In this document: in pieces, positions 1 to 64,000 of the stretch
Numbering within the stretch: position 1 is the first letter of the stretch
How the letters are laid out: every line of letters begins with the position of its first letter
Source of the DNA: an uncultured Candidatus Saccharibacteria bacterium
Lineage (GTDB): Bacteria; Patescibacteriota; Minisyncoccia; UBA6257; 1-14-0-10-44-23
Assembly: GCA_964394435.1 (NCBI GenBank)
Contig: CAYMXN010000002.1
Location: 78,196-142,195, forward strand
Reading direction: 5' to 3'
Length of the DNA: 64,000 bases
Notes under the pieces: generated by a model
Told to the model about the DNA's origin: nothing
What the model saw: only the letters and a program-made list of their open reading frames with translations
The model's database searches: none
Made by a program: the position numbers and the translations under genes

Positions 1-4
1 CAAG

Positions 5-265
5 ATGGAAGATGTGGGAGAGACGGGGCCCGACCACCGACCCCCGCCCCGCAAAGCGTATAGTCGAGTGATCAGTATTCTCGGTGGCCTCTCGGCTGAC
101 CTGGAATCCTTCCTACAAATCGTCACTGACAAGGATGTGCAGGCGATGGTAAGGTATCGCCCAGAGGAAGATCGCCAGAAACTCATGGCTGCCATTGCTG
201 CCGCCCGCGAGAATCTAGATACTCTCGAAACGGCTATCAAAAAGGCATTGGGTCCCCACCGTTAG
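5..265 (+). CDS. Hypothetical protein encoded in a GC-rich segment. The N-terminus may lie upstream of the window start.
   Basis: The 86-aa ORF lies in a high-GC patch at 1-312 that contrasts with the roughly 45% GC of flanking DNA. It is followed by a strong intrinsic terminator. No recognisable domain. Confidence 0.35.
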   Translation: MEDVGETGPDHRPPPRKAYSRVISILGGLSADLESFLQIVTDKDVQAMVRYRPEEDRQKLMAAIAAARENLDTLETAIKKALGPHR

Positions 266-267
266 TT

Positions 268-312
268 CCCCCGCCCCGAAGGTGCACGTGCGCACTTTCG
301 GGGCTTTTTTAT
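268..312 (+). terminator. Rho-independent terminator.
   Basis: GC hairpin ccccgaaggtgcacgtgcgcactttcgggg followed by cttttttatt. Confidence 0.7.
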
Positions 313-333
313 TAAGTGCTATACTGGGTATAT

Positions 334-1110
334 ATGAAAAAATCTACACTTTGGCTCTTAATTGCAGTTGTAGCTATTGGTGCCGTTATATTTATCAGTA
401 ATAAGCCCCAACAGCCAGCGGAAGAGATGGCTACCCAGCCAACTACGCCAGCGGAAGAGGCCCAGCCGACGACCCCAACCCCTACTCCAACCCAGGGTGG
501 AAGCGCAGGCACTCCAGGTAAGGCGAACGCACTCGTAGTCAAAGATCAGACTCCGGGAGCAAATGTCGTTATCGAAAGCGCGACGCTCGACCGTGCGGGC
601 TTTGTCGTCATCCATGAAGATAACCGTGGCAGTGTTGGTCGCGTACTAGCGATGAGCAACTATCTCCCTGCGGGAACTTCGAAAAATATCAACATCATCC
701 TCGCGACCGCACCTGGCTCCGGATACTTCGCGATGCTCCACGCCGATATTGATGGCGACAAGTCGTTTTCGCAAAACATCGATGTAGCGCTTAATGATGT
801 AGCTGGAAAACCAGTGGCGGTTGAGTTTTACGCTAACGCAGCCACTACCACTTCAGGCAAAACCGTTGTCGTACACATGAAGAACTTTGCCTTTGACCCG
901 ATCAGCGTAACGATCAACCGTGGCGACCTGGTCACCTTCATCAATGATGACTCGGCGGTCCACACAGCGACCGCGAACATCTTTGGCGGCAGCCACACCA
1001 TTACTACCGGCAAGTCATACACCTTTGACAGCAAAAACACTGCGGCGGGAACGTATACCTATACCTGCGACCTACACCCGGGCATGAAAGGAACGATTGT
1101 TATCAAGTAG
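334..1110 (+). CDS. Membrane-anchored or secreted blue-copper (type 1 cupredoxin) domain protein.
   Basis: N-terminal signal/TM MKKSTLWLLIAVVAIGAVIF, then a Pro/Thr-rich linker. The C-terminal plastocyanin/azurin-like motif is H...C..H....M (HTATAN...YTCDLHPGMKGTIVIK). The first ATG at 316 overlaps a TATACT -10 box, so 334 is the more likely start. Confidence 0.7.
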   Translation: MKKSTLWLLIAVVAIGAVIFISNKPQQPAEEMATQPTTPAEEAQPTTPTPTPTQGGSAGTPGKANALVVKDQTPGANVVIESATLDRAGFVVIHEDNRGSVGRVLAMSNYLPAGTSKNINIILATAPGSGYFAMLHADIDGDKSFSQNIDVALNDVAGKPVAVEFYANAATTTSGKTVVVHMKNFAFDPISVTINRGDLVTFINDDSAVHTATANIFGGSHTITTGKSYTFDSKNTAAGTYTYTCDLHPGMKGTIVIK

Positions 1111-1146
1111 CCCCTACACAAAAAACGCCGGATGGCGTCTTTTGTT

Positions 1147-1959
1147 TTATTTCAGAAATCCTTCATTTTCTAGATCTCGAAGCGCTTTTTTGATTTGAGC
1201 AGCAGATTTGTTATATTTCCTCGCGAATACTTTTTCATCCAAAGGCTCACCTTTTAAAAATGCACGGATCAGTGCACCACGCAACTGCCGATTCGAACCA
1301 GAAAACTTCGCCTGCTTATTATAATGAGCACTCTTGCGATTTGGATTTTCAACCTTGCTCGTTAGGTGCGAGCCATAATCCATAAGCGCGTAGTACCACT
1401 CGCGGATATTTTCCTTCGGTAATGTTTTTTCAACTAACTCTAAAATCTGTTCATCGTGCACATTCTTTTTATCAGCAAAAAAGTGGTGAATAAAAACTCG
1501 GCGGATGTTAGTCTCAATAAAGATACTCGGCAGGTTAAAGGCGAACGCGCGAATCGAGCCGGCGGTGTTTGGGCCTATGCCCGGCAAGGCGTCTAAATCC
1601 CTCATATCCCTTGGTAATTGGCCCTTATAGAGGTGCATCACCTCTTGGGCGAGCTTACGGAGGTTGAGCGCCCGGCGGTTATACCCCATGCCCTGCCAAA
1701 CCTTCAAAAGCTCTGTCGTATCAGCCTTCGCGAGCGCTTCAAAATTTGGAAATGCTTTAATAAATTCAGGGAGTTTTTTCTCAACGCGACTTACCTGTGT
1801 TTGCTGGAGCATCACTTCTGAAACGACGATAATATATGGGTCGAGCGCTCCATCTTTGTGCGGCTTTAATACTGGAGGCCTCCACGAGAGCTGCCTGCCC
1901 TGTTTGTGATAATAATCCCAAATATACCCCTTAAACCTCTTCAGCTTCAGCGAGGTCAT
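1147..1959 (-). CDS. HhH-GPD superfamily DNA glycosylase (MutY/Nth family, adenine glycosylase-like).
   Basis: HhH-GPD motif LPGIGPNTAGSI followed by a Gly/Pro-rich loop and Asp. There is no C-terminal 4Cys FeS cluster loop. It overlaps the downstream NUDIX gene by 29 nt, suggesting an operon. Confidence 0.6.
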   Translation of the reverse strand: MTSLKLKRFKGYIWDYYHKQGRQLSWRPPVLKPHKDGALDPYIIVVSEVMLQQTQVSRVEKKLPEFIKAFPNFEALAKADTTELLKVWQGMGYNRRALNLRKLAQEVMHLYKGQLPRDMRDLDALPGIGPNTAGSIRAFAFNLPSIFIETNIRRVFIHHFFADKKNVHDEQILELVEKTLPKENIREWYYALMDYGSHLTSKVENPNRKSAHYNKQAKFSGSNRQLRGALIRAFLKGEPLDEKVFARKYNKSAAQIKKALRDLENEGFLK

Positions 1960-2401
1960 AACTCAATATCGTCTTGTAGTCCTTAAATCGAAATGTTCCT
2001 TTAAATTTTTTGCCAGCGAGTAAAAGTGGCATCCAGAACTTGTCGTCAGCCCACATATCGGCAAATGGGATATCTTTATGATTAAACCACTGTGGACGCA
2101 TCTCTTCAGTTTCGATCGCATTGCCAGTAAAACCTGGAACAGCAAATACATGCGTCTGCCATGTCTCACCGACTTCTTCGTAGATGAAGGTAAATACTCC
2201 TCGTTTTTCTAAATTATTAAGCTTAATCCCCGACTCTTCCTCGAGCTCGCGTAGTGCGCCCTGCTCCGGCGTCTCACCATCGGCAAGCTTGCCACCATAC
2301 CCGTTCCACTTGCCCGTCGCAAACCCGCGCTTTTTCATTCCTAATAAAATCTGCTGGTCGTTATACAAGAGCACTAATGTAGTTGGTTTTTTCTGAATCA
2401 T
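1931..2401 (-). CDS. NUDIX hydrolase, MutT/MTH1-like 8-oxo-dGTP diphosphatase.
   Basis: Nudix box GGKLADGETPEQGALRELEEESGI. The C-terminal DMWADDKFWMPLLL resembles the MTH1/NUDT1 substrate-recognition region. Confidence 0.65.
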   Translation of the reverse strand: MIQKKPTTLVLLYNDQQILLGMKKRGFATGKWNGYGGKLADGETPEQGALRELEEESGIKLNNLEKRGVFTFIYEEVGETWQTHVFAVPGFTGNAIETEEMRPQWFNHKDIPFADMWADDKFWMPLLLAGKKFKGTFRFKDYKTILSYDLAEAEEV

Positions 2402-2427
2402 ATGCCTTAAGCCTACTGTAAATCAAA

Positions 2428-2455
2428 AACCGGTACAATATACCGGTTTTTGAAA
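2428..2455. terminator. Bidirectional intrinsic terminator.
   Basis: Palindrome aaaaaccggtacaatataccggttttt with an A/T run on both sides. Confidence 0.6.
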
Positions 2456-2456
2456 T

Positions 2457-2576
2457 TTACTTACCTTTGCGGCGACTCTTGGCGCGACGACGATTCGTTG
2501 AACTGTGCGCCCTGCGCTTAAGTACGCGCTTATTTTTACGAGTCGTGCGCTTAGTGCGCTTTCCTGCTTTTGTCAT
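2457..2576 (-). CDS. Small, extremely basic 39-aa protein, possibly ribosomal-protein-like.
   Basis: ORF MTKAGKRTKRTTRKNKRVLKRRAHSSTNRRRAKSRRKGK has about 50% Arg/Lys. Its stop codon abuts the bidirectional terminator. It was missed by the 60-aa ORF cutoff. Confidence 0.35.
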   Translation of the reverse strand: MTKAGKRTKRTTRKNKRVLKRRAHSSTNRRRAKSRRKGK

Positions 2577-2596
2577 ATGTAATGAGAATAGCGCAC

Positions 2597-3220
2597 TTAC
2601 GATTTCGCCACAAGATGCGGCAACTCAACAATAAACCATTGCCAGATAAAATGCTTACTTGGTTCGCTGACATATTTGCGAACTTTCCATCCCCTCGTTT
2701 CAAAAAAGCTTTGCGCTTTTTCCCTCTCCCAGAACTCGAAATGTCGATTATCTCCAGCCGCATGCTCCTGCAGCCTTCTCATTGGAATCCGAATATAGCC
2801 AAATGCACCCGGTTTCATAATACTCTCGATATTCTCAAGCATCTTCGGCCATTTTTCCTCCTGTATATGCATTAAAACCGACCCTGCAAAAAATCCATCA
2901 TACTTTTTCTTTGGTAACCCCTTATTGTCACTAATATCTCCTTGATGAAATACTAAATTTGGATATCTTCGCTTAGCAATTGCCAGCAATTTTTTACTAA
3001 TGTCAAACCCCTCATAAGATACTTTGTTCCCGAAACCTAAAAACATTGGCACGGCCGATCCATGCGCACAACCAATTTCCAAAATCTTCCCACCTTTTTT
3101 GAGGAACGGAAGCAGTGCGCGTAATCCCTTTTCATGAAAAAATGGCGTGTCTTTTTCTGTCGCCCACCACTCTGCTTTTTGATCATACCAAGCTGCATTT
3201 TGCTTTTGTAAAATATCCAT
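2597..3220 (-). CDS. Class I SAM-dependent methyltransferase.
   Basis: Motif I ILEIGCAHGS and the post-I acidic residue, in a typical ~200-aa small-molecule/RNA methyltransferase fold. Confidence 0.6.
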   Translation of the reverse strand: MDILQKQNAAWYDQKAEWWATEKDTPFFHEKGLRALLPFLKKGGKILEIGCAHGSAVPMFLGFGNKVSYEGFDISKKLLAIAKRRYPNLVFHQGDISDNKGLPKKKYDGFFAGSVLMHIQEEKWPKMLENIESIMKPGAFGYIRIPMRRLQEHAAGDNRHFEFWEREKAQSFFETRGWKVRKYVSEPSKHFIWQWFIVELPHLVAKS

Positions 3221-3278
3221 TTTCTTTAGAATAGCATTTTCCTCTGATTTTGCTAAACTTAGCCCATATACAACTTCT

Positions 3279-4259
3279 ATGCCTAAACCAGTTATTATCT
3301 CGGGAATTCAGCCGTCCGGGCGGCTCCACATTGGCAACTACCTTGGTGCGATGAAGAACTTTCTCGCCCTGCAAAATGAGGGAAAGTATCAGTGCCTCTT
3401 TTTTATCGCCGATTTGCACTCCCTCACTGAAACGTACGAGGCGAATGAAAAAGCTAATCAAATTCAGGACTTAGCCATCTCATATCTCGCCGCCGGGCTC
3501 AACCCGAAGAAATCAGTTCTCTTTATTCAGTCGCACGTCCCAGCCCATACCGAACTCGGGTGGATTTTTAACACGATTACACCAATGGGCGAGCTGGAGC
3601 GTATGACGCAGTATAAGGACAAAGCAGAGCGAGCTGGAAACAATGTCGGCCTCTTCGCCTACCCCGTCTTAATGGCGGCAGACATTTTGCTCTACGACAG
3701 CGCAGCCGTGCCGGTTGGCAACGACCAAGACCAGCACCTCGAGCTCACTCGTACGATCGCACGTAAGTTTAATAACCGCTTCGGGCAAACGTTTGTCGAA
3801 CCAAAATCGGTTATCACCTCTACCCCGCGCGTTATGAGTCTAGACGACCCGATGAAAAAAATGAGCAAGAGCCGCCCAGCTGGATGTCTATTTATTGATG
3901 ACGAGCCGGAAGTGATTAAGAAAAAAATTATGTCCGCGGTTACTGACTCGGGCAAAGAGATACTCTTTAGTCCGGAAGCAAAGCCAGGCATTGCGAACCT
4001 CCTAATGATTACCGAGGCGATTACGGGCAAACCGATCGCTGAACTTGAACAGATGTTTGCGGGCAAGAACTATGGTGAGTTTAAAGCCTTTGTCGCCGAA
4101 GCAGTAGCTGACTACTTCGCTCCATTTCGAGCAGCGAAAGCTAAGCTGATGAAGAATCCGAAAAAAGCGCTCGCTGAATTTACTAAGGGAGCGAAGAAAG
4201 CCACCGTGCTCGCAACGAAGAAAATGAAAGAGGTAAAGAAAAAAGTCGGCCTTATTTAA
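3279..4259 (+). CDS. trpS: Tryptophanyl-tRNA synthetase.
   Basis: HIGH-type motif PSGRLHIGNYLGA and KMSKS; a class I Trp/Tyr-type enzyme of about 326 aa. Confidence 0.85.
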   Translation: MPKPVIISGIQPSGRLHIGNYLGAMKNFLALQNEGKYQCLFFIADLHSLTETYEANEKANQIQDLAISYLAAGLNPKKSVLFIQSHVPAHTELGWIFNTITPMGELERMTQYKDKAERAGNNVGLFAYPVLMAADILLYDSAAVPVGNDQDQHLELTRTIARKFNNRFGQTFVEPKSVITSTPRVMSLDDPMKKMSKSRPAGCLFIDDEPEVIKKKIMSAVTDSGKEILFSPEAKPGIANLLMITEAITGKPIAELEQMFAGKNYGEFKAFVAEAVADYFAPFRAAKAKLMKNPKKALAEFTKGAKKATVLATKKMKEVKKKVGLI

Positions 4260-4271
4260 TCCCCTACTCGT

Positions 4272-4550
4272 ATGTTTGGATTTGGTAAATCAAAAGAGTC
4301 TGATATGCAGCCGATTGAAGCTTCGTCGTCTCCGGAGTCATTGCGTGCTCCTCAAGTCGGTGACCCAGTAGTCATTATCGGTAAGGAAAATGAGATTTGG
4401 AGTTTTGACTCCCAGTAGGTTATCGATGGCGACATTATTGCGAATTTGAGCCGAGCTGAAGACGATCGAGATATCTTTGTTAAAGTACCGCTCGCCTCTA
4501 TCCGCCTTTATGTCGAGCCACCAGCAAAGCGACCAAAACGTGCAGCCTAA
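4272..4550 (+). pseudogene. Small ORF interrupted by an in-frame TAG at 4416-4418. Possible pseudogene or two micro-ORFs.
   Basis: The reading frame continues for 44 codons after the TAG: MFGFGKSK...WSFDSQ*VIDGDIIANLSRAED...KRPKRAA. It is followed by a terminator. Confidence 0.25.
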
Positions 4551-4552
4551 TC

Positions 4553-4590
4553 AAGACACCCAGCAAACGCTGGGTGTTTTGATTATTATT
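4553..4590. terminator. Intrinsic terminator, likely bidirectional.
   Basis: Hairpin acacccagcaaacgctgggtgt followed by tttgattattatttt. Confidence 0.55.
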
Positions 4591-5323
4591 TTACTTGAGC
4601 GAGTGGTCCGTTTGGGTTCACGAATTCTCTGATTTGGTCGAGCCGAAATACTACTTTCTGCTGACCGGCCGCATATGCGGCTACGCGATTTGGATTAAAT
4701 ACTACTACGAAACTACCTGGGGTGATGAGAAACACCTGATAGTTATCTGGTTGTGGCGAGGCGCCTTCTTTAATCCAGCGCGCGCCTACTCCTGTTCCTA
4801 ATTTAGTCTTTAGGCTCTCGGTAGCTATCGCGCTTAGCTTCTTTAAGTAATTCTCGCCAATAAATAAATCACTTAGCTGAATATGCTTCTTTCCAATCAA
4901 GTCATAATTAATACTTATCTCATAATTAGTCGGCTTACTCTCGGCGGCGAGCTGACTCGAGATTAAAAACTCGATACTCGCAACTTTAGTGGTTATAAGT
5001 GGCACGCCATACCGAATCGTAAGCGTACTAAATCGCTCCGAACTTGAAGTGTAGTCTTTTAGCGCACGCTCCCTAAACTCTGCGACTGTCTTTGTAATTA
5101 ATTCGGCGATCTCATTGTTTAGGCTTGTTTCTGCGGCTTCGTCCTTAAAACCAGAAAACTGTGGATACTCCGCATTAATGGTGTAGTGATCTTTAATTGA
5201 GCGATCAATTGTCCGATACTTTTCGTATCCAGGCATCGCAGTTCGGTCGGCGATAAGATAGATAAATATGCCGGCGATGATAACAGGAAGAAGATAGAGT
5301 AGTTTGCGCATATAGAAAATCAT
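4586..5323 (-). CDS. Membrane-anchored DUF3298/DUF4163-like (RsiV-like) protein.
   Basis: An N-terminal TM (LLYLLPVIIAGIFIYLIA) followed by a soluble domain. The longer ORF to 5380 abuts ileS, so an internal Met (MIFY/MRKLL) is the likely start. Confidence 0.45.
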   Translation of the reverse strand: MIFYMRKLLYLLPVIIAGIFIYLIADRTAMPGYEKYRTIDRSIKDHYTINAEYPQFSGFKDEAAETSLNNEIAELITKTVAEFRERALKDYTSSSERFSTLTIRYGVPLITTKVASIEFLISSQLAAESKPTNYEISINYDLIGKKHIQLSDLFIGENYLKKLSAIATESLKTKLGTGVGARWIKEGASPQPDNYQVFLITPGSFVVVFNPNRVAAYAAGQQKVVFRLDQIREFVNPNGPLAQVK

Positions 5324-5382
5324 ATCATACCTCACATAATCAACGCGCCCGGCTCGATATCGAGCCGGGCGCGCTTTCATTT

Positions 5383-8300
5383 CTATATTTTCCTTAGACC
5401 AATCCAGATCGGAGCATCGTCGAGCTTGCTCTCAAGCTGAATATCAAACTTTTCTGATTTCTTCATCTCGAGCTGCCCCGCACCCACCGCTTTCTTAAGT
5501 TGGATGGAGTTGCGCTGAACAACATCAAACAGTTTATCAGCGGCCTCAATCATCAGTACAATCTCGTCGCCAACCTGATACCCGGCGTCTTGGCGCAATC
5601 CCTGAATCGTACGTACAAGCTCACGTACCATACCCTCTTCTTTGAGTTCGGCGGTAAGCTCGGTGTCGAGGATAATCCCCTTGCCTTCAGGAAGCTGCTC
5701 GGCAAACAAAATCTTTTTGACGTTAATTTCGTCTTTGAGAATCGCCATCAGCTCATCATCGGCGTACTCTTCAAATGCACCCTTTTTAATCGTTGCGGAA
5801 GCGAGTGGCTGGCGAACCTTAAGCTTGAGTTCAGCACGCAGAGCGAGAGCTTCAGCGGCCAACGCGCGCACCTTCGCCATTTTTTGTGGCAGTAGCTTAT
5901 CCTCCTCATCACCCTCTTCGGCAAACGTCGGCCAGTCAGCGAGGTGGACTGATTTCTGTGCGCCACCTACCGACTGATACAACGCGTCGGAGAAAAACGG
6001 CATAAATGGAGCGAGCAAACGACTGATTGTTTCGAGTGCGAGACGCAACGTATGCGAAGCTGCCTCGTGGTCTTGCTCCTCGTCAGTGCTTCCCGATTGG
6101 AAACGATCGCGACTTCGACGGATATACCAGCGCGAGAGATCGTCAGCAAACGCTTCGATTAAACGGCCAGCCTCGCCAATCTGATACGCATCGAGCTTAG
6201 TCGTCACCTCTTTAGTGAGTGTGCTTAGCGAAGCGAGAATCCAACGGTCGAGTACGTGCTTAATCTTCGGCTCACCCTTACGCGCACTCTCATGTTTTCC
6301 ATAACTATTCCAAAATACAAATGAGTTGTAGATGATGAGAATAAACTTGCGCGTGATTTTAGCTAGATCGTCTTCAGTAAAGCGCTTTGAATCACCTGGG
6401 TCGTTGATCGTATAGAAGTACCAGCGCAGCACGTCGGCTCCGTACTTTTTCATAATCATCATCGGATCGACGATGTTCCCCTTACTCTTGCTCATCTTGA
6501 TACCGTTTTTATCGAGCACTAGACCAAGACAGATGACATTTTTATACGCTGGTTCAAGACCGAGTGCGGTCGACATTGCCAAGAGTGTATAGAACCAACC
6601 GCGCGTCTGATCAACTGCTTCGGCGATATAATCGGCCGGATAGTCGAGTTGCTTAAATAACTGCTTCGCCTCTTCGGAAGTTGGTCGCTTGCCGTCTTTA
6701 GTGAGTGCGTACGGGAAGTTTACTGATGCGTATGGCATCGCTCCAGACTCGAGCCAGACGTCGAGCACCTCTTTAATACGCTGCATCGGTTTTTTACAAG
6801 ATGGACATGCGATATGCACCTCGTCGACAAACGGACGGTGTAAATCAAGCGCACCCTCTCTGTTTACCGGCCAGTTGTTAACCGTAAGTTCTTTGTGATG
6901 ATCATGCGCTGGATAGTAATCAGAAGCGAGTGCCTCTTCATTAGTCATTCCCCGTAAGCTTGCATCGAGCAGCCAGAGTGGGTCACCATGACCAACGATG
7001 ACAATACGCTTATTGCTGTATTTTTTATTAACGTCATTAAAGAAGTCCATCATGCGCTTGCGCACTTCAGTGAGCGTCTCCGCCTTTCCCTTTGGACGCA
7101 CCGTAAAACGCTCCAACTTGTTATTGAAGAACGCGTGATACGCTGGAACCATCGCCCGGTTGTACTCACCTACCTGAATCTCACCAATACGCTTATCAAT
7201 AATCACCTTTGCCTTAGTCGCTTTTGCGATGATTTTTGCGGTCTCTTTCGTGCGAGCGTACGGCGAACAGATAATAAGATCTATTTTTTCTTTCTTGAGC
7301 TTGCCAGCAATATTTTCCGCCTGTCTGACTCCCTTTTCGGTAAGGTGCGAAGCGTTTTTGGCTGTCTCGACTCCGGAAGCTATCCAGTTTTCAACGTTAT
7401 GCTGCGCCTCGGCGTGACGCACTGCAAAGAAACGATTATGACTGACTGCGCGGTCGTTAAGCTCCTGTCGTCCGCTGATTACGATATGCTTTTCGCAATC
7501 TGCGCACTCCCAAATTGGAATTGGCGCACCCCAGTAGCGATTGCGCGAGATAGACCAGTCTTTCAAATCTTTTAGCCACTCACCAAAACGCCCCTCCTTA
7601 ATATTTGCCGGAGTCCAGTTAATCTTTTGGTTGTTCTTGAGCATCTGGTCGCGCAACTTGCTCATCTCAATAAACCAGGAGCTGCGAACCATATACACAA
7701 GCGCACTATTACAGCGCCAGCAGTGTGGATACTCGTGCTCGATCTCGCCCTGCTGATATAACAACCCACGCTTAATCAAATCGGCAACAACGTCGCTATC
7801 CGCTTGCTTGATATACTTTCCAGCGCCTGGATACCCCTTGCCCATCTTGCCCTGATCATCAATGGTCATTGGTAGCCCCTCTTTGATACCCATCAACTTA
7901 AAGTCTTCTTCTCCAAATGATGGAGCGATGTGTACGATACCCGAACCGTCTTCGGTCGAAACGAAATCACCCGCACGGACTTTGTATAGGTCGGCGAGTT
8001 TCAGCTTTGGATGTTTGGCCTTGAGCGGATAGAGCGGGACGTATTTTTTGCCAACGAGTTTTTTTCCAATAACCGCTTCGAGCTCTTTAACCTCATACCC
8101 TTCACGCGCAGCTGGCGTATTGTACGCGTACAAGTACTCGATTGTTCCCGTATCGACTTTCTTTACCTCAAACTTTTTGTACGTCAGCCTTGGGTTAATC
8201 GCCAATGCTAAGTTACCCGGAAGTGTCCACGGTGTCGTAGTCCAGGCCAAGAAGTAGGTTTTTGGTTTTTTCTTCGATGTTCCAGCCTCTTTAAGCTCAA

Positions 8301-8934
8301 ACTTTACGAACAACGATGGGTCTTTAGTTGGGCGATACGCTCCCGGCTGACCAAGCTCGTGGCTACTAAGCGGAGTCTGGCATCGCGTACACCATGGAAC
8401 GGTGCGAAGCATCTTCTTAAGCAATCCGGTTTTATTTATCTCTGATAAGAGCCACCAGATACTTTCGATGTAACGGTTTTCGTAGGTTACATACGGGTTC
8501 TTCATATCAAGCCAAAAACCCATACGCTCGGTGCTCGCCTCAAACTCACTGCGATAGCGCCACACAAGCTCCTTACACTTTGCGTTAAACTCGGCGATAC
8601 CGTACTTTTCAATTTCACTCTTATTTTTCATTCCGAGCTCCTTTTCAGTCTGGAGCTCGACCGGCAAACCGTGCGTGTCCCAGCCGGCTTTACGTGGAAC
8701 GTTAAAGCCACGCATCGTTTTGTAGCGCGGAATGACATCCTTAAAGGCACGCGCCTCGATGTGGTGAATACCCGGCATACCGTTGGCGGTTGGTGGGCCT
8801 TCGAAGAATACAAACTTCTTCCCTCCAGCGGAGTTTTTCTTTAGTGATTGTTCGAAAATTTGATTCTGCTTCCAAAAGGCTAATATCTGATCCTCTAACT
8901 CTGGCAATGAGAAATTTTTAAGATTTTTTAACAT
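5383..8934 (-). CDS. ileS: Isoleucyl-tRNA synthetase with an embedded histidine-phosphatase (PGM/SixA-like) domain.
   Basis: Class I HIGH variant PPTANGMPGIHH and KMSKSKGN. A CP1 editing region is present. The IleS-type zinc knuckle reads WECADCEK...ACPSCKK, followed by DLHRPFVDEV...VLDVWLESG. About 190 aa between the two CxxC pairs carry the RHAEAQHN, SPYARTKETA and IVGHG motifs of the histidine phosphatase superfamily. Confidence 0.85.
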   Translation of the reverse strand: MLKNLKNFSLPELEDQILAFWKQNQIFEQSLKKNSAGGKKFVFFEGPPTANGMPGIHHIEARAFKDVIPRYKTMRGFNVPRKAGWDTHGLPVELQTEKELGMKNKSEIEKYGIAEFNAKCKELVWRYRSEFEASTERMGFWLDMKNPYVTYENRYIESIWWLLSEINKTGLLKKMLRTVPWCTRCQTPLSSHELGQPGAYRPTKDPSLFVKFELKEAGTSKKKPKTYFLAWTTTPWTLPGNLALAINPRLTYKKFEVKKVDTGTIEYLYAYNTPAAREGYEVKELEAVIGKKLVGKKYVPLYPLKAKHPKLKLADLYKVRAGDFVSTEDGSGIVHIAPSFGEEDFKLMGIKEGLPMTIDDQGKMGKGYPGAGKYIKQADSDVVADLIKRGLLYQQGEIEHEYPHCWRCNSALVYMVRSSWFIEMSKLRDQMLKNNQKINWTPANIKEGRFGEWLKDLKDWSISRNRYWGAPIPIWECADCEKHIVISGRQELNDRAVSHNRFFAVRHAEAQHNVENWIASGVETAKNASHLTEKGVRQAENIAGKLKKEKIDLIICSPYARTKETAKIIAKATKAKVIIDKRIGEIQVGEYNRAMVPAYHAFFNNKLERFTVRPKGKAETLTEVRKRMMDFFNDVNKKYSNKRIVIVGHGDPLWLLDASLRGMTNEEALASDYYPAHDHHKELTVNNWPVNREGALDLHRPFVDEVHIACPSCKKPMQRIKEVLDVWLESGAMPYASVNFPYALTKDGKRPTSEEAKQLFKQLDYPADYIAEAVDQTRGWFYTLLAMSTALGLEPAYKNVICLGLVLDKNGIKMSKSKGNIVDPMMIMKKYGADVLRWYFYTINDPGDSKRFTEDDLAKITRKFILIIYNSFVFWNSYGKHESARKGEPKIKHVLDRWILASLSTLTKEVTTKLDAYQIGEAGRLIEAFADDLSRWYIRRSRDRFQSGSTDEEQDHEAASHTLRLALETISRLLAPFMPFFSDALYQSVGGAQKSVHLADWPTFAEEGDEEDKLLPQKMAKVRALAAEALALRAELKLKVRQPLASATIKKGAFEEYADDELMAILKDEINVKKILFAEQLPEGKGIILDTELTAELKEEGMVRELVRTIQGLRQDAGYQVGDEIVLMIEAADKLFDVVQRNSIQLKKAVGAGQLEMKKSEKFDIQLESKLDDAPIWIGLRKI

Positions 8935-8961
8935 ATGAAATTTAACGGATAAGTTACGAAT

Positions 8962-8990
8962 TATAAATAAAAAACCGCAAGCTAGTGCGG
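8962..8990 (-). terminator. Intrinsic terminator on the minus strand just upstream of the ileS start.
   Basis: Hairpin ccgcaagctagtgcgg followed by a T-run on the minus strand. Confidence 0.5.
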
Positions 8991-9081
8991 CGCGACATCA
9001 CCACAACTAGCTGTATATCAGACAGCAATCGTTGCTATTTCCTATTCCTATGTACATCAACTATAGCAAAAATCTATATAC

Positions 9082-9124
9082 ATGCAAATAATAAGTGCCT
9101 TGTCGAAAGAGCCCGACAAGGCAC
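9082..9124 (-). terminator. Intrinsic terminator for the GC-rich sigma-like gene.
   Basis: Hairpin with an 11-bp stem (gtgccttgtcg-aaagagc-ccgacaaggcac) followed by UUAUUAUUU on the minus strand. Confidence 0.6.
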
Positions 9125-9132
9125 GATATAGA

Positions 9133-9723
9133 TCACTCTCCGAGAAACGACTCAAGCTTCCTGCGACGAACTGGGTGCTGAAGCCTTCGGACTGCTTCGA
9201 GGCATAGTTGCCTAACCCGCTCTCGGCTTAGACCTATTTCTCGCCCGATTGCCGCATGGGTCATTCCTTCAAGAAAATGCTTGCGAACAATCAAAGCATC
9301 CTTTGGGTTGAGCGTTCCAAGCACCTTCCCGATTAATGCACGAAGCTCCTTCTGCTCGGCTCCTTCACTCGCCGGCCCGGCGGGAAGAGTAGCAAATGCA
9401 GTCGCGCGCCCCAACATCCTCACAGGAATAGCTCGCGTCGCCTCGAAGGTCTTCGGCGTGGTTAGGAACTCTTGCGTGAAGACTTTCTCCGGCCAAAGCT
9501 CGGAAACGCTCTTCCTGGTTAATTCGAAGAGCTTCGCCGCCACCAGCGGACTGACCTCCTTCGGTCTTTTCCGCATATTGACCCACCGCCCGAATGTGAC
9601 ATGATCCACTCCGACGAATTCTGCGCCCTGCTTTTGCGTCCAGCCACGCCTGCGCAACGCCTCCCAGAGGATGCCGTGCTTAAGCTGTGCGCGGATTGCG
9701 ATCGGAAACCTTGATTCGGACAT
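9133..9723 (-). CDS. GC-rich cassette gene encoding a DNA-binding protein with an XRE-like HTH and a sigma-70 region-4-like HTH.
   Basis: The C-terminus THAAIGREIGLSRERVRQLCLEAVRRL matches sigma70 region 4.2. The N-terminal WTQKQGAEFVGVDHVTFGRW is HTH-like. GC content is high against the surrounding DNA. Its own SD is GGAGG with a 5-nt spacing, and a TTGACG-N17-CACAAT promoter lies at about 9745-9775 on the minus strand. Confidence 0.55.
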   Translation of the reverse strand: MSESRFPIAIRAQLKHGILWEALRRRGWTQKQGAEFVGVDHVTFGRWVNMRKRPKEVSPLVAAKLFELTRKSVSELWPEKVFTQEFLTTPKTFEATRAIPVRMLGRATAFATLPAGPASEGAEQKELRALIGKVLGTLNPKDALIVRKHFLEGMTHAAIGREIGLSRERVRQLCLEAVRRLQHPVRRRKLESFLGE

Positions 9724-9814
9724 ACCGACCTCCTACAAAAATAACCGTTCCTATTGTGAAATATATTCTTTATTTCGTCAAACAAAAGCAAGCTCCGATG
9801 TGAGTCCGATTTTA

Positions 9815-11521
9815 TTAAATTCTCTCAAGAACTTTAATGCCAAGCAGGCTCAATCCTTGTTTCATCGCCTGCGCGACGTTGCTGATTAAAACTAACCGAG
9901 CGTTTTTGCGTAACTCGTTTTCGTCGTTTAACACCCTCACCTGTTCGTAGAACTGGCTCGTTAATTTAGCGAGATCAAACACATACTTTGCTAGGTGGCT
10001 GGTGAAGTTTGTTTCTACACACAGCGCGACTACATCCGGCAGGTCGAGAATCTTTTTAGACAACTCCTGCTCAACTGGTTCGGTGAGTAAACTCAAGTCA
10101 GCCTTTTTAATCTTGCCGGCTTTTTCTAAGATGCTCATCAGCCTGGCGTACGTGTACTGGAGGTATGGGGCGCTATCACCGGCGAAATCGAGCATCTGCT
10201 CCCAGTTGAAGATAATGTCGGACTGCCTGTTTTCTTTGAGGTCGTTGTACTTAAGCGCACCAATACCGACAATTTCGGCGATTTCTTTCTGGCGCTCTGC
10301 GGACAAATTGCTGTTTTTTATTTTTACCCTTTCAATGGCGAGCTCAACGATTTTATCCATCAACTCTTCAAGACGAATCGCCCTGCCCTCACGAGTTGAA
10401 AACTTTTTCCCGTCTTCGCCAAGCACCATTCCGTACTTAATATGCTCGGACTCGGTTTTTATACCCAGGAGCTTATCAATCGCAAATAACTGGCTAAAGT
10501 GGAGTGCTTGGTCGTTGGCTACTACGTGTAAAATCTTGGCTGGTTTGTACTTTTTCTCACGATAAAGTGCGGTCGCGATATCGCGGGTTATATACAGACT
10601 CGCCCCGTCAGACTTTTGTACAAGCGCCGGTGGCAAACCGAACTGATCAAGTGGAACAATAATCGAACTCCCCTCGCCAGGCTTGGCGATAGTTTTCTTG
10701 AGTAACGCTAATACTGCCGGCAAATCACGTTCGAAAAATCCTTCGCCTAAATCAACGTCAAAGTGAATACCGAGGCGCGTAAACAATTTATTAAATGCGA
10801 CCATCGACTCATCCTTAAACCACTGCCAGAGCTTGCGATTCTCTTTGTCCCCCTGCTCGAGCTTACGAAACTCTTCTTGGCCCACATTTTCCAAATCCGG
10901 ACGATGCTTAATCTCGTCGTGGAAGCGCACATAAAGTGCGAGCAGTGTTTCGATCGGGTCGCGCTCAACCGAGGCGCGGTCTCCCCACATCTTGTACGCG
11001 GAAATCAGTTTTCCAAACTGCGTGCCCCAGTCGCCAATCCAGTTCCAGCGAATCACCTTATACCCTGACGCCTGATACATATTTGAAAGCGCCTCGCCGA
11101 TGATCATTGAGCGAAGGTGTCCGACGTGCGCCGGCTTGGCGATATTGAGCGACGCGTACTCGATAATCACCTTTTGCCCATCGCCGATATTTGTAAATGC
11201 GAACCCCTTTTTAAAAATGCGCTCGAGTTGAGTCGCAAGATATCCCTGGCTCAAGGTGAAATTAATAAAGCCCGGAGCGACAGCCTCAATACTGCTAAAC
11301 ATTCCCTTTTTGTCGGCGAGCTTAAGCTGCTGTGCAAACTTAGTTGCGATATCAAGCGGATTACTTTTGAGTTCCTTTGCCAAACGCATCGCAACGTTAG
11401 TCGCGTAGTGGCCGAACTCCTTTGCTTTTGGTACATCAAGAGCGGGCTCAAAGGAGAGCTTGAGTGTGTTCTTAATAAAGTCTTTTACGGCTTGTTGGGT
11501 CATTGCTTCAATTATACGCAA
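9815..11521 (-). CDS. argS: Arginyl-tRNA synthetase.
   Basis: HIGH region HVGHLRSMIIGEALSNM and a KFSTREG (KMSK-like) motif; length 568 aa. Confidence 0.85.
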   Translation of the reverse strand: MRIIEAMTQQAVKDFIKNTLKLSFEPALDVPKAKEFGHYATNVAMRLAKELKSNPLDIATKFAQQLKLADKKGMFSSIEAVAPGFINFTLSQGYLATQLERIFKKGFAFTNIGDGQKVIIEYASLNIAKPAHVGHLRSMIIGEALSNMYQASGYKVIRWNWIGDWGTQFGKLISAYKMWGDRASVERDPIETLLALYVRFHDEIKHRPDLENVGQEEFRKLEQGDKENRKLWQWFKDESMVAFNKLFTRLGIHFDVDLGEGFFERDLPAVLALLKKTIAKPGEGSSIIVPLDQFGLPPALVQKSDGASLYITRDIATALYREKKYKPAKILHVVANDQALHFSQLFAIDKLLGIKTESEHIKYGMVLGEDGKKFSTREGRAIRLEELMDKIVELAIERVKIKNSNLSAERQKEIAEIVGIGALKYNDLKENRQSDIIFNWEQMLDFAGDSAPYLQYTYARLMSILEKAGKIKKADLSLLTEPVEQELSKKILDLPDVVALCVETNFTSHLAKYVFDLAKLTSQFYEQVRVLNDENELRKNARLVLISNVAQAMKQGLSLLGIKVLERI

Positions 11522-11528
11522 CTATCCT

Positions 11529-11715
11529 AAAATGAAAATCGGCGACCTCTTCCTGCGGGCAGGAAAAGGTCGCCGAATGAATCCGTCAGTGCGGATGCTT
11601 GCAGCTCGTCTCGAGCAATCCCTTGCCGAAGCGACTGTCGGCCATCCGGCAGAAGAGCTTACAGGCGAGCCGAACCGGCGCCAGAATCAGGCTCATGAGC
11701 CTCCTTTCGTGCGCC
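11529..11715 (-). other. GC-rich structured element or mini-cassette immediately 5' of argS.
   Basis: A GC-rich patch of about 190 bp on the minus strand. It contains AGGAGG-ctc-ATG and a 36-aa Cys/Arg-rich ORF (11586-11696). It ends with a strong hairpin (ggcgacctcttcctgcgggcaggaaaaggtcgcc) followed by a U-run, then the TATAAT -10 box and ATG of argS. It could alternatively be a cis-regulatory leader or an ncRNA. Confidence 0.35.
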
Positions 11716-11795
11716 GTTGCCGTGGGCGCATTCATTTATTATGCCAAAAAATGCTGCTTTAGGCAATTTATGCTATTAATGAGTATAATTGAACT

Positions 11796-12248
11796 ATGCT
11801 CAAGAAAATGGAGATATTTGCGGAAAACCGAACAGCTAAATTTGACTATGAGATTATCGACACGTTTGAGGCGGGTATCGCCCTACTCGGCGGCGAGGTC
11901 AAATCTATTCAAAGCGGTAGAGTAAATCTCACCGGCTCGATTATTCGCTTTGAGAAAGGAAAACTCGCACTCTTAAACGCCGATATCCCTGCGTATCAGC
12001 CCAATAACGCCTCGGAGGGTTATGTGCCGACACGTCCACGCTTTTTGCTTTTAAAGAAAAATGAAATCGCAAAAATCGCTGATTATCTCGACCAACGCAC
12101 ATTGACAATACTGCCTATTTCGGTTTATAATAATGGTAATCTCATCAAGCTGAAGATAGCGGTTGGGCGCAAGCGTAAGAAATCAGACAAGCGAGCCGTT
12201 ATAAAGAAGCGAGAGACCTCACGAGAAATCCAGAGGACTCTGAGATAA
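11796..12248 (+). CDS. smpB: SsrA-binding protein.
   Basis: KFDYEIIDTFEAGIALLGGEVKSI is typical of SmpB. The gene lies directly upstream of the tmRNA. Confidence 0.85.
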   Translation: MLKKMEIFAENRTAKFDYEIIDTFEAGIALLGGEVKSIQSGRVNLTGSIIRFEKGKLALLNADIPAYQPNNASEGYVPTRPRFLLLKKNEIAKIADYLDQRTLTILPISVYNNGNLIKLKIAVGRKRKKSDKRAVIKKRETSREIQRTLR

Positions 12249-12254
12249 CACATG

Positions 12255-12580
12255 GGGACGCCAGGCTTTGACGGCGCGTCTTGTGTGTATCATGCAAGCC
12301 GAGCAGAATTAACTCGTAAATCTGATTCAAACTTACTAAACTGCCAACTTTACTCGCGAGAGCAATTTTGCTTTAGCCTACGCCTAGCGTAAGCCATCGG
12401 CCTATCGACATCCCATAGGTAGATCCCGGTGTTATATTGGGAATAAGAATCGCTTAGTTGAACACGCGCGGCGATTACGAAAATCCAGGTGTTCGGAAGA
12501 TCTCACGTTTTGAGACCTAAGCTTGTAGAGTGATACATATGAACGCATCGGACGGGATTTCAATATCCCCGTCTCCACCA
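12255..12580 (+). ncRNA. ssrA: Transfer-messenger RNA (tmRNA).
   Basis: The 5' end GGGGACGCCAGGCUUUGACGG forms a tRNA-like acceptor/D region. The 3' end GGACGGGAUUUCAAUAUCCCCGUCUCCACCA is a T-arm plus acceptor ending in CCA. The internal reading frame ...GCC AAC UUU ACU CGC GAG AGC AAU UUU GCU UUA GCC UAC GCC UAG gives a candidate tag peptide ANFTRESNFALAYA. The gene is adjacent to smpB. Confidence 0.8.
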
Positions 12581-12590
12581 GAAGACACAA

Positions 12591-12610
12591 AAAACGCCCT
12601 AGGGCGTTTT
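12591..12610 (+). terminator. Intrinsic terminator after the tmRNA.
   Basis: Palindrome aaaacgccctagggcgtttt. Confidence 0.7.
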
Positions 12611-12646
12611 TTGGACTATTTTTAAAAGGAGGGGCATAATTTATAA

Positions 12647-13375
12647 ATGAGCATTAAAGGAATATTATTCCCCTTTCGTAAACGCTATAAAGATCTCCAG
12701 TCTAAATGGTGGCACCGCTTACTCGTGGTTGCTTTCGCAGTCTTTCTCTGCTTCTATGCATATCTTCTAGCGATTGATTTGATAGAAGACAGCTCGCATA
12801 CGCCACGAAATACAAACTATGTATCTCTAGCGCAGTTCACTAAAGAATACTCTGGATCTGGTAATGCTATTAAACCGTTTTTAGCTAAAAGTTGGACGGT
12901 TGCATGCCTTCAACGCAATACTTTTTCTGACCTATATACCGCTAGCTTTGGCAATGAATTAGTCTCTGGAAATGGCAAATTTAATTTTAGTGGAGGAGAT
13001 TTTTTGGCTAACGCATCATACTGCAACGCGAATCTTAGAGAAAACATCCCTGATTTTATTCGACAACTCCAAGAGAAAGCTCCAAATGTTGAAAAGATGT
13101 ACAAAAATCAAGGAGTTGATTTAACTGAGGCCTTGAACACCTACATTGATCGAAATCCGAGTAATTTATGTATAATTCACCCATCTGTAAAATGTGGCAT
13201 CAAAAACTTGAGCGATCCAGATCAAATCGTCATATTTAGCCCATCCTACAAATTAAATCTCTATGTACTGGGGGCAGGGGTTATAATTTTGCGTATCTAT
13301 TTATTGAGCCTATTTATTCAATTCCTATACTATTTCGGACTCCTCTATGTAATTCTTGGCAAAGAAAATGGCTAA
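12647..13375 (+). CDS. Hypothetical membrane protein (AT-rich island gene 1).
   Basis: An N-terminal TM and C-terminal TMs. The SD is AAGGAGG. The region is AT-rich relative to its neighbours. Confidence 0.5.
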   Translation: MSIKGILFPFRKRYKDLQSKWWHRLLVVAFAVFLCFYAYLLAIDLIEDSSHTPRNTNYVSLAQFTKEYSGSGNAIKPFLAKSWTVACLQRNTFSDLYTASFGNELVSGNGKFNFSGGDFLANASYCNANLRENIPDFIRQLQEKAPNVEKMYKNQGVDLTEALNTYIDRNPSNLCIIHPSVKCGIKNLSDPDQIVIFSPSYKLNLYVLGAGVIILRIYLLSLFIQFLYYFGLLYVILGKENG

Positions 13376-13670
13376 TTGGCTCAAACAAAATTGGTTTAAG
13401 ATAAGTTTGATAGGCTGCTTGTTAATTTACCTTATGCTCGCAATTAGTTCTCAAGCGGGTAAATTTTCCCCCGGCAAGTGCGTACAGGGACTGGACGGGT
13501 ATATATGGCACATAAATAGATTGAATATGGGAGAATATTACTTAATGGGATGGCAAGGTAAGGCATGGGGCAATGAGGTTAAGTTGGATAAAAGCATACT
13601 GGAAAGAAAAACTATTTCGGGAATCCCCGAATATCACGAAATAGAATGCCTTGAATTTAACCCAAGTTAA
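13356..13670 (+). CDS. Hypothetical small secreted or membrane protein.
   Basis: N-terminal hydrophobic segment; overlaps the upstream ORF by 20 nt. Confidence 0.4.
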   Translation: MAKKMANWLKQNWFKISLIGCLLIYLMLAISSQAGKFSPGKCVQGLDGYIWHINRLNMGEYYLMGWQGKAWGNEVKLDKSILERKTISGIPEYHEIECLEFNPS

Positions 13671-13770
13671 AAGACTGTCCTCGACAGAATAGACGATAAT
13701 CGCTCACGCTCCCTCATGAACTGATTCCAAAAGACTGCTCCTGAAGACACCAAAAAGGAAGGATTCATCA

Positions 13771-14031
13771 GTGTTTCCCCTTTTTGCCTATTATAGGGGG
13801 GAGAAAAATAAAAATACAACATCCCGAATGACTAAAAAAGAATTTTTTTGGATCACGATCTATCTCCTGGCTTTAGGTGTTGCTGCGTACTTCGACAACA
13901 AGCACGATAAAGAGTATGAGGAATTTCAGTCTAGGATAACGCCAGAAATAAGAGAGCAATTTAAAAGATGTATTAATGATACTAATAGCTATAAAGACTT
14001 CCAAGAATGCGAAAGTAAAATAAAATTCTAA
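13771..14031 (+). CDS. Hypothetical small membrane protein.
   Basis: Single TM FFWITIYLLALGVAAYF. Confidence 0.4.
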   Translation: MFPLFAYYRGEKNKNTTSRMTKKEFFWITIYLLALGVAAYFDNKHDKEYEEFQSRITPEIREQFKRCINDTNSYKDFQECESKIKF

Positions 14032-14492
14032 TGTCTCCTGCTTTCGCTAAGCTTTTTAAATTGACCATAATCCCCTTGGCAATTTTCAGTTGCGTCTACG
14101 CAACACTCAACCAGCTACTGCCGGAACCAATTCAAGGCTGGACATCAGAAAAGACATCGCTTGAAATGGAGCCTGAAAATATCAATCTGACTAGCGTCAA
14201 GATAATTGATCTCGCAGGATATTTATCTGCTGTTGATGAAGTTGGAGATTCTCAATTTAGTACGTTTGTTTCAAAAAATTTAGACGAACGCTGTCCTTTC
14301 TATGAGCCAAATGGGATCGCCTACCGAGATTGTCTATATGCTTTTGCGGAAGAACAGCGAGCTTTATTTAAGGGTAGCGAAGCTAAAATTGAAGAAGTTG
14401 AACAGTATTGCAATTTAATTAGCGAAAAGTATTTTCCGAGCCTTAAAGGGATTGAACTCTATAATTGGTGCCTGGCGTATAAATTCAGCTAG
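14031..14492 (+). CDS. Hypothetical secreted protein.
   Basis: Signal-peptide-like N-terminus; the start overlaps the stop of the previous ORF (ATGTCT/TAATG overlap). Confidence 0.45.
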   Translation: MSPAFAKLFKLTIIPLAIFSCVYATLNQLLPEPIQGWTSEKTSLEMEPENINLTSVKIIDLAGYLSAVDEVGDSQFSTFVSKNLDERCPFYEPNGIAYRDCLYAFAEEQRALFKGSEAKIEEVEQYCNLISEKYFPSLKGIELYNWCLAYKFS

Positions 14493-14534
14493 CAGACCCG
14501 TTGATTTAGCTAGGATTTGTGCTAAAATCTTCGC

Positions 14535-15041
14535 ATGTTACCAAACCGCATCAATAATCAGATTACCGCACCAGAGGTGCGCGTTATCGATGAGAACGAC
14601 GAAAACGTTGGCGTTTTAGCGATCGCTGAAGCTTTGAAGGTTGCGAAAGAGCGGGGACTCGACTTGATTGAGATTTCAGCTGAAGCAAAGCCGCCGGTTT
14701 GTAAGATTATCAGCTTTGACAAGTTCCGCTATCAGCAGGAGAAAAAGCTCAAGAAGCAAAAAGCGGCGCAGAAAAACACTGGTGGCAATAAGCAGGTGCA
14801 AATCAGTATCCGTGAGGCGAAAAACGACCTCATTATGAAGGCTAACCGTGTAAATGAGTTTTTGAGCGAAGGAAACAATGTGGAAGTTCTACTCCAGCTT
14901 CGTGGACGCGAAAAAGGCAATCGCGATTTCGCCCGCAAGAAAGTCGATGAGTTCTTATTGATGATTACGCCAAATCACACGATTATCGGCGGACCTTCGA
15001 ACGGAATGAGCGGTATTAGCACGCTTTTGGCTAAAAAGTAG
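14535..15041 (+). CDS. infC: Translation initiation factor IF-3.
   Basis: PNRINNQITAPEVRVIDENDENVGV matches the IF-3 N-domain. The gene order infC-rpmI-rplT is conserved. A TTGATT-N16-TAAAAT promoter lies upstream. Confidence 0.85.
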   Translation: MLPNRINNQITAPEVRVIDENDENVGVLAIAEALKVAKERGLDLIEISAEAKPPVCKIISFDKFRYQQEKKLKKQKAAQKNTGGNKQVQISIREAKNDLIMKANRVNEFLSEGNNVEVLLQLRGREKGNRDFARKKVDEFLLMITPNHTIIGGPSNGMSGISTLLAKK

Positions 15042-15115
15042 CCCTCCCCTTGCTAAATCTCCAGCCGTCTGCTATTATCGGTTTATCTTTTTATTAGGTC
15101 CTCTGGACTTTTTTT

Positions 15116-15301
15116 ATGAGAAAAACAGTTGCAAAACGAATTAGAATAACCAAAACCGGCAAGATCATGCGCCGTAAAATGGGTGTTGACCACTTCCGTG
15201 TTCGCAAGAGCAAGGGTCAAAAGCGTGGACAGAAACACAGTCTCGCCGTTCACTCATCTGACCGCCGTATTTTCATGCAGCAAATGCACCGTATTGGATA
15301 A
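15116..15301 (+). CDS. rpmI: 50S ribosomal protein L35.
   Basis: MRKTVAKRIRITKTGKIMRRKMG... Confidence 0.85.
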   Translation: MRKTVAKRIRITKTGKIMRRKMGVDHFRVRKSKGQKRGQKHSLAVHSSDRRIFMQQMHRIG

Positions 15302-15316
15302 TCACTACCTACATTT

Positions 15317-15661
15317 ATGACACGCGTAAAACGAGGAACACTCAATACCCGCAAGCGAAAAAAGACCCTGAAATACACCAAGGGCTTTAAGTGGGGCCGT
15401 AAGAGCAAAGAGGCGGCAGCCAAAGAAGCCTTACTCCACGCCTGGACTCACCAGTTTATGGGTCGCAAGAAGCGTAAACGAGACTTCCGCTCACTCTGGA
15501 CTGTAAAGATGAACGCCGCACTCCGCGAAAACGGAACGACCTACAGCAAGTTCATCGGTGCGCTCAAGAAAGCCAACGTCAAGCTTGATCGCAAGACGCT
15601 CGCCGATCTCGCCGAGCACCAGCCAGAAGTATTCACGAAAATCGTCTCCTTGGTTAAGTAG
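15317..15661 (+). CDS. rplT: 50S ribosomal protein L20.
   Basis: MTRVKRGTLNTRKRKKTLKYTKGFKWGRK... Confidence 0.9.
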   Translation: MTRVKRGTLNTRKRKKTLKYTKGFKWGRKSKEAAAKEALLHAWTHQFMGRKKRKRDFRSLWTVKMNAALRENGTTYSKFIGALKKANVKLDRKTLADLAEHQPEVFTKIVSLVK

Positions 15662-15670
15662 CCAAACATA

Positions 15671-15690
15671 AAACCGCCGAAAGGCGGTTT
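15671..15690. terminator. Bidirectional terminator.
   Basis: aaaccgccgaaaggcggttt with flanking T/A runs. Confidence 0.6.
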
Positions 15691-15692
15691 TA

Positions 15693-16217
15693 TTATTTTA
15701 CTTCTTTAGGTGGCTCGACTACCTGCTTATTTGCTGCTGCCGGCACCTTGCCCTTTTGGAGGAAGTTATAGGCTTTTTCCAAAATCTTTACACTGTCTTT
15801 ATATCTACCCATAATCTTTTTCGCTTCTGAAAACTTGAACCAGCCATACCCTTCGTGCTCGTCCGAGACTGTGATGTTTGGCTGCTTGGTTTCGGCAAGA
15901 TATAAGATAACTACTTTAAAGATACGGTCGTTACCGCGGCGGTAGAAAAACTTCTCAAATGCTTTAAAATTGCCGACGAGTTTAAGCTCGGTCGACTTGA
16001 GTCCTGTCTCCTCGCGTACTTCACGGAAAGCCGCTTGCCAGCTGCGCTCGGCCTGTTCGAGCTTACCCTTTGGGAAGTTCCAGTAATCGCGCCCGTGGTA
16101 GAGGATTAAGAACTTTATACCCTCTTTGGTGCGGCGAAATACGATAATACCCGCGGAAATAATACGAGTAGCCTTTGTGTCTAAAGGCTGATTTTCTTTC
16201 TCCTTATTCAATTCCAT
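15693..16217 (-). CDS. NUDIX hydrolase (Ap4A/nucleoside-polyphosphate hydrolase-like).
   Basis: Nudix box REVREETGL within a GKLE...REVREETG context. Confidence 0.6.
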   Translation of the reverse strand: MELNKEKENQPLDTKATRIISAGIIVFRRTKEGIKFLILYHGRDYWNFPKGKLEQAERSWQAAFREVREETGLKSTELKLVGNFKAFEKFFYRRGNDRIFKVVILYLAETKQPNITVSDEHEGYGWFKFSEAKKIMGRYKDSVKILEKAYNFLQKGKVPAAANKQVVEPPKEVK

Positions 16218-16250
16218 TACCGCCAGTTTACCACACCTCTGCCGTTTTTT

Positions 16251-18734
16251 CTATTTTTCAGACTGCTCAAAAACAAAGCTGTGTCCGTTGTGCGAAACTG
16301 TCAGTGTACAGCCCCGAGGAATCTCGCCTTTAAGTACCTGCTCGGCTAAAACACCCCGGATTTGCTCTGAAATGACCTTGCGCAGCGGGCGAGCACCAAA
16401 AACCGGGTCGTAGCCCAACTCGGCGATTTTTTGTACCGCGGTGGCGTCAAATGAGAGGTCTACTGCTTGCGCTTGCTGCATCGCACTAATCACCTCTTCC
16501 AGGTTAAGCTTGGCGATTTCTATCGTGTCAGCCCGACTCAAGCTCTTGAAGACGATAATATCGGAAAAGCGATTGAGGAGCTCCGGCTTGAAGTATTCGA
16601 CGAGGCGTTTCTTTAATAGATCGGAAATGGTGCTGATCGAGGTGCCCTTTTCAATTTCTTCTTTAATCAATCCCGAGTGAGCATTGCTGGTTGCGATAAT
16701 AATCGTATTGGTAAAATCTACGGCACGGCCAACACTATCGTTCATCTTGCCGTCATCGAAAATCGCCAAGAATAAATTAAGAATGTCGGGATGCGCTTTT
16801 TCAAACTCATCCAGCAAGATGAGTGAGTATGGTCGCTCGAGTACCGCGTCGGCAAGCGCACCGGAAACCGAACCATCAGATGAACCGATGAAACTGACGA
16901 TACTCTCCTTTGTTTGATACTGTGACATATCAAAACGTGTCATTAGGTCTTTTGAGCCGAATTGGATTTTAGCGATTATCTTACTTAACTCGGTTTTACC
17001 GACACCAGTTGGTCCGACGAATAAAAATGTGGCGATTGGCCCGCCCTTGCGCGAAAGACCGCTCCGATACTCTCGTAATGCACTACTGACCGCCTTAACC
17101 GCCTCGTCTTGATCAATAAATGATTTATGAATGGTCTCTTCGAGTTTTAAGAGTTGCTTCGCCTCGCCCGCACCGACTGTGTGAAGTGGGATATTAATCT
17201 TTTGTTCGGCTACCGCAACTACGTCATCACCCTTGATAAGACTCTTCCCTTTCTGCATCGCGTCAGCGAGTGTTTCTTTAAGCAAGTCTTCGGCCGAGCC
17301 AGGGAGCAGTTTATCGCGGAAGTATTTGTGGCTTAAACGTACCGCTTCTTTGATCGCGCTAAAGGTAATTACTACTTTGGTTTTCTGCTCGAGGAGCATA
17401 CCCTGGTAAACCAGGTACTGCGTTGCTTGTGCCTCACTCACCTCTTGCACCCGCACTTCTTCAAATGCGCCCTTAAAACTCGAATTAGGCTCGATAAATT
17501 GCTTATACTCGCGCGGCAGCGTCGTGCCAACTACGGAAAATAAACTTGAGCGAATAGCTGGCAAGAAAATGTCTGCTGCCGACATTCGCATCTCACCGGA
17601 AGTCTTAACGAGATTATGCATATCCGGAACATACAGAATAATATTACCCGCGGCGACAATCTCTTCGAGTACTGCATTTAACCTCTCTTGGACATCTCCT
17701 TCGTGGGCGCCTGCGACCAAGCTCCCGATATCTAGCATCACTAAGCGCTTATCAAACAGCGGCGATGGAACGCGGTCTTTGATGATTTGAAATGCGAGGT
17801 GTGTAATCAGACTCTCCTTACCCGCACCTGGCTCGCCGATAAGGAGTGCGTTTGGATTGCCTGGACGAGAGAGCACGCTCACGAGACGCTCATACTCCTG
17901 CTCGTGTCCGATTAAAAACCCCGCCTCACCCGCTCGCACTAAGTCGGTAATATCTGTCGAGTACTCATCTAATATTGGCGTTGGTCGGGCGGTCCACGCA
18001 CGATTCATAACTCGATGCCGTTGATGGAGCGGTTTGCCTAAAAATCCGGTAAGCGTAAATGGCGTTTTTTTGCTAAATAATAATGCGGCATCTAAGTCGC
18101 CGGTATTAATATCAAATAGCGCGAACAGTCGTTTAATGCGAACACCCCCAACCTCGCTCAATGCGGAAAGAATATCTTTTGGCTCGATGCTTGCCGAAAA
18201 ACTTCCTCGCGCCTTTATCAAAGCCGAGAGGACGATCTTTTCAAGTTGTTCGGCGAGCGCATCCTTAGCTACCCGCTGCTTACCTGACTCTTGTAGGTAT
18301 CCGTCGATTTTAGCTATTAAATCGGCACTCCCTACATCCATACGAAGCATCGCCTTCTTAATCTCGCGACGCTTTAATAACTCGGAGAGCAAGCGAAGTT
18401 CGATATCTCCTCCTGCGACCGCAACCTGGTCGTACGCGCCCTCAATCGCTGCATACGCAGCTGGGTCGAGATACATTCGCGCGTTCGCATGAGCTGCTGA
18501 CAATCGAGAAAGTGGGCGCTCTGGTTTGCCAAGATGATAGAGGCGTTCAATAATAAACAACATGACGAGAGCGCCAAACGACTGAAGCCAGGCGACATCA
18601 GAGATAATACCTACAACCGCTCCGGCGAGCAGAAATCCATATGAAAAGTACGAGATAAGCCGGACAAAAAAGCGCCCGACCGCGGTCATTTTTAACCTTG
18701 GATCTTGATAATAGATTTCTATTTCTTTAGCCAT
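16251..18734 (-). CDS. Clp/Hsp100-family AAA+ chaperone ATPase with two AAA modules, an N-terminal membrane anchor and a degenerate D1 module.
   Basis: Two N-terminal TM segments, then Clp_N-like repeats. D1 reads LLIGEPGAGKES (Walker A Thr replaced by Glu) and IILYVPDMH (Walker B DE replaced by PD). D2 is canonical: FVGPTGVGKTEL and LILLDEFEKAHPD. Confidence 0.75.
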   Translation of the reverse strand: MAKEIEIYYQDPRLKMTAVGRFFVRLISYFSYGFLLAGAVVGIISDVAWLQSFGALVMLFIIERLYHLGKPERPLSRLSAAHANARMYLDPAAYAAIEGAYDQVAVAGGDIELRLLSELLKRREIKKAMLRMDVGSADLIAKIDGYLQESGKQRVAKDALAEQLEKIVLSALIKARGSFSASIEPKDILSALSEVGGVRIKRLFALFDINTGDLDAALLFSKKTPFTLTGFLGKPLHQRHRVMNRAWTARPTPILDEYSTDITDLVRAGEAGFLIGHEQEYERLVSVLSRPGNPNALLIGEPGAGKESLITHLAFQIIKDRVPSPLFDKRLVMLDIGSLVAGAHEGDVQERLNAVLEEIVAAGNIILYVPDMHNLVKTSGEMRMSAADIFLPAIRSSLFSVVGTTLPREYKQFIEPNSSFKGAFEEVRVQEVSEAQATQYLVYQGMLLEQKTKVVITFSAIKEAVRLSHKYFRDKLLPGSAEDLLKETLADAMQKGKSLIKGDDVVAVAEQKINIPLHTVGAGEAKQLLKLEETIHKSFIDQDEAVKAVSSALREYRSGLSRKGGPIATFLFVGPTGVGKTELSKIIAKIQFGSKDLMTRFDMSQYQTKESIVSFIGSSDGSVSGALADAVLERPYSLILLDEFEKAHPDILNLFLAIFDDGKMNDSVGRAVDFTNTIIIATSNAHSGLIKEEIEKGTSISTISDLLKKRLVEYFKPELLNRFSDIIVFKSLSRADTIEIAKLNLEEVISAMQQAQAVDLSFDATAVQKIAELGYDPVFGARPLRKVISEQIRGVLAEQVLKGEIPRGCTLTVSHNGHSFVFEQSEK

Positions 18735-19096
18735 ACGGGAAATGGGTAAGCACCCTGATTAATCGCGTGCAAGATAATATAGATTGGAATAAGCGCCCAG
18801 ACTACGTACAATACGACGCTCGCGATAATAACGGCGCTATATATGATAAGCGCTAAGCAGATACGAATCGTACGGAATATAAACCCTAGGATGCGAGCGA
18901 TAAATCCGCTGTCCTGGTAGAGCGGACGGAAGATATATCTCAAGTTAATCTTTACCGCCCAGTAGCGGTCGAGACTTTCAAGGGCGTCAATGCACTTTCG
19001 TGCGATCGTCATAAAACTCCCGAGATACCAACTCGAGATGAAAATATAGATGCGATAGAAAAAGCGCTGGATGAGATAAATAAGAGAGAAGCTCAC
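18719..19096 (-). CDS. Hypothetical membrane protein.
   Basis: Three predicted TM helices; 125 aa. Confidence 0.4.
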   Translation of the reverse strand: MSFSLIYLIQRFFYRIYIFISSWYLGSFMTIARKCIDALESLDRYWAVKINLRYIFRPLYQDSGFIARILGFIFRTIRICLALIIYSAVIIASVVLYVVWALIPIYIILHAINQGAYPFPVWLKK

Positions 19097-19191
19097 CTAT
19101 TTATTTTAGCATCTTTATTCTTAAACGTATGCTACATATACCAGCCTTTTCTTATAAAATAAGCCGGCATCGTATTGATGCCGGCGATAGA

Positions 19192-19509
19192 CTACGCCAA
19201 CCCACTACGCAGGTCTTTCAAGACCTTAGTAGTTAACATCCAGAGTGGAATGAGCGAGGCGACAACCATGACCAAAAGAGCGATATCACGAAACCTTAGG
19301 GCGTGCTCCCTACTGTCCAGCATGATACCTGTCTTAAACGAAGCGGCCGCGATCAGACCAAACAACAGAATCTTGCCAACCAAGAACCCCTTCATTCGCC
19401 TGGCGAGCCTGGGATTTTTCAAAAGGAACCAGAGCATCCTCGCTACGAGAATGCTAGCGCCAACCCCCAGAACGAACTCACTCAACCCAGCGGAGATGAA
19501 CAGCTTCAT
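19192..19509 (-). CDS. Hypothetical membrane protein.
   Basis: Two to three TM helices; a hairpin terminator lies downstream at about 19150-19190 on the minus strand. Confidence 0.4.
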   Translation of the reverse strand: MKLFISAGLSEFVLGVGASILVARMLWFLLKNPRLARRMKGFLVGKILLFGLIAAASFKTGIMLDSREHALRFRDIALLVMVVASLIPLWMLTTKVLKDLRSGLA

Positions 19510-19570
19510 CGCAGTCCTCCTTATGCGTCTTTCCCTAGAATAAGAAGTCGACTACTTTTTGTCAAAATCA

Positions 19571-20878
19571 CTACTCTTTCCTATTGGCGATCGCCTTTTT
19601 CTCTTTTGGGCTAAAGATTTTTACTACACCGTACTCACCGTCATAGCCCGGGGTGATACTCAACTGACCTAGGCGCATGCGCTTGAGCCCCTCGACTACT
19701 CCCGGAGTAGCTACGGCCGCGAAGTCTTTGAGTGGTACCTTCATCAGAATATCGATTTCGGTTGTAAACGCCTTAATCAGCTTTTCATACTCGCGCCAAA
19801 CTGATTTAGATTTCACACCTACGTCAAACGCTTCGCCGATAATACTATCGAGCGTAACAAGATTGATATACGGAACGCGGTTTTGATGATGATTGGCGAT
19901 GACCTGCTCAAATGGTTTTTGTACCGGTCTAATCTCGTCTCTGTCCGCGAGCCGATCGACGCGGTTCATCACCCCCACCACCACTGGCTTACCGCACGCA
20001 CTACAAATGCCGCGATGTTTTTTAGTTTCGTCTGGCGTCCAGCTGATACCACAGGCGCGATGACCATCATAATGATACTTTCCCTCTTCGGGATAATACT
20101 CGATGGTCGCGACAAATGATTTTGGATCGTTCTTTTTAAGCGCGTTTATAATACCAGCGTAAGAGAGTTCGGTATCAAATATATTCGCCTCTCTACCAAT
20201 ACGCTCAAGACTGTGACTGTCAGAGTTTGAGATGAGCGCGATGCGGTCGAGCATCGAAAGTCTCCAGTTCATCGCAGGATCAGATGAGAGCCCGGTCTCC
20301 ATCGCAAAAATTTGATTACTATACTCACCAAAACACTCTTCTATCGTATTAAATCCGGACATTGATCCAAAAAGTGCGAACCACGGAGTCCAAATGTGCG
20401 CCGGGATCACTACCGCCTCGGGATTACTTACAAAAGCGATTTTGGCGACTTCGCGCGCATCAAGCCCCACAATTGGCCGGCCATCCGAACTCAACTTCGC
20501 CCCTGCCTTAAGAAGCGCGGCGTTAATCGTTTCGATCGTCTTAATATCTGGCGCGAGGATAATATTATGCACTCGCCGAGTCTGTCCATCCTTTCTGTAG
20601 ATACTGGAAATCTCAACGGTTAGCACAAATCGAGTCTGTCCAAACGTACCCTTGATTGTTTTTTCTTGATACCTCTTTTTGACACGAAAAAGGCCCGGCT
20701 CTGCTGGCTCAAGCGTCTCCTTAAGATGCTTTATCCAAAGTGGATGCGTAAAATCCCCCGTTCCCATTACTAAGATTCCTTTGTCATCAGCCCAACGGTC
20801 GAGCATCGGAATCGTCATCTGCTTACTCACTGCCCGCGAGTATTTGGAGTGAATATGAAAGTCGCCAATAAAACGCAT
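19571..20878 (-). CDS. PHP-domain nuclease, endonuclease Q-like.
   Basis: The N-terminus MRFIGDFHIHSKYSRAVS carries the PHP metal-binding HxH motif. There is a C-terminal zinc ribbon (CGISW...CSACGKP). The size, 435 aa, matches EndoQ at about 420 aa. Confidence 0.5.
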   Translation of the reverse strand: MRFIGDFHIHSKYSRAVSKQMTIPMLDRWADDKGILVMGTGDFTHPLWIKHLKETLEPAEPGLFRVKKRYQEKTIKGTFGQTRFVLTVEISSIYRKDGQTRRVHNIILAPDIKTIETINAALLKAGAKLSSDGRPIVGLDAREVAKIAFVSNPEAVVIPAHIWTPWFALFGSMSGFNTIEECFGEYSNQIFAMETGLSSDPAMNWRLSMLDRIALISNSDSHSLERIGREANIFDTELSYAGIINALKKNDPKSFVATIEYYPEEGKYHYDGHRACGISWTPDETKKHRGICSACGKPVVVGVMNRVDRLADRDEIRPVQKPFEQVIANHHQNRVPYINLVTLDSIIGEAFDVGVKSKSVWREYEKLIKAFTTEIDILMKVPLKDFAAVATPGVVEGLKRMRLGQLSITPGYDGEYGVVKIFSPKEKKAIANRKE

Positions 20879-20931
20879 AGAGCTTATTGCTCGTAGCTTA
20901 AAACGTTCTGCGCGAAAAAGAAATAGTCTAA

Positions 20932-21399
20932 CTAGTTAACGATCTTGATCGTTCCCTTAAACGCCGGAAAGGTTTTATCGTAAAACGTACAGGACTGTGC
21001 CTTATCAAAAACAATTCCATACGCCTCGCGCTGATTAAGTGCTCGATGTGAGTCGAGTGCCGGGCAGGTATCTGAAATCGGCCAGTGCTGACGGGTGTCG
21101 GTATTAGTAAAAGTAAGCGTGTCGTATCGCTTGATGACAAGGTCTTTAGGCGCAAATCCCTGCGCGGTCATCTGAATAGCATACTTTTTTCCTTCGGCGA
21201 TCAATGTCGCTTCTGATTTATTAGTCTTCGAGCTCTTGCTCGTAGAGCTGCCGATTGGAGCGAGTCCGGAGTTGAGGTACCAAGCGCCAAAAATTAATAA
21301 GCCGGCGATAACAAGCAGGCCGAGAAACGCCCCGGCTCCACCACCGCCCTCTCCCCCTGAACTACCCCGCTGACTCTTAAAGTCAAAATATGAAATCAT
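20932..21399 (-). CDS. Membrane-anchored cupredoxin-like domain protein, a degenerate paralog of the 334-1110 gene.
   Basis: A Gly-rich linker and TM, then a C-terminal LTFTNTDTRQHWP...SCTFYDKTFPAFKGTIKIV that aligns to the cupredoxin C-terminus of the first protein but lacks the Cys-x-x-His-x-x-x-x-Met ligand pattern. Confidence 0.45.
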   Translation of the reverse strand: MISYFDFKSQRGSSGGEGGGGAGAFLGLLVIAGLLIFGAWYLNSGLAPIGSSTSKSSKTNKSEATLIAEGKKYAIQMTAQGFAPKDLVIKRYDTLTFTNTDTRQHWPISDTCPALDSHRALNQREAYGIVFDKAQSCTFYDKTFPAFKGTIKIVN

Positions 21400-21518
21400 A
21401 CAGCTAGTATAGCAAATACCTCCCTCCGCTTTAAGACAGCCCTTGCTTGACTGGTGATATACGCCTGCTAGGTTAAAGGTAGTTCTTCAACACCCTACAG
21501 AAAGGAGGTGGCACCTCT

Positions 21519-22619
21519 ATGCCGAAAAAGATCTCTCGCGTAAGCGAGCTGAAGGTGCAGCAAGTCACCTCCCGCATCGCATCGATGGCGCAGATTGTCA
21601 TCGAACTCCTCCCTGACGGAAGCGTGACTACGCACTGGAATGCGACTCCGCAGATACATCTTCTCGTGGTTATTGGTCCTGGGCGCGCCTGGGATTACGA
21701 CTACCAGCGAGCGATTCTTTGCGAGATTGGACTCCACCGGACTCGTCCTTACCGTCAGGCGTACGCTATCGGCTCGGGAACGAGTCGAATGAAAACGGGT
21801 AAGCGGCCACTGGTGATTCCGAAGCGTACAAAAAAGTTCTTCTTAACGGACGAGCAGCACCTACGCGTAGCTCCAGCGATTTTCGCAGCCCTTCAGGATT
21901 GGGCCGACCTCTGCGTCGCTCCGTGGAAAAATCGAACCTTCGCACTCCCCCAGCAGCGTCTCTACTATCTACGCAGAGGACGCCGAACTGCTGAATCTGT
22001 CTCAGTTAAGGAGTGGAAACGTGGCATCCGCGTCCATGTGAGTCCGCTCGACGAGCTTCTTCTGGCTGACTTCTATGCAGCCGAAGCTCGACTAAACACT
22101 CAACGACAGGACTGGCGGACGAGCATCGCCAAACGGTTAAGCATGATGCTCTCTGATACCAGAGGTGCGCACGTGCGACCGCTCGAGCAGCTCAAGCCGT
22201 TTGCTAACGCGGTAGAGTTCCTAACCAAGAGCAGCTATCCTCGCCATCTCATCTTTGGACTTAGATCGACACTCGGCAAGCGTCTTCGTGAAGACATCTT
22301 CCCTAAGCTCCTCCCGAGGGTCTTTAACGGCGACTTGCGTTATTACCGAGAGATGAGCAAGTGGGAAAGTCGAGCGTTAGACGGCCTTAGAGAGCGCGTT
22401 GGCGAACTTCAGGTGTTCTACGTACCAGAGCGCGAAGCAGTAGGTGGCCCGCAGCACAGCGGAGTTACGTTTGAGCTTTGGGCTCACCCGGAGCTCTATG
22501 TGAACACTCGGCCGAAGCCACCCGAGGGCGACTTCGCTGATCGAGAGTCTACTAGCACCGAAGAAACCACAAACTCACCCGGGTTGAACTTTGACCCCGA
22601 GGGTGAGATTCCCTTCTAA
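21519..22619 (+). CDS. GC-rich cassette gene encoding a hypothetical 366-aa protein.
   Basis: GC composition is high against the flanks. Its own SD is AGGAGG 9 nt upstream, with a TTGACT -35-like box upstream and an intrinsic terminator downstream. No recognisable domain. Confidence 0.5.
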   Translation: MPKKISRVSELKVQQVTSRIASMAQIVIELLPDGSVTTHWNATPQIHLLVVIGPGRAWDYDYQRAILCEIGLHRTRPYRQAYAIGSGTSRMKTGKRPLVIPKRTKKFFLTDEQHLRVAPAIFAALQDWADLCVAPWKNRTFALPQQRLYYLRRGRRTAESVSVKEWKRGIRVHVSPLDELLLADFYAAEARLNTQRQDWRTSIAKRLSMMLSDTRGAHVRPLEQLKPFANAVEFLTKSSYPRHLIFGLRSTLGKRLREDIFPKLLPRVFNGDLRYYREMSKWESRALDGLRERVGELQVFYVPEREAVGGPQHSGVTFELWAHPELYVNTRPKPPEGDFADRESTSTEETTNSPGLNFDPEGEIPF

Positions 22620-22660
22620 CCCGCCCTTTTGCGCAAGCGACTGGGCGGGCTTTTTATTTT
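22620..22660. terminator. Intrinsic terminator shared with the convergent SDR gene.
   Basis: cccgccc...gggcggg hairpin followed by ctttttatttt. Confidence 0.7.
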
Positions 22661-23475
22661 ACTGTCTCAAAATCAAGATTTTCCTTAGTTATCTCAACAA
22701 TCTCACCGTCTTGAATCGGTAGATCGTATTTTTTTGTTTTAGAATTGAACTTTTTCCTTCCCACTGACATTTTGGCGATAATTTTCCCGATAATAGCTGG
22801 GTTACTTAACCGTCCGGCTGCTTTTCCCACCTTAGACATTGAAGCGAGTGCGGGTGGTCCAAATTGCGCGATTTCTTCGTGCATACGCGTATCAACCGCC
22901 CCCGGACTCACGCTAAAATAGTGAATGCCTTTGTTTTCCGGGCGCTTCATAAACTCATCGAGAAACTCCTCAACTCGCTTCTTACTCTTCCCATACTCTT
23001 CTGCTCCAGGCAAAGCCCTTCGGGCGAGACCGGAGGTCATAAATACCACCACCCCGTTATTTTTCTTGAGCTCTGCCGCAGCAGAATGCGTTAAAGCCAC
23101 CTGCGCCACCTCGTTTACCTTAATAATGGCCCGACGACGCTCTTCAGCTTGTGCTTCTGTCTCTCCCTGACGCGGCACCCCAGGAATGGCGGCGTTGAGA
23201 ATTAACAAATCTAATCCTTCCATTTCAGTAATCGCATCTTGCACAAAGTCATGCGCATCGCCGTGATTCGCAAGATCAACTTCATAAGCGGAGATGTTCG
23301 CATTTTCTTTAACAATAGATTCAAGCCGCTCTTTTGTTCTTGCGCAAATAACTACCTCTTGGTTCTGTGATGAAAGTTCGAGCGCAATCGCCCGCCCAAT
23401 CCCCTCCGTACCTCCGGTAATGACCACTTTCTTTTTTTCGAAATTATTTTCGTTGTTAAAATGCTCTATAGACAT
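22654..23475 (-). CDS. Short-chain dehydrogenase/reductase (SDR).
   Basis: N-terminal Rossmann motif KKVVITGGTEGIGRAIA; SDR length. Confidence 0.7.
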   Translation of the reverse strand: MSIEHFNNENNFEKKKVVITGGTEGIGRAIALELSSQNQEVVICARTKERLESIVKENANISAYEVDLANHGDAHDFVQDAITEMEGLDLLILNAAIPGVPRQGETEAQAEERRRAIIKVNEVAQVALTHSAAAELKKNNGVVVFMTSGLARRALPGAEEYGKSKKRVEEFLDEFMKRPENKGIHYFSVSPGAVDTRMHEEIAQFGPPALASMSKVGKAAGRLSNPAIIGKIIAKMSVGRKKFNSKTKKYDLPIQDGEIVEITKENLDFETVK

Positions 23476-23573
23476 ACGAGCTATCGATTATAGCATGATA
23501 AAATATCCACTCGTCGAGATATTTTCTGTGGAAAAATAAAAGCTCTCCGTAATGCGGATTATTTCTGTTTTTG

Positions 23574-23645
23574 TGCTCGCGTGTGGAATCGAACCACAAT
23601 TGCAGGATTCGGAATCCTGCGTCCTATCCATTAAACGACGCGAGC
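23574..23645 (-). tRNA. tRNA-Arg(CCG), without an encoded CCA.
   Basis: Cloverleaf on the minus strand: acceptor GCUCGCG/CGCGAGC, anticodon loop UUCCGAA (anticodon CCG), T-arm UGUGG-UUCGAUU-CCACA, discriminator A. Length 72 nt. Confidence 0.8.
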
Positions 23646-23656
23646 TTATCTACTCT

Positions 23657-24970
23657 CTATGCGAAAGCGAGAATGAGTACGAGCGAGAAGATAAGCCTTC
23701 CCTGCTCGAGCGTCAAGAAGAAGTGATCAAACATCGCACTCGTTAGCAATACTGCTATTAAACTAAGTGCGAGTGCTGACTTTTCGGTTTGCTGACGCAA
23801 CAAACGTATCACCACGATAGCTAAAAGGCCAAGAAAACTCAATAAACCGATTAATCCTGTTTCAGCGGCGATAGCAATCAATAGATTGTGCGCTGGCTGC
23901 CACTGCCATGGCTGCGTAAGCCCCAAAAATCTAAATGCCTGCGTAGACTGCGAAATCACATAATTGCCAATGCCGACCCCCGTAAGCGGATTATTTATCG
24001 CAACTGCCAACCCAATACCGTTATACATTACCCGCTCGTTTAGCGAGGTAGTATAGTTTTGCGTGTTTATTCTATTTAGGAGAAATGGGTGGAGCACGAT
24101 ACTAACGGCAACTATCATACACGCTAATCCAGCAGCTAGGCGCAGCACTGGCCGCACACCCCGACCTATTGATCGGGCAGCAAATATACCAATACCGATG
24201 CTCGCCGCAAGCCAGCCAGAGCGGGAAAATGTCAGCGCTAAGCCGAAGACAAGAAAGCTCATAGCTAGAATAAGCACCAGGCGAATGTAGAAATATTTGC
24301 TCGTAATAAATGCATCAAAGTTTTTACCAATCGACTGCCGCCAATTAAATAAATACAACTTTTTATCTGCGCGTAAGTAGAAGTAGCTCGCAGCTACCAA
24401 TCCGAGAGCGAGGAAAACTGCTAAGACATTTGGATGCAAAAATGTTCCATATGCACGCAGAAACTTAAACCCCGCAACATCTAGCTTGGCGACTCCCGCA
24501 ATTTGTGTACTAAGATGCGACTCACCTAATACTCTCAAGCCGAGATCGTGCTGATAGAGATACTGGAGAATACCTATCCCCGCTTCAATTACGCTCATCG
24601 CGAGAACTATTATTAGTGTAAGGCGTAGTATGCCCTCTTTTTTGATATACCGTACACCAAATAATATATATGCGATGGCCAACACGAGTCGGAGTGTCGC
24701 CATAAGAGCGATTATTTTATTTGGAGCAACAATAACTGATCCCATAACGGCAGCGGCACCGCCAAGCATCAATATGCGATTTAGTAGACCGAGACGAAAA
24801 GAGATATGCCCACTTAACAATGAGGAGAGTAAGAAGCCGATAATCGCTATATCAGAAGCGTACAAAAAGATCGCTGAATACTCGATCGGCAGAGAAGCAA
24901 ATGATCCGAGAAAAAGGCGCGGGTTAAGCGCAATTGTGATTAGGCTAAGCACCCAAAAGATTTTTTTCAT
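23657..24970 (-). CDS. Polytopic membrane protein, O-antigen ligase/polymerase (Wzy_C)-like.
   Basis: At least ten predicted TM helices and a large periplasmic loop. Confidence 0.4.
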   Translation of the reverse strand: MKKIFWVLSLITIALNPRLFLGSFASLPIEYSAIFLYASDIAIIGFLLSSLLSGHISFRLGLLNRILMLGGAAAVMGSVIVAPNKIIALMATLRLVLAIAYILFGVRYIKKEGILRLTLIIVLAMSVIEAGIGILQYLYQHDLGLRVLGESHLSTQIAGVAKLDVAGFKFLRAYGTFLHPNVLAVFLALGLVAASYFYLRADKKLYLFNWRQSIGKNFDAFITSKYFYIRLVLILAMSFLVFGLALTFSRSGWLAASIGIGIFAARSIGRGVRPVLRLAAGLACMIVAVSIVLHPFLLNRINTQNYTTSLNERVMYNGIGLAVAINNPLTGVGIGNYVISQSTQAFRFLGLTQPWQWQPAHNLLIAIAAETGLIGLLSFLGLLAIVVIRLLRQQTEKSALALSLIAVLLTSAMFDHFFLTLEQGRLIFSLVLILAFA

Positions 24971-24973
24971 CGC

Positions 24974-26146
24974 CTAGAATGCGAGCGCAACTAGCGCCCC
25001 AAAGAAAATGATAAGAAGGAATGCGGTTAAGAATGGAGTGGCGGTTTTTGGAATTAACACTCCCCCTTTCCCGTTCTGTTTATTTATCCTACGCCAAATC
25101 GCCATCACAAAAATACCTTCGAGCGAGAGAAATACTCCACCCACGATACTAATAAGTGCTAAAAAGTTTTGAATGCCAAGCAGGTACAGCAAGAGCGGCG
25201 CAAACACTACTAAGACAAGGCGGAGAAACGTTGGTACCCGTAAGTCTTCGGCTAAGGTTCGCTCGATATCTAGACCGACAAGGATATAGGAGCTCCAGAG
25301 TGAGAGCCAACCAAGAATACCGATAAGTAATAGGAGTTGGCCGGGCAACACACCCAATAAACCCGAAACTCCATCAGCACTCACCTGCCCGGAAAGAGTC
25401 ATCACGCCATACACAAATAGGGCGTAAACGAGCGCCGGAAGCACCGTTCCGACAACAATCGCTTTCTTGATTGCTTTTGGATGAACTTGTTGTTCGGATT
25501 TAAACCAATCGATTACTGACGGAATGGCGACTCGGCCAGACAGCGCGAACAGGATCGCGGGGAGCGGAAGCAAGAAGCTGCCCCATTGTCCGATGAGCGG
25601 AATATTTTTTACACCCCCACCATACACAAGACTAAATCCGAACAGTACGGCGATAATTCCAATCATCGCGAGCGTGACTAGCCCTTCAGAAAGTGCGAGA
25701 CGTTTGATATTAAAAAAGATGGCAATTGACCCAAGTATCCAAAAAATGGCGATTGCGGTTAATGGAGAAACTGCTCCAATAATGAGGGTGCTAAATCCTT
25801 GCGAGAGTAATAAATAGATTGTCAGCACAAGAATCATCTCGATAACTACCATAAGCACCGAAAGCCAAAACGGACCGGCGCCTAAGTATCTGGCGACATA
25901 GCCGGCAAACCGGTGACGTCCGGGCGTACGCAGGATGATGTCTGCATACATCAGATGAATAACCGTGTACGCTCCCGCTGCAAGTAGCAGATAGATCAAA
26001 CCGATAAGTGCCCCCGATGAGACAAATACAAATGGCAATGAAAACATGCCAGCACCAATAATACCGCCGGCTAAGATACCAATCGGAGCGAGTATGCTAG
26101 TCTTCCCGGGCATTGCGCTTGGCTTTGCGGCCGTCCAAACCATCAA
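24974..26146 (-). CDS. Polytopic membrane transporter (APC/amino-acid permease-like).
   Basis: About eleven TM segments; 390 aa. Confidence 0.4.
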   Translation of the reverse strand: MMVWTAAKPSAMPGKTSILAPIGILAGGIIGAGMFSLPFVFVSSGALIGLIYLLLAAGAYTVIHLMYADIILRTPGRHRFAGYVARYLGAGPFWLSVLMVVIEMILVLTIYLLLSQGFSTLIIGAVSPLTAIAIFWILGSIAIFFNIKRLALSEGLVTLAMIGIIAVLFGFSLVYGGGVKNIPLIGQWGSFLLPLPAILFALSGRVAIPSVIDWFKSEQQVHPKAIKKAIVVGTVLPALVYALFVYGVMTLSGQVSADGVSGLLGVLPGQLLLLIGILGWLSLWSSYILVGLDIERTLAEDLRVPTFLRLVLVVFAPLLLYLLGIQNFLALISIVGGVFLSLEGIFVMAIWRRINKQNGKGGVLIPKTATPFLTAFLLIIFFGALVALAF

Positions 26147-26579
26147 CGACGCGCTCCTCGATGAGCCACAACCCAGAAAGGACGACCAAGGTTAATATTG
26201 TTGCGTAGATTGCTACTGAATAGAGCCCAAAGCCGACCGCCATACCAACGCCTCCCGAAACCCAGAGGCCAGCACTGGTTGTTAACCCTTGAATCTTTTC
26301 GTGATTGAAAATGATGATTCCTCCCGCTAAAAATCCGATACCAACAACAATCTGACTCGCGATGCGTGATGGATCAAATCCCGCAGTATTAAACTGGTGA
26401 TACATAATCTCTGAAACAATCGTAAAGAGCGCTGCTCCCATCGAGACGAGCGCAAACGTTCTCATACCCGCGGTTTTATGCGCGATACTCCGCTCAAGGC
26501 CGATAATCATGCCAAGCAATAATGCCAAAGCGAGCTGTCCGAGTACTTGCGCGTTTGGTACAAAAAATAAATCAAACAT
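26097..26579 (-). CDS. MgtC/SapB-family membrane protein.
   Basis: LALALLLGMIIGLERSIAHKTAGMRTFALVSMGAALFT matches the MgtC family. Confidence 0.65.
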   Translation of the reverse strand: MFDLFFVPNAQVLGQLALALLLGMIIGLERSIAHKTAGMRTFALVSMGAALFTIVSEIMYHQFNTAGFDPSRIASQIVVGIGFLAGGIIIFNHEKIQGLTTSAGLWVSGGVGMAVGFGLYSVAIYATILTLVVLSGLWLIEERVVDGLDGRKAKRNARED

Positions 26580-26582
26580 ATA

Positions 26583-26909
26583 TTAAACTGGGAACACCTG
26601 ATCTCCTTCGTGAACTTTCTTAGCGACTTTTATACCGATTTGCTTCCCCTTCTTCGCCATCATAACTGGCTCGTGATCAAGCTGCATTGAGGTAATTTTT
26701 TGCGTGAAGTCAGTGTGCGCGCCGCGAATTTTTATCTCCGCACCAACCTTTACCGGCTTATTGAATTTAAAAATACCGACTTTAATCTTTCCATAGAAAT
26801 GAGTAATAACCCCGATCGATTTTTGAGGCTTACTAACCTTAGCGACTTTCTTCACCGCCTTTTTCTTTGGCGCAGCCTTCTTTTTTACCGCCTTCTTTTT
26901 AGTTGCCAT
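26583..26909 (-). CDS. Lysine-rich (histone H1-like N-terminus) small DNA/RNA-binding-like protein.
   Basis: MATKKKAVKKKAAPKKKAVKKVAKVSKPQK followed by a beta-rich C-terminal domain. Confidence 0.4.
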   Translation of the reverse strand: MATKKKAVKKKAAPKKKAVKKVAKVSKPQKSIGVITHFYGKIKVGIFKFNKPVKVGAEIKIRGAHTDFTQKITSMQLDHEPVMMAKKGKQIGIKVAKKVHEGDQVFPV

Positions 26910-26912
26910 AGA

Positions 26913-27572
26913 TTATCCGCTTACGTGATGATTGTTTCTAAAAGCTCCCGGAGAGTGAATAATGCGCTCATTGTCTTTAATTAGCGCCACTACTTTTTTA
27001 ATCAACTCCTTTGGATCGGTAGAAAAAACGGTTTTGCCAAATCCACGCTTTCCTTTAATCAGGATTTCTTTAATCATGTCGGCAGCTCCACCAGTCCCCT
27101 CGAGCACCCCACTCGGCTTCTGATCTTCGAAGGCGATCGTAAACTCGTTCAGCGTGCCAGTGCGTCCGCAAATAGTAATAACTGCGTCTGAAGAGCGGAT
27201 AAGTAATAAGTTGCGCCCCGAATACTCAAATCCTGTGTAAATAATCAAATCGTGATAGTCGGTTGGGAGATGATACGTTTTGACGTGCGCTATTTCGCTA
27301 GCCGCTGGAGAAAGGCCAATGACAATACCGCCAGCTTCTTTTGCGCCCTTGGCAGCCCAATACGGGATGCCGATAGTCGCACCGGTTACCAGCACCATGC
27401 CCTGCCTGGCGATTTCTCGTCCTACTTCTTCGGCTTTTTGTGCCGCATCAATAGAGCAATGTCCGGTTTCTGCTGCACCCGAAACACAAATTTTGTACTT
27501 TAAATGATGCCGCGGATTTAAACGCAGATGATTTTTTGGAGCGATTTCAGAAGATTTTTTTCTGATTGGCAT
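26913..27572 (-). CDS. LOG/TIGR00725-family Rossmann-fold nucleotide-binding protein.
   Basis: GAAETGHC...VTGATIGIPYWAAKGA...ITICGRTGTLNEFT motifs. Confidence 0.55.
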   Translation of the reverse strand: MPIRKKSSEIAPKNHLRLNPRHHLKYKICVSGAAETGHCSIDAAQKAEEVGREIARQGMVLVTGATIGIPYWAAKGAKEAGGIVIGLSPAASEIAHVKTYHLPTDYHDLIIYTGFEYSGRNLLLIRSSDAVITICGRTGTLNEFTIAFEDQKPSGVLEGTGGAADMIKEILIKGKRGFGKTVFSTDPKELIKKVVALIKDNERIIHSPGAFRNNHHVSG

Positions 27573-27612
27573 ACGATACAGATATTATATCACACGCGCT
27601 ACAGTGTTGTTT

Positions 27613-28986
27613 TTACAGCTCAACGCTCATCCCCTCGGTTGGCACTATGGCGGGAACATTAATCCGCTCGGTTATCTTTTTAGCTAATACAGCAGCCGCT
27701 GATTGCTCCCCTTGCACTACAAATACCTTTTTCGCCTTATCTTTAAGTGGTGCTATCCAGGCGAGCAGTTGATTTTGGTCGGCGTGAGCCGAGTACGCAC
27801 CAATCGCTTTGATTTTTGCCCGTACCTGCACCGGTTTTCCAAAGATATTCACCTCGCTCGCGCCATTGAGCAGCCTGCGTCCAAGTGAACCTTCAGCTTG
27901 ATAGCCAAAAATAAGGAGTGCGCTCTTCGGGTCGGATAAGTAGAGTTGTTCGTGATACAAAATTCTCCCCCCGTGACTCATACCACTTCCCGCAATAACA
28001 ATTTTTGGATTTGGCGCTAAGTTAATCGATTTACTGTCTTCGACAGTTGGTGTCATACGTAATCCCGGAAAATCAAAGATAGTTTCTTTGCTCTCAAACC
28101 GATGCGCGATTTCTTTTTTAAGTAAATGGCGATACTGCGAATACACTGCGGTGAGTTTAATTGCGAGTGGGCTATCTACAAAAACTGGCACACGCGGTAT
28201 CTTATGTTTCTCGAGCATATCTTTGATCTCGAGAAGGAGCACCTGGGTACGTTCGAGGGCGAATGCTGGAATCATCAAGGTGCCGCCCGCCTTCACTGAA
28301 TCTAAAATAACTGTTTCTAATTTGCGTTGGCGCTCTGGGATGCTTTCATGGATACGATCGCCATAAGCAGACTCGATCAAGCAATAATCAGCAAATGTTG
28401 GTGCTTCGGTTGGGCCGATAAGCGGCGCGGGCGAGTTGCCGAGGTCGCCAGAAAAAATAATCGACTTCCCTTCTGCTTCTATTAAATAACTCGCCGATCC
28501 TAAAATGTGTCCGGCACTAAAAGCGGTGATTTTAACTGCTCCGTTTCCCAATGTTAGTGGACGGTGATACTCTACCGGCTCCCAGTGGCGCATTAGCGTT
28601 GCAACGTTAGTCGCATCGTAAATCACCTCCTTGCCGTGTTTCCGTGCTTCATCCGCAAGAATGTGCTCTGAATCAAGCAGAAGCAGCTCGGCAAAATCAC
28701 GCGTTGGTGCGGTTGAGTACACGATGCCATTAAACCCATCGCGAATTAATTTTGCGAGTCGCCCGGTGTGGTCGATGTGCGCGTGTGTTACAAATACTTC
28801 GGTTACTTCTTTGGGATTATAAGCAAACGGTTCGTAGTTATGCTGTTCACAAAAATCAGTTCCTTGATGCAACCCACAATCAATTAAAATTTTCCGTACT
28901 CCGTCTGGTCGCGAAGAATCTTTTACTTCTAGTAAGTAGTTCGCGCCCGTGACCTGACCAGCTCCGCCGTGGAACGTAAGTTTCAT
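27613..28986 (-). CDS. Metallo-beta-lactamase fold, beta-CASP family ribonuclease (RNase J/CPSF-like).
   Basis: MBL motif THAHIDHTG and a beta-CASP region; 457 aa. Confidence 0.6.
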   Translation of the reverse strand: MKLTFHGGAGQVTGANYLLEVKDSSRPDGVRKILIDCGLHQGTDFCEQHNYEPFAYNPKEVTEVFVTHAHIDHTGRLAKLIRDGFNGIVYSTAPTRDFAELLLLDSEHILADEARKHGKEVIYDATNVATLMRHWEPVEYHRPLTLGNGAVKITAFSAGHILGSASYLIEAEGKSIIFSGDLGNSPAPLIGPTEAPTFADYCLIESAYGDRIHESIPERQRKLETVILDSVKAGGTLMIPAFALERTQVLLLEIKDMLEKHKIPRVPVFVDSPLAIKLTAVYSQYRHLLKKEIAHRFESKETIFDFPGLRMTPTVEDSKSINLAPNPKIVIAGSGMSHGGRILYHEQLYLSDPKSALLIFGYQAEGSLGRRLLNGASEVNIFGKPVQVRAKIKAIGAYSAHADQNQLLAWIAPLKDKAKKVFVVQGEQSAAAVLAKKITERINVPAIVPTEGMSVEL

Positions 28987-28991
28987 TGGAG

Positions 28992-29026
28992 ATGAAGTAT
29001 GAATTATGAGTTATGAATTATGAAAA
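28992..29026. repeat. Array of five tandem 7-bp iterons (ATGARTT), 5 nt upstream of the RNase start codon.
   Basis: ATGAAGT ATGAATT ATGAGTT ATGAATT ATGAAAA. The same architecture recurs at 36271-36305, 39269-39303 and 44321-44355. Confidence 0.7.
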
Positions 29027-29067
29027 GATACTAAGACTCGAAAAATCTATTAATTCAATTATAGCGC

Positions 29068-29108
29068 AAATTAAAAAGCCCCGCGCGACGCATAGCATCG
29101 CACGGGGG
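29068..29108 (-). terminator. Intrinsic terminator of the GC-rich cassette gene (minus strand).
   Basis: Hairpin ccccgcgcgacgcatagcatcgcacgggg followed by CUUUUUAAUUU on the minus strand. Confidence 0.65.
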
Positions 29109-29165
29109 CAAAGGGGTTCAGGTGATCAAGGTCTTAGGGACCACGATAACCAGAACCCGAGGGAG

Positions 29166-29657
29166 CTACTTACGGAAGACCAACTCGTGCTTGGGAGACC
29201 AGAGGGTACCGCCGAGATCGGCGTAGTCCGCGCCGAGCCATCGCCCATATACGCGGCGATCGACGCAGATCACGCGCCAGTGGCCGTTCGAGTCCTTGAT
29301 CGGCTCCATCGCCAACCAAAGGACCTCGTTCATCGGCTGGTCGAAGCAGCCGAGGCGAATCGCGACGCCGTCACTTGGCAAGCAGGGCTTCAAGCCCCGC
29401 TCTTGTCCGCGCTTCAGGATCTCGCGCAGTTCCACCACCTCAGTGAATCCGAGCTCATTCACCCTAAGGCGAATGAACTCCACCGTCTCTGCCGTCGTGG
29501 GCAGAGGCACCTTCCCGAGGATTTCGGCCGCCCAGTCTCCTAGTCTCATCCCGGCCCCCTGGAGCGCCAAGCGAATCTCACCGGCGTCTTTGTAGACGGT
29601 CGTCAGAGTCTTCCACGCGCTGACGAAGGCGATGTCAGGGATGTCAGGATAGTTCAC
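29166..29657 (-). CDS. GC-rich cassette gene encoding a hypothetical 163-aa protein.
   Basis: GTG start with SD GAAGGAG; high GC. A consensus TTGACA-N17-TATAAT promoter and a long 5'UTR hairpin lie upstream; a terminator lies downstream. Confidence 0.55.
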   Translation of the reverse strand: MNYPDIPDIAFVSAWKTLTTVYKDAGEIRLALQGAGMRLGDWAAEILGKVPLPTTAETVEFIRLRVNELGFTEVVELREILKRGQERGLKPCLPSDGVAIRLGCFDQPMNEVLWLAMEPIKDSNGHWRVICVDRRVYGRWLGADYADLGGTLWSPKHELVFRK

Positions 29658-29721
29658 GGAAACTCCTTCTCGCCTGAAAGGCGGAGGTTTCTGGCTGCCC
29701 GCCAGTTGAGAGGCGTAGGCG

Positions 29722-29771
29722 TTTTGCCACAGCAGAAAAAGGCCTTAGAGCCCTTTTTTGCTGTGGCAAAA
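29722..29771 (-). promoter_or_regulatory. Long imperfect-palindrome hairpin in the 5'UTR of the cassette gene.
   Basis: ttttgccacagcagaaaaaggcc-ttagag-cccttttttgctgtggcaaaa lies between the promoter and the SD. Confidence 0.5.
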
Positions 29772-29804
29772 CGTGCAAGTAGTCTTATTAAATATCTAAG
29801 ATAA

Positions 29805-29833
29805 ATTATAGCACTTTTTGTGCTATTTGTCAA
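29805..29833 (-). promoter_or_regulatory. Consensus sigma70 promoter TTGACA-N17-TATAAT on the minus strand.
   Basis: The reverse complement reads cattgacaaatagcacaaaaagtgctataattt. Confidence 0.65.
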
Positions 29834-29885
29834 TGCCTCATAACCCCGTTAGAACTAGGATATTAAACGAAATAATACGTACGAA

Positions 29886-31103
29886 TTATGAATGATGGTA
29901 CGAGAACAGCGCCTCTTCGGCGATTGCGCGCTCACTCCAAGCTATTTTTTTACCCTTCGGACCGTAGAACCACTCCTGACTCCCCATGCCCGTGATCGCA
30001 ACCACATCACTTACCTTAGCAAGTTGGATTGCTTTATGAATCGCCTCTTTCCGGTCAGATACTACATGAGCTTTTTCTGGATGTTGCATACCCTTTTTCA
30101 TCTCCTCGATAATCGTGCGCGGATCTTCGTCATATGGGTCATCGCTAGTCAGCACTACTTCATCACAAAACTCTTCGGCGATAGCGGCCATCTGTGGGCG
30201 CTTCCACTTGTCCCTTCCCCCACCTGCTGAGCCAATAACTCCAATCAGTCGCTCTCCTTTTGTTTTTAAAAATACATATACTGCGCGCAATGATTCTGGC
30301 GTGTGTGCATAATCAATAACAACAAGTGGTTTATTTGGATGGGAGATAAACTCGAGCCGCCCTGGTACACCCTTAAATTCGCGAAACACCCTATCGATAA
30401 CCTCCTGCGCAACGCCAATATTCTGAGCGATAGCACTTACGAGCGCCGCATTTTCTAGGTTAAAATCGCTCAACAACCATGAGCTTAACTTAATTTGCTT
30501 ATCCTGCGTAAGACGCTCAACATCTTTGCGTCCATACCAAATTACTTTTCCACGACTGACCGCATCTTCAAAAAATGGCCCGTGCGGACTATCTGTGTTG
30601 ATGAAAAAAGTTTTTTCTAGCTTTGGCGATTTTTCATCGACATATTTAAAGAAACTTGTTTTTGCCTCTCGATAATTTTCGAATGACCCATGGCTCTCGA
30701 TATGCTCGGGGTGCAGACAGGTCATCGCAGCTACATCAAACTGAATAAACCTATGTCGATGCTGAACTACTCCCTGGCTCGTCACCTCGATAATCGCATA
30801 CGTACATCCTGCGTCGGCGGCTTGGCGTAAAAACTTTTGAATATACATGCGCCCCGGCATTGTGTTGCCTGTGCGATTTTTTTCAGTCTTCCCTGCTATT
30901 TTTACGTGTACTGAAGAAAGTACGGCGACTTTATATCCAGCCGCAGTTAAGACGGCGTGTAAGAGTTCTGCGGTAGTCGACTTCCCTTTTGTTCCCGTGA
31001 TACCAATAACGGTTAACTCTTTAGAGGGGTTGCGGTAATACAAATTCCCAAACCAAGCGAGAAAGTGATGATATCTATTTTTCGCAAATGAAATTGGACT
31101 CAT
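29886..31103 (-). CDS. Mur ligase family protein (MurE-like).
   Basis: P-loop GITGTKGKSTT, a Mur ligase central domain, and a C-terminal DDPYDEDPRT that resembles the MurE DNPR motif. Confidence 0.55.
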   Translation of the reverse strand: MSPISFAKNRYHHFLAWFGNLYYRNPSKELTVIGITGTKGKSTTAELLHAVLTAAGYKVAVLSSVHVKIAGKTEKNRTGNTMPGRMYIQKFLRQAADAGCTYAIIEVTSQGVVQHRHRFIQFDVAAMTCLHPEHIESHGSFENYREAKTSFFKYVDEKSPKLEKTFFINTDSPHGPFFEDAVSRGKVIWYGRKDVERLTQDKQIKLSSWLLSDFNLENAALVSAIAQNIGVAQEVIDRVFREFKGVPGRLEFISHPNKPLVVIDYAHTPESLRAVYVFLKTKGERLIGVIGSAGGGRDKWKRPQMAAIAEEFCDEVVLTSDDPYDEDPRTIIEEMKKGMQHPEKAHVVSDRKEAIHKAIQLAKVSDVVAITGMGSQEWFYGPKGKKIAWSERAIAEEALFSYHHS

Positions 31104-31105
31104 AG

Positions 31106-31681
31106 CTATTTCTTTGTGGTGCGCAGCGCTGCCTTGAGTCGCTCGTTAAACCCTTTTACTGACGGATCTATCTTAGCGATAGCTGCTTTTGCTTGCGCCT
31201 TACTATACCCAAGGCTTACGAGCGTCTCCTCGAGATCGAGATCTGACTCCATCAAGCCAAGCGTCTGTGTATTATCTACAAATGAGAGCTTACCCTTTAA
31301 GTCGAGCACGACACGCTCGGCAGTTTTTTTGCCGATACCTGAAGCACGTACAAGCAAATCGGTTTTGCCTTCATTGATCGCAGCAATAAGTTGGTCGCCT
31401 TTTGCCACGCCCATAATATTAATTGCTGTTTTTGGACCAACGCCGTTTACCGAGATGAGCGATTCGAATAACTTAAGTTCTGCCTCGGTTGAAAATCCAA
31501 ATAAGTCGAGCGCGTCTTCGCGGACGTGAAGATGACAAAATAGCTCAACCTCCATACCAACATCCGGCAAGCTCGCCATTACTGGCAGCGGGGCGTATAT
31601 TTTTAGCCCCAACCCGCCGACTGAAACAACCGCAAAACCTTCTTTTTTTACTAACAACTCTCCTTTGACTGAATAAACCAT
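31106..31681 (-). CDS. ruvA: Holliday junction branch-migration protein RuvA.
   Basis: HhH motifs ISVNGVGPKTAINIMG and SGIGKKTAERVVLDLKGK; 191 aa. Confidence 0.85.
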   Translation of the reverse strand: MVYSVKGELLVKKEGFAVVSVGGLGLKIYAPLPVMASLPDVGMEVELFCHLHVREDALDLFGFSTEAELKLFESLISVNGVGPKTAINIMGVAKGDQLIAAINEGKTDLLVRASGIGKKTAERVVLDLKGKLSFVDNTQTLGLMESDLDLEETLVSLGYSKAQAKAAIAKIDPSVKGFNERLKAALRTTKK

Positions 31682-31705
31682 ATACCACCATCATACTGCT
31701 CCGGT

Positions 31706-32065
31706 TAAAACAAATAAAGAAGCCGTATGTTTCTCCGAGAAACATACGGCCAAGAACCAATGCCCGAAGGCTAGCCTGCTGCGCGCGTCCAAACCCGCCG
31801 TCTGATCGCCAACTGCTGGCTCCACCTCCATGTGCTGAGCCACTGGCGAACCATCGACGAGTGGAAGTGCCTCCTGTTCTGCTGGTGCAACCTTGGACGA
31901 CGGAACGCCGTCTTCGGGGTGGGTGCGTGCCCACCGCACGCCAGATGCAGGGCCAACCTCTGGACCCGACCAATCGCCTGCGACATCTACACCTCCTGCT
32001 GGCTCTCTGCGCCTACCGCATGAGCCACATATCTTCATTATTCAGAAGTCCGGGCGTATCGTCAA
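31706..32065 (-). other. GC-rich element immediately 5' of ruvA, either a mini-cassette or a structured ncRNA.
   Basis: About 350 bp of high-GC DNA on the minus strand. It carries a TTGACG-N17-AATAAT promoter (32037-32065) and AGGAGG plus ATG of a 71-aa Arg/Trp-rich ORF (31771-31986). It ends in an intrinsic terminator (31706-31750, gccgtatgtttctccgagaaacatacggc followed by a U-run). The coding status is uncertain. Confidence 0.35.
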
Positions 32066-32083
32066 TGGAAAGCGTATATGCTC

Positions 32084-32112
32084 TTGCCAAATATCGCTAT
32101 TTCATCTATACT
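32084..32112 (+). promoter_or_regulatory. rpsT promoter TTGCCA-N17-TATACT.
   Basis: Near-consensus boxes; the rpsT ATG lies only 11 nt downstream of the -10 box, so the mRNA is leaderless or has a very short leader. Confidence 0.5.
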
Positions 32113-32123
32113 CGTTGCCATAT

Positions 32124-32381
32124 ATGCCGATTACATCTTCAGCTAAAAAGGCGCTGCGCCAGACCAAAACGCACCGCAAAGCAAACATTAAACGCCAGAA
32201 CGAACTCAAGGCTGTTATTAAGGCCTTTAAGAAACTTGTCGCTACTGACAAGAAAGAGGCTGAAAAGTTTGTTAGCCAGCTCTACGCTCGTATCGATAAG
32301 TCAGCTAAGACTGGTATTATCAAGCTCAACAAGGCTGCGCGCCTCAAGAGCCGATTAGTAAAGAAGCTCGTAACTAAATAG
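32124..32381 (+). CDS. rpsT: 30S ribosomal protein S20.
   Basis: MPITSSAKKALRQTKTHRKANIKRQNELKAVIKAFKK... The longer ORF from 31893 is an artefact of the GC-rich upstream DNA. Confidence 0.85.
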   Translation: MPITSSAKKALRQTKTHRKANIKRQNELKAVIKAFKKLVATDKKEAEKFVSQLYARIDKSAKTGIIKLNKAARLKSRLVKKLVTK

Positions 32382-32411
32382 AACTAAACTAAAACACCCC
32401 ATCGGGGTGTT

Positions 32412-33179
32412 TTAGTTTACTGAAGAGAGAACAAAGTCTGTGAGTGCTTCGGCGTAGTCGAGTTTGCCACTTTTAATCGCGATATCGTAGTCGGCAAAGC
32501 GCACCTTGCCCGCCGGGTCGAGCTGGCTCGCGAGCACGTTAAATACTGCGGCTGGCTCGTTTTTCTCTAGGGCAAAATACAGCGAGTTGAGCTTTTTCTG
32601 GATCGGCGCACTCCCCTTGAGACTCATAATGAGCGGGAAAAAGTCTGGCGCGGCTACCGTCCCCTCGCTCTCCCCTCCGTACGCGAGCCGCTCGAGCTCG
32701 GTCATTATGAGCCATAAGTCATCACCTTCCGCATTAACGACTCGACGAATAACATCATCAGAAACTGTCCAACTCTTTTCTTTAATTTCGCTTTTAATAA
32801 ATGAAAGTAGTTTCGCGCCTTCGAGCGGTTCAAACTCCGAGCTCTTTACCCCCTCTTTTAGTAAGAAGTCGAAATCTTTAGGTAGCTTTTTTTCAGCAAC
32901 AACGATAAGCGTCGTCTCTTTGTCTTCGATTAAGCCTTTGAGTAAATCCTTGAGCTCTTTCTTCCCCTCATCAGCCGCGGTTAAAATGCCGAGCTTGGCT
33001 TTCGCAAAGAGCGAACGGGCGGTAGCGAACTCTTTGAGCCGACTAAAATCACCATCACTCTCAAGGGAGAACGATTGCGGAACCGCGTCAGGATATTTTT
33101 TTAGATACTGGGCGACAATTTCGGCGAGTTTTTGAGAGCGCCGATAACTGTCGGGCCCGTAAAGATAAAGAATCATCAA
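32412..33179 (-). CDS. holA: DNA polymerase III delta subunit-like protein.
   Basis: N-terminal LYLYGPDSYRRSQKLAEIV resembles the delta N-domain; 255 aa. Confidence 0.5.
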   Translation of the reverse strand: MMILYLYGPDSYRRSQKLAEIVAQYLKKYPDAVPQSFSLESDGDFSRLKEFATARSLFAKAKLGILTAADEGKKELKDLLKGLIEDKETTLIVVAEKKLPKDFDFLLKEGVKSSEFEPLEGAKLLSFIKSEIKEKSWTVSDDVIRRVVNAEGDDLWLIMTELERLAYGGESEGTVAAPDFFPLIMSLKGSAPIQKKLNSLYFALEKNEPAAVFNVLASQLDPAGKVRFADYDIAIKSGKLDYAEALTDFVLSSVN

Positions 33180-33180
33180 A

Positions 33181-33636
33181 CTATAATGTTGTTAACGCAC
33201 TCCGAACCTCGTCAGGCAGAATCTTAGATTTCCCATCTTCTCCGACAGAAACGACTACAAAATCTATAGTAGCTACAAGCGTGCCATCCTCCTTGAACAT
33301 CGCTTGATGATAAGTTGCACTTTTTGCTCTTGGTGGCATCACCTTAGTAAGAACAATCGCCCGCTCACCAATCTTCATTTCGTCAACATATTCAATGTTG
33401 AGTTTTTTCGCAAAAAGACGAATTCCAAACTCCTTCAGTAAATAATCCCTGCTAATACCACGCTCTTCTTGAGATGATTTTTGAGCCTCTTCAAAAATCT
33501 TAATAAACCCAAGATAATTTAAATGGCCGTTTTCATCAATTAACTCTGTCGTTATTACTCGCTCATATCGAATGCCCCACTCCGCGGTCTCTTTTTCTTT
33601 TGGAATATCGGGAAACTTTGTTGGATTTTCTACCAT
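33181..33636 (-). CDS. Hotdog-fold thioesterase-like protein.
   Basis: 4HBT-like core HLNYLGFIKIFEEA; 151 aa. Confidence 0.45.
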   Translation of the reverse strand: MVENPTKFPDIPKEKETAEWGIRYERVITTELIDENGHLNYLGFIKIFEEAQKSSQEERGISRDYLLKEFGIRLFAKKLNIEYVDEMKIGERAIVLTKVMPPRAKSATYHQAMFKEDGTLVATIDFVVVSVGEDGKSKILPDEVRSALTTL

Positions 33637-33647
33637 AAAATTAATTT

Positions 33648-35354
33648 CTAGTGGCTACCTTTAGTAGTAATCTTTTTAGCCTCCATCGCTGCGGGCGCGG
33701 CATAAATACTCTTTTTCTTTACAGCAGCTTTAATAAACTCCCTAAACAATGGATGTGGGTGTAGTGGGCGGCCGAGGAGTTCCGGGTGCGACTGCGTACC
33801 GACAAAAAACGGGTGCACTTCACGTGGAAGCTCGGCGATCTCCATAAGCCGACGGTCCGGCGATACACCGGAGAAGATTAATCCTTTTTTCTCAAGGCGG
33901 TCGATAAATTTCGGGTTTACTTCGTAGCGGTGGCGGTGGCGCTCGATAATACGCTTTGCTCCATACGCTTCCATCGCGATAGTATCTGACTTGAGGAGCG
34001 CCGGATAGTTACCGAGGCGCATCGTCGCGCCATAACGCTTATTAATAATATTTTCGCGTTGCTCGGGGAGGATATCGATAACCGGGTAGCCGGTTTTCGG
34101 ATCAACCTCGGTCGTACTGGCTCCGCCCATACCGGCGACATGACGGGCGAACTCAACAACGGCGAGCTGCATACCATAACAAAGGCCGAAGTATGGAATC
34201 TTTTTCGTGCGGCAGTACTCGATAACATTAATCTTTCCTTCAATGCCACGACTCCCAAATCCACCAGGAACGATAATACCCTGATACTGATCGAGCTCTT
34301 TAAGCTTTTCTTTATCTTTTTCAAATGTTTCGGCATCTAACCAAGCGATTTCCGGCTTCCTCCCCTGGTCATAGGCGGCTTGGCGAACTGCTTCGATTAC
34401 TGAAATATATGAATCGGCGAGCACAAATCCTCCGGAGGTAAAGTACTTTCCCACAATACCGATCTTAACGGTCTGCGTGGCTTTGCGAATCTGTTGCACA
34501 AAACCCGCCCACTCTCTTAGGTCTGGCTTACGCGGACGCATCTTAAACTTCTCTAAGATTAAATTACCGAGGCCGTCTTTTTCAAAATTGATTGGCACTT
34601 CGTAAATACTGTTCACATCCGGAGCGGCGATGACATCTTGCTCGCGGACGCTGCAGTTAAAGGCGATTTTCTCTTTGCGCATCTTATCGATCGCCACTGC
34701 GGCGCGAGCGATAATGATATCCGGTTGGATACCGGCGGAGTTTACTGAGCGGACTGCGTACTGCGTTGGTTTACTCTTAAGCTCGCCATCCTTCATCCAA
34801 GGCAAGTGACTTACTAATACAAATAACGCGTCTTCCGGTTGGCGAACTTTTAGAATACGATACGCTTCGAGGAATAAAATGTTCTGATACTCCCCGACCG
34901 TGCCTCCGATTTCGATAACCACAAAGTCCGCCTTATCTTTTTTGGCGGCAAAATGAATCTTGTCCAACACTGCCATCGGGATTTCCGGCACTACTGACAC
35001 ACACTTCCCTTTGTACTCAAGATTGCGCTCTTTGCTAATAACCGACAGATAAATACTGCCGGTAGTCATATAGTTGGCGGAACTCAAATCTCTGTTTAAA
35101 AAGCGCTCGTAGTTGCCCAGGTCTTGGTCAGTTTCCATTCCGTCCTTGAGTACAAAGACCTCTCCGTGCTCAACTGGGTTCATCGTGCCCGCATCTACGT
35201 TTACATACGGGTCAATCTTCATTGCGCTGACGTTAAATCCACGGGACTGCAATATCTTGGCGATGGACGATGCGGCAATACCTTTACCGACGCCACTCAT
35301 TACGCCTCCTGCTACAAAAATATATTTTGTCTTGTGGTTAACTTTTTTTGCCAT
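33648..35354 (-). CDS. pyrG: CTP synthase.
   Basis: N-terminal KYIFVAGGVMSGVGKGIAASSIA and the C-terminal GATase GLCYGMQLAVVEFARH. Confidence 0.9.
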   Translation of the reverse strand: MAKKVNHKTKYIFVAGGVMSGVGKGIAASSIAKILQSRGFNVSAMKIDPYVNVDAGTMNPVEHGEVFVLKDGMETDQDLGNYERFLNRDLSSANYMTTGSIYLSVISKERNLEYKGKCVSVVPEIPMAVLDKIHFAAKKDKADFVVIEIGGTVGEYQNILFLEAYRILKVRQPEDALFVLVSHLPWMKDGELKSKPTQYAVRSVNSAGIQPDIIIARAAVAIDKMRKEKIAFNCSVREQDVIAAPDVNSIYEVPINFEKDGLGNLILEKFKMRPRKPDLREWAGFVQQIRKATQTVKIGIVGKYFTSGGFVLADSYISVIEAVRQAAYDQGRKPEIAWLDAETFEKDKEKLKELDQYQGIIVPGGFGSRGIEGKINVIEYCRTKKIPYFGLCYGMQLAVVEFARHVAGMGGASTTEVDPKTGYPVIDILPEQRENIINKRYGATMRLGNYPALLKSDTIAMEAYGAKRIIERHRHRYEVNPKFIDRLEKKGLIFSGVSPDRRLMEIAELPREVHPFFVGTQSHPELLGRPLHPHPLFREFIKAAVKKKSIYAAPAAMEAKKITTKGSH

Positions 35355-36261
35355 TGTGGGTTTGGCATTTCGGGCAGAAATGCGCCGATCTCCCTCCTAC
35401 TGTAATCCTTTTGATAGGAGTTGCGCAACGTTGACAAGGTTCATCTTCTCTTTGATAAACAAGTCGATGTCCCGTATACCCACCCTCTTTGCCACTAGGG
35501 TCACGAAAGTCGGAAGTCGAGGTACCACGCAACTCAACAGCCTTTGATAGAACTGCGCGCATCGCTTCATAGATAGCGGACAGTTCGTCGGTCTTGAGTT
35601 TATTCGCCGGGCGGCTTGGATGGACGTGGGCGCGCCAGAGGATATCGTCGGAGTAGATGTTGCCGATACCGGCCAGTACATATGGGTCCATCAGCACCTG
35701 CTTAATTGGTCGGTGTTCGTGCGTGATGATATCTGCGAAAATCTCCTCGGTAAGCTTTGGGTCGAGCGCGTCTGGCCCGAGTTCGGCGAGCTCGGGGAGT
35801 GATTCGATTTGTTCGCATGGCCCGAGCAGCACCTTTGCAAACTTGCGCACATCAGAAAGTCCGAGCATCTGCCCGTTATCTAAATACAAAATCAGATGCA
35901 CGTAGCCGTTATATGAGTCTTCGATTATCTCTCTTGGTTCGAGTGCGACCGCCCTACCGCCTACAATCTCCCACTTCCCAATTAAAAAGTGGCCGGTCAT
36001 TTTTTGATGTACAAGTAGAAGTTTGTCGCGCGTAAGGTCGATGAGGATATTTTTCCCTTTGCGACGGGCGCCGATTATTTTTTCACCAATGATATCTTTT
36101 TGAAACTTTGTGACTGCGGACTCTGATATATGCAGCCGAGATTGGTTGAGTGGATCTTTAATCATCTTCGGCCAGTCAAACCAAACACCGACAATAACGC
36201 GCCCGGTGAGTCGGTCGCGCAAATCTCTTACCACAGTTTCTACTTCGGGAAGTTCGGGCAT
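35338..36261 (-). CDS. mutM: Formamidopyrimidine-DNA glycosylase.
   Basis: N-terminal MPELPEVETV with the catalytic Pro2, and a C-terminal zinc finger CQRCATPIKRITVGGRSAHFCPKCQ. The track ORF extending to 36309 reads through the iteron array and is unlikely. Confidence 0.85.
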   Translation of the reverse strand: MPELPEVETVVRDLRDRLTGRVIVGVWFDWPKMIKDPLNQSRLHISESAVTKFQKDIIGEKIIGARRKGKNILIDLTRDKLLLVHQKMTGHFLIGKWEIVGGRAVALEPREIIEDSYNGYVHLILYLDNGQMLGLSDVRKFAKVLLGPCEQIESLPELAELGPDALDPKLTEEIFADIITHEHRPIKQVLMDPYVLAGIGNIYSDDILWRAHVHPSRPANKLKTDELSAIYEAMRAVLSKAVELRGTSTSDFRDPSGKEGGYTGHRLVYQREDEPCQRCATPIKRITVGGRSAHFCPKCQTHNGKKS

Positions 36262-36270
36262 AAGGGGGGG

Positions 36271-36305
36271 ATGAGTTATGACGTATGAATTACGAACTAT
36301 GAATA
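36271..36305. repeat. Array of five 7-bp iterons, 10 nt upstream of the mutM start.
   Basis: ATGAGTT ATGACGT ATGAATT ACGAACT ATGAATA. The first 26 nt are identical to 39269-39294. Confidence 0.7.
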
Positions 36306-36371
36306 ACAAAGAAGAGACCTTTAGCTGTCAGCTTAAAGCTTTTGGGAATAAATACAAAGCAAGCGAAGATA

Positions 36372-36400
36372 TTGACATTATATAGAATAGAATGTATAAT
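36372..36400 (+). promoter_or_regulatory. Consensus sigma70 promoter TTGACA-N17-TATAAT.
   Basis: ttgaca-ttatatagaatagaatg-tataat. Confidence 0.65.
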
Positions 36401-36481
36401 ATATTTGCTCGTAACCTAGCACCTTTGCCCATTGGCGCTGGTGCGCAATCCTACCTCCAAGAGACAGGAAAGGAGTTCCCC

Positions 36482-36970
36482 GTGAAGAAGATCCGGATCG
36501 GCAAAAAACTCGCACTACTCCTCCGCGCGCTTCCGAAGATTATCGAGGCCGCCCTCAAAGAGCGGTTCCGAGAGGTTGATGAATGGGAGTTCTATCATGT
36601 CGCCAGTCGAGCCGAAGCCCCTCCCGAATACAGAGAGCCTCTCGCGGACAATGCAACAGAGGAGGAGGTTGATGAGTGGCACATGCGCCAAAATGATTGG
36701 CGCTTCGATGACTACCTGTGTACTGCCTCGATCTCCTACAACGGGCACATCCAGGTGCGCGGCAAGATCGAAATCGAGGAGTGGTTCGCGATCGGATATG
36801 ACCCGATTGTGAACGCGACTCTATGGATCTGCCTGCCCGACGGAACGCAGATTCGCAAGGCGTTCCGCTATGACGAGCGGACTAGCCACCTCGCCGAAGA
36901 AAATGATGAGAAGATTCCGGAGAGCCCGCCGGAAGAGATCCCCTTCGACAAATCGAAGAGTGCAGCGTAG
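36482..36970 (+). CDS. GC-rich cassette gene encoding a hypothetical acidic 162-aa protein.
   Basis: GTG start with SD GGAAAGGAG 7 nt upstream; high GC. The ATG at 36392 overlaps the -10 box and is unlikely to be the start. A terminator follows. Confidence 0.5.
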   Translation: MKKIRIGKKLALLLRALPKIIEAALKERFREVDEWEFYHVASRAEAPPEYREPLADNATEEEVDEWHMRQNDWRFDDYLCTASISYNGHIQVRGKIEIEEWFAIGYDPIVNATLWICLPDGTQIRKAFRYDERTSHLAEENDEKIPESPPEEIPFDKSKSAA

Positions 36971-36980
36971 GAAGTCACGC

Positions 36981-37015
36981 CCCCGACCAGACAGCTGGTT
37001 CGGGGCTTTTTTATT
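36981..37015 (+). terminator. Intrinsic terminator.
   Basis: ccccgaccagacagctggttcgggg followed by cttttttatt. Confidence 0.7.
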
Positions 37016-37105
37016 CGAATGAGAGGAGAAGCGGGGCGTGATCTGAAACCTCGTCAGGCAAAATCTGAAAGTCATTTACCTGCACCCCTGGAGATACGAA
37101 GATAT

Positions 37106-37152
37106 AGTCAGGAAATCTCTGACCACGGTTTCTACTTCAGGAAGTTCGGGTA
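37106..37152 (-). repeat. Duplicated fragment of the mutM 5' end (about codons 1-15).
   Basis: About 40 of 45 nt are identical to 36215-36261: the fragment reads ...aaatctctgaccacggtttctacttcaggaagttcgggtat against mutM ...aaatctcttaccacagtttctacttcgggaagttcgggcat. In the copy ATG has become ATA. Confidence 0.6.
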
Positions 37153-37161
37153 TGAAAAGTG

Positions 37162-37911
37162 CTATTTCTTTGGGGTCCTCCCAAGAAGCTTGTCGATTTC
37201 CTCCTTGTTGAGATTGATTCTATCTTCTTCGGTCATAAGAGCCCTTGGGGCTAAAGGCTTCCACACTTGATAGAGCCGTACGACATGAGGAAAATTTCTT
37301 TGATAGAAGTTTTTTAACACATAAAGCATAATGGCGTTTGTCTCTACCACTTCAATGAATGGATAATGAATTGCTTTATATGCTTCATGTTCTGAATTCT
37401 CGGGTAAAAGTATTTTTGCGGATAATTCTTCAAGCATATTCAACATATCAATAATTATCCTTTGCAATTTCATGTTTTTAAAAATATCTTCATTATATTC
37501 TTTGAATTTTTTGCCAAATGTCTCAATTTCTTTATCGGAAAGAGATGTTATGTCTTTTAATGAGAAGGTAGTTCCTCCGCTGAGTGACCCTAAGTTTATC
37601 ATTTTTACATTTTCATCTTTTACGCTGTCAAATACTTTTTGATTCAGAGGAATAATCTCTTCCCTAAAAAAATTCAAGACGCCCAAGACAGACTCGTTAG
37701 CATTTCTTTTTCTTTCTTCATGCAGATCAATCAGCGATACTAATATTGGTATTACACCTAAAATACCAATCGTAGCTAAAATTGCTTTTGCAGCTTCTCC
37801 TAAATCTCTGATAACCTCACTTGGCAACTGAGGGATTATAAAATAAGTTAATAAGCTGACTGCAAATACATCTATCGCTACCCATGTAAAAATTTTTTTA
37901 TATGACTTCAT
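37162..37911 (-). CDS. Hypothetical membrane-anchored protein in an AT-rich region.
   Basis: N-terminal TM helices; low GC compared with its neighbours. Confidence 0.45.
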   Translation of the reverse strand: MKSYKKIFTWVAIDVFAVSLLTYFIIPQLPSEVIRDLGEAAKAILATIGILGVIPILVSLIDLHEERKRNANESVLGVLNFFREEIIPLNQKVFDSVKDENVKMINLGSLSGGTTFSLKDITSLSDKEIETFGKKFKEYNEDIFKNMKLQRIIIDMLNMLEELSAKILLPENSEHEAYKAIHYPFIEVVETNAIMLYVLKNFYQRNFPHVVRLYQVWKPLAPRALMTEEDRINLNKEEIDKLLGRTPKK

Positions 37912-37914
37912 AAA

Positions 37915-39240
37915 CTACTCCGCCTCGTACACGCCGACTTCTTTTTGAGGGACTAACGATGGGTCGGTCGGAATCGTAAAGTGAAACTCGGTGCCACGCC
38001 CTACTACTGATTGCGCCCAAATCTCGCCGCCGTGCTGCTGAATAATGTTTTTAACCAAGTATAAGCCAAGGCCGGAGCCGGTTGCGTCGAGCTTAATCGC
38101 CGCTTCGGTACGGAAGAACTTCGTAAATAACTTTTTAATCTCTTCGGGCGTGATGCCAACGCCAGTATCTTTGATTACCACTTCGACAAACGGCTTGCTG
38201 ACAATTTGGTGAATGCTGACTACGACTTGGCCGTTTTCCACATTGTACTTAATCGCGTTATCAATCAGGTTGGAAAATACAATTCCCATCTTAGCCTGGT
38301 CGAGTAGAACCATAATCGGCGTGGCCGGTTTTTCGAAATATACGTTTACTTTATACTGCTTGGCGATTGGAGCCGCCTCCTCAACCACCTTGCGCGTGAA
38401 GTCGACGAGGTCAGCATTTTGATAGTTATAGCCAAACCTCCCCTCTTCGATTTTTGCCACATCTAAAAAGTCGTTGACGATACGGGATAATTTCTGGGCA
38501 GCCATCGCGCCGGTTTGCGTGAGCTCGATACGATCCTGATCTGAAATACCAACTTGCTGAAGCTCTTGAAACGCCCAGTTTACTGCGGTTAGGGGCGTAC
38601 GAAGTTGGTGGCTCGTAATGGTAACAAACTCGCTCTTTGCTTTGAGGAGATTCATCTCGCGCGTGCGGTCGTGAATTACTTTAATCACACCCGTCTGCTG
38701 CCCATTTTTATCAGTCATCGGCATCGTCGCCACACGTAGTTGCATAAACGGTTGCTCAAACACAATGTCGACAATTTGCGGATACGCGCCCGGGTCGCTG
38801 CGCTTAATAATCACTGGAGCGAGCGATGGAAATAGCACCTGGGAAAGCAACTTGTGTTGCGGGTTTTGATTTGCGGATTCGAGTGCGAACTTTTTTCCCA
38901 CCATCTCCTCTTGTGGAATGCGGAACAACGTTGACGCGGCTTTATTAAAAATATGTACCGTAAACTCGTTGTCATGCACGATAACTGCATCTTCAAGACC
39001 GGTAATAACTGTGTCGAGCATCTGGTGCTCGTTTTTCAGCTCGAAATTGCTACGTGCGGTGCTAAGCGAACCGGCAAATAACAGAACTCCAGCGCCGATT
39101 AAGACAACGAGTCCGATGAGCCCCCAGATTGGTGGGAGATAGAAAAAGTCGATGATCGCCATTGCTAAAAATAAAACGGCGAAAATCCAAACGACCCTCA
39201 TCTCTGGCATTTTTGCGTATTGAGTAAATCCACGCTTCAT
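37915..39240 (-). CDS. Sensor histidine kinase with a PAS domain.
   Basis: Two TM helices, a PAS-like region, the H-box HQLRTPLTAVNWA, and the N/G boxes of the HATPase domain. No adjacent response regulator. Confidence 0.75.
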   Translation of the reverse strand: MKRGFTQYAKMPEMRVVWIFAVLFLAMAIIDFFYLPPIWGLIGLVVLIGAGVLLFAGSLSTARSNFELKNEHQMLDTVITGLEDAVIVHDNEFTVHIFNKAASTLFRIPQEEMVGKKFALESANQNPQHKLLSQVLFPSLAPVIIKRSDPGAYPQIVDIVFEQPFMQLRVATMPMTDKNGQQTGVIKVIHDRTREMNLLKAKSEFVTITSHQLRTPLTAVNWAFQELQQVGISDQDRIELTQTGAMAAQKLSRIVNDFLDVAKIEEGRFGYNYQNADLVDFTRKVVEEAAPIAKQYKVNVYFEKPATPIMVLLDQAKMGIVFSNLIDNAIKYNVENGQVVVSIHQIVSKPFVEVVIKDTGVGITPEEIKKLFTKFFRTEAAIKLDATGSGLGLYLVKNIIQQHGGEIWAQSVVGRGTEFHFTIPTDPSLVPQKEVGVYEAE

Positions 39241-39268
39241 ATACTTATATTTAGGATAACACAGGAAA

Positions 39269-39353
39269 ATGAGTTATGACGTATGAATTACGAGTTATGA
39301 GCGACGAGAAAATCTCAGTCATAATTCATAACTCTTACTTCGTTATTCATTAC
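39269..39353. repeat. Inverted pair of five-iteron arrays separated by a 15-bp spacer.
   Basis: The forward array is ATGAGTT ATGACGT ATGAATT ACGAGTT ATGAGCG (39269-39303). The inverted array is TCATAAT TCATAAC TCTTACT TCGTTAT TCATTAC (39319-39353). It sits between the kinase start and the stop of the exonuclease gene. Confidence 0.65.
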
Positions 39354-40219
39354 AGCTCCTCCAGCTGACGAATCAGACTGCTAAACGCGTATTTTTCAAA
39401 AAACGCCTTCAGCGCAACTTTATCAAACGGAAGCACTTTCGCGTCTTCAATTGAGTCGATAAAAATGGGCGCGTTGCGATGAATCGTTGCGAGGTCGCGG
39501 CTCATCAGGGCGATTTCTTTTTTGCCCTCGAACTTTTTTGCAATTTTCGGATTAACAATTACGAGATTGTCATAAATCTCCTCGATGGTTTTAAACTCCT
39601 GAATCAGTGGTGTGGCGGTTTTTGGACCCACCCCTTCTACGCCTGGAATATTATCCGAGGTATCACCAATTAATCCCTTGAGCTCAATGAGTTGTGCTGG
39701 TGCGAGGCCGTACTCCTCTTTCACGTGCGCCTCGTTATACTCAACCGTCTCATTACCGCCATTACGCATCAAGCGAACTACCACGTGGTCATCATCGACA
39801 AGCTGAAGCAGATCGCGGTCTCCGGAAAGAATCACCACCTGCGTACCTGGTTGGCGCTTGAGTTTTTCAGCGAGCGTGCCGATCAAGTCGTCAGCCTCAA
39901 AACCCGGCAAATCAAACTGTTTGATATGAAACGCGTCAAAGACTTCGCGGATTTTCGCGAGCTGACTCACGAGGTCGTCTGGCATCGGCTGGCGATGTGC
40001 CTTATACTCTTCGTATTTCTCTTTACGAAATGTCCGCTCTTTGCGATCAAAACACGCGATAATATAGTCAGGATTAATATCGTGATAAATCTTCAGTAAG
40101 AGTCCGGCGAGGCCGTATACCGCGCCGACCGGCTCATTTTCCGGACTAGTGAGTGGCGCCATCGCGTGATACATCCGGTAGATGAGTGCGTGTGAGTCAA
40201 TTAAGAGGAGCTTCTTCAT
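39350..40219 (-). CDS. 5'-3' exonuclease (FEN / Pol I 5'-nuclease domain family), stand-alone.
   Basis: N-terminal MKKLLLIDSHALIYRMYHA and a downstream HhH2 region; 289 aa. Confidence 0.75.
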   Translation of the reverse strand: MKKLLLIDSHALIYRMYHAMAPLTSPENEPVGAVYGLAGLLLKIYHDINPDYIIACFDRKERTFRKEKYEEYKAHRQPMPDDLVSQLAKIREVFDAFHIKQFDLPGFEADDLIGTLAEKLKRQPGTQVVILSGDRDLLQLVDDDHVVVRLMRNGGNETVEYNEAHVKEEYGLAPAQLIELKGLIGDTSDNIPGVEGVGPKTATPLIQEFKTIEEIYDNLVIVNPKIAKKFEGKKEIALMSRDLATIHRNAPIFIDSIEDAKVLPFDKVALKAFFEKYAFSSLIRQLEEL

Positions 40220-40325
40220 CCCGTTAGAGGTTAATTGTGTTATTAGCTATCATACCCTATTTGTCCGTATTTATTAATTTCTAACAAAATCGCCCCACCT
40301 CCATGAGAGATGCGGCGATCTTGGA

Positions 40326-40796
40326 TTAAATCCCCTTCACCTTCGCACTGCGAACTCCGTCTTTTACTCCGTGGGCGAGCTCGATCCAGATGGTGTTTTT
40401 GGGAAGCAGCTTTTTAAACTTATCCGCCCACTCGATGATGACGATATTGTGCGGCTCGCTGAACATATCTTTAAGCCCAAGTGCTAACAACTCCTTATCA
40501 CTATCAATACGATACGTATCGATGTGGTATGCGGTGTGATGACTATTGGCGGAAAGTGCGTACGGCTTTACGAGTACAAACGTTGGACTCGTAATGCGTC
40601 CGCGTGCACCGAGCGCCTTGAGAAAACTTTGTGTAAACGAAGTCTTACCCGCACCCAACTCACCCACCAAACCGATGACCGTGCCCTGTTTTGATTTTTT
40701 GGTTGAGCTCGATACTTTTTCAGCGATTGATTGCGCAAACTTTTTTGTAGCAAGCTTATTAGCTAAATGGATTATCTTTGGATTGGTCGTTTTCAT
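40326..40796 (-). CDS. tsaE: tRNA threonylcarbamoyladenosine biosynthesis ATPase TsaE.
   Basis: P-loop GELGAGKTSFTQSFLKALG and a conserved SPTF motif. Confidence 0.75.
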   Translation of the reverse strand: MKTTNPKIIHLANKLATKKFAQSIAEKVSSSTKKSKQGTVIGLVGELGAGKTSFTQSFLKALGARGRITSPTFVLVKPYALSANSHHTAYHIDTYRIDSDKELLALGLKDMFSEPHNIVIIEWADKFKKLLPKNTIWIELAHGVKDGVRSAKVKGI

Positions 40797-41274
40797 GTAT
40801 CTTGTTATACACGATAGTGGCGATAGTTGCTAGAGCTATGGCGACACATAGTCCAAATATATAGACCTGCGAGCTGACTCCCCCGCCAATCTGCTCGGGT
40901 AATTTCTTAAAAGCGAGGTCATCAAACATTTGAGCTTTGAGTTCGGGCGTGAGCTCGGTAATATGACGAACAATATACCCTTCGGCGGCAGTACCCGCGT
41001 AACTCAACGTATCAATAACGCTTCCTGACGCGTCGATAAGCGAAACTGTCTCGCCACTATTACCTAAACTAATTTTTGTTACTGAACTTTCAAATTTAAG
41101 CGACTGCCCGGCGGACAAGATAAACCCATTGAGATTAAATGACTTCCCAGACGCGTCTTTGAGCTGCCAGCCAGTTAAGCTTACTGAAGAGTCGTCTGTA
41201 TTTTTAATGACAATATACTCCCCTGCGCTATCTTTGCCGACGGGATTGGGAAGAAATGAGTCGATGAGAACCAT
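40759..41274 (-). CDS. Lamin-tail-domain (LTD) protein with a C-terminal TM.
   Basis: FLPNPVGKDSAGEYIVIKNTDDSSVSLTGWQLKDASG matches the LTD signature. Confidence 0.55.
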   Translation of the reverse strand: MVLIDSFLPNPVGKDSAGEYIVIKNTDDSSVSLTGWQLKDASGKSFNLNGFILSAGQSLKFESSVTKISLGNSGETVSLIDASGSVIDTLSYAGTAAEGYIVRHITELTPELKAQMFDDLAFKKLPEQIGGGVSSQVYIFGLCVAIALATIATIVYNKIHENDQSKDNPFS

Positions 41275-41282
41275 ACACTTCT

Positions 41283-42284
41283 TTACTTAGCCGGCTTTTT
41301 GCGGAGATGCTGATACGCCGTTTCGGTAACTTTTCGGCCAGATGGAGTGCGCGTCAAAAGTCCGATGCTCATTAGATATGGCTCGTATACATCTTCAATT
41401 ACGCCTTTGTCTTCGTTAATAGCAGCAGCGAGCGTTCCTAGACCAACTGGTCCGCCATTAAACTTATCAATAATGACCTCGAGGATGCGTCGGTCGTGCG
41501 GATCGAGCCCAAGGTTATCAATTTCCAACAACTCAAGTGTTTTTTGTGCTGCATCAGCATCAATAATCTCTCGCCCATGAACTTGAGCGTAGTCGCGAGC
41601 ACGGCGCATCAAACGATTGGCGATACGCGGAGTGAAGCGAGCAGCTTTAGCGAGTATCGAGAGACCTTCTTGATTTACTTTTAAGCCTAGGAGTTTCGCA
41701 CTGCGCCCTAAAATCGCCTCAACATCCGGGACTTCGTAATAGTCGAGCTTAAACGTGGCACCAAAACGGGAGCGGAGCGGTGCAGAGAGTAAATTTGGAC
41801 GTGTAGTTGCGGCAATTAACGTGAATGGCGGGAGATCCATTGAAAGCGTGCGGGCGGCCGGACCTTTACCAACGATTAAGTGAAGCTTACGCATCTCCAT
41901 TGCGGGATAGAGCACCTCTTCGATTAGTCGGTTTAAGCGGTGAACCTCATCAATAAAGAGGACATCCCCTTTGTTGAGGTTGGTGAGTACCGCTGCGAGG
42001 TCGGCCATTTTTTCGAGCGCCGGCCCAGAGGTGATCTTTAAATTCGCTCCTAGTTCGGATGCAACTAGACTCGCGAGCGTCGTTTTTCCTAGTCCTGCTT
42101 GTCCAAAAAATAATAAGTGATCAGAAGCTTCGCCGCGCTGTTTAGCTGCGGATAAAATAATACGTAAATTTTTCTTTACCTTCTCCTGTCCTACATACTC
42201 ATCCCAATTTGTCGGGCGTAAAATCAGGTCTATCGCCCTGTCATCTACTGGTTCAGCTGTTTTTTCTTTATCAAGCTCACTCAT
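41283..42284 (-). CDS. ruvB: Holliday junction ATP-dependent DNA helicase RuvB.
   Basis: AAA+ Walker A FGQAGLGKTTLA and the RuvB C-terminal winged helix. Confidence 0.85.
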   Translation of the reverse strand: MSELDKEKTAEPVDDRAIDLILRPTNWDEYVGQEKVKKNLRIILSAAKQRGEASDHLLFFGQAGLGKTTLASLVASELGANLKITSGPALEKMADLAAVLTNLNKGDVLFIDEVHRLNRLIEEVLYPAMEMRKLHLIVGKGPAARTLSMDLPPFTLIAATTRPNLLSAPLRSRFGATFKLDYYEVPDVEAILGRSAKLLGLKVNQEGLSILAKAARFTPRIANRLMRRARDYAQVHGREIIDADAAQKTLELLEIDNLGLDPHDRRILEVIIDKFNGGPVGLGTLAAAINEDKGVIEDVYEPYLMSIGLLTRTPSGRKVTETAYQHLRKKPAK

Positions 42285-42376
42285 ATGCTTATTAGTATAC
42301 GCTATGGGTAAAAATGCGCAAAAACCTAGATTTTATGCGGGTTAAATCCCTCCACAGCCCATACACAGACCCCCTA

Positions 42377-42405
42377 TTGACTTTTGAGTTTCTTTGTGCT
42401 ATACT
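42377..42405 (+). promoter_or_regulatory. Near-consensus sigma70 promoter TTGACT-N17-TATACT in a 340-bp gene-free region.
   Basis: ttgact-tttgagtttctttgtgc-tatact. Confidence 0.5.
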
Positions 42406-42411
42406 GTTAAT

Positions 42412-42624
42412 CCGAAAGTGCGAGTAGTACCTTATCACCTTTTAGCTGTGGGCAAATAGGCTGTTGCTTAGTCATTTGGATAAATTGGCTCCGGCTGGTT
42501 TTCTCCTCGGCGGCTGTCTCACCTCTTTTTAAAATTTTTTAAGAAGAATCTAATCAGTCATCTCCCCAGGTACTGATTTTGCCCACAACTAAGCGGTTAT
42601 AGGTCGCTCGCGTTTTTTTATTTT
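42412..42624 (+). ncRNA. Candidate small RNA of about 200 nt (6S-like size). Identity unknown.
   Basis: It lies downstream of the promoter above and ends in a T-run (cgttttttt-atttttt). A long-range inverted repeat agctgtgggcaaa...tttgcccacaact could close a stem. There is no ORF with an SD. Confidence 0.3.
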
Positions 42625-44313
42625 TTAGCGCAAACCGAGAATTGGTCCGGTGACGTTTTCAACCTCGGCAAAACTCGTCTCTCCCTCGAGTGCTTTTAAG
42701 ATACCGGCTTGCTGTAAGGTTACGAGCCCTTTGCTTAGTGCGAACTTCATAATCTCTCCTTCGGTCGCGTGACGGTTAATAAGCTCCTCAAGCTCTTCGC
42801 CTACTTCCAATAACTCAAAGATGCCGAGGCGACCACGGTAGCCGCTCATATGACACTGATCACACCCTTGGTCGTTTGCCTCAAAAAGCTTAGGTACTTC
42901 GTACGGTTTTTTATTAACCCGTGCCGGAAGTGATTCAACTATTTTCTGAATTTTAGCGAGCAACTCTGGCGTCGCCTCTTTTGGTTTGCGGCACGTCTGA
43001 CAGAGTCGGCGGATTAAACGCTGCGCGATAATTAAATTAAGTGCTGGGCCGATACTGGTCTGTGGCGCGCCTAAGTCGAGTAAACGCGGGATAACGCCAG
43101 CGGCGGAGTTGGTGTGTAGCGTTGAAAATACAAGGTGACCGGTGAGTGCGGCTTGAATAGCGATTTCGGCTGTGTCTTTGTCGCGGATCTCACCAACGAG
43201 AATCACGTCCGGGTCTTGGCGCATCATCGCCTGTAGACCGTTACTAAAGGTGTACCCGCTGCGTAGATCAACCTGTGTCTGCTCAATGCCAGTCAGGTGG
43301 TACTCGATCGGGTCTTCAATAGTGATGATTTTAATTTCTGGGCTCGCTACCTTACGCAAAAATGCGTACAGCGTCGTCGTCTTACCCGAACCAGTTGGAC
43401 CGGTGTTTAGAATCATTCCGTTTGGCGCTTTAAGCTGATCTTCGACAATCGCGAGATCATCTGGGCGCATACCCAGGTCGGCCATTTTTAACTGAATAAC
43501 GCGTGGATCTAAAATACGCATAACGATTGTCTCGCCAAACTCCGATGGAATAACTGAAATACGTAACTCGATTTGTACGCCACCTAATCCAACTGTAAAA
43601 CGTCCGTCTTGTGCGACGTTGGTGATATTTAAACGGAGACTGGCGAGCAGTTTAATACGGGAAAGCAACAAGTGATACGTCTCTTTTCCAAAAGCGGCGA
43701 CCACATCACGGAGTACGCCATCAATACGGTAGCGGAGACGAACTCCTTGCTCGCCTGGCTCAAAGTGAATATCTGAAGCGCGGTTGGTAAGTGCGCCGGC
43801 GAGTACGATATTTAATACTTCACCCGGGGCTGGGTTGTTGGTTAGAAGCGAAACAAACGCCTCTTCTACTTTTATCAAACTTGTCAGTTGCTTCTCGAGT
43901 TCGAGCACGCGTTCCGGCTCGATATCCATACGCGCGGAAACACTTTCGGTTTGTTTTGGTACGAATTGATAAAACGTCAGAGCGTACTCAAAGCTCGCGG
44001 GCGAAATGATAAATGTTTTCACAATCATTCCCTTCTTAGCGAGATCGGCGCTTACCTGCTTCACCTCATCACTCTCTGGATTAATGGCCGCGAGGGCGAC
44101 CAGATTATTTTTTTGCTCAAAAATAACAGCGTGCGCTCGTTCTGCCTGTTCTTTAGAAATGAGCTTGAGCGCATCAATCTGAACTGCGGTCTTAGTCAAA
44201 TCAAGATACCCCACGCGTTCTTTCGCAGCTTCTCGCTCGGTTAAGCGTTCGGCAGATGCGCGCCAAATCTTCTTGAGCTGTTCATCGAGTTTAGGATCTT
44301 TGTTGGGAATCAT
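42625..44313 (-). CDS. Type II/IV secretion system ATPase (GspE/PilB family).
   Basis: Walker A GPTGSGKTTTL, Asp/His boxes, and a C-terminal tetracysteine motif CQTC...CDQC. Confidence 0.8.
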   Translation of the reverse strand: MIPNKDPKLDEQLKKIWRASAERLTEREAAKERVGYLDLTKTAVQIDALKLISKEQAERAHAVIFEQKNNLVALAAINPESDEVKQVSADLAKKGMIVKTFIISPASFEYALTFYQFVPKQTESVSARMDIEPERVLELEKQLTSLIKVEEAFVSLLTNNPAPGEVLNIVLAGALTNRASDIHFEPGEQGVRLRYRIDGVLRDVVAAFGKETYHLLLSRIKLLASLRLNITNVAQDGRFTVGLGGVQIELRISVIPSEFGETIVMRILDPRVIQLKMADLGMRPDDLAIVEDQLKAPNGMILNTGPTGSGKTTTLYAFLRKVASPEIKIITIEDPIEYHLTGIEQTQVDLRSGYTFSNGLQAMMRQDPDVILVGEIRDKDTAEIAIQAALTGHLVFSTLHTNSAAGVIPRLLDLGAPQTSIGPALNLIIAQRLIRRLCQTCRKPKEATPELLAKIQKIVESLPARVNKKPYEVPKLFEANDQGCDQCHMSGYRGRLGIFELLEVGEELEELINRHATEGEIMKFALSKGLVTLQQAGILKALEGETSFAEVENVTGPILGLR

Positions 44314-44320
44314 TTTGGAG

Positions 44321-44355
44321 ATGAATTATGAAAAATGAGTTACGAGTTATGAGAA
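44321..44355. repeat. Array of five 7-bp iterons, 7 nt upstream of the pilB-like start.
   Basis: ATGAATT ATGAAAA ATGAGTT ACGAGTT ATGAGAA. Confidence 0.7.
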
Positions 44356-44418
44356 GAAGGCGGGATTGCTATAAGTATACGGCTTTTGTTGTGATGATTG
44401 AAGTAATTGCGCTATATA

Positions 44419-44447
44419 TTGACATTTATATTAATCTGTGCTATATT
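44419..44447 (+). promoter_or_regulatory. Near-consensus sigma70 promoter TTGACA-N17-TATATT.
   Basis: ttgaca-tttatattaatctgtgc-tatatt. Confidence 0.6.
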
Positions 44448-44491
44448 ATTTTTGTTCTTCAACTTCTAACCCCCGGAGGCAATAGCCTTTT

Positions 44492-44998
44492 ATGCACGAC
44501 CTATCTCCCTGGTGGAAGGGCTTCATCGCCGGCGGACTGTTCATCGGCTGGGCGGTGGCTTGCATCGCGATGACCGTCTGGTTCTTGTACGTACCGTCGC
44601 TGCGAGCCATGGCGTCCAAGACTCTGAAGCGCGCCAGCAAGGCGCTCTGCGTTCTCGCCCTCGGGCTGCTCTCGAGCGGGTGTTCCGCTGTCAGCAGCCG
44701 GGTCAGCCTGGCGACCAACATCCCGCTTATCCGTACCGAGGGGACGATCGTCCGGGTTGTCAACTCGACCGGTGACACGTTGCGCGTACGCGCGGATGGC
44801 CACCCGGAGTTCGCGCTCCCGGCGGGCGAGGAGGTTCCGGTCCTGTTCTACGGGCCGGACTACAGTGCCCACGCATGGGGCAGTAGTGCGACCATCGTCG
44901 TCCTTGGTGCGAGCGGCGCGGCGACGCGATCGGTGTCGGTCGCCTCATCGGGAGTCAACTCTGAGGCGTGGATCGTCGGTCACGACGACCTACGCTAG
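44492..44998 (+). CDS. GC-rich cassette gene encoding a membrane or lipoprotein-like 168-aa hypothetical protein.
   Basis: Two N-terminal hydrophobic segments, the second ending LLSSGC (lipobox-like). SD GGAGG. High GC. A terminator follows. Confidence 0.5.
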   Translation: MHDLSPWWKGFIAGGLFIGWAVACIAMTVWFLYVPSLRAMASKTLKRASKALCVLALGLLSSGCSAVSSRVSLATNIPLIRTEGTIVRVVNSTGDTLRVRADGHPEFALPAGEEVPVLFYGPDYSAHAWGSSATIVVLGASGAATRSVSVASSGVNSEAWIVGHDDLR

Positions 44999-45006
44999 CT
45001 CCCTGT

Positions 45007-45042
45007 CCCCCACCAACTCGTTGGTGGGGGCATTTTTATTTT
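45007..45042 (+). terminator. Intrinsic terminator.
   Basis: cccccaccaactcgttggtggggg followed by catttttatttt. Confidence 0.7.
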
Positions 45043-45173
45043 GAATTGAAAGTTCTGATTAAAGCGCATAGACTGGCAGTAAGAGCTTTTATGCATGAAG
45101 TTGCTACCCCTCGCGATTGCTCGGGGTGATGATTTTATAAATAAAAGCCGTAGCATTTATATAAAATCATCAT

Positions 45174-45716
45174 ATGTCCGGACACAATAAATGGAGCCAA
45201 ATTAAAAACCGCAAAGGAGCTGTTGATAAGAAGAAGTCACTTACATTCAGCAAAATCTTAGCGGCGATTTCGATTGCGGCCAAAGACCAGGCCGATCCAA
45301 CTCAAAACCCACGGCTGCGCTCGTTGATTGAGAAAGCGAAGGAAAATAACGTTCCGAACGAGAATATTGAGCGGGCACTTAAACGCGCGAAAGAGCAGAA
45401 AGACCTAAAAGAGATTGTGATTGAGGCGTATGGCCCGGAAAAGGTGGCTATCTTAATTGAAGCGATTACCGACAACAGTAACCGGACAATTCAGGAGGTG
45501 CGTACGATTATTACCGAGAGTGGGGCGAAGATTGCTGATGCGGGTAGCGTACTGTGGGCGTTTGAACAGGAAAGTAAGGAGAAAGGTTGGCAGGCGAAAT
45601 TTCCTCAACCAATCTCTTCTGCAGGCGCAGAGGCACTCATGGCGATCACTGAAGCTATCGAAGAGCATGATGATGTTCAGCGCGTTGTAACAAACGCCCA
45701 AACTAAACAGGTTTAG
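45174..45716 (+). CDS. YebC/PmpR-family (DUF28, TACO1-like) regulator.
   Basis: N-terminal MSGHNKWSQIKNRKGAVDKKKS. At 180 aa it is shorter than the typical 240 aa. Confidence 0.7.
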   Translation: MSGHNKWSQIKNRKGAVDKKKSLTFSKILAAISIAAKDQADPTQNPRLRSLIEKAKENNVPNENIERALKRAKEQKDLKEIVIEAYGPEKVAILIEAITDNSNRTIQEVRTIITESGAKIADAGSVLWAFEQESKEKGWQAKFPQPISSAGAEALMAITEAIEEHDDVQRVVTNAQTKQV

Positions 45717-45728
45717 TATTTTTCATTT

Positions 45729-46205
45729 ATGAAGATTTTAGGTATCGACCCGGGAAGCACACTCATCGGTTTTGGCGTTATCACTGAAGAGCGGGGCGAG
45801 CTTTCCTTTGTACGCTGTGGCGTACTTACCACCAAATCAAAAGATCCTCTATTAAAGCTAAAAGAGGTGGCGGAGCTAGTGACTAAACTTCTCGATGATG
45901 AAAAGCCGGAACTCGTCGGGCTGGAAAAACTCTATTTTTCAAAAAATAAAAAGACCGCGCTGGAAGTCGCTCAAGCCCGTGGCGTAATCGCCTCACTTTT
46001 ACTCACCCAGGGGATTCCGGTGTGTGAACTTGGCCCAGGAACCGTAAAGGTATCTCTCACAAATGATGGGCGGGCGGATAAGCAAATGATAGAGAAAATG
46101 GTTAAGATTATCCTCAAAACCCCTTTACTTGATGGGGATGATAACGCGAGCGACGCACTCGCTATTGCGATTGCTGCCTATAGCCATAGTCGCATCCCCC
46201 GCTAG
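45729..46205 (+). CDS. ruvC: Holliday junction resolvase RuvC.
   Basis: MKILGIDPGSTLIGFGVI with a catalytic Asp; an RNase H-like fold of 158 aa. Confidence 0.8.
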   Translation: MKILGIDPGSTLIGFGVITEERGELSFVRCGVLTTKSKDPLLKLKEVAELVTKLLDDEKPELVGLEKLYFSKNKKTALEVAQARGVIASLLLTQGIPVCELGPGTVKVSLTNDGRADKQMIEKMVKIILKTPLLDGDDNASDALAIAIAAYSHSRIPR

Positions 46206-46319
46206 CTATTCACAGTTGTCTTCTTGACAGCAGTCGCGTGCTTACCTATTCTATTGGCATTGTAAAGATTTACGATAAACTTTGCATTTATAAAAGGTCA
46301 TTCATTACACATACACACT

Positions 46320-46490
46320 ATGATTGAAGTTCAATCCGAGTTAGATCTCTTACTTATCAACCGAGCTGAAGATGACGACATTGCTGACGATGACGACATC
46401 GAAGATGGCGATGTAGATGATGAGGATGAGTTCCTCGGTGATGACGAAGACGAAGAGGATGATCTTGGTGACGGCAAGGCCGATTACTAA
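46320..46490 (+). CDS. Small, highly acidic 56-aa protein.
   Basis: MIEVQSELDLLLINRAEDDDIADDDDIEDGDVDDEDEFLGDDEDEEDDLGDGKADY. A TTGACA-N17-TATTCT promoter lies at 46226-46254 and an intrinsic terminator at 46520-46544. Confidence 0.45.
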   Translation: MIEVQSELDLLLINRAEDDDIADDDDIEDGDVDDEDEFLGDDEDEEDDLGDGKADY

Positions 46491-46519
46491 GCAACTCCTT
46501 TTAGGTAGGATTTCCTAGC

Positions 46520-46544
46520 AAAAACCCCCGCATGGGGGTTTTTG
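46520..46544 (+). terminator. Intrinsic terminator.
   Basis: aaaacccccgcatgggggtttttgc. Confidence 0.7.
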
Positions 46545-46581
46545 CTTGTGCCGACACCTATAAAAACGTTAGTATTAGTAC

Positions 46582-49068
46582 GTGAAATCAACACTTGTTT
46601 CAACTAGCCTTCGAAAGGCTCGTATCGGCTGGCGCAAACTAATTCAGGGTGCGCGGCGTATTCATTTTTGGCGCTACGCGCTTCTCACGGCGATTGTTCT
46701 TTTTGTTTTTGGATTCTTTTTCTTACTTGGAATAATCAACACGCTCCCTTCACCGCAACTCCTTGCTGATCATGAGGTAACCGAGTCGACAAAAATTTAC
46801 GACCGAACCGGCACGACGGTGCTCTATGAGATCTATGGCGATGAAAAGCGAACCGTTTTACCATTTGAAAAAATCCCAACCCAGGTCAAACAGGCAACTA
46901 TCGCTATCGAAGATGCTGAATTCTATAACCACCCAGCGGTTGACCTCAAATCTCTTTTTCGCGCGGTCTTTGTAAACCTTCGCTACGGCTGGGGAACACA
47001 GGGAGGATCGACTATCACCCAGCAGCTCGCTAAAAATGTGTTTTTAAGCCGCGAAAAAACCATTACCCGTAAAATCAAAGAGCTTGTGCTCGCCTTTCGC
47101 CTCGAACAGAAGTTTACGAAAGATGAGATCCTCTCGTTATATTTAAACCAGATTCCCTATGGAGGCACTGCGTACGGTATTGAGTCGGCGAGTCAGGCGT
47201 ATTTTAAAAAACCCGCAGCTGACCTCTCCCTTCCTGAAATCGCAGTTCTCGTCGCACTTCCTCAATCTCCAAGCTACTACTCACCTTGGGGAAGTCACGT
47301 CAAAGAACTCATGGACCGAAAGACGCTCGTTTTAAGCAAGATGCGCGACTTAGGATATATCACCACTGAACAGTATGAGAGCGCGAATAAAGCAAAAATT
47401 ACTTTTACCCAACAAACCTCTGGCATTCTCGCGCCGCACTTTGTTATTGCGGTTCAAGACTATCTTAATGCGAAGTATGGCGAAGACTTTGTGCGAAGCG
47501 CGGGCTTAAAAGTTATCACCACTCTTGATTGGAATCTACAACAGCGAGCAGAGGAAGCGGTTAAGGCTGGCGCGCAGCGCAATGAAGAGCTCTACCAAGG
47601 AAAAAACGCCGCATTGGTTGCGCAGGATACTAAGACGGGGCAGATTCTCGCACTCGTTGGCAGCCGTGATTACTTTAATAAAGATATTGACGGTCAGTTT
47701 AACGTTGTCATACAGGGATTGCGCCAGCCAGGATCGGCGATCAAGCCGTTCGCGTACCTTGCGGCTCTTGTAAAAGGACTAACTCCTGACACTATTCTTT
47801 TTGATGTTCCGACCGAATTTGATACCACGAAGAATCCCGAGAATAGCTATCAGCCGGGAAACTTTGATGACGACTTCGTAGGACCAATTACCCTGCGTAA
47901 TGCGCTTGCGCAATCGCGCAATATTCCGGCAGTTAAAACGCTTTATTTAGCCGGCGTCGACAACTTTCTTAAGCTCGTAAAGTCGTTTGGTATTAGCACG
48001 CTCACTGAACGTGGACGCTACGGCCTTTCGCTCGTGCTTGGAGGTGGTGAGGTTAAGCTTATTGATTTAATCGGTGCGTACTCTATTCTCTCGCAAGAAG
48101 GAGTTAAGCATAACCAAGCGATGGTTCTTCGCGTTGAAGATCGAAAAGGGCAAATTCTTGAAGAGTATCGCGATATCTCTAGCCGCGTGATTGACGAGCA
48201 GTATCCGCGCATGATTAACAATATTCTTTCGAGCGTTGAGGCGCGTAGCCCCCTCTTCCACGCAAGCCTCAATCAAACAATCTTCCCGGGCTATGATGTC
48301 GCCATTAAAACCGGAACGACCAACGACTATCGTGATGCGTGGTCTATTGGGTACACACCTAACCTCGCCGTTGGCGTGTGGGCGGGAAACAGTAATAATC
48401 AGCCGATGGTTCGTAGTGGTGGAAGTATTTTGGCAGCTATTCCGATTTTACATGCGTTTCTTTCAGACGCGCTTATTGGACAACCTCAAGACCGATTTAC
48501 CCCACCTGAACCACTCACCCCAACCAAGCCCGTACTTCGCGGCGAGCACATTACTACTTATCAACTTGGCGGAACTTCGTATCCGCAGGTACATTCGATT
48601 TTATATTATGTTGATAAGCGTAATCCAAACGGGCCGATACCAGCAGCTCCTGATCAAGATCCGCAATTTGAGAATTGGGAGAAGCCAGTTATCGAGTGGG
48701 CGAAAACGCACATTACGGGATTTGTTGAAGGAGTTACTTATAACCAACCAATTCCATTTGGCGCAGTATTAAGTAATACGAGCCAGATGGCGAGCTCCTC
48801 AATCACCTTTAATACTCCGATTAATGGTTCGTTTGTAAGCACGAATCTATCGATTACTGCGACGCTCTCGTCGATTAATCCTATTACTCGTATTGATGTA
48901 CTCCTTAATGGAGTAATCCTTGAATCAAGAACTGGGTCATTTGGAAACAACTACTCCTATCAGAACACGTTTACGGTAAATAACTTAAATCAACAAAACA
49001 GTTTAATCCTTTCATTCTTTGATACTGCGAATACAAAAACTGAACAAGAAATTATCGTATATAAGTAA
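46582..49068 (+). CDS. Class A penicillin-binding protein (transglycosylase plus transpeptidase, PBP1A-like).
   Basis: N-terminal TM. GT51 motifs IAIEDAEFYNH, GGSTITQQLAKN and RKIKE. Transpeptidase motifs SAIKPF (SxxK) and KTGT. A C-terminal extension is present. GTG start. Confidence 0.85.
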   Translation: MKSTLVSTSLRKARIGWRKLIQGARRIHFWRYALLTAIVLFVFGFFFLLGIINTLPSPQLLADHEVTESTKIYDRTGTTVLYEIYGDEKRTVLPFEKIPTQVKQATIAIEDAEFYNHPAVDLKSLFRAVFVNLRYGWGTQGGSTITQQLAKNVFLSREKTITRKIKELVLAFRLEQKFTKDEILSLYLNQIPYGGTAYGIESASQAYFKKPAADLSLPEIAVLVALPQSPSYYSPWGSHVKELMDRKTLVLSKMRDLGYITTEQYESANKAKITFTQQTSGILAPHFVIAVQDYLNAKYGEDFVRSAGLKVITTLDWNLQQRAEEAVKAGAQRNEELYQGKNAALVAQDTKTGQILALVGSRDYFNKDIDGQFNVVIQGLRQPGSAIKPFAYLAALVKGLTPDTILFDVPTEFDTTKNPENSYQPGNFDDDFVGPITLRNALAQSRNIPAVKTLYLAGVDNFLKLVKSFGISTLTERGRYGLSLVLGGGEVKLIDLIGAYSILSQEGVKHNQAMVLRVEDRKGQILEEYRDISSRVIDEQYPRMINNILSSVEARSPLFHASLNQTIFPGYDVAIKTGTTNDYRDAWSIGYTPNLAVGVWAGNSNNQPMVRSGGSILAAIPILHAFLSDALIGQPQDRFTPPEPLTPTKPVLRGEHITTYQLGGTSYPQVHSILYYVDKRNPNGPIPAAPDQDPQFENWEKPVIEWAKTHITGFVEGVTYNQPIPFGAVLSNTSQMASSSITFNTPINGSFVSTNLSITATLSSINPITRIDVLLNGVILESRTGSFGNNYSYQNTFTVNNLNQQNSLILSFFDTANTKTEQEIIVYK

Positions 49069-49081
49069 CCAAAAAGCGCCG

Positions 49082-50194
49082 TTAGGCGCTTTTTGCTGGC
49101 ATTACGATATAAAGAAGCGTTTCGTCATCGAGCGGCTTAATCACCGCTGGTTTAGAATCTCCGTTTATCCCAATCATAATCTGTTTAGCTTCAATTGGGC
49201 GTAAGGCGTCTAAGAGGTATCGCCAGTTAAATGATACTGCTTCAAACCCCTCACCCTTCTTCTTAATTGGGATTAAGTAGTTATTTTCTCCTAAGTACTG
49301 ATTATTTGAATATACTTCGAGTGCCTTTGCATCAGTAGTGGCTTTAAACTTCACATCACTTGTTCGTCCAGAGAAGTTACTTACCAGCTTAAGAGCGGTA
49401 ATAAGATTCATACGTTCAGCGATAATCTCTGTTTCGGAGTTTTTAGGGATAATCGCTTGATAGTCTGGATACTGCCCATCAATTAATCGAGAGATTAAGC
49501 TAATATTTTCACTCTCAAATAAGACTTGGTTTGTATCAAAAGCGATTTTAAGTTTTTGATCGTCTGAAAAGATACGAAGAACCTCTTGAATAGTTCGAAG
49601 TGGAATAATCGCGCGCAGCCCTTTTTCGATTGTTGTCTTGAAATTTGTATTAAATAACGTCTTCTCGGCTAACCTAAAGCTATCAGTAGCGACTAATTTC
49701 AGCATCGTCACTTGAAAATCAAACAGCACTCCACTTAACTCTGGTTTAATCTCATTTGTTTGCGCAGATCCAACCACCTCACTTAGGGCGCGCTTTAATT
49801 CTGAAGCATCAATTAGTATTCCCTGCTCCGCATTCTCAACTTTTGGGATAATCGGGAACTCATTCTCATCTATACCCTGTATCTTTGCCTCATAATTGTC
49901 CGTTTTAACGATGAGATTGTTTTTTTCGGTAGTTAGACTGATTCGCTCACTATCACTCACCGAAACGATGTTATAGAGGGGATGAAATGGAACTGTAATC
50001 GAACCATTTTCAGTAATTTTCCCGGCCGTAGTACAACGAACACCGATTTCAAGGTTAGTGGTTGAGAGACTTACTCGTGCATCAGCCTTTATTAAAACGT
50101 TTTTTAAAATCGGGAGATTGTTATTCTCTATAACTCCTCTCTCCACAGCCGAAAGAGCATCTTTTAGGTTTTGCTTCAGTATTATTAATTTCAT
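49082..50194 (-). CDS. dnaN: DNA polymerase III beta sliding clamp.
   Basis: A three-domain clamp of 370 aa immediately downstream of dnaA. Confidence 0.8.
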   Translation of the reverse strand: MKLIILKQNLKDALSAVERGVIENNNLPILKNVLIKADARVSLSTTNLEIGVRCTTAGKITENGSITVPFHPLYNIVSVSDSERISLTTEKNNLIVKTDNYEAKIQGIDENEFPIIPKVENAEQGILIDASELKRALSEVVGSAQTNEIKPELSGVLFDFQVTMLKLVATDSFRLAEKTLFNTNFKTTIEKGLRAIIPLRTIQEVLRIFSDDQKLKIAFDTNQVLFESENISLISRLIDGQYPDYQAIIPKNSETEIIAERMNLITALKLVSNFSGRTSDVKFKATTDAKALEVYSNNQYLGENNYLIPIKKKGEGFEAVSFNWRYLLDALRPIEAKQIMIGINGDSKPAVIKPLDDETLLYIVMPAKSA

Positions 50195-50398
50195 ATTTTA
50201 AATACTAGTAAGAGTATTAGGAGGTGTGGATATGTGTATAAGTTATAGTTTACTCGATTTTTTCTTTTATTTCTCTAGGTTTTTTCGTAACAGGTTTTTC
50301 TGGTAACTTGGGGATAAATTTCGAAACATGTGGATGAGTTTTATATTTTCTTTTTTCTCCTCTTTTTTCTCCACAATCTTTTCAAAGATATTCACAGG
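50195..50398. other. Candidate oriC segment between dnaA and dnaN, with a DnaA-box cluster and an AT-rich unwinding element.
   Basis: Near-consensus DnaA boxes at 8 of 9 positions: TGTGGATAT, TGTGTATAA, TGTGGATGA and TTCTCCACA. AT/T-rich tracts lie between them. Confidence 0.5.
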
Positions 50399-51811
50399 TT
50401 ATTTCTTAGTTATCAACTCTTTAATCATCACAATTCTCTGATTTAATTGCTGATTTTTATTTAACTCGTTCGCAATCTTTTCATATGCATAAATAGCGGT
50501 AGTGTGGTCGCGTTTTCCAAGCTTTTCGCCGATGCTTGGATAGGAGAGGTTTAAGACATCACGTAAGAGGTACATTGCGATTTGGCGAGGCTCTACAACC
50601 TCTTTTTTGCGGCAGTGGCCAGTTAAGTCATTTGAAGAAACCTCAAAAGCTTCAGCAACCGCCTTAATAATATCAGTCGGGCTGATATTGAGTGTTGGCT
50701 CCTGGATAATATCGTTAATGATTTGTTCGGCGAATTTTGGAGTTATCTCGATCGATTTTGTTTTTTGGTAGAACAAAATACGGTTTAATACCCCTTCGAG
50801 CTCGCGGAAGTTCTTTTGAATCTTCGTAGCAATAAAGCTAATAACCTCATCAGCGAGATGTACCGAGCGATCCTGGAGTTTTGCCTTTAAAATAGCGCAA
50901 CGAAGTTCATAGTCTGGATAGCTAATATCAACCGTCATTCCTCCTTCAAACCGCGAGCGAAGACGCTCTTCAAGGTTTGGCATAAACTTCGGCGGTTTAT
51001 CCGACGAAATAATAATCTGCTTGTTTTGTTCGTAAAGTGCGTTAAATGTGTGGAAGAACTCTTCTTCTGTGGCAGTTTTACCGATAATAAACTGAATATC
51101 ATCAATAATTAAGACGTCTACCAAGCGATACTTTTCTTTGATTGTCTCCATTCGCTTATTACGAATAGCCCAAATAACGTCATTGGTGAATTTTTCAGAA
51201 GAAACATACTTTACGCGTATTCGCCCTTGGTGTTTATTGCGGATCTCGTTGCCAACAGCTTGCATTAGGTGGGTTTTTCCTAGCCCTACCCCACCATAAA
51301 TAAAGAGCGGGTTATATTTCTTGCCGATATCTTCGACAACTGCGGTAGCGGCTGCATAGCAGAGCTCATTCGATTTACCAACAATAAAGGTGCTGAAGGA
51401 GTATTTTGGGTTGAGATTTGTTTCAGTATCGATTTTAAACTCCGGGAATGAGGGTTGGGCGCTCTCATCCTGTCGTTTCGCACTCTCCTTTTGAACTGCT
51501 GGGGCGCCGTTTTTATGAACAAGGAATTCTACCTTTTTAATACCCTCATCAAGGCCACGAAGCGCGCCTAAAACCACTTTATGATATTTATTTTCAATCC
51601 ACTCCTTCGCAAAGTTGTTTGGGAGTGAGATAAAAGCGGTATTGTCTTCTTTTTTAATAAGCTGGCTGTTTTTAAACCAAGTAACGAAGTTTGGGCGGGT
51701 AATCTGAATCTCAATCTCCCCCAGCGCCGTCTTCCATAACATTTCAATATCATCTACTAAACGCGAAGCCTCCCCAGTTTTTACCAATACCACCTCATCT
51801 TTGCGTTCCAT
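50399..51811 (-). CDS. dnaA: Chromosomal replication initiator protein DnaA.
   Basis: AAA+ Walker A GGVGLGKTHLMQAVGNE and the C-terminal DNA-binding HTH (DnaA signature region). Confidence 0.9.
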   Translation of the reverse strand: MERKDEVVLVKTGEASRLVDDIEMLWKTALGEIEIQITRPNFVTWFKNSQLIKKEDNTAFISLPNNFAKEWIENKYHKVVLGALRGLDEGIKKVEFLVHKNGAPAVQKESAKRQDESAQPSFPEFKIDTETNLNPKYSFSTFIVGKSNELCYAAATAVVEDIGKKYNPLFIYGGVGLGKTHLMQAVGNEIRNKHQGRIRVKYVSSEKFTNDVIWAIRNKRMETIKEKYRLVDVLIIDDIQFIIGKTATEEEFFHTFNALYEQNKQIIISSDKPPKFMPNLEERLRSRFEGGMTVDISYPDYELRCAILKAKLQDRSVHLADEVISFIATKIQKNFRELEGVLNRILFYQKTKSIEITPKFAEQIINDIIQEPTLNISPTDIIKAVAEAFEVSSNDLTGHCRKKEVVEPRQIAMYLLRDVLNLSYPSIGEKLGKRDHTTAIYAYEKIANELNKNQQLNQRIVMIKELITKK

Positions 51812-51993
51812 ATTTTGTGCGATTAAGTATTTCTATTGTAGTGGAAGCAGTTTGCCCGTCAAATTATGAATAACGAACAACCTGTGCACTTTCTGTGTAT
51901 AACATATCCTGGTGGATGCCCAGATGCAAATTTCGAAGCAGTACTTGCATATTTCTTCAATTTCTAGTAAGATATCGCTTAAGCATATCTCAT

Positions 51994-52128
51994 ATGAGCC
52001 AAACATATCAACCGAAAAAACGTAAGCGAGCTCGCACTCATGGATTTCTCGCACGAACTAGCACGATTTGGGGCCGTCGCACGATTAAGCGCCGCCGCCA
52101 GAAAGGGCGAAAACGTCTTACCGTATAA
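51994..52128 (+). CDS. rpmH: 50S ribosomal protein L34.
   Basis: [44 protein letters not shown]. The track ORF from 51895 is an upstream extension. Confidence 0.85.
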
Positions 52129-52177
52129 GAACTACAGCGCCTTTTCGGTGCTGTTTTTCTTTTTATCACCCCTGCAT

Positions 52178-52501
52178 ATGCTCGCAAAACGATATCGTAT
52201 ACCCCTTCAGGTTAAGCAGAGTCAGTCTAAGGTGACTTATCGTTGTCCCTCTTTTACTGCTAAGATTTTCGTAAATGCCCTTCCGTATGGTAGGGTTGGC
52301 GTTGTGGCTTCTAAGGCGGCACTTCCGCTTGCAACCGCGCGCAATTACTTTAAGCGAGTGGTTTTCCAGTACTTTTATGATCGAGTCTCTGGATTAGCTG
52401 GTAAAGACATTCTTATTATCGCCGCCACCTCAAAGAATCTTCCCCGGACAAAGGATGTTATTATTAAGGAACTACAAAATTTTTCTGAAAAATACTTATG
52501 A
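52178..52501 (+). CDS. rnpA: RNase P protein component.
   Basis: Basic protein of about 107 aa (MLAKRYRIPLQ...) in the conserved rpmH-rnpA-yidC-jag order. The start is inferred at an internal Met. Confidence 0.65.
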   Translation: MLAKRYRIPLQVKQSQSKVTYRCPSFTAKIFVNALPYGRVGVVASKAALPLATARNYFKRVVFQYFYDRVSGLAGKDILIIAATSKNLPRTKDVIIKELQNFSEKYL

Positions 52502-53214
52502 GAACTTTTTTCCACGTTATTCTTACTCAGCCACTCTTTAACTCGCTCGTGCTTTTGTATGAGCACGTTACTTTTGGCGATCTTGGGCTCGCGATTATTG
52601 CGCTGACAGTGATTATTCGCTTTTTGCTCTACCCTCTTTTCTATAAGGCACTTCGAAATCAGGCGATTATGCAGAAGATTCAGCCAGAGATGCAGAGGAT
52701 TCAGCGTGAGATGAAAGAAGATAAGGCTGGTCAAGCCGCGGCGATGATGAAGGTATGGAAAGAGAATAAGGTTAACCCATTCTCGCCAATTCTTATTTTA
52801 CTTATCCAACTTCCTATTCTTTTAGTTCTGTATCGTATCTTCCAGCGCGGGTTTTCGGATTCGGCTTTTGCAGCGCTTTACTCATTTGTTCCACATCCAG
52901 AGACGATCAATAATCTCTTTTTGGGGTTGATAAATCTGACTAAACCAAATATGATTATCGTCATACTGGCAGTCATCGCCCAGTACATACAGGCGCGGAT
53001 GGCTATTCCTAAGCAATCCACGGGCGCGGCGGCTAAAAGCGCAAAGAGTATGTCGCTTATCGCCCCGATCCTGACGCTTATCATTCTGCCGAGCCTGTCT
53101 TCTGCTGTAGGTCTCTACTGGCTTACTGGTTCGGTATTCTCGATTTTCCAGCAATACTTCATCAATCGCTCAATTTATGGACACGCAAAATCAGCAACTC
53201 AAGGACAAAATTAA
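52498..53214 (+). CDS. yidC: Membrane protein insertase YidC (short Oxa1-like form).
   Basis: Five TM helices with a conserved PFSPILILLIQLPILLVLY region. Confidence 0.8.
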   Translation: MRTFFHVILTQPLFNSLVLLYEHVTFGDLGLAIIALTVIIRFLLYPLFYKALRNQAIMQKIQPEMQRIQREMKEDKAGQAAAMMKVWKENKVNPFSPILILLIQLPILLVLYRIFQRGFSDSAFAALYSFVPHPETINNLFLGLINLTKPNMIIVILAVIAQYIQARMAIPKQSTGAAAKSAKSMSLIAPILTLIILPSLSSAVGLYWLTGSVFSIFQQYFINRSIYGHAKSATQGQN

Positions 53215-53617
53215 GAAGATTATTGAGCTTATGGGCCTGACGGGCGTTCAGGTTGATTTTAATGCGGAGACGCGCAATGTGAGCATTGCCGTAGGAGAGG
53301 AGGAGTGGCTCAAAAAGATGGTTCCTGACCTCGTAAAGCATCTCAAGCACCTTATTAACATCATGGCGCGCAAAGAGGGCGCAGAGGGCTATTTTGTAGA
53401 TGTAAACAACTATCGTAAGGAGCGTGAGCGATTAATTGGTGAGCTGGCAAAAGCTGCTGCGCAAAAAGCGGTAGCTACGAAGAGTGAGGTGCGTCTTCCG
53501 GCGATGAATGCGTATGAGCGCCGTATCGTACATACCGAGCTTTCGATGCGTCCAGATGTAAAAACAGAGAGCGTGGGTGAAGGAAAAGAGCGCTCGGTCA
53601 TCGTAAAGGCGATTTAA
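53177..53617 (+). CDS. jag: Jag/KhpB-like KH plus R3H domain RNA-binding protein.
   Basis: N-terminal Jag_N, then KH, then a C-terminal R3H (ERRIVHTELS). Confidence 0.7.
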   Translation: MDTQNQQLKDKIKKIIELMGLTGVQVDFNAETRNVSIAVGEEEWLKKMVPDLVKHLKHLINIMARKEGAEGYFVDVNNYRKERERLIGELAKAAAQKAVATKSEVRLPAMNAYERRIVHTELSMRPDVKTESVGEGKERSVIVKAI

Positions 53618-53620
53618 AAT

Positions 53621-53662
53621 AAAACATCCCCTGCCGGAGTCGACAGGGGATGTTTTATTTTA
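53621..53662. terminator. Bidirectional terminator.
   Basis: aaaacatcccctgccggagtcgacaggggatgtttt. Confidence 0.7.
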
Positions 53663-54844
53663 TTGCTGAAGGTTAAGACTGTAGAGATATCCGTCGGTGC
53701 GATTTATGAAGTAAAGCGTGTTGCCATTTTTCTGAACTCCCCATATATCGAGTGCGGTCGGCTGTGCGGGTAGTATTTCTTGTTGGGTGATTGAGGCGGA
53801 GTTGGTAATGTCTAGCTTTAGGATCTTATCGTTTGTGCTGGTTTTTTGCTGGAGATAGTCTTCGGGTGATTTAGTGGCGAGTATGTTGTTAGCTGGAACT
53901 GCGCAATAGATAGTTGTTTTTTCGACAAGACATTTTTGTGGCAATGAGACGATTGGAAGTGTGGCTTGTTCGGTCCCAGAGCTATCAATCAATGCGAGGC
54001 GGTTGCTTTTCCCCGTTATTGAGCTTGTAAAACGAACACCTACTTCACCTGCTTGAGACCAGCTAGAAATGAGTCCTTGGAGGTTGGTTGCTACCGGCTG
54101 AATGGTTTTCTTAGTACTATCGACTATCCAGCTCGAACCTGCGTATATGATTGATGGCTTTGTCTCAATATATATCTTATTTGATTGGTTCCAGCTTAGC
54201 GTGACGTCGAGAAGGTTTGTTTTGACGATTAATTCGGCCTTGCTAGTCTTTGGGTTGTAGAGATAGAGTGCGCCATTTTGGATATAGGCGATTTGGGGGT
54301 TTGTCTCGCTCGGACTCCACGTTGCCGCACTAACTCCTGCAGGAAGGGATTTCCATACTCCCGTGCTTGCGGTAAAGATACTAAAAGTTGACTGATTGTT
54401 TTGAGAGAATTCGATGAGCGCCTGGTCTCCTTTGGCTGAAGCTTGAGCTGATTTGATGGAGTTGGTAAGTGCTGCTCCCCTCTTTTGTTCGCCGTCTTGT
54501 GTGATCTCGTATATCTCGCCATTAATCGTCGTGTAGTATGGGCTATTGGTTGTTTTATTTAACCAAAACGAGGTAGTAATGTTTTTACTGATTTGGCGAA
54601 GAGCATTTTGTTCAGCTGGTTGAGTTTCGCTGGCATCACTTGGCTGATTATCTACCGGTTGTTCGCTTTCTGTTTGAGTGGTGTTGTCTACCACTTCTGG
54701 CGTTTGCATAGCTCCAGTTTCATCTTGCGGAAGCTGTGCTTGGGTGTTTTGAGCTGGTTGAGTTGGAGTGGTTTGTATGAAAAAGATATACCCTCCAATT
54801 GCTACTAGGATGATGATGACCAGGATGATGAGTAGGCGTTTCAT
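53660..54844 (-). CDS. Secreted or membrane-anchored hypothetical protein, beta-rich.
   Basis: N-terminal TM/signal followed by a Gln/Thr-rich linker. Confidence 0.45.
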   Translation of the reverse strand: MKRLLIILVIIILVAIGGYIFFIQTTPTQPAQNTQAQLPQDETGAMQTPEVVDNTTQTESEQPVDNQPSDASETQPAEQNALRQISKNITTSFWLNKTTNSPYYTTINGEIYEITQDGEQKRGAALTNSIKSAQASAKGDQALIEFSQNNQSTFSIFTASTGVWKSLPAGVSAATWSPSETNPQIAYIQNGALYLYNPKTSKAELIVKTNLLDVTLSWNQSNKIYIETKPSIIYAGSSWIVDSTKKTIQPVATNLQGLISSWSQAGEVGVRFTSSITGKSNRLALIDSSGTEQATLPIVSLPQKCLVEKTTIYCAVPANNILATKSPEDYLQQKTSTNDKILKLDITNSASITQQEILPAQPTALDIWGVQKNGNTLYFINRTDGYLYSLNLQQ

Positions 54845-54846
54845 AT

Positions 54847-55830
54847 TTACAGTTTATTTCGCTCTTCGCTTAGACTGGCGCGGACTTTTTCTGCAGCTTC
54901 GATTTCAGCTCTTATTTTTGCTGTGTTTAGAAATAACTGATATTCATTAGTATTGAGATCTGGATTTGCTAGGGCGATTTTCTCAAACGTTTGAGCGTCT
55001 GTTCTCTTTTGAATGTCTAGGAGGGTAGCCCTAAAGATGTCGTCGCCGAGAAGTTTTTGGTATAAGTAATCAGAACTCATTGTTCCATAGCCATTTTGGA
55101 TGATCGGATACGGTCTCTTACCGTCAGATGTTAACGTGGTATTAAAGTATTCTTTTAATTCAACATCGCCAAAGCCCAGCGATTTTAAGTTTTCTTCCAA
55201 TTGTGCGTTATAAGAGCTTGACCAGCCTATCTGCCTTCTCAATATTTCAATTGAGTTATACGCCTCCTTAATTTGTTCGTTACTCGGACTTGATCCAAGT
55301 TTATTAATTATAGAGTCAGATAGTTTTTTAATATCATCTTTCGCTTTTTCAAATTCTGCTGCGTAATCAGCGGTTACGACTTGGATGCTGTTTTTCGCTA
55401 ACTCCACCTGAAGGTCGTCTATTTTTTTCTGTTCAGCTGCTATTTTTGAGTCTAATTCATTCTTTTTTTGGATATCTTGCAGGATTTTACTCGTATCTAT
55501 ATCACTAATATCCGTGATTTTTGAGTTGATTGAGTAGAGAATTGTTACTGCGGCAAGGAGTAGAATAAGGCCGTAGATGGCGGCGCTAATGCGTTCATTG
55601 GCGCTTTCTGCGCTCGCTAGGCTTCCAGCAGAAAGAATTTTTTGGATCGCACCAAATACAAGAAATGCGAGTGCGAATAAAGCGGCTAGCCCAATCCCCC
55701 ATTTATAGATATTTAAAATATATTGTCCAAGTCCAGTGACAGTACCATCGGCGTTGCTAGCACCAATTCCTGTGATGAGTTTTGTTTGTTGAGCGGAGGC
55801 AACTTTTATAAAGAGGTTTATAGTGTGCAT
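54847..55830 (-). CDS. Membrane protein with a C-terminal coiled coil, associated with the T4SS-like cluster.
   Basis: Two TM helices followed by a long Lys/Glu-rich coiled coil. Confidence 0.4.
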   Translation of the reverse strand: MHTINLFIKVASAQQTKLITGIGASNADGTVTGLGQYILNIYKWGIGLAALFALAFLVFGAIQKILSAGSLASAESANERISAAIYGLILLLAAVTILYSINSKITDISDIDTSKILQDIQKKNELDSKIAAEQKKIDDLQVELAKNSIQVVTADYAAEFEKAKDDIKKLSDSIINKLGSSPSNEQIKEAYNSIEILRRQIGWSSSYNAQLEENLKSLGFGDVELKEYFNTTLTSDGKRPYPIIQNGYGTMSSDYLYQKLLGDDIFRATLLDIQKRTDAQTFEKIALANPDLNTNEYQLFLNTAKIRAEIEAAEKVRASLSEERNKL

Positions 55831-55844
55831 ACGAGTAGTTTGAG

Positions 55845-56483
55845 TTAATTTCTCTTTTCAAAAGTAGCTCGTTCATTTGTATTAATTCTATCCTGGATGG
55901 TTATGGCGATCGGATTTTCTATTTTCTCGAGTTGAAGTATGCCTGGCAGGCTTCGTTCTTCCTGGGTGATGTATTTCCCTTGTATAGCCCAGGTAAACAA
56001 TAAATCGGCGAGAGATTGGGTGTTAAAGAAGAATGGGTTAGCAGTATAGACATAACGTCCAGCTATTTCTTTTAGGGAGATGCTTGCCGATTGATTTGAG
56101 AGAGGTATACCAACCGCCCCTTCGACATTTTTCAGGTTGTAACCCTGAATTAGCGCGCGAACAGAGTAGCTTTTGTCGAACGTTGTGTCAGTGAGAAATG
56201 TGGCGGTTGTCATGCCGACTCCCGAGCCGATGAGGTTGTTATTTACGTACCAGGCAATTTTCTTAGTGCTAATATCTATTACCTTATTGTTATCAATGAG
56301 CATTACGGCGAGGGAGATTTTACTTCCTTTGATTGGGAGGGCTTTGCCGACATACCAGGTTGGTGTGTATGTGTTTGTTTGCCAAGTAATAATCGCAGTT
56401 GGCTCGGATGTGGTTTGTGCTAAAGCTGGCGTTGTATTAAACGCAAGAAACAGAATAGCAAGGCTCAAAAGAAAGCTTTTCAT
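55845..56483 (-). CDS. Secreted hypothetical protein.
   Basis: Signal peptide MKSFLLSLAILFLAFNTTPALA. Confidence 0.45.
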   Translation of the reverse strand: MKSFLLSLAILFLAFNTTPALAQTTSEPTAIITWQTNTYTPTWYVGKALPIKGSKISLAVMLIDNNKVIDISTKKIAWYVNNNLIGSGVGMTTATFLTDTTFDKSYSVRALIQGYNLKNVEGAVGIPLSNQSASISLKEIAGRYVYTANPFFFNTQSLADLLFTWAIQGKYITQEERSLPGILQLEKIENPIAITIQDRINTNERATFEKRN

Positions 56484-56541
56484 TACTTTAATTGTACACC
56501 AGAGAAGGCGCCAATGGCAGACAGAGTTATGCGCAGGCTTA

Positions 56542-58251
56542 TTACAGCGTGCCTTGAGCGCTTAGGATTTCTTGCGGGTTGGTCGTAATGAGCTGGTTTT
56601 CGGCGTAACTGGCTACGATTTGGATGGCGACGTGGTTTACACCAGCAAAGAAGAGCCCCTGCCCTACGTCTACTTCGAGTAGGAGGTTTTTTTCACCATC
56701 AGAGAGATTGAATGTTTTAGCGACTAAGTCGAGCATTGCCGGAGCTTGCTTTAGGAGGAGCTGAATTGAGGAGTTGGTGATAATTGGGCGGCCGAATGGT
56801 GAGGAGAGGAAGTCTTCGACATCTTGGGTGATGGTCGTGACACCTAAGAAGTATTTACGGGCGCGTTTTACTAAACCAAATAAGAAGGTGGCGCTGTCCT
56901 GATTTTTCATTAATATCCACGCCTCATCGATAAAGACGACGCGTTTCTTGAGTTCAGCGCGAATTAAGTTCCAGATGAAGTTCAGGACGATATACATCGC
57001 GATTGGACGCAACTCTTCTTCGAGATCGCGGAGAGAGAAGACGATCAGGCGGTTTTTAATATCGATGTTGGTCGGTTGGTTCGTAAATCCAGCGAAACTG
57101 CCTTCGCTGAAGCGGTAGAGGCGGTCGGCCATCTCTGCCCCACCCTCGAGGCTCTTGAGAATTGTAATTAAGTCCTTAAGTAGCGGCGGTGGGATGTTTG
57201 AGAAGTCTTTTCCGGCAACGATTTCGCGGGCGGCATAGGTTTCAGTAACTGCTCGGTCGAGCAATGCTTCTTCCCCTGGCTCTACTTTGCCGAGCATTAA
57301 TTTAATTAAACCAGTGAGGTTTACGATGTGACTGCGGAGTACTTCGGCCGGGTCTTCGTCTTTCGGGATTACTGGAATTTCAAAAGGATTGATGTGGTGC
57401 TCGGAGGTAAGTGAGATTCTGAAGTAGCTCCCCCCTACTGCGTTGGCGAGCTTTTCGTACTCATTTTCCGGGTCGATGATTAAGACGTCAGAGCCGGTCA
57501 TTAGTAGGCGGAGCGCCTCAAGCTTGGCAGCATACGACTTACCAGAGCCGGACTTAGCAAAGATAACCATATTCGCGTTTTCGAGGGAGAAGCGGTCGAA
57601 GATGATTAATGAGTTGTTGTGGCGATTGATACCATACAAAATACCTTCGTCGGAAGTAAGGTTGAGTGAGACAAATGGGAAGAACGAGGAGAGCGGGTTG
57701 GAGTTAAGTGGTGTGTGGATGAGGAGTTTGTCGGTGGCGGTAGGAAGTGTTGAGCTTAGTCCTTCAACTTGTTGGAAGATCGCTGGCTTGCTGTAGATTA
57801 AGCGGCTCTCGAGGAGATTTAAAATCGCACTTTCAATTTTGGCTAGCGAGTCGAGCGTGTCTCCATATAAGGTAATGTATACCCCTACCTGAAAGAGGTT
57901 TTGTTGGGATTGCTGGAGTGAGTCGCGCAGTCCTTCGATGTCCTGGCGAGCTGTTTCTAGGATTGGGTTGCGGATCAGCCCTTTTTGCTCCTGTTCGATC
58001 AATTGAGCTTCGACTTGAGTGGCTTTTTTGCGGAGATTTTTAAGGGCGAGCGCGGTTTCAACCGGGTTGATGTGTATAGAGACGTCGAGGAGGTCTGGAA
58101 AGTTAATAATTGGCGAGAACCAGCCCGTTGCTAGGTAGCGTGGGTAGGTAAAAATAAAGAGCGTTTTGACGTACTTTGAGCCGAGTTTGAGATAGTTCGA
58201 GTTTACCTCAAGTGCGGATGGAGCGATTGTGTTTTTGATATCGTCAGTCAT
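56542..58251 (-). CDS. VirB4/TraC-like (AAA-like, DUF87) secretion ATPase.
   Basis: Walker A FAKSGSGKS and Walker B VVFIDEAW in a roughly 570-aa protein. It is adjacent to a PrgI-like gene. Confidence 0.5.
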   Translation of the reverse strand: MTDDIKNTIAPSALEVNSNYLKLGSKYVKTLFIFTYPRYLATGWFSPIINFPDLLDVSIHINPVETALALKNLRKKATQVEAQLIEQEQKGLIRNPILETARQDIEGLRDSLQQSQQNLFQVGVYITLYGDTLDSLAKIESAILNLLESRLIYSKPAIFQQVEGLSSTLPTATDKLLIHTPLNSNPLSSFFPFVSLNLTSDEGILYGINRHNNSLIIFDRFSLENANMVIFAKSGSGKSYAAKLEALRLLMTGSDVLIIDPENEYEKLANAVGGSYFRISLTSEHHINPFEIPVIPKDEDPAEVLRSHIVNLTGLIKLMLGKVEPGEEALLDRAVTETYAAREIVAGKDFSNIPPPLLKDLITILKSLEGGAEMADRLYRFSEGSFAGFTNQPTNIDIKNRLIVFSLRDLEEELRPIAMYIVLNFIWNLIRAELKKRVVFIDEAWILMKNQDSATFLFGLVKRARKYFLGVTTITQDVEDFLSSPFGRPIITNSSIQLLLKQAPAMLDLVAKTFNLSDGEKNLLLEVDVGQGLFFAGVNHVAIQIVASYAENQLITTNPQEILSAQGTL

Positions 58252-58252
58252 A

Positions 58253-58927
58253 TTAAGACGTTTGAACTTCGAGGTTTTTCTTTTCCGTCGACTCCGGGTT
58301 GTACAGGTTATAGAAGAGCTCTACGACTTCATTGTCATTAAGTGGTATGGCGCGCAACCCAATTTGATTTAGTCCGCTAATTACTTGGTCGGTTCGTTGC
58401 GAGAGCTGCCCGACGTTGATGTTGAATTGGCGATCATCTTCTTCATTGGCAGTTATCGGAGCTCCTTTACTCAATAGGCCAAAAAGCCCTTTAGTTATCA
58501 CTTTGCCTGCTTCTGGGATGACGACTGGATCAAACGGCACCACGATAAAGAACGTTTTGTTCATAATCGCGTTTTCAGAAACAAATGAGCGGATGAATTC
58601 GCGATACTCTGCAATCTGCGTTCTTAACAATGGGTTGGTTTCCTGAACTTCGAGCTTAGAAAGATTATTGAGGTAGTTGTTGATATTAAGTTTGCGTGAG
58701 TGAATGAAGATTTCAATTGAAAAATTAAGCGAGTTAAGAAAGTTTTGGTATGCAAAAGTGATCGCCTCTTGTTCTTCTTCAGATTTTAGGTCGAAGTTCA
58801 TGCCTGAAACCATCAGAATCTGACGTAGACCTCCATTTTTCAAAATTAAGACGCCATTTTTGACGCTTTTTATTTCGATGAACTGTTGAGTTGCTTGTGA
58901 TGGTTGTCCCTGTTTAGTCTCTGGCAT
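58253..58927 (-). CDS. Hypothetical protein, an accessory of the T4SS-like cluster.
   Basis: Translationally coupled to the VirB4-like gene. Confidence 0.35.
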   Translation of the reverse strand: MPETKQGQPSQATQQFIEIKSVKNGVLILKNGGLRQILMVSGMNFDLKSEEEQEAITFAYQNFLNSLNFSIEIFIHSRKLNINNYLNNLSKLEVQETNPLLRTQIAEYREFIRSFVSENAIMNKTFFIVVPFDPVVIPEAGKVITKGLFGLLSKGAPITANEEDDRQFNINVGQLSQRTDQVISGLNQIGLRAIPLNDNEVVELFYNLYNPESTEKKNLEVQTS

Positions 58928-58945
58928 ATAGATAGTATAACAGCT

Positions 58946-59458
58946 TTATCGGTAATCGACGCGCTTGCGAAGTTCGGCATCCCCTGTTTCGTGCTTAAAT
59001 ACTTCGTATTTTTCCAAAACCTCCGTTGGTTTTTTAAAAAATGAGAAGAAGGTTGAGGCTTTTTCTCGGTTTTCGATCGCTTCGGTAGTAGTGTTCATTT
59101 TGAGCCAGAGGTGCTTGAGCTGGCTTGGACCCTCTTCTTGTTTTGGGATGCGGCTGATAGTAGGGAGTTCTGGGCCCATGTCGGCTCGTTTCCAGACATA
59201 AAACTTTGGTTGCCAAAGGTAGCTAAATCCAGCAAGGATTGTGTGGATCAAGGGTCGGCCGTTGAATTTGATGAATGCGAGCGCGCACGCGAGCGTGCCG
59301 ATGATGACGGTTACGATAACCCAGAGCCAGGTTTGTAAAACGAAAAATAGAATAAAGCAGAGCCCGCCGGCGATGGCGAGGTAAAGAAACTCACGAAGAG
59401 TGAGCGGACCAAAAATCTTATCTTCAATTTCAATGAATTGAGGAACTTGAAACTGCAT
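58946..59458 (-). CDS. PrgI-family (VirB3-like) membrane protein.
   Basis: MQFQVPQFIEIEDKIFGPLTLREFLYLAIAGGL followed by two TM helices. Confidence 0.5.
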   Translation of the reverse strand: MQFQVPQFIEIEDKIFGPLTLREFLYLAIAGGLCFILFFVLQTWLWVIVTVIIGTLACALAFIKFNGRPLIHTILAGFSYLWQPKFYVWKRADMGPELPTISRIPKQEEGPSQLKHLWLKMNTTTEAIENREKASTFFSFFKKPTEVLEKYEVFKHETGDAELRKRVDYR

Positions 59459-59504
59459 ACATATATTATACGGCGGAAATGCGTAAACAAAAACAGCAGC
59501 CCGT

Positions 59505-60467
59505 TTAGAACTTTGGCTGCTGTTTTTCGTTTGTTTTTTCGTCGAGCGGGGTGCGCTGGGTAGTGTAGTGGACGATTTTTGGTATTTCCGGACCGGCTGT
59601 TTTAGCGGTTTGCGGTGCTACCGGCTTTTTCATGCTGCTCTCAAACGGCGAGATGAACTGTGCTGGTGCGGGACGTGGTCCCTTAGGTACTTCTGCTTGT
59701 GGTTGAACTCGGAAGGAGAAGCTTTCGCGAGTTGGCTGACTAAGTGGAGCGACCGGTTTTTCTTCGTGGAGCATAAACGGTTTTTTCATACTTACCACAT
59801 TAGCCGTTGGTTGCGTTGGGGCTACTGGGGTTGGGGTTGGCGACGTCGGTGTTGGCGCTGGACGGCTTACGGCGACGTTGTTGCTAAAGCTGATGACGCG
59901 GGCTTTAGGTTGCTCTGGGCCTGGTTGGACTGGAGCGACTGGAACTGTACTTGTCGGCGTTGACGTTGGAGTTTGAGCTGGCTGGAGCGGCTGGGCTGGT
60001 GTAGGGGCTCCGATTGGCGGAATCTTCTCTCCTCCGATTGCTTCGACGGGAATAAAAGAAATGTCGATGCCGGTTGTGTTTTTAAGGGCGACGGCGATTG
60101 GGTTTAAGATTTTACCCTTAATTTCTGCAGCAATTTTTTGAGTAATCTCAACAGGAAGACCTAAGTCTTTTTTAAGTTGGTCGACGAATTCTTTTGGCTG
60201 GATTATCCCAACGACTAAGCGGGTTATGTCGCGGGGAATGATGCGAAGCTTGCCCGGCGGAATATGATTTTTGTCGTTTAAGAGGGTAACAGTATCTACC
60301 ACTTGGTCAGAAGTAAGCCAGACACGGATTGCTTCAGGAAGAAGGCTGAACGCTCCGGCTTTTTGAGCGGCAAGGGTTTCAATATCTACTGGAGTTGCTT
60401 GTTGGGTTGATGTGTTTTCCATGGATTTTAAACTACTGAACCAGGGCTCTGGTTGGTTCGGTGCCAA
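59505..60467 (-). CDS. Pro/Thr-rich hypothetical protein.
   Basis: A long PTPTSTP low-complexity linker between two small domains. Confidence 0.35.
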   Translation of the reverse strand: MAPNQPEPWFSSLKSMENTSTQQATPVDIETLAAQKAGAFSLLPEAIRVWLTSDQVVDTVTLLNDKNHIPPGKLRIIPRDITRLVVGIIQPKEFVDQLKKDLGLPVEITQKIAAEIKGKILNPIAVALKNTTGIDISFIPVEAIGGEKIPPIGAPTPAQPLQPAQTPTSTPTSTVPVAPVQPGPEQPKARVISFSNNVAVSRPAPTPTSPTPTPVAPTQPTANVVSMKKPFMLHEEKPVAPLSQPTRESFSFRVQPQAEVPKGPRPAPAQFISPFESSMKKPVAPQTAKTAGPEIPKIVHYTTQRTPLDEKTNEKQQPKF

Positions 60468-62671
60468 GCTTCAACGCTGCGTGAGAGATCTTGAATAAGT
60501 GCGACTTGTTTATCAATAACTGCGATATCTGCCTTTGGTAGCGCGCGCTTCGTACGAAGGTCCTTGAGTTGATTTTCGAGTTCAGTTCTGGCATCGGTTA
60601 ATCCATAGTTTTTTAGTATCTCATCCCACTTTGCTTTTCCACCGACTCCACCAGTAACCACTGTGTTGAGTGATGTTCCTATGGTAGAGACCTGCTGATC
60701 AAAGGCGCTAAGCATTGCTGCGGTCTCCTCATTTCCAGCATCGGGTAGGCGCTTGCCAAGAATGATACGGTTTTTCGCATATCTTTCGGCGAGTTCTTTT
60801 TGTGCTGGTGCTGACATTTTGTCGAAGCGAATCTTTGCGAGATCTTCGTTTTTCATTGTTCTGATTTGAGCTAAAACAACTTCGTCATCGGTTGATTGAG
60901 CGGTGAGTTTGTTGTTTTTCATAAACTCATCATCAGTTCTTGAGAGTGCAGCCATCATCTTAGGCCTACTAAGCATCATTTCTTTCTTAGCGGAGCTGTA
61001 TGCTTCAGTGGCTCCGGCTTTCTTTGCGGCTTCGAGGAGTTCGAGCATGCGGTCATCAGTTATCTTGTCGGTCCCAAGAGCTTTTTTATCCGCGAGCTGT
61101 TGAAGCATAGCGAGTCTTTCAGCGGTGCCATTTCCGCCATGCGGGTGGCCAACCTCTTTAATGAGTTCATCAGCCCCAAGGTCCTTGAGGTGTTCGCTCT
61201 TGTATTTACTCGCTTCCTGCTGAAGCTTGCCAGTTTTATCTCCCCTATCTGCTAGGCTCGCGACCCAGCCAATTCCTTTGTTTGGATCGATATTAGGAGC
61301 TTGGAATTTACCGGTTTCGAGACTCTTATTGCCAGCTTTGCCGATCCAGGATCCGGCCTTAAATATACCCTTGCCGGCAAGTCCGACTCCGGCATATTTA
61401 AGTGGGTTGTATTTACCCTTTGTTGCAAGCTCTGCGGTTTTTCCGGCGAGTTGCGTGGTGCCAGAGAGTGCGGATTTGCTTAAGCCAAGCGCACCACGGG
61501 CGATGAAACCACCAACGCCAAAGGCGAGTGCAGTGCCTATTACCCCTCCCGCCTTCCCTGCTTTCATGGCCGCAACTAATATGCCGCACAGGATAAGCAT
61601 TTGGATGATATTAACCAAGAGGTCTTTGCCGAAAAGGCCGCCACTTACTGCAGTAACTTCGGTGGTAGTGATAGCTAAAAATACTACAAATGTAACGGTT
61701 GGTAGATAGATAACCCATTTGATAAAATTACTCCACCATTTATCCCAGTGTTCGTTTAGTTTTGGTATTACGTGTAGGCCCCAAATGAGCGGCATAAACA
61801 TAATAAGTATCGCTAACGAGATGTTTCTCGTGAGAACCATAATGGCTAGTGCCATCATAATTACGCCTAGTAATATCGTCATTACATCAGCTAAAAGCAC
61901 TCCTTGGATAATTTTAAACCAAGTCGCCCATCCCCTGTCGCCTTCATTTATCTGAAATTGATAATGCTTACTTCCGTCTTCGTTGGTTCCTAATCTTCTA
62001 ATTCCGCTATATGGATCACCATTTGTATTGTCTTGCGATACAATTCCAAAGTCATTCGGGTCGGCGGGTGAGAGAAGGGATTGAGGATTAAATGCGGATC
62101 CGATTTTTTCGGGAGTTACTTTTCCGATGAAAAAGTTAGTAAATACATTGCTAACATCTATGAATGCACTGGCGATTAAAAAACTAAAGTTTACTAAGAC
62201 TGCGCCAATGATTAAACTTTTCATAAGGCGCTTAGCGCTATATTCTTCGATTTGGAAAATCGTGGCAAACGCCATAATGATAATGGCGAGAACAAACAGT
62301 AGGTTTGTTAAGCTTTGAGTTACTCTAAATCCGGCGATAATAATCGGCATTTCCATAATATTGACGCCTAAACTCATCAGCGCCTTAGTCGCAGACGCTC
62401 CAATATTAAGAATTATTGCAAAGAAGCGTCCAATAATTAACAAAAGAAAGAGGATTGTTTTTTGTAGGGCGATACGGAGATTGCATCCGATTTCTGTTAT
62501 AGAGCAGTTTCCATAATTTATGTCTACATCATAGTTGGCAGTAGCAGCACTTAAATTTATTTCTGCATGGGCAATCGGTATTGCGCGTGGAGAAGTAAAT
62601 AAAACTAAGCCGAACAAGACGGCGAGCGAGAGCCCGGCAATTATCTTAGTTGTTAAATTCCACCTACGCAT
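60428..62671 (-). CDS. VirB6/TrbL-like polytopic membrane protein with a long C-terminal extension.
   Basis: A signal peptide, at least six TM helices, and a Lys-rich coiled-coil tail. Confidence 0.45.
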   Translation of the reverse strand: MRRWNLTTKIIAGLSLAVLFGLVLFTSPRAIPIAHAEINLSAATANYDVDINYGNCSITEIGCNLRIALQKTILFLLLIIGRFFAIILNIGASATKALMSLGVNIMEMPIIIAGFRVTQSLTNLLFVLAIIIMAFATIFQIEEYSAKRLMKSLIIGAVLVNFSFLIASAFIDVSNVFTNFFIGKVTPEKIGSAFNPQSLLSPADPNDFGIVSQDNTNGDPYSGIRRLGTNEDGSKHYQFQINEGDRGWATWFKIIQGVLLADVMTILLGVIMMALAIMVLTRNISLAILIMFMPLIWGLHVIPKLNEHWDKWWSNFIKWVIYLPTVTFVVFLAITTTEVTAVSGGLFGKDLLVNIIQMLILCGILVAAMKAGKAGGVIGTALAFGVGGFIARGALGLSKSALSGTTQLAGKTAELATKGKYNPLKYAGVGLAGKGIFKAGSWIGKAGNKSLETGKFQAPNIDPNKGIGWVASLADRGDKTGKLQQEASKYKSEHLKDLGADELIKEVGHPHGGNGTAERLAMLQQLADKKALGTDKITDDRMLELLEAAKKAGATEAYSSAKKEMMLSRPKMMAALSRTDDEFMKNNKLTAQSTDDEVVLAQIRTMKNEDLAKIRFDKMSAPAQKELAERYAKNRIILGKRLPDAGNEETAAMLSAFDQQVSTIGTSLNTVVTGGVGGKAKWDEILKNYGLTDARTELENQLKDLRTKRALPKADIAVIDKQVALIQDLSRSVEAWHRTNQSPGSVV

Positions 62672-63987
62672 ATTCTTACGTCTCGCTTAATTGATTCAAC
62701 GCTATTATTAGTTTGATCATCAGCTGCAAGTGTTGTTTTTTCGCTTTCAGCGTTTATGCGTAGCTGTTCAGCATTTGTTACGTCAGCCGGTATAGCGATG
62801 TTGGTCGCAATTGCATCTAAGTTAGCCCAGTCATCTTGTGCGAGATTGTCTATCTGTGTTTTTGCTGCTTCGAGAGTGTCGATGATGATTTGGTTGGCGT
62901 TAATTCGGCCGGAGAGGTCGGTGGCGAGTGCGCGAGCGGTTATGAGTTTAGTTGAGACGCAGTAGTTGAGTGAGCCATTTTCATAATCATCCATATAGGC
63001 GATAAGGTTATTCTCTAGCGAGAGAGAGTCTTTCATTATAGTTTTGGCGATCAATCGTGGAATAAGCGCGCTATCAATTTGATTTTTGAGGTCGTTTTTA
63101 GCTCCCGTGAAACCGGAGCGAAGCACGTTGATGTATTGCTGACAAGCTTCGAGTGCGTTTCCGGTTAAGTTTTTGCATGCATTAGCTTTGTTTGAGCCGC
63201 CACTTCCGCGCTGGGTAATATTTTTCAAACCATCAACCCCCGAGACGATGAGGCGGTTGATTAACGCGTCAGAAATCGCCGTTACGTACTCATCGAGTTC
63301 GTCGGCGGTGAGTAGGAAGTCGATGTTGCTCGTAAACGCTTTACTGGCGAGGTCGCCGACAATTCTACCTGGCGTGGTGATTTGGCAGGTAGACGGGATA
63401 TCCCCTCCTTTTTTGTCACCATCGAGGTCTGGTCCATTTGGATTAAGCGGGTCTTCGCTGCAGCTTTGCCCACCCAAAAATCCGTTACCCGCTTTAGCCT
63501 GGCTCTCTGCGTTGTACTGTGCCTGGCTAATACGTCTATCTAATTCATCTTGCGTTAACAAGAAGGCGCCATAGATATTGTTTTGCGGTTCCCAAAGGGT
63601 TTGATAGGCTAGCCAACCACCATTATCAAAATCGTTATAAAAACTTTGAACATTGCCGACGATTTGGTCGAGCGTACAAGTGATTGAGGTGCTGAAGCGC
63701 TTCACTGGGCTTAGAGCGACGCGAATTTGAGCTTGGATTGGGTCACAGAGGAAGCCGAGGGCGGAGCTTTGAATAAACTCGCCTGCGGCAGCGCTGCCCG
63801 CATCTTGAAGAAAGCCACTCCAATCAGTAACAAATCGGGGCTTACCCTCTCCTTGTACCCAGCCGATAATTTGGTCAACCATCTGGTCGAGTAGTAATTT
63901 TTTAAGCTTGGCACGGAGCAGGCGTTCGATTCGAGTTTTGGTGTCGAGAGCGAGCGAGCCCGTGGTATTTTTGGCGATAAGTGCCAA
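62653..63987 (-). CDS. Large hypothetical secreted or surface protein. The 5' end may lie beyond the window.
   Basis: Cys-containing, Gly/Asn-rich; co-oriented with the T4SS-like cluster. Confidence 0.35.
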   Translation of the reverse strand: MALIAKNTTGSLALDTKTRIERLLRAKLKKLLLDQMVDQIIGWVQGEGKPRFVTDWSGFLQDAGSAAAGEFIQSSALGFLCDPIQAQIRVALSPVKRFSTSITCTLDQIVGNVQSFYNDFDNGGWLAYQTLWEPQNNIYGAFLLTQDELDRRISQAQYNAESQAKAGNGFLGGQSCSEDPLNPNGPDLDGDKKGGDIPSTCQITTPGRIVGDLASKAFTSNIDFLLTADELDEYVTAISDALINRLIVSGVDGLKNITQRGSGGSNKANACKNLTGNALEACQQYINVLRSGFTGAKNDLKNQIDSALIPRLIAKTIMKDSLSLENNLIAYMDDYENGSLNYCVSTKLITARALATDLSGRINANQIIIDTLEAAKTQIDNLAQDDWANLDAIATNIAIPADVTNAEQLRINAESEKTTLAADDQTNNSVESIKRDVRICVGGI

Positions 63988-64000
63988 CTTTGGGTCGTTG

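Follow-up and report, generated by a model that had tools for sequence, protein, structure and literature searches.

[quoted passage not shown] Aminoacyl-tRNA synthetases (aaRSs) are among the best-studied enzymes, and, to our knowledge, the extra catalytic domains nested in their Rossmann-fold core come down essentially to the editing domain. The question is raised by the isoleucyl-tRNA synthetase (IleRS) gene of the window, by which we mean the whole 64,000-nt stretch of DNA that was analysed; a sequence-only reading had noticed a histidine-phosphatase (HP) module in its product. On balance, we lean towards an explanation in which this module is a nested, active small-molecule phosphatase coupled to IleRS, the fused form of a two-component module.

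The ileS gene occupies positions 5383–8934 of the minus strand, stop codon included (all features given below lie on this strand), as one unbroken open frame of 1,183 aa. Its product passes the equivalog cut-off of the ileS model TIGR00392 (849.4 versus 621.4 bits, E = 3.2e-255 for the whole protein) and contains the Pfam families tRNA-synt_1, Anticodon_1, DUF5915 (residues 1086–1181) and His_Phos_1. As a synthetase it is collinear over its whole length with IleRS of T. thermophilus (Tth; 1ILE) and IleRS2 of Priestia megaterium (8C8U–8C9D), with E values of 2.8e-221 and 4.7e-211, and the alignment with 1ILE is unbroken, residues 3–497 corresponding to Tth 3–481 and residues 696–1024 to Tth 488–808. 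The N-terminal part (residues 1–497, 7444–8934) holds the first Rossmann half, the CP1 editing domain, CP2, strand β4 and the first half of the CP3 knuckle; the C-terminal part (residues 694–1183, 5383–6855) holds the second half of the knuckle, the second Rossmann half, KMSKS, the anticodon-binding domain (Anticodon_1) and the type-2 C-terminal domains. The synthetase motifs around the insert had been called intact and are: the class I signature takes the non-canonical form GIHH at residues 55–58 (8761–8772), aligned with Tth HVGH; the KMSKS loop at residues 813–817 (6484–6498) is invariant in homologues; and the CP1 editing residues T232–T234, H335 and D344 are kept, and invariant in 120/120 homologues, within a region (residues 200–404) that aligns with the editing-domain fragments 1WK8 and 1UE0.

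The C terminus has the type-2 organisation, with DUF5915 and without the treble-clef zinc-binding domain, and the best PDB relatives are IleRS2 or eukaryote-like enzymes. With type-2 IleRS the protein shares the CP1 editing domain, KMSKS, the DUF5915 C-terminal domains and the G/AxHH signature of IleRS2, a functional variant tied to mupirocin hyper-resistance (PMC10485003). The product is thus predicted to be the housekeeping type-2 IleRS of a Patescibacteria (CPR) bacterium, with its synthetic, editing and anticodon-binding parts intact. It falls far below the cut-off of 1,900 bits for the acquired mupirocin-resistance enzymes MupA and MupB (NF000257 and NF000258, 735 and 733 bits). The G/AxHH form is present in 106 of 120 close homologues and shows no correlation with the presence of the phosphatase in the same chain, being common in fused and split forms.

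Between the two parts lies the inserted His_Phos_1 domain, residues 498–693 (196 aa, 6856–7443), identified by PF00300, AlphaFold2 and Foldseek. That IleRS is interrupted between two CxxC pairs by a complete histidine-phosphatase module, as the sequence-only reading had it, is agreed on by the motifs, PF00300 and the 1ILE alignment. Of the extent then given, 6865–7443 (residues 498–690, about 190 aa), the start stands; the end lies at about residue 693, making the insert three residues longer. The first pair, C477 and C480 (7495–7506; within WECADCEK, aa 475–482), aligns with Tth 'CqaC' and is conserved in 98/120 and 86/120 homologues, and the second, C710 and C713 (6796–6807; within ACPSCKK, aa 709–715), in 106/120. 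Alignment shows the insert to be missing from 1ILE and 8C8W; in 1ILE and the P. megaterium IleRS2 the two knuckle halves are joined by a loop of only some 6 residues, and in its place the window protein has 196 extra residues that form a separate enzyme domain. The phosphatase occupies a surface loop of the catalytic domain: the small Cys-knuckle after Rossmann strand β4 (CP3 by sequence order) carries it at its tip.

The insert has everything expected of a histidine phosphatase. The profile search gives a strong match of His_Phos_1 (PF00300) to residues 503–669 (E = 1.2e-30, 107.1 bits versus a gathering cut-off of 21.7), and all of the catalytic signatures named beforehand are in place: RHAEAQHN at aa 506–513 (7396–7419), with R506 and the nucleophilic H507; SPYARTKETA at aa 557–566 (7237–7266), with the phosphate-binding R561; and IVGHG at aa 646–650 (6985–6999), with the second catalytic histidine, H649, and overlapping the subfamily signature GHGDPLW. 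Together with E585 (7180–7182), the presumed general acid/base by analogy with the family, R506, H507, R561 and H649 make up the complete catalytic core of PF00300 branch 1. AlphaFold2 folds the insert alone confidently as a phosphatase (pLDDT 93.2, pTM 0.89) and the full-length protein with pLDDT 90.8 and pTM 0.85, the linker blocks scoring above 90. The best Foldseek structures are PspA, PhoE, CobC and also GpgP (TM 0.70–0.78, E about 1e-13 to 1e-14, 1.9e-14 among them), and a profile search against solved structures likewise places PspA, PhoE and CobC nearest (E from 2e-35 to 1e-29); these three relatives all bear a cap subdomain, which the insert fold keeps. An intein or other selfish in-frame insertion is rejected: His_Phos_1 is the sole Pfam family in residues 498–693, with no Hint or homing-endonuclease domain, and the homology of the insert to free-standing phosphatases extends over its whole length. 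No second HP paralogue was found within the window.

Could the insert be an artefact, or a relic? Either a frameshift or an assembly chimera, both envisaged in the sequence-only reading, is ruled out by the single open frame, the even GC content over the insert (0.47–0.49), a full-length homologue that is 94% identical and was assembled independently, and the hundreds of homologues from other assemblies with the same architecture and the same junctions, which agree exactly throughout the site-1 fusions. Among cluster representatives at 50% identity, at least 150 align flank, insert and flank in one stretch. The ortholog survey found His_Phos_1 in all 120 of the best full-length homologues (50–94% identity, Patescibacteria), so that the HP insertion is the standard form of IleRS in a large Patescibacteria clade and no singular oddity. 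Across these 120 sequences R506, H507, R561, E585 and H649 are invariant, as is S557; the CP3 cysteines are less well kept (86–106/120) than the phosphatase active site. In a more diverse set, R506, H507 and H649 are invariant (63/63) and E585 is present in 58/63. Against locus L002, the insert and the IleRS core have dN/dS values of 0.0285 and 0.0274, respectively: the nested phosphatase is under constraint as strong as the synthetase itself. These observations also dispose of the suggestion that the insert is degenerate. A structural module without catalysis, such as a dimerisation module (many histidine phosphatases dimerise), is, even when pooled with the artefacts above, barely credible; the one relative that speaks for it, L001, has IVTYEG in place of IVGHG, and its gene, with two frameshifts, is probably either poorly assembled or pseudogenic. 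Judged by its conserved residues, the putative phosphatase is very probably catalytically active.

The nearest free-standing relatives of the insert, proteins of about 190 aa with the GHGDPLW motif, are encoded directly against an ileS that lacks the insert. We surveyed 80 metagenome loci, of which 6 were uninformative. The remaining 74 comprise 26 fused loci, 39 with HP upstream of ileS (37 with a gap within 300 nt and 2 with a gap of 1–1.4 kb), 6 in which HP and ileS are convergent (L009–L014) and 3 without ileS; HP is therefore linked to ileS at 71 of 74 informative loci. End-to-end HP–IleRS fusions were absent from all 80. On a neighbour-joining IleRS tree the fused and split forms interleave, with mixed clades at 100% bootstrap, indicating that lineages have switched between the two states several times and that the fused form is one state of a conserved two-component module, of which sister lineages keep HP as a separate gene; the identical site-1 junctions, for their part, would also fit a single origin of the fused form. 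The argS–HP–ileS order is found at L005, L007 and L008, and in the window the open reading frame called as argS (9815–11521) is the upstream neighbour of ileS, in keeping with this order elsewhere. More generally, the ileS-adjacent HP lies within a conserved cluster of translation genes, infC, smpB, argS and ileS, and inheritance of the operon as a whole could explain some of the linkage. Not every CPR lineage has the association, which is absent at the Gracilibacteria locus L003, and a more distant tier of 178-aa HPs is unlinked to ileS, with HD/HIT and DHFR genes as neighbours.

Nor is the CP3 knuckle the only point of entry. In other IleRS lineages, HP domains have been inserted at either of two different surface sites or occur as tandem copies, each keeping the RHG motif. 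In some IleRSs, HP is accompanied by a GNAT, NUDIX or P-loop kinase-like module: GNAT and His_Phos_1 occur together in P0169 and P0121, and one variant pairs HP with a P-loop AAA_18/AAA_33 kinase-like module, at a borderline score. The same HP subfamily is fused to or adjoins Sua5/YrdC, another enzyme that converts ATP to an acyl-AMP and PPi, and its members also adjoin HIT, PP-loop and PRTase genes. Alternation between fused and two-gene forms, with acquisition at several sites, combines gene fusion with a conserved neighbourhood, the classic mark in genomes of functional partners, and the phosphatase probably does work together with IleRS, beyond mere co-expression.

What it acts on is less readily read from its relatives. 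The insert resembles Hydrogenobacter thermophilus PspA (4IJ5/4IJ6), Bacillus stearothermophilus PhoE (1H2E/1EBB) and CobC (6NRU, 6E4B) in fold, in the RHG...R...E...H set, in size and in its small cap, but identity is only 20–28%, and the insert alone has GHGDPLW and the nesting in or adjacency to IleRS. It passes no NCBIfam equivalog cut-off, failing as a dPGM (NF038349 dPGM_arch, 91.4 versus 225 bits; TIGR01258, 29.8 versus 81.7), as the phosphoserine phosphatase PspA (NF045917, 78.7 versus 350) and as the alpha-ribazole phosphatase CobC (TIGR03162, 66.7 versus 162.9; NF011580, 55.6 versus 250). These failures bear on one competing account, that a housekeeping phosphatase, PspA-like or broad PhoE-like, hitch-hiked from an argS–ileS operon and was fused in compact CPR genomes, active and mechanistically unrelated to aminoacylation. 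The best solved match, at 28% identity, is indeed the metal-independent phosphoserine phosphatase PspA, the HP gene does belong to a translation-gene cluster, and NUDIX and GNAT, which are neighbouring gene types, are inserted as well, as if IleRS accretes its neighbours. Simple operon fusion, however, predicts end-to-end joins, which number 0 of 80, rather than internal nesting at three sites; moreover, the linkage to ileS, at 71 of 74 informative loci, outlives convergent rearrangement and repeated switching between fused and split states. We consider such hitch-hiking unlikely.

Two further accounts accept a partnership and differ in the substrate. The phosphatase might act on tRNA ends, stripping a terminal 3′-phosphate, a 2′,3′-cyclic-derived phosphate or a pyrophosphate from an IleRS-bound tRNA, whether tRNA(Ile) or another, and so restoring a chargeable CCA, as an end-healing or anti-toxin activity. 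With a median pI of 9.4 when fused and 10.0 when free-standing, the HP modules are strongly basic, and an RNA substrate would fit too; both IleRS and Sua5/YrdC belong to tRNA biology, the variant with the borderline kinase-like module recalls kinase–phosphatase healing enzymes, and in one HP relative the fusion partner is an ASCH domain, whose fold putatively binds RNA or nucleosides. Yet CPR proteomes are basic in general, the IleRS core itself having a pI of 9.0; the nearest relatives are capped small-molecule phosphatases, unlike SixA, Sts and PGAM5, whose open sites serve macromolecules; we know of no histidine phosphatase that acts on RNA ends; and there is no reason why tRNA(Ile) only should need healing. 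Healing of tRNA ends therefore seems distinctly unlikely. The superfamily also includes protein phosphatases (SixA, Sts-1 and PGAM5), and kinase toxins target aaRS active sites, which brings in an enzyme that guards or regulates IleRS by clearing an inhibitory phosphate that a Ser/Thr/His kinase or a HipA-like toxin kinase had set on the synthetase or a partner. Tethering at several surface sites is compatible with such protection in cis, but the conserved neighbourhood contains no kinase, nothing indicates that IleRS is phosphorylated in these organisms, and the retained cap is again of the small-molecule type, as in the closest relatives; this guarding role is very improbable.

The likeliest mechanism for the nested phosphatase, which we put forward tentatively and with a little less than even confidence, is that of a small-molecule phosphomonoesterase working through a phospho-H507 intermediate on a nucleotide-type or phosphoanhydride ligand. 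Tethering to IleRS would keep the phosphomonoesterase at one-to-one stoichiometry and at close range, H507 would take the phosphate, and the candidate ligand would be tied to adenylate chemistry, as one of its products (PPi or AMP, for instance) or as a by-product or mimic that bears a phosphate. The leaning towards a small molecule of nucleotide type comes from the capped solved relatives, from the Sua5/YrdC partnership and the HIT, PP-loop and PRTase neighbours, and from the co-inserted NUDIX, kinase-like and GNAT modules; the earlier suggestion of a nucleotide or a tRNA-linked substrate is plausible. Every aaRS releases PPi and AMP, so these do not alone account for a linkage to IleRS only, and the three different insertion sites argue against a need for precise channelling geometry. 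For PPi in particular, we know of no branch 1 histidine phosphatase that is a pyrophosphatase, and a search of the CPR and HP-superfamily literature gave no support for such a role. It is also possible, though slightly more doubtful than the mechanism just described, that the fused or adjacent phosphatase is a dedicated Patescibacteria partner of IleRS performing a new obligatory step in or around isoleucine charging. That step might free tRNA(Ile) of a blocking phosphate, destroy an inhibitor or by-product that resembles Ile-AMP and is phosphorylated, or clear PPi or AMP locally in place of missing housekeeping enzymes.

The association of IleRS with a phosphatase is real and widespread, and apparently uncharacterised. 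Our literature search found no published account of a link between IleRS and a histidine phosphatase, and, among the papers listed, nothing relevant on aaRS and PGM in CPR, on IleRS and GNAT or on His_Phos_1 and tRNA; two recent papers on IleRS evolution and structure, including PMC10485003, mention neither a phosphatase nor Patescibacteria. That HP is fused or adjacent in hundreds of related bacteria points towards a phosphatase step around isoleucine charging that has yet to be described. If the partnership holds, it gives IleRS a new accessory activity, gives a function to a widespread CPR 'histidine phosphatase family protein' and opens the little-understood biochemistry of uncultivated, reduced bacteria to direct tests. 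If the step is dedicated and obligatory, aminoacylation in a major bacterial radiation would depend on phosphatase chemistry, and IleRS would be a platform that has repeatedly recruited nucleotide-handling enzymes (HP, NUDIX, GNAT and kinase-like). There is also a consequence for annotation: databases now give these proteins no fuller name than 'isoleucine--tRNA ligase' or 'class I tRNA ligase family protein', leaving the phosphatase invisible in metabolic reconstructions.

Among curated families, an IleRS with an extra enzymatic domain has a precedent in NCBIfam NF040702 (ileS_w_GNAT). The window protein is not a member, scoring 285.9 bits versus a cut-off of 1,999 and having no acetyltransferase Pfam match, and no curated model for a phosphatase-bearing IleRS is among its NCBIfam matches. 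Histidine phosphatases joined to a second catalytic domain are likewise known: the mycobacterial RNase H/acid phosphatase (NF005567, PRK07238), whose NF005567 model matches the insert (E = 5.9e-17), and 6-phosphofructo-2-kinase/fructose-2,6-bisphosphatase, whose PFK-2/FBPase-2 chains are matched by profile. Both of these are end-to-end fusions with other partners, whereas the HP of the window is nested in the catalytic domain of an aaRS.

The isoleucyl-tRNA synthetase (IleRS) gene of the window, ileS (5383..8934, − strand), is a single uninterrupted open reading frame of 1183 residues that NCBIfam identifies as isoleucine–tRNA ligase (TIGR00392, 849 bits versus a cut-off of 621) and in which Pfam recognizes tRNA-synt_1, Anticodon_1 and DUF5915, together with His_Phos_1 (residues 503–669, E = 1.2e-30). 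This profile match agrees with a sequence-only reading that had placed a histidine-phosphatase (HP) domain between the two CxxC pairs of the knuckle and that proved right almost to the residue, with every motif it quoted located: WECADCEK (residues 475–482), RHAEAQHN (506–513), SPYARTKETA (557–566), IVGHG (646–650), ACPSCKK (709–715) and KMSKS (813–817). On alignment to T. thermophilus IleRS (1ILE), window residues 3–497 correspond to residues 3–481 and 696–1024 to 488–808, leaving residues 498–693 as a gap (window 6856–7443, − strand); the alignment to P. megaterium IleRS2 breaks there too, so that where the reference enzymes have a loop of about 6 residues between the CxxC pairs, the window protein has about 196. 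Across the insert, base composition stays uniform. The protein has all the testable defining features of IleRS type 2 and of histidine phosphatase superfamily branch 1, and is an intact IleRS2. From sequence order and the CP core/CP1/CP2/CP3 nomenclature (PMC11685878), the insertion site would lie in CP3.

The nested HP is a strongly constrained domain with a predicted fold and the full catalytic set. Across 63 diverse fused proteins (35–49% identity), R506, H507 and H649 never vary, and R561 and E585 are kept in at least 90%; each of the five is present in all 120 of the closest homologues listed. The CP3 cysteines on either side of the insert, putative zinc ligands going by studies of the T. 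thermophilus enzyme, are kept in only 86–106 of these 120. Between the window and its close relative L002, dN/dS is 0.0285 in the insert (196 codons) and 0.0274 in the core (798 codons), figures that are rough yet comparable, since dS is near saturation. AlphaFold2 models the insert alone with a pLDDT of 93.2 and a pTM of 0.89, and is likewise confident for the full-length protein (pLDDT 90.8, pTM 0.85, linker blocks above 90), a model consistent with, without proving, an HP docked on IleRS.

The fused form, which the same reading had treated as unusual, recurs throughout the Patescibacteria matches and is neither an artefact nor a one-off oddity. In L002, a Patescibacteria MAG labelled 'Candidatus Saccharibacteria', ileS has the same insert and shows 84% identity at the DNA level and about 94% at the protein level. 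At least 120 full-length homologues have PF00300, all of the 120 listed from the full-length search (50–94% identity), with source names that include Parcubacteria, Paceibacterota, Harrisonbacteria, Minisyncoccota and 'Patescibacteria group'; the form also occurs in Peregrinibacteria. At E<1e-30, an exhaustive HMMER search with residues 460–740 (the insert with short IleRS flanks) returned 177 cluster representatives (50% identity). Of the 150 listed, almost every one matches flank, insert and flank in one stretch, and about 70 have a length of 1100–1300 residues and match around positions 420–800. Source annotations call the fused proteins no more than 'isoleucine--tRNA ligase' or 'class I tRNA ligase family protein'. 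Such sequences, KKP39778.1 among them, have long been in the public databases, and our literature search found no publication on an IleRS with a phosphatase inside it or as its partner; the recent papers on IleRS evolution and structure that it covered make no mention of one. The architecture is real, widespread and apparently uncharacterised, neither categorically new nor peculiar to the window; it is of more interest than a one-off fusion, exposing a conserved IleRS–phosphatase partnership in Patescibacteria whose chemistry is directly testable. Two of the relatives show local irregularities. The L002 alignment shifts frame at 2–325, close to the contig end, and omits about 26 residues (window 163–190), possibly through an indel or an error in the assembly of that MAG. 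A third fused ileS (L001 6349–8602) has two frameshifts and IVTYEG in place of the catalytic IVGHG, and is either a low-quality, perhaps long-read, assembly or a genuine pseudogene with a decaying phosphatase.

Searching with the insert alone yielded mostly free-standing Patescibacteria proteins of about 190 residues (35–45% identity, signature GHGDPLW). Both such genes that could be placed on long contigs lie directly upstream of an insert-less ileS (957–983 residues) in the order smpB / argS – HP – ileS – recO, and at one locus (L005) the two genes overlap, HP stop codon with ileS start. A metagenome scan with this family gave 487 confirmed relatives, the best 80 of which were classified by tblastn: HP is inserted in ileS at 26 loci, lies 6–289 nt upstream of an insert-less ileS on the same strand at 37 (two with tandem HP genes), lies upstream across a gap of 1–1.4 kb at 2 and is convergent with ileS at 6; 3 informative loci lack ileS and 6 were too short to classify. 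By this tally, the subfamily is physically linked to ileS in 71 of 74 informative loci. Loci of a more distant, 178-residue HP tier showed no ileS linkage, and no HP was found near an insert-less Gracilibacteria ileS; fusion and neighbourhood linkage are specific to ileS. In P0389 (L094 4001–4882), a more distant HP relative, the fusion partner is an ASCH domain, for whose fold binding of RNA or modified nucleosides has been proposed.

The window shares the synteny of the split loci (infC, smpB/tmRNA, argS, ileS), with smpB at 11796–12248 (+) followed directly by the tmRNA gene (12254–12580, +; RF00023, 102 bits), and a tRNA gene at 23574–23645 (−). Between argS and ileS, in the exact slot of the free-standing HP gene of split genomes, is a 196-residue ORF with Sigma70_r4 and HTH matches (9133–9723, −), whose GC content of about 0.56, clearly above the surrounding 0.45–0.50, suggests a later insertion. 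Directly downstream of ileS, where split loci have recO, a window gene (4586–5380, −) encodes a 264-residue protein that combines DUF3298 and PdaC-like domains with a membrane segment predicted at its N terminus. The extended cluster includes a NUDIX hydrolase gene, both in the window (1931–2401, −) and in split-form L007/L008 (393–827).

Junctions are identical in all fusions at the CxxC site: the HP unit starts 21–23 residues past the first CxxC with N-x-[YF]-F-x-[LV]-RHG, runs to a last strand GE[LF]R[KE][IL] and is followed by P.N..G..D[LF]HRP. A neighbour-joining tree built from the IleRS core of 45 taxa (887 columns, 200 bootstraps) interleaves the fused with the split forms, with mixed clades at 100% support, such as L021 (fused) with L009/10/14 (convergent) and L015/L024/L027 (fused) with five upstream-split taxa; this implies at least three switches between the forms, by fusion or fission. 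Among IleRS relatives from the search with residues 460–740, P0155, P0173 and P0169, as also P0162, carry an HP after WFESG(A/S)MPYAS (about window residues 746–766), and P0155, P0173 and P0168 carry one at about 880–890, the CP3 knuckle being short and intact in some of these proteins; P0190 and P0192 have tandem double inserts between the CxxC pairs. Every inspected HP copy in these other IleRS retains the RHG motif. Such repeated and independent recruitment argues for selection favouring phosphatase activity physically tied to IleRS. Relatives from the same search also have an added GNAT domain (P0169, P0121), a NUDIX domain inside the CP1 editing domain (P0163) or, as a borderline match, a P-loop AAA_18/AAA_33 kinase-like module (P0139). 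The IleRS of these bacteria looks like a platform gathering nucleotide-handling domains. NCBIfam has a curated model, ileS_w_GNAT, under whose cut-off the window IleRS falls.

The HP domain is very probably catalytically active, and it probably cooperates with IleRS; a purely structural insert, or an artefact, seems scarcely credible beside catalytic residues invariant in all 120 of the closest homologues listed. What it acts on can be proposed more tentatively. Foldseek and profile searches agree on the nearest relatives, H. thermophilus phosphoserine phosphatase PspA (28% identity), B. stearothermophilus PhoE and CobC, all small, capped, small-molecule phosphomonoesterases; relatives of this kind, among them the nucleotide-type CobC, make us lean towards a small molecule, and a protein phosphatase appears very unlikely. 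The insert passed none of the NCBIfam functional equivalog cut-offs (dPGM_arch, 91 versus 225; PspA, 79 versus 350; CobC, 67 versus 163). Besides IleRS, just one partner was found: Sua5/YrdC (TsaC-type), fused to the same HP subfamily in P0034 (L089 977–2140) and adjacent in L084 (4041–5943). In L084 the next gene downstream of HP encodes MGMT-DNA-binding + Sua5/YrdC and is followed by one of the HIT family; on the upstream side are genes for a PRTase and for the PP-loop subunit of GMP synthase. Sua5/YrdC, like IleRS, converts ATP and an amino acid to acyl-AMP and PPi, and this shared partner inclines us towards adenylate chemistry; the neighbours in L084 and the NUDIX and kinase-like domains co-inserted elsewhere point to a nucleotide-type ligand. 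The likeliest of the mechanisms considered, if short of an even chance, is a small-molecule phosphomonoesterase that would form a phospho-H507 intermediate, its ligand being of nucleotide type or a phosphoanhydride and linked to adenylate chemistry.

PPi and AMP are common to all aminoacyl-tRNA synthetases, a reason for caution about an adenylate-product substrate; branch-1 histidine phosphatases are not known to act as pyrophosphatases, and a literature search on such a role added nothing. The three insertion sites argue against a strict channelling geometry. The HP modules are basic (pI 9.4–10.0), as might also be expected for an RNA substrate, and a phosphatase acting on tRNA ends, set against the small-molecule relatives, strikes us as rather improbable. 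That the domain is an unrelated metabolic phosphatase hitch-hiking with ileS, a locus to which its fusion and linkage are specific, we consider unlikely. The class-I signature of the window IleRS is the non-canonical G/AxHH (GIHH, residues 55–58; window 8761–8772, −) and not HxGH, a swap that by experiment raises the mupirocin Ki of IleRS2 up to 1000-fold (PMC10485003). The window IleRS falls under the cut-offs of the MupA/B families. Of the 120 closest homologues listed, 106 have G/AxHH, and the motif is common among fused and split relatives alike, with no correlation with the phosphatase arrangement.

Follow-up and report, generated by a model that had tools for sequence, protein, structure and literature searches.

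Probable moron-like, GC-rich accessory-gene units at intergenic sites of a Paceibacteria chromosome

To gain insight into the eight GC-rich patches within the window, i.e. the whole 64-kb stretch that was analysed from the chromosome of a Paceibacteria (Patescibacteria/CPR) bacterium with a tiny genome, we compared their composition, expression signals, products and sites with those of host genes and related genomes. The patches are probably moron-like autonomous accessory-gene transcription units that occupy intergenic recombination hot spots between core genes of this chromosome. Each unit would comprise one GC3-rich ORF, a sigma70-type promoter, a leader that is long, in many cases structured and equipped with a strong Shine-Dalgarno sequence (SD), and an intrinsic terminator, which would insulate the downstream host gene. 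A previous sequence-only reading had placed this architecture outside any known mobile-element class. It matches, however, the definition of phage morons (PMC3594210), and the behaviour of the sites matches that of HGT hotspots free of mobile genetic elements (MGE, PMC5635113). Since the units resemble morons in exchange hot spots and one of them encodes a retroelement-type variable protein, they are a notable variant of known things and not a new mobile-element class.

Table 1. Positions of the cassettes, their predicted signals and a mutM fragment in the window. GC content refers to the patches as delimited by the sequence-only reading.
Feature	Position	Strand	Patch GC (%)	Details
Cassette A	1..312	+	56.7	cut by window edge; 86 aa visible, ORF end at 265
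A terminator	273-304 plus T-run	+		GCCCCGAAGGTGCACGTGCGCACTTTCGGGGC+TTTTTTATT
Cassette B	9082..9800	-	53.4	promoter-like TTGACG-N17-CACAAT 9781-9753; SD AGGAGGT; terminator 9124-9095
B ORF	9133-9723	-		196 aa; XRE-type HTH and sigma-70 region 4; GC3 0.61
Mini-cassette C	11529..11770	-	59.4	promoter-like TTGCCT-N17-CATAAT with TG 11766-11738; SD AAAGGAGG; strong terminator 11576-11539
C ORF (putative)	11586-11696	-		36 aa, MSLILAPVRLACKLFCRMADSRFGKGLLETSCKHPH; GC 61%, GC3 0.81
Cassette D	21447..22660	+	55.2	-35-like TTGACT only; SD AAGGAGGTG; terminator 22620-22659
D ORF	21519-22619	+		366 aa; acidic C-terminal tail, end ...NFDPEGEIPF
Cassette E	29068..29833	-	57.0	perfect TTGACA-N17-TATAAT with TG 29833-29805; SD AAGGAG; conserved 3' UTR; terminator 29107-29079
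E leader hairpin	29773-29720	-		structured leader, 24-bp arms
E ORF	29166-29657	-		163 aa, GTG start; C-type-lectin-fold, DGR-type variable-protein family
Cassette F	31706..32065	-	58.3	TTGACG-N17-AATAAT 32065-32037; SD AGGAGGTG; terminator 31751-31721
F ORF	31771-31986	-		71 aa; 14 Arg+Lys, zero acidic residues; GC3 0.81
Cassette G	36372..37015	+	53.9	perfect TTGACA-N17-TATAAT 36372-36400; conserved leader 36401-36481; terminator 36980-37015
G ORF	36482-36970	+		162 aa, GTG start
Cassette H	44419..45042	+	61.1	TTGACA-N17-TATATT with TG 44419-44447; SD GGAGG; terminator 45007-45030 plus T-run
H ORF	44492-44998	+		168 aa; N-terminal TM segment, then lipobox-like LLSSGC; GC 65.9%, GC3 0.83
Duplicated mutM 5' fragment	37113..37153	-		90% identical to 36221-36261

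Outside the eight patches the window had a GC content of 45.7%. Against background segments of equal length, every patch ranked within the highest 0.25% or less, with z-scores of 2.2-4.2. The previous description of patches of about 60-65% GC in a genome of about 45% thus captured the enrichment but overstated its level, which is 53.4-61.1%. For the cassette ORFs alone a GC content of 55.7-65.9% and a GC3 of 0.59-0.83 were found, compared to a GC3 of 0.43-0.57 for typical host genes. The codon choice of the cassettes was unlike that of both bulk host genes and translation-machinery genes (ribosomal/IF3). GC3 was also raised for the host gene rplT (0.66). Overall, the data support that the cassettes are foreign to the resident genes in composition and architecture.

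All promoter, terminator and leaderless assignments are predictions from sequence. Perfect TTGACA-N17/18-TATAAT promoters occurred at only three sites in 60 kb, namely at E, at G and 5' of the tmRNA gene. Cassettes H, F and B matched the consensus at 11, 10 and 9 of 12 positions, respectively, D had no scoring promoter, and the promoter position of A lies outside the window. A (near-)consensus sigma70 promoter on most cassettes, as previously described, is therefore borne out, whereas C, for which a promoter had been denied, possesses a promoter-like sequence with an upstream TG. The total number of promoter-like matches in the window did not exceed that of shuffled controls; the best predicted promoters and terminators of the window fall at the cassettes. 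A strong SD was present at 7/7 cassettes with a visible start (dG of -10.9 for B and -13.2 for D) compared to 3/46 host genes, and a -10-like box 4-14 nt 5' of the ATG at 16/46 host genes compared to 0/7 cassettes. Host genes thus appear to be almost all SD-less and often leaderless-like, and relatives show the same trend. The leader of G is predicted to form an SD-sequestering stem. Intrinsic terminators were predicted at 8/8 cassettes, those of D and G by direct reading of the sequence. The terminators previously ascribed to the units are thus confirmed, as are the strong SDs for all visible starts.

The cassettes are dispersed among host genes: A and C lie directly 5' of a cupredoxin/DUF7282 gene (316-1110) and of argS, respectively, B between argS and ileS, E between a Mur-ligase gene and a beta-CASP/RNase J-like gene, F between rpsT (32124-32381, + strand) and ruvA, and H between a PilB-type ATPase gene and yebC, while G adjoins mutM. 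In agreement with the sequence-only reading, cassettes share the orientation of the downstream host gene at the cupredoxin gene, ileS, argS, the beta-CASP/RNase J-like gene, ruvA and yebC. A T4SS/conjugation-like cluster is present in the same window.

The products are unrelated and the DNA ends are not shared, so that the cassettes do not form the single family that had been proposed. Recognisable homologs, previously said to be missing, exist for B and E. The B protein matched Sigma70_r4 (9e-13) and HTH_31/HTH_3 in Pfam, a sigma factor in PHROG and sigma70-ECF in NCBIfam; by these similarities it is a HTH/sigma-region-4, transcription-factor-like DNA-binding protein. The family of the E protein comprises about 3,400 clusters. 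For A, no family was matched. Searches with D against Pfam, PHROG, NCBIfam and PADLOC and against phage, plasmid and viral sequences gave no matches, the single homologue found being P0004 with 83% identity. The products of D and G are lineage-restricted proteins; an AF2 model of the latter (pLDDT 64) gave non-specific fold matches. H would encode a membrane/lipoprotein-like protein, and C is putatively coding, as judged from its SD and GC3. The coding ORF of F is the 71-aa basic one and not the longest; the F site of the related genome L008 holds a homologue of it, likewise small and basic.

GC-rich DNA provides long spurious ORFs in several frames, and for E and F automatic gene calling had picked an incorrect strand or frame, as would be expected if the patches were non-coding GC-rich structured RNAs taken for genes or assembly/binning chimeras. 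Such an artefact is effectively refuted. Contigs across cassette/host junctions were 100% identical in six independent sequencing runs, which shows that the genome is natural, and H was found as an exact copy in an independent run. Protein-level homology, an excess of third-position substitutions and the confidently predicted fold of E likewise argue against it, and no Rfam family was matched.

We compared the intergenic sites with those of relatives, which revealed the presence/absence polymorphism that the sequence-only reading had suggested looking for. The alignment with L008 (about 85% at the nucleotide level) breaks exactly at E, F and G. The L008 versions of E and F are 30% and 46% (over 46 aa) identical, and its G site holds two tandem paralogues, 31% and 24% identical to G, with a terminator common to both. 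L009 and L011 have no cassette at the E site, where L010 and L012 carry an unrelated GC-rich one of opposite orientation. At the F site no cassette is present in L009, L011 and L012, and L010 has an unrelated one. At the H site L046 has a different GC-rich cassette, which encodes a 447-aa TM protein. The phylogeny of G is discordant: the distant L046 has a homologue of 61% amino acid identity with a near-identical leader, versus 31% for the close L008. These alignments support that cassettes E and F are insertions relative to the more distant syntenic relatives, and on the same comparative basis cassettes are shown to turn over at fixed intergenic sites, with empty, occupied and replaced states.

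Not all cassettes appear mobile. Cassette D is syntenic in L036, where its acidic C-terminal tail is kept; substitutions at the three codon positions were 0.11/0.08/0.38 and the flanks had diverged to the same degree. By this pattern D is vertically and stably inherited in a relative under purifying selection. The inheritance of D together with its flanks, and the presence of G at one and the same site in three genomes, a distant one included, mean that some cassettes have long been resident and did not arrive recently. This raises the rather unlikely alternative that the cassettes are native, vertically inherited, fast-evolving lineage-specific genes, whose GC3-rich codons, SD-led leaders and strong promoters and terminators reflect a special expression regime and selection instead of horizontal transfer. 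The differences among relatives would then arise, with similarly limited plausibility, from fast divergence and differential loss of tandem paralogues. The joint evolution of D and its flanks fits this idea, as do the persistence of G and its highly conserved leader in the window, L008 and distant L046, the elevated GC3 of rplT and the GC-rich target next to an AT-rich RT within the same DGR unit (see below); moreover, loss of one of the tandem G paralogues seen in L008 could mimic replacement. It is difficult to reconcile, however, with the empty E and F sites in syntenic relatives and the unrelated, oppositely oriented genes found elsewhere at the same site, with a codon usage unlike that of ribosomal/IF3 genes, and with the divergence of E and G: their identity is only ~30% where the proteins encoded on either side still agree at 89-98% between the genomes compared, whereas D retains 83% at a greater genome distance. 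The occurrence of E in unrelated contexts, with homology restricted to the unit, is likewise against native genes.

The surroundings of E in L034 are unrelated to those in the window: it adjoins the 3' end of a tRNA-Gly, and homology at the DNA level to the E cassette of the window is confined to the stretch from the -35 box to the terminator. Cassettes of the E family with their own promoter and terminator were also found in L035 and L037-L040. By this comparison at least E is shown to travel as a whole promoter-to-terminator unit into unrelated contexts. Of the earlier suggestion of horizontally acquired selfish genes, transfer thus holds for E, while the label selfish is not supported because D is vertically inherited under purifying selection.

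The E protein has a predicted C-type-lectin (CLec/FGE-type) fold, and its family serves as target of diversity-generating retroelements (DGRs) in other genomes, where template/variable mismatches fell on adenines in 19/19 cases. L040 and L039 carry bona fide DGRs with an E-family target, a VR at its 3' end, a TR before the RT and adenine-only mismatches. DGRs can serve remote targets (PMC5758913), and Patescibacteria possess their own, restricted DGR clade (PMC8144416). It is nevertheless very improbable that a DGR elsewhere in the genome accounts for all cassettes, either as its own components or as targets that it reaches at a distance: within the window and ~6.6 kb past its right edge neither an RT nor a TR-like repeat was found for any cassette, E included, the putative VR of E was identical across independent samples, D, G and H have no profile similarity to the E family, and B is a DNA-binding protein.

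The DGR units also bear on the origin of the GC-richness. Searches for a GC-rich donor among phage, viral and plasmid sequences gave no matches except distant E-family members on Bradyrhizobium megaplasmids. GC-rich Paceibacteria relatives are not obvious donors, because they too do not use SD sequences. Inside one and the same DGR unit, an AT-rich RT gene accompanies a GC-rich target gene; the composition therefore seems to be, at least in part, a property of the gene itself and not a simple donor signature. E-family genes remain GC-rich across ~30% DNA divergence in AT-richer hosts; together with the AT-rich RT this argues that composition is kept by selection and is not merely that of unameliorated foreign DNA.

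The sequence-only reading had also considered an undescribed cassette-insertion system. In such a system a trans-acting enzyme would place modules of promoter, ORF and terminator at specific sites between genes; what it recognises might be the GC-rich hairpin of the terminator, the 3' end of a tRNA or an AT-rich heptamer array. The sharp boundaries from -35 box to terminator, terminators more strongly conserved than the reading frame at the sites of E and G, the repeat of the terminator between the two G cassettes that stand in tandem in L008, the tRNA-Gly next to E in L034, heptamer arrays on both sides of E and adjoining G and H, and the T4SS/conjugation-like cluster would agree with such a system. 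We nonetheless regard it as improbable, and nothing points to dedicated insertion machinery. No recombinase, transposase, integrase, RT, attC or terminal repeat was found in the 64 kb, as largely stated before. No terminal sequences, inverted repeats, target-site duplications or attC-like sites are common to the cassettes, and their terminators bear no sequence relationship to one another. A heptamer array also occurs at the cassette-free position 39270-39312, and L008 has none 5' of its g27613 orthologue although an E-family cassette is present there.

For moron-like units in hot spots, the proposed route is host recombination, which would bring in units, exchange or duplicate them and remove them again. 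The event would be a double crossover, either in the core genes on both sides or inside terminators that units have in common, following DNA uptake or conjugation. Two copies of the mutM 5' end bracket cassette G, the duplicated fragment being a probable recombination scar. It adjoins an AT-rich gene (37162-37911) that L008 does not have. The scar and an abrupt shift of identity within mutM suggest recombination in flanking genes. Many units may encode envelope or ligand-binding functions under diversifying pressure.

The moron concept is that of Hendrix/Juhala. Morons are single genes of phages and prophages with their own promoter and terminator and deviant GC, inserted where relatives have two directly neighbouring genes (Cumby, Davidson & Maxwell 2012, PMC3594210). 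The cassettes share these features, the (here predicted) independent transcription and the spread by horizontal transfer. They differ in lying between chromosomal housekeeping genes (ileS, argS, ruvA, mutM, yebC and others), in lacking both a prophage in the vicinity and relatives among phages, and in being SD-led in a host with SD-less or leaderless genes. With integron gene cassettes and CALIN arrays they have in common the small single-gene format, a terminal hairpin-forming repeat and variable content at a fixed site, as well as a 3' hairpin shared by tandem units, as seen at the G site of L008. In contrast to these, they have no attC core sites (R''/R') or IntI, they carry own promoters, which integron cassettes usually lack, and they are scattered singly instead of being arrayed behind attI/Pc. 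Cassette E resembles DGR variable-protein genes (e.g. Mtd, TvpA; PMC5758913, PMC8144416) in family, fold and a GC-rich inverted repeat 3' of the gene, but in the window it has no RT, TR or sign of ongoing variation, and the other seven cassettes have no DGR link. For HGT hotspots without MGEs, turnover by homologous recombination in flanking core genes has been proposed, notably in transformable bacteria (Oliveira, Touchon, Cury & Rocha 2017, PMC5635113). As in these, fixed core-gene intervals hold differing accessory genes in each relative, with no integrases or transposases. Elevated flank recombination is, however, only hinted at here, and there are just one or two tiny units (0.2-1.4 kb) per hot spot, whose uniform self-sufficient architecture and consistent GC-richness are not part of the hotspot concept.

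The DNA under study is natural and belongs to a chromosome of the Patescibacteria (CPR, Paceibacteria type), whose closest relatives in genome databases are uncultured Paceibacteria/Parcubacteria MAGs. Cassette E, cassette H and ruvA with the adjoining cassette F were found to be 100% identical in contigs from six independent sequencing runs, and due to this exact recurrence a synthetic or chimeric origin was rejected. The resident genes of the window are ordinary. They comprise ileS, argS, smpB followed by the tmRNA gene, IF3, L20, a ClpB-like gene, an SDR gene and a beta-CASP/RNase J-like nuclease, a Mur ligase, ruvA, S20, holA, pyrG, mutM, a sensor kinase, ruvB and a PilB-type ATPase, as well as yebC, ruvC, dnaN, dnaA, YidC and a T4SS-like cluster.

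Coordinates of the cassettes, of resident features and of features at related loci (positions in the window unless a locus is named)
Feature	Position	Strand	Remark
Cassette A	1-312
Cassette B	9082-9800
Cassette C	11529-11770
Cassette D	21447-22660		ORF 21519-22619
Cassette E	29068-29833
Cassette F	31706-32065
Cassette G	36372-37015
Cassette H	44419-45042
Public gene call over E	29013-29543	+	176 aa, antisense
Gene callers' choice over F	31691-32038	-	115 aa
ileS	5383-8934
Element between B terminator and ileS	8974-9088	-	terminator 8991-8974
AT-rich heptamer arrays	8929-8971, 28986-29028, 29861-29903, 36265-36307, 39270-39312, 44315-44357	-	TCATAAT/TCATAAC/TCGTAAY
AT-rich block	12647-14492		first gene 12647-13375
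Host gene	22654-23475		example in text
Host gene	26913-27572		example in text
4HBT thioesterase gene	33181-33636
mutM 5' coding end	36221-36261		duplicate 37113-37153
AT-rich gene adjoining mutM duplicate	37162-37911
dnaN and dnaA	49082-51811	-
T4SS/conjugation-like cluster	53660-63987	-
T4SS-pilin-like gene	54847-55830	-
VirB4/DUF87 ATPase	56542-58251	-
TraC-like	58253-58927	-
PrgI-like	58946-59458	-	example in text
TrbL_3	60428-62671	-
D orthologue	L036 368-1468
Variable repeat (VR)	L040 6556-6683
Template repeat (TR)	L040 7038-7165
DGR unit	L016 866-3031		putative target ~1051-1900, RT 2169-2960
Direct repeats around DGR unit	L016 866-933 and 2964-3031
251-aa hypothetical protein, two copies	L047 14821-15576 and 19130-19885

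The sequence-only reading had ascribed a GC content of 60-65% to the cassette patches. Within the limits drawn there, the eight patches have 53-61% GC compared to 45.7% in the rest of the window, such that the figure was overstated for B, D and G while the patches themselves are real compositional islands; when ranked against segments of equal length from the remainder of the window, every one of them falls into the top 0.25% or less. For the cassette ORFs alone a GC content of 56-66% and a GC3 of 0.59-0.83 were obtained, compared to a GC3 of 0.43-0.57 for typical host genes. A GC-rich donor was not found among phage genomes, viral contigs and plasmids, the exception being distant members of the E family on conjugative Bradyrhizobium megaplasmids. 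GC-rich Paceibacteria were rejected as donors because their genes, too, are largely without Shine-Dalgarno (SD) sequences. Codon adaptation to high expression was likewise rejected as the cause of the high GC3, since the codon choice of the cassettes is unlike that of rplT, rpsT and infC, a very small reference set. In the genes of the E family sense-strand adenines are very rare at third codon positions (A3), T3 is low as well, and cassettes unrelated to diversity-generating retroelements (DGRs) behave alike. This points to a general GC3 enrichment, and a DGR-specific avoidance of adenine was therefore rejected.

Genes of the E family remain GC-rich throughout approximately 30% DNA divergence in AT-richer hosts. 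Inside one DGR unit the target has a GC3 of ~0.75 and the reverse transcriptase (RT) one of ~0.38. Together with the cassette codon choice, these data let the consistent GC-richness look partly gene-intrinsic. This lends some weight to the alternative explanation that the cassettes are native but special genes, which we regard as rather improbable.

The cassettes had been described as mostly carrying their own near-consensus sigma70 promoters. Promoter-like matches in total were not commoner than in shuffled sequence. The perfect motif TTGACA-N17/18-TATAAT was found at 3 sites in 60 kb, two of them before E and G and the third before the tmRNA gene. The sigma70 hexamer scores were 11/12 for H, 10/12 for F and 9/12 for B, D has a -35-like hexamer only, and for A the promoter position lies outside the window. 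On the level of prediction the description thus holds for E, G, H, F and B, with D being weak. For the element upstream of argS, cassette C, which was said to have no such promoter, a weak extended -10 promoter is predicted. An intrinsic terminator of its own, consisting of a GC-stem hairpin and a T-run, is predicted after 8/8 units, as had been proposed; for D and G it was read directly from the sequence.

The strong SD sequences reported for the cassettes were present at all seven visible starts. The predicted SD/anti-SD duplex energy was -7.8 or lower in each of them, with a median of -9.5. For the host genes, e.g. argS, smpB and the three example genes of the table, the picture was different: an energy of -6 or lower was predicted for only 3/46 at a median of -0.6, and two of these three exceptions are AT-rich compositional outliers. 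In 16 of the 46 host genes a -10-like (TATAAT-like) box ends 4-14 nt before the ATG, while this was the case for none of the cassettes. Such close boxes correspond to a leaderless-mRNA layout, which, as far as sequence signals can tell, implies widespread leaderless or very short-leader host mRNAs. The contrast between SD-led cassettes and SD-less resident genes was missed by the sequence-only reading. A cruder survey of the close relative L008, the more distant relatives L010 and L012 and the distant relative L046 provided the same split between cassettes and host genes. In the GC-rich Paceibacteria L022 and L024 SD sequences are rarely used. In the paper collection searched, none combined "Patescibacteria", "leaderless" and "Shine-Dalgarno".

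The leaders of the cassettes are long and structured. The E leader contains a hairpin with 24-bp arms that is kept in L034 and L035, two loci with E-family members, 17 of its pairs having undergone compensatory changes. For the G leader an identity of ~94% was obtained in L046, although the housekeeping DNA of this genome reaches only 65-71% identity to the window, and a UCCU within this leader is predicted to pair with the AGGA of the SD. Rfam at the gathering threshold returned only the tmRNA and one tRNA for the window and no family for the cassettes, and its E-value mode over 29.0-37.1 kb gave nothing credible. An explanation of the cassettes as structured RNAs was rejected because the Rfam matches were limited to the tmRNA and the tRNA.

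Regarding the products, B is an XRE-type HTH fused to sigma-70 region 4. D encodes 366 aa and has an 83% identical orthologue in the relative L036. Substitutions between the two amount to 0.11/0.08/0.38 per codon position at equally diverged flanks, and D is, judged from its sequence, a bona fide gene. Its acidic C-terminal tail is conserved (...NFDPEGEIPF in the window, ...NFDPDEEIPF in L036), and the form ...NFDP(E/D)(G/E)EIPF is unique among all ORFs examined. The tail is similar to DDDIPF, the tip at the C-terminus of bacterial SSB that interacts with other proteins; a related motif, PPEEIPF, occurs internally in G. C contains a 36-aa ORF with a GC3 of 0.81. In H a hydrophobic segment is present at the N-terminus, along with a lipobox-like LLSSGC. 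G is lineage-restricted, and its predicted model, of moderate confidence (pLDDT 64), provided only generic alpha+beta matches. For F, a 71-aa ORF with a GC3 of 0.81 is preceded by an SD and has a counterpart by homology at this site of L008; it contains 14 Arg+Lys and no acidic residues. The ORF chosen there by gene callers is out of frame, and public gene calls place an ORF on the wrong strand over E. GC-rich cassettes in AT-leaning genomes are thus prone to mis-annotation, which calls for caution with standard gene callers.

Common ancestry of the cassettes was rejected, as blastp all-against-all was negative; hhalign of D, G and H with the E-family profile gave no similarity either. D and E had no matches in 50,697 phage genomes, and no relatives of B, D, E, G and H were found in IMG/VR, such that a phage origin was rejected. 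Only B matched PHROG, through its generic HTH and sigma domains, and PADLOC reported the sigma domain of B only. D, G and H had no matches in plasmids and E only its distant Bradyrhizobium megaplasmid relatives, on which grounds a plasmid origin was rejected.

Comparison with relatives provided insight into the turnover at the cassette sites. The relative L008 has ~85% DNA identity to the window, with flanking proteins being 89-98% identical and all housekeeping genes aligned. The alignment is interrupted exactly at E, F and G, and at each break L008 possesses its own GC-rich promoter-ORF-terminator unit. The encoded proteins are 30% (E), 46% over 46 aa (F) and 31% and 24% (two tandem copies at G) identical to those of the window. 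The terminators are better conserved than the ORFs, with a 100% identical stretch of 39 nt at G and a 97.5% identical one of 40 nt at E; at the G site of L008 the terminator is repeated after both tandem copies.

The holA-rpsT-ruvA-mur-nuclease synteny is kept in several more distant relatives. Among them, L009 and L011 have no cassette at the E site (29 and 9 bp, respectively), and in L010 and L012 this site is occupied by an unrelated GC-rich cassette in opposite orientation. The F site holds a different cassette, encoding a signal/TM protein, in L010 and is empty in L009, L011 and L012, the last being related to L010. In L046 a G homologue of 61% identity is located at the same site, such that the G tree conflicts with the genome tree, and the H site carries a different GC-rich cassette (GC3 0.82, 447-aa TM protein). 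The presence/absence comparison that the sequence-only reading had proposed thus yielded empty sites for E and F, where extra DNA versus relatives was tested, and differing content at E, F, G and H across L008, L009-L012 and L046. At L034 the E cassette abuts a tRNA-Gly 3' end among unrelated genes, with 67-70% GC compared to 48% for the locus, and DNA similarity to the window spans only the stretch between -35 box and terminator. A promoter and a terminator of their own were also found for other E-family members (L035, L037-L040), most of which exceed the adjoining DNA in GC content by far.

E homologues were limited to two in a word-indexed search; an exhaustive profile search returned 3,431 cluster representatives at E <=1e-3 and 1,612 at <=1e-10. 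The family has no Pfam or PDB sequence match. DGR targets are characterized by a C-type-lectin (or Ig) fold with the variable region at the C-terminus, and the E family has the C-type-lectin fold with this arrangement. At L040 the 3' end of a family member is repeated downstream over 128 nt, and an RVT_1 reverse transcriptase gene comes next. The two copies of this repeat have 19 mismatches, each of them at a TR adenine (A to G 17, A to T 2), and adenine-only mismatches are the defining mark of a DGR TR/VR pair (PMC5758913). L039 has the same target/repeat geometry together with an RT homologue. For E or any other cassette no cognate RT or TR-like repeat was found in the 64-kb window or within ~6.6 kb beyond its right edge, and E including its 3' end was 100% identical in L002, a contig from an independent run, consensus contigs rather than reads being compared. 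E is accordingly a target gene of the DGR family, for which the DGR is either remote or no longer linked. The Bradyrhizobium japonicum plasmid pS11L-1 (L047, NZ_CP126014.1), a conjugative megaplasmid, encodes twice a hypothetical protein with ~34% identity to the core of the E protein, with a relaxase gene and an IS110 transposase nearby; the E-family domain is thus not confined to Patescibacteria. No RT is annotated near the E relatives on Bradyrhizobium megaplasmids. At a further locus, L016, a DGR unit with a GC-rich putative target is bracketed by 68-nt direct repeats of 90% identity, which suggests that it may have been inserted or duplicated as a whole unit.

Among the annotated ORFs of the window no integrase, transposase or reverse transcriptase was found, and the window revealed no terminal repeats, inverted repeats, target-site duplications or DNA shared between different cassettes. 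An attC pattern search gave one core pair only, located inside the B ORF, and the terminators were without cores. The earlier statement that transposase, integrase, attC and IS ends are absent was thus borne out for the window. Integron cassettes, characterized by attC (R''/L''...L'/R', GTTRRRY core) and IntI with attI/Pc, as well as IS elements, MITEs and transposons, with their terminal inverted repeats, target-site duplication and transposase, differ from the cassettes in exactly these features, and integron cassette, IS element and MITE were rejected as identities because attC, IntI, terminal repeats and transposase were not found in the window.

The only direct repeats flanking cassettes are AT-rich heptamer arrays at E and a mutM fragment at G, where 41 nt of the mutM 5' coding end are duplicated with 90% identity beyond the cassette. 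The duplicate resembles a scar that recombination left behind in a separate insertion; the gene adjoining it (33.9% GC, SD-led, 249 aa) has no Pfam match and is absent from L008. Between the two genomes compared, window and L008, identity within mutM falls abruptly, with 0.94 giving way to 0.72 in the part towards G, and mur adjoining E has 0.70-0.81 compared to ~0.85 elsewhere. We take the duplicate, the identity change in mutM and the divergence of mur as probable traces of host recombination. In the model of MGE-free HGT hotspots, double homologous recombination occurs in flanking core genes (PMC5635113). The traces, the replacement at the same sites and the tandem duplication through identical terminators fit this model, in which cassettes would be exchanged in place by such double events. 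Syntenic core-gene bounds with differing content (E, F, G and H) and the absence of mobility genes are further likenesses. The hotspot model leaves first insertions into new contexts such as L034 unexplained.

Of the known systems, phage morons share with the cassettes an own promoter, an own terminator, deviant GC and, for the E and F sites, the presence as extra DNA versus relatives (PMC3594210). Residence in a phage or prophage genome is the sole feature that the cassettes fail, their flanks being housekeeping genes. With DGRs the likeness is confined to E, whose family has the adenine-specific VR/TR pair and the C-type-lectin fold; E differs by its unvarying 3' end between consensus contigs and by the lack of cognate RT and TR in the window and ~6.6 kb beyond. 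The cassettes are not a categorically new mobile element. We rate them as moron-like modules on CPR chromosomes, which differ from the core genome in the way translation is initiated.

Whether these modules form a dedicated Patescibacteria pool that possesses a mobility mechanism and a translational channel of its own is doubtful, and we consider it an unlikely reading. It would imply widely shared, self-expressing, GC3-rich and SD-led modules with structured leaders, bounded exactly by promoter and terminator, that would be transferred between genomes and intergenic hot spots by an undescribed mechanism. Either the GC-rich hairpin of the terminator or the 3' ends of tRNAs might serve as the joint. 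Initiation of the modules would follow a different route from that of the leaderless, SD-less core genome, and persistent GC-richness would be a selected property of the module class rather than a donor signature. If true, the variable surface and interaction proteins of these minimal cells, DGR targets among them, would be expressed through a channel that can be controlled separately.

CPR/Patescibacteria are host-dependent and their genomes are tiny and streamlined; little is understood of the way in which variable functions are gained and expressed in them. At this locus the flexible genome consists of very small plug-in units that bring all their own expression signals. They are placed in intergenic slots that can be reused, and both their base composition and their mode of translation initiation are unlike those of the core genome. 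If general, the simple rule (GC3-high, SD-led, own terminator) would pick out accessory genes, probably for interaction with the host, across thousands of uncultured genomes, and would join DGR variable proteins to a broader module class. It would also pose the testable question of whether leaderless and SD-dependent translation are two regulatory channels.

The window contains AT-rich outliers as well, such that atypical DNA in this genome is found at either end of the GC range. One is a block of 35-40% GC whose first gene has a strong SD and no Pfam match, another the 4HBT thioesterase gene (39.7% GC), which is absent from L008. The T4SS/conjugation-like cluster is a possible DNA-transfer route, with no evidence tying it to the cassettes. 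From the position of dnaN and dnaA on the - strand, the chromosomal replication origin is probably near 51.8-52.0 kb; cumulative GC skew was computed for positions up to 48 kb.

Five of the heptamer arrays are located in leaders, where they directly precede the start codons of ileS, mutM and the genes for the RNase J-like nuclease, the sensor kinase and the PilB-like protein. The remaining array overlaps the Mur-ligase stop. Cassette E is flanked by arrays on both sides. In L008 no array precedes the RNase J-like orthologue. The arrays may be leader regulatory repeats or recombination substrates. Between the B terminator and ileS, a separate promoter-like site (TTTGCA-N17-TATAGT) is followed by a leader of ~70 nt and a short terminator; this element, which has no Rfam match, could be an attenuator or small RNA controlling ileS. 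The ileS product itself is unusual, since its class I synthetase domain contains an inserted His_Phos_1 (histidine-phosphatase) domain, which comprises residues 503-669.

Follow-up and report, generated by a model that had tools for sequence, protein, structure and literature searches.

Heptanucleotide arrays upstream of start codons in a Parcubacteria bacterium: members of a known repeat class and a possible leader for Shine–Dalgarno-independent initiation

We found that a Parcubacteria bacterium of the candidate phyla radiation (CPR) carries arrays of five tandem, imperfect heptanucleotides a few nucleotides upstream of the start codons of genes without a Shine–Dalgarno (SD) sequence. These arrays belong to a known class of heptanucleotide repeats, and the extension of that class to the CPR is new. 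Coordinates refer to the window, that is, the whole 64,000-nt stretch of DNA analysed; further contigs of the same strain added ∼5 kb, so that ∼70 kb of the organism with six to seven array sets were covered in total. Our leading reading, which we put forward tentatively, is that the arrays are parts of 5′ UTRs, where they would provide an unstructured leader for initiation without an SD.

The array unit is ATGARTT on the plus strand and AAYTCAT on the coding strand. Four five-unit arrays, all of which an earlier note on this DNA had located, precede the start codons of minus-strand genes. Array 1 (28992–29026, minus strand; sense TTTTCAT AATTCAT AACTCAT AATTCAT ACTTCAT) has no G in its 35 nt and ends 5 nt before the ATG (28986) of a beta-CASP/RNase J-like gene. 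Array 2 (36271–36305, minus strand) is separated by 9 nt (CCCCCCCTT) from the ATG of mutM (36261), array 3 (39269–39303, minus strand) lies 28 nt before the ATG of a histidine kinase gene (39240) and is the 3′ arm of a hairpin, and array 4 (44321–44355, minus strand) lies 7 nt before the ATG of pilB (44313). To these four a fifth full copy has to be added, which is inverted (39316–39350, minus strand; sense ATGAATA ACGAAGT AAGAGTT ATGAATT ATGACTG), begins at the TAA stop codon of a 5′–3′ exonuclease gene (39350–40219) and forms the 5′ arm of the hairpin. The two degenerate copies reported before are present as well. One has three units (8949–8969, minus strand; sense TATTTAT AATTCGT AACTTAT), lies 14 nt before the ATG of the isoleucyl-tRNA synthetase gene (8934), and is found downstream of a GC-rich gene (9133–9723) and of a hairpin followed by a T-run; the other has two units (29881–29894, minus strand; sense TCATAAT TCGTA) and overlaps the TAA stop codon of a Mur ligase gene. 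The five arrays of the window in AAYTCAT sense orientation are therefore all close to a start codon, at 5, 9, 28, 7 and 14 nt. Every array gene of the window is encoded on the minus strand, so orientation with respect to the gene cannot be told apart here from orientation with respect to the chromosome.

The number of units is five in each of the five full arrays, and the units are imperfect; the TRF call on array 1 covered 28992–29024 with period 7, 4.7 copies and a unit match of 88%. On the sense strand C exceeds G, and a YC dimer recurs every 7 nt, as might be expected of a Rho utilisation site, a reading that we set aside. Matches to ATGARTTATGA with at most one mismatch numbered 19 in the window compared with 2.5 ± 1.5 in shuffled sequences, and none of 100 shuffles reached 19. 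No heptad unit other than AAYTCAT/ATGARTT forms arrays in the window. Arrays 2 and 3 match at 94% over 32 nt and share 25 identical nt, not the 26 reported before, and arrays 1 and 4 match at 86% over 43 nt, a stretch that takes in the non-periodic flanks TTGGAG and AAGA. Outside the window, contig L467 of the same organism carries an inverted array pair (3411–3493), with an array 11 nt before the ATG of KsgA (RrnaAD family). The arrays are stable between samples: array 1 recurs unchanged in two more independent assemblies (L124 and L125), and array 2 in three others, from two run series. The organism is present in the runs SRR13076512–14 and SRR14271353/60. No match to the Rfam 15 covariance models, at the gathering threshold or at E ≤ 1, covers the arrays. 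It had also been suggested that the heptads give stop codons in all three frames of the mRNA and ATG in all three frames of the opposite strand. The antisense ATGs are present in all four arrays, whereas sense stops in three frames are found only in array 1 and arrays 2–4 have them in two. Small antisense ORFs (MKYEL and similar, after GGAG) at arrays 1 and 4 were considered and rejected, since they are too short and arrays 2 and 3 lack them.

The genes of this host mostly lack an SD and are often leaderless, or closely spaced to overlapping. An SD-like 4-mer precedes 10 of the 59 genes in the window, five of these being genes of GC-rich cassettes, and a TAnnnT box starts 12–15 nt before the ATG in 20 of the 59, with a peak at −12 that corresponds to a leaderless architecture. 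Host −10 boxes lie 6–11 nt before the ATG, and promoters are usually of the extended −10 type (TGnTAnnnT). The four array genes have neither TAnnnT at the leaderless position nor an SD-like 4-mer, and no other recognisable initiation signal was found for the array genes. Their lack of an SD, correctly noted before, is not specific to them, because SDs are rare across host genes. Upstream of array 1, a candidate −10 box TATAAT (29058–29063, minus strand) lies 71 nt before the ATG of the RNase J-like gene, between the terminator of the neighbouring cassette and the array; if it is used, array 1 would be within a 5′ UTR of ∼65 nt. Upstream of array 4, a candidate pilB promoter TTCAAT-N17-TATACT (44374–44402, minus strand) would similarly give a 5′ UTR of ∼54 nt, and the hexamer pair TTCAAT/TATACT also precedes the leaderless pilB of L163 and L166. 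The −10-like boxes of arrays 1 (TATAAT) and 4 (TATACT) lie 66–77 nt upstream; such upstream boxes have no good −35 (TATAAT at 29058–29063 included) and no TG extension.

In the 45 nt upstream of the array genes we counted 1, 1, 3, 4 and 5 G, versus mostly 6–12 in the other 54 genes; with one leaderless promoter excepted, the array upstream regions are the most G-depleted of the window. Folding of single arrays together with their flanks was no more stable than that of shuffled sequences (z = +0.39, +0.33 and −0.41), and the arrays are unpaired in the MFE structures. Array 3 and the inverted array form a hairpin, and the fold of 39225–39360 has −27.6 kcal/mol, which is not significantly better than shuffles (z = −1.47). 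The inverted pair at 39269–39350 is a long AU-rich imperfect stem followed by TTTT, and it was not called by the terminator scan. Pairing with an inverted copy was seen in four cases (the window, L467, L158 and L134), and the three pairs outside the window have no T-run.

For initiation on SD-less mRNAs it is enough that structure is locally absent, and S1 binds leaders that are A/U-rich and unstructured. In the model that we tentatively prefer, the arrays would be lineage-specific heptanucleotide blocks of ∼35–43 bp, with five AAYTCAT units, in the leaders of genes that are neither leaderless nor SD-led. Transcription would begin at a −10 box ∼55–75 nt before the ATG, and the transcribed array would form a G-poor, C/U/A-rich, non-folding stretch of mRNA that ends a few nucleotides before the AUG. 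This open stretch may serve as an SD-independent landing site for the 30S subunit, possibly via ribosomal protein S1 or a cold-shock-type OB-fold protein, the latter invoked as binding ∼7 nt per domain. In this model, we infer from sequence where transcription starts, how ribosomes are recruited and whether a protein partner takes part. The sense orientation would be the only tolerable one, because the opposite orientation puts five AUGs before the gene. The 7-nt periodicity would most likely record the origin of the leader, by slippage followed by copying between loci, and would not be a code. Where a second, inverted array follows the stop codon of the upstream gene it would pair with the first, and upstream translation could open the hairpin. 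We count for the leader model the position at 5–28 nt, the G-depletion, the folding z-scores, the translation signals of the host, the pilB leaders of the closest relatives, the leaders of L132 and L152 and the 1.1-Mb survey (all three below), and the precedent of the TAACTGA repeats and the Nostoc heptamers. Against it, the inverted pairs contradict an unstructured leader unless the hairpin is opened, orientation and G-depletion could stem from purifying selection that removes upstream AUGs, SD-like runs and structure, in which case no positive function would be needed, and the upstream −10 boxes are weak while the arrays give equal 8/12 sigma-70 matches. Among the roles proposed in the earlier note, an initiation element in the position of the ribosome-binding site is nevertheless the best supported, and a translational insulator of three-frame stops fits only array 1.

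Period-7 arrays are general in Parcubacteria. In ∼1.1 Mb of Parcubacteria contigs they comprise many different units, and 60 are intergenic versus 18 within ORFs; in the same contigs the counts are 11 and 38 for period 6 and one and one for period 8. Their density is about one array per 14 kb. Within 30 nt upstream of a start codon are 24 of the 60 intergenic arrays, in which the sense strand has 151 C versus 58 G. In relatives, many different heptad units are found at equivalent places, sometimes several per genome. The pilB gene illustrates this: it is mostly leaderless among ∼60 Parcubacteria pilB genes, and in the closest relatives (L121, L126 and L130) it has G-free leaders of 30–50 nt, two of them built from other heptads (TACTACG and CTCACTA), with −10-like boxes 50–80 nt upstream. 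In L132 and L152, the stretch from an extended −10 (TGTTATAAT) to the ATG is taken up by heptad arrays. In L134, L137, L157 and L190 the proximal heptad is itself a TAnnnT −10 box at −12, the leaderless position, and a tRNA gene of L206 has a heptad array, with TATTCT, 7 nt before its 5′ end; heptad arrays are thus not always within a translated leader.

The closest described relative of the window arrays is the TAACTGA heptamer. Its direct repeats (169 sets in BOGUAY) are known from marine Beggiatoaceae, some Cyanobacteria and Bacteroidetes, where they are in forward orientation and only a few nucleotides separate them from start codons that lack an SD; it has been suggested that they act in translation by way of S1 or Csp (MacGregor 2015, PMC4679880). 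Heptamers near start codons have also been described in Nostoc (bioRxiv 10.1101/2022.06.06.494920). Like the TAACTGA repeats, the window arrays are multi-unit (five in the five arrays, two to three in the degenerate copies), intergenic, start-proximal and in a single orientation, overlap the expected ribosome-binding site of genes with no SD, and have sense stop codons and no predicted RNA structure. The window unit, TAAYTCR (TAACTCA, TAATTCA, TAACTCG), is one base off TAACTGA in the same register and orientation. The window arrays differ in that they occur in CPR/Parcubacteria, are imperfect and copy-like with a fixed number of five units, include stop-to-start inverted pairs that form hairpins, and belong to a largely leaderless host whose relatives use many other units. 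Other comparisons are more distant. We know of no fixed relation to start codons described for cyanobacterial STRR arrays, whose classical units (CCCCAGT, TTGGTCA, CAACAGT) differ from the window unit. The G-poor, repeat-built and structure-free arrays 5′ of an SD-less AUG resemble A/U- or CA-rich enhancer leaders, such as the TMV omega leader with its direct repeats, a translational enhancer of the S1-dependent, SD-independent class; the analogy is functional only and the sequences are unrelated. With STRR arrays and the SSRs of Mrazek 2007 the window arrays share a heptanucleotide unit, a period-7 excess (as counted in the Parcubacteria contigs), an almost exclusively intergenic location and abundance in the lineage, whereas STRR arrays are usually cleaner and longer and the window arrays are short, degenerate and consistently at gene starts.

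A possible alternative is that the arrays are tolerated repeat DNA, which arises by slippage, spreads by recombinational or MITE-like copying and is kept only where it is harmless, namely at intergenic sites where it places no sense-strand AUG or SD-like run before a gene. In compact genomes a 35-nt array necessarily abuts genes, which counts for this reading. AT-rich heptads of any unit are common: among the matches listed, the array pattern was found in genome contigs at a minimum of 120 loci in at least 10 phyla, 137 of 139 arrays in other phyla were intergenic, and Nostoc, Desmonostoc, Stigonema, Scytonema and Microcystis were among the genera with (ATGAGTT)n and (ATGAATT)n arrays. In viral contigs the ATGARTT pattern gave 95 stretches versus 61, 37 and 63 for three column-permuted control units. 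As the controls are frequent too, the spread across phyla is mostly due to AT-rich heptad SSRs being abundant in general, and we set aside the idea that wide distribution marks a conserved element. The tolerated-repeat reading is also consistent with units that differ among relatives at the same gene (pilB) and that also differ within genomes, with arrays 2/3 and 1/4 being mutual copies as for a dispersed repeat, and with two inverted pairs that resemble small palindromic elements. As in REP/BIME or MITE elements, an imperfect palindrome of ∼80 bp lies at two loci between convergent ends of co-directional genes and its arms are dispersed copies; unlike them, the arms are built of heptads and mostly single, the stems are AU-rich and weak, and there are no target-site duplications and no relationship to a transposase. 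The slippage account fits as well, in so far as PMC4679880 relays it from Mrazek 2007, where heptanucleotides are the most abundant class of long SSR and are attributed to polymerase slippage. On the other side, a constant number of five imperfect units is unlike fresh slippage products, array sequences do not differ between three to four independent assemblies, arrays beside cassettes are always at the host-gene end 5–9 nt from the ATG, G is strongly depleted on the sense strand over 24 arrays, and the array genes have no other recognisable initiation signal.

More doubtful is the explanation that the array is a core promoter, with transcription starting 2–4 nt before the ATG to give a near-leaderless mRNA. 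Since 23 equals 3 × 7 + 2, (TTCATAA)n yields TTCATA (−35-like) and CATAAT (−10-like) at 17-bp spacing in every register, and five units (35 bp) just suffice for one promoter. Arrays 1 (TTCATA-N17-CATACT-N9-ATG) and 4 (CTCATA-N17-CATAAT-N11-ATG) fit this pattern and the distance of host −10 boxes from the ATG; the relatives in which the last heptad is the −12 box, and the tRNA array of L206, point the same way. Moreover, cassettes with strong terminators cut these genes off from upstream transcription. However, a sigma-70 scan (16–18 bp spacing, at least 9/12, −10 with A at position 2 and T at 6) found no site in any array. The best manual matches inside arrays, with C for T at −12, reach 8/12, which is as good as the upstream boxes. 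G-free arrays cannot supply the extended −10 of this host, array 2 (CATAAC, 13 nt from the ATG) and array 3 (28 nt) fit poorly, and arrays with an inverted partner between co-directional genes are unlike promoters.

The leader model has a stronger form, which we consider unlikely: in a bacterium whose genes are otherwise leaderless or closely coupled, the heptad block would be a portable module for SD-independent initiation, read in a 7-nt register by S1 or a cold-shock OB-fold protein and copied before genes deprived of their original 5′ surroundings, for instance when a foreign cassette carrying its own terminator landed upstream, with the inverted partner coupling the translation of neighbouring genes.

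Rather less likely again is an operator or iteron array, with one heptad per dimer, that would co-regulate the RNase J-like gene, mutM, the histidine kinase gene, pilB and ileS. The pSM19035 omega (RHH) repressor binds WATCACW heptads, and ToxR (and H-NS) act on TTTTGAT heptads at ctxAB. Like these operators, the arrays consist of contiguous 7-bp units, direct and inverted, directly upstream of genes, in the range of ∼3–10 units. One unit is used at six to seven loci in ∼70 kb with a constant unit number, and an HTH/sigma-70 region 4 protein (9133–9723) is encoded beside the copy at 8949–8969. In contrast, omega and ToxR operators are duplex sites with an identified binder, whereas the window unit differs and is strand-asymmetric; a G-poor sense strand is unexpected for a duplex DNA site. 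Pfam scans detected neither an RHH nor a Rep domain in the genes that flank the arrays, and the genes downstream do not make up a coherent regulon. The many unrelated units in relatives would need many specific binders, which argues against one binder as a general explanation.

Three of the arrays are neighbours of GC-rich, SD-bearing cassettes. Cassette 1 (29079–29833, minus strand) consists of the promoter TTGACA-N17-TATAAT (29833–29805), a structured leader, an SD, an ORF at 29166–29657 (GC 0.62, GC3 0.80) and a terminator (29107–29079). Cassette 2 (36372–37012, plus strand) has TTGACA-N17-TATAAT (36372–36400), an SD, an ORF at 36482–36970 (GC3 0.69) and a terminator-like hairpin at ∼36985–37012, and cassette 3 (44419–45030, plus strand) has TTGACA-N17-TATATT (44419–44447), an SD, an ORF at 44492–44998 (GC 0.66, GC3 0.83) and a terminator at 45007–45030. 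The cassette proteins had no match in Pfam, NCBIfam or PADLOC. It is very improbable that, as the earlier note had also suggested, the arrays are attachment sites or junction scars of cassettes that insert into them or carry them at their ends. An array lies between the cassette and the next host gene in four of six such cassettes, cassette 1 alone has heptads on both sides (two versus five units, in direct orientation, the two-unit copy being on the far side), and the first 41 nt of mutM are duplicated on the far side of cassette 2, which shows that insertion remodelled this junction. Nevertheless, two of the six cassettes have no array, arrays occur without cassettes (39269–39350; 3411–3493 in L467), and the homologous cassette of L206 and L207 has no AAYTCAT array at its borders. 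Nor do arrays flank cassettes directly, as had been thought: 50–70 nt lie between them, holding the terminator of cassette 1 and, in two cases, −10-like boxes, and in the cassette-adjacent spacers (∼105–180 nt) the array is always at the host-gene end. The cassette borders, when compared, share no significant similarity apart from the arrays, and no integrase, transposase or other recombinase was found near the cassettes. An integron attC-type site was rejected on the same lack of shared borders and recombinase, and on the independence of arrays and cassettes.

The least probable explanation is a phase-variable SSR that tunes expression by unit number: tandem 7-bp repeats between a possible promoter and a start codon recall those upstream of Haemophilus influenzae hmw1A, which are reported to tune expression by unit number (PMC8262952), but the unit number is five in every full array, array 1 is the same in three assemblies and array 2 in four, from two run series, and slippage is suppressed in units as imperfect as these (88% matches).

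Earlier reports of start-proximal heptanucleotide repeats, in Beggiatoaceae, Cyanobacteria and Bacteroidetes, came without demonstrated function. CPR genomes, with little SD and largely leaderless genes, offer a clean setting in which to ask how leadered mRNAs without an SD are translated, and the same setting bears on whether a period of 7 nt is left behind by mutation or serves as a code for recognition. For annotation, the arrays can serve to mark true start codons and gene boundaries. If the arrays are merely tolerated repeats, they would be a caution against calling regular short repeats near genes regulatory. If, instead, the portable-module reading were true, it would provide a mechanism for the start-proximal heptamer class as a whole, including the TAACTGA repeats and the Nostoc heptamers.

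Four arrays of five contiguous 7-nt units were found in the window where the earlier note had placed them, at 28992-29026 (array 1), 36271-36305 (array 2), 39269-39303 (array 3) and 44321-44355 (array 4), upstream of minus-strand genes for an RNase J-like protein, MutM, a histidine kinase and PilB. The plus-strand units (ATGARTT; AAYTCAT on the coding strand) read ATGAAGT, ATGAATT, ATGAGTT, ATGAATT and ATGAAAA in array 1, ATGAGTT, ATGACGT, ATGAATT, ACGAACT and ATGAATA in array 2, ATGAGTT, ATGACGT, ATGAATT, ACGAGTT and ATGAGCG in array 3, and ATGAATT, ATGAAAA, ATGAGTT, ACGAGTT and ATGAGAA in array 4. The arrays are real and non-random: a motif of two units, one mismatch allowed, has 19 occurrences in the window against 2.5 expected, no shuffle reaches 19, and TRF reports array 1 as a period-7 repeat. 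A three-unit scan recovered the degenerate copies at 8949-8969 and 29881-29894, and also a fifth full array that the earlier note had missed, which is inverted (39316-39350; minus-strand units ATGAATA, ACGAAGT, AAGAGTT, ATGAATT and ATGACTG), has its start at the 5'-3' exonuclease stop codon and is 12 nt away from array 3. Within the window, arrays of any other heptad are absent. Sense-strand stops in all three frames, attributed before to the arrays in general, are present in array 1 and not in the others. Arrays 2 and 3 are 94% alike over 32 nt, including a core of 25 identical nt rather than the 26 nt first reported, and arrays 1 and 4 are 86% alike over 43 nt, non-periodic flanks included; the window arrays are thus not independent products of slippage.

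Judged by its PilB homologues, the window belongs to the Parcubacteria (CPR), near Candidatus Harrisonbacteria. A TAnnnT box, often TGnTAnnnT, begins 12–15 nt before the ATG in 20 of the 59 window genes, a position indicative of leaderless architecture, and many other genes overlap the upstream neighbour or start 1–3 nt after it. Most of ∼60 pilB orthologues on Parcubacteria contigs are leaderless, with TAnnnT 6–8 nt before ATG. SD-like 4-mers are present in only 10/59 window genes, five of the ten being GC-rich and foreign-looking. Thus the lack of an SD at the array genes, correctly recorded in the earlier note, is a property of the genome and is not specific to them. What sets the array genes (RNase J-like, mutM, histidine kinase, pilB and ileS) apart is that no leaderless promoter stands at the usual position and that no upstream gene closely precedes them. 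The ileS product, isoleucyl-tRNA synthetase (5383-8934, minus strand), carries a histidine phosphatase domain (His_Phos_1) inserted at residues 503–669, between the two halves of its catalytic domain.

The array upstream regions are the most G-depleted in the window, and single arrays as RNA stay unpaired, with folds no better than those of shuffles. We tentatively propose that the arrays are G-poor, unstructured 5' leaders, which would allow translation of the few leadered mRNAs in this mostly leaderless organism to start independently of an SD. Their periodicity would then reflect the way they arose, and avoidance of upstream AUGs would impose their orientation. Among the roles suggested before, the translational one is the best supported, and the link to cassettes finds no support. 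In the closest relatives of the window (metagenome contigs L121, L126 and L130), pilB leaders are 30–50 nt long and G-free, with -10-like boxes 50–80 nt upstream, and two of the three are made of other heptads. Contigs L132, L152, L177 and L121 have a good -10 upstream (twice TGTTATAAT), with the array occupying the 5' UTR as far as the ATG; in L134, L137, L157 and L190 the last heptad itself is the -10 at the leaderless position. The window arrays resemble the group with an upstream -10, with a candidate -10 (TATAAT, 29058-29063) upstream of array 1 and a candidate promoter (TTCAAT-N17-TATACT, 44374-44402) upstream of array 4.

It is somewhat doubtful that the arrays are dispersed repeats, tolerated or selfish, that purifying selection has filtered. 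In 80 pilB loci of relatives from metagenomes (∼1.1 Mb; arrays of at least four units), 60 period-7 arrays are intergenic and 18 lie in ORFs, the corresponding counts being 11 and 38 for period 6 and 1 and 1 for period 8. Of the 60, 24 precede a start codon by ≤30 nt and 15 are near a stop; read in the sense of the downstream gene, the start-proximal arrays hold 151 C versus 58 G. The units vary across genomes and loci (CTTACTT, CTAAAAG, TAATCAC, ACTTTCA, GATTCTA, CTCACTA and others), and AATTCAT-type arrays recur in L134, L157, L158, L163, L166, L177 and L178. A layout of stop codon, (ATGARTT)n, loop, (AAYTCAT)n, 2–28 nt and ATG is repeated in four cases, namely 39269-39350 in the window, L467 of the same organism (3411-3493, between UvrD and the RrnaAD-family KsgA gene), L158 and L134. 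Short GC-rich palindromes (e.g. cccgcctaccggtcaggcaggcg) break heptad arrays in L121 (3940-3995, a Parcubacteria relative) and at an array flank in L030 (Saprospiraceae), which suggests very small elements inserting into heptad tracts.

A scan of one genome per species gave, among the matches listed, >120 loci with the ATGARTT array pattern, mostly from Bacteroidota and Cyanobacteria, with Ignavibacteria, Lentisphaerae, Chloroflexi, Acidobacteriota, spirochaetes and one Gottesmanbacteria also represented. Most tracts among these matches are clean runs of (ATGAATT)n or (ATGAGTT)n with 4–23 units, and 137 of 139 arrays are intergenic. In viral contigs ATGARTT gave 95 stretches versus 37–63 for three composition-matched permuted units; since permuted units are also frequent, the wide distribution reflects a general abundance of AT-rich heptanucleotide repeats and not a conserved element. 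Among the listed matches (L001-L120), crude longest-ORF gene calls put a gene boundary ≤15 nt from the 5' (ATGA) side of (ATGARTT)n in 68/137 cases (46 same-strand stops, 22 opposite-strand starts) and ≤15 nt from the other side in only 16.

That the arrays are weak core promoters has a low but real probability. A promoter scan of the window arrays found no site, and no TAnnnT lies inside any of them; they do, however, hold TTCATA-N17-CATACT or CATAAT (8/12 matches), correctly placed for a 2–4 nt leader, a spacing that follows from 23 = 3x7+2. In L206 a heptad array (CTTTATT/CATTATT, 2690-2745) immediately precedes a tRNA gene, with TATTCT 7 nt from the mature 5' end, and any action of this array must be on DNA or as a promoter; a purine-rich array in opposite orientation faces the divergent gene there. 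That the arrays are operators for a putative heptad-binding protein is quite improbable.

Six genes in the window are GC-rich (5-265, 9133-9723, 21519-22619, 29166-29657, 36482-36970 and 44492-44998), with GC3 of 0.59–0.83 versus ∼0.48 for the host and an SD; three have a perfect or near-perfect TTGACA-N17-TATAAT promoter and a strong GC-rich terminator and sit between host genes. They look like foreign ORFs under host-type expression signals, and SD-like motifs at window gene starts are nearly restricted to foreign-looking genes. The 9133-9723 product is a sigma-70 region 4/HTH protein; those of 29166-29657 (cassette 1, minus strand), 36482-36970 (cassette 2) and 44492-44998 (cassette 3) match no Pfam, NCBIfam or PADLOC family, and for cassette 1 only two homologues exist in a set of 5.8 billion proteins. 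Similar GC-rich inserts occur at other sites in relatives (L121). The ∼150-nt leader of cassette 1 (29655-29804, minus strand), conserved in both of the homologous loci found (L206 2851-3003 and L207 2275-2438), has a conserved start, AGTTATTTAATAAG, followed by a ∼22-bp hairpin whose pairing L207 retains through two-sided changes (16/40 predicted pairs doubly changed, in three sequences only); it has no Rfam match and may be an undescribed cis-regulatory RNA.

An array lies between cassette and next host gene in four of the six cases, and the earlier note named the cassette attachment site as one possible role, which is very improbable and was rejected. Within the spacer the array always sits next to the host gene, 5–14 nt from the ATG, and does not directly flank the cassette as had been stated: 50–70 nt separate them, with the terminator of cassette 1 or a -10-like box inside. 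Moreover, compared cassette borders share no significant similarity apart from the arrays, arrays also occur without cassettes, and two of the six cassettes lack one. Insertion did remodel the cassette junctions. The first 41 nt of mutM (36221-36261) are repeated beyond cassette 2 at 37113-37153 (90% identity, ATG changed to ATA), 8 nt past the stop of the upstream gene, so mutM was formerly closely coupled to that gene; nearby, 37047-37066 is a 20-nt copy (95%) of another gene junction, 33205-33224. These duplications look like the scar left when a Campbell-type or illegitimate insertion parted mutM from its former upstream partner, and mutM now depends on the sequence between cassette and ATG, i.e. 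the array. Elsewhere, the tmRNA gene (12254-12580) is followed by a low-GC block (12647-15041, 0.34–0.46), whose first gene (12647-13375) has a strong SD and which may represent an element that integrated there, and 53660-63987 (minus strand) together with L467 encodes a type IV secretion or conjugation-like cluster (TrbL_3, PrgI, TraC-like, DUF87/VirB4-like ATPase). A phase-variable SSR is hardly credible, as other, independent assemblies carry the arrays unchanged (two for array 1, three for array 2), and the arrays are therefore not hypervariable.

The nearest described phenomenon is the TAACTGA repeat, in which tandem heptamers in forward orientation lie within a few nucleotides of start codons, with no SD, sense-strand stops and no predicted RNA structure, and S1 or Csp proposed as reader (PMC4679880). 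The window arrays agree with it in every positional feature but differ in the unit, which in that register is TAAYTCR, one base away. They belong to the wider heptanucleotide SSR/STRR class; heptamers close to start codons are also described for Nostoc, with function similarly open (bioRxiv 10.1101/2022.06.06.494920). We found no report of start-proximal heptad repeats in CPR in searches of the general repeat literature and of work on leaderless genes and SD use in CPR. Compared with the known class, the added features are a constant block size of five units, copying of these blocks from locus to locus, pairing into hairpins and a host that is leaderless. The arrays are not a new kind of system, but they offer a compact, well-defined case for testing the role of start-proximal heptamer repeats.
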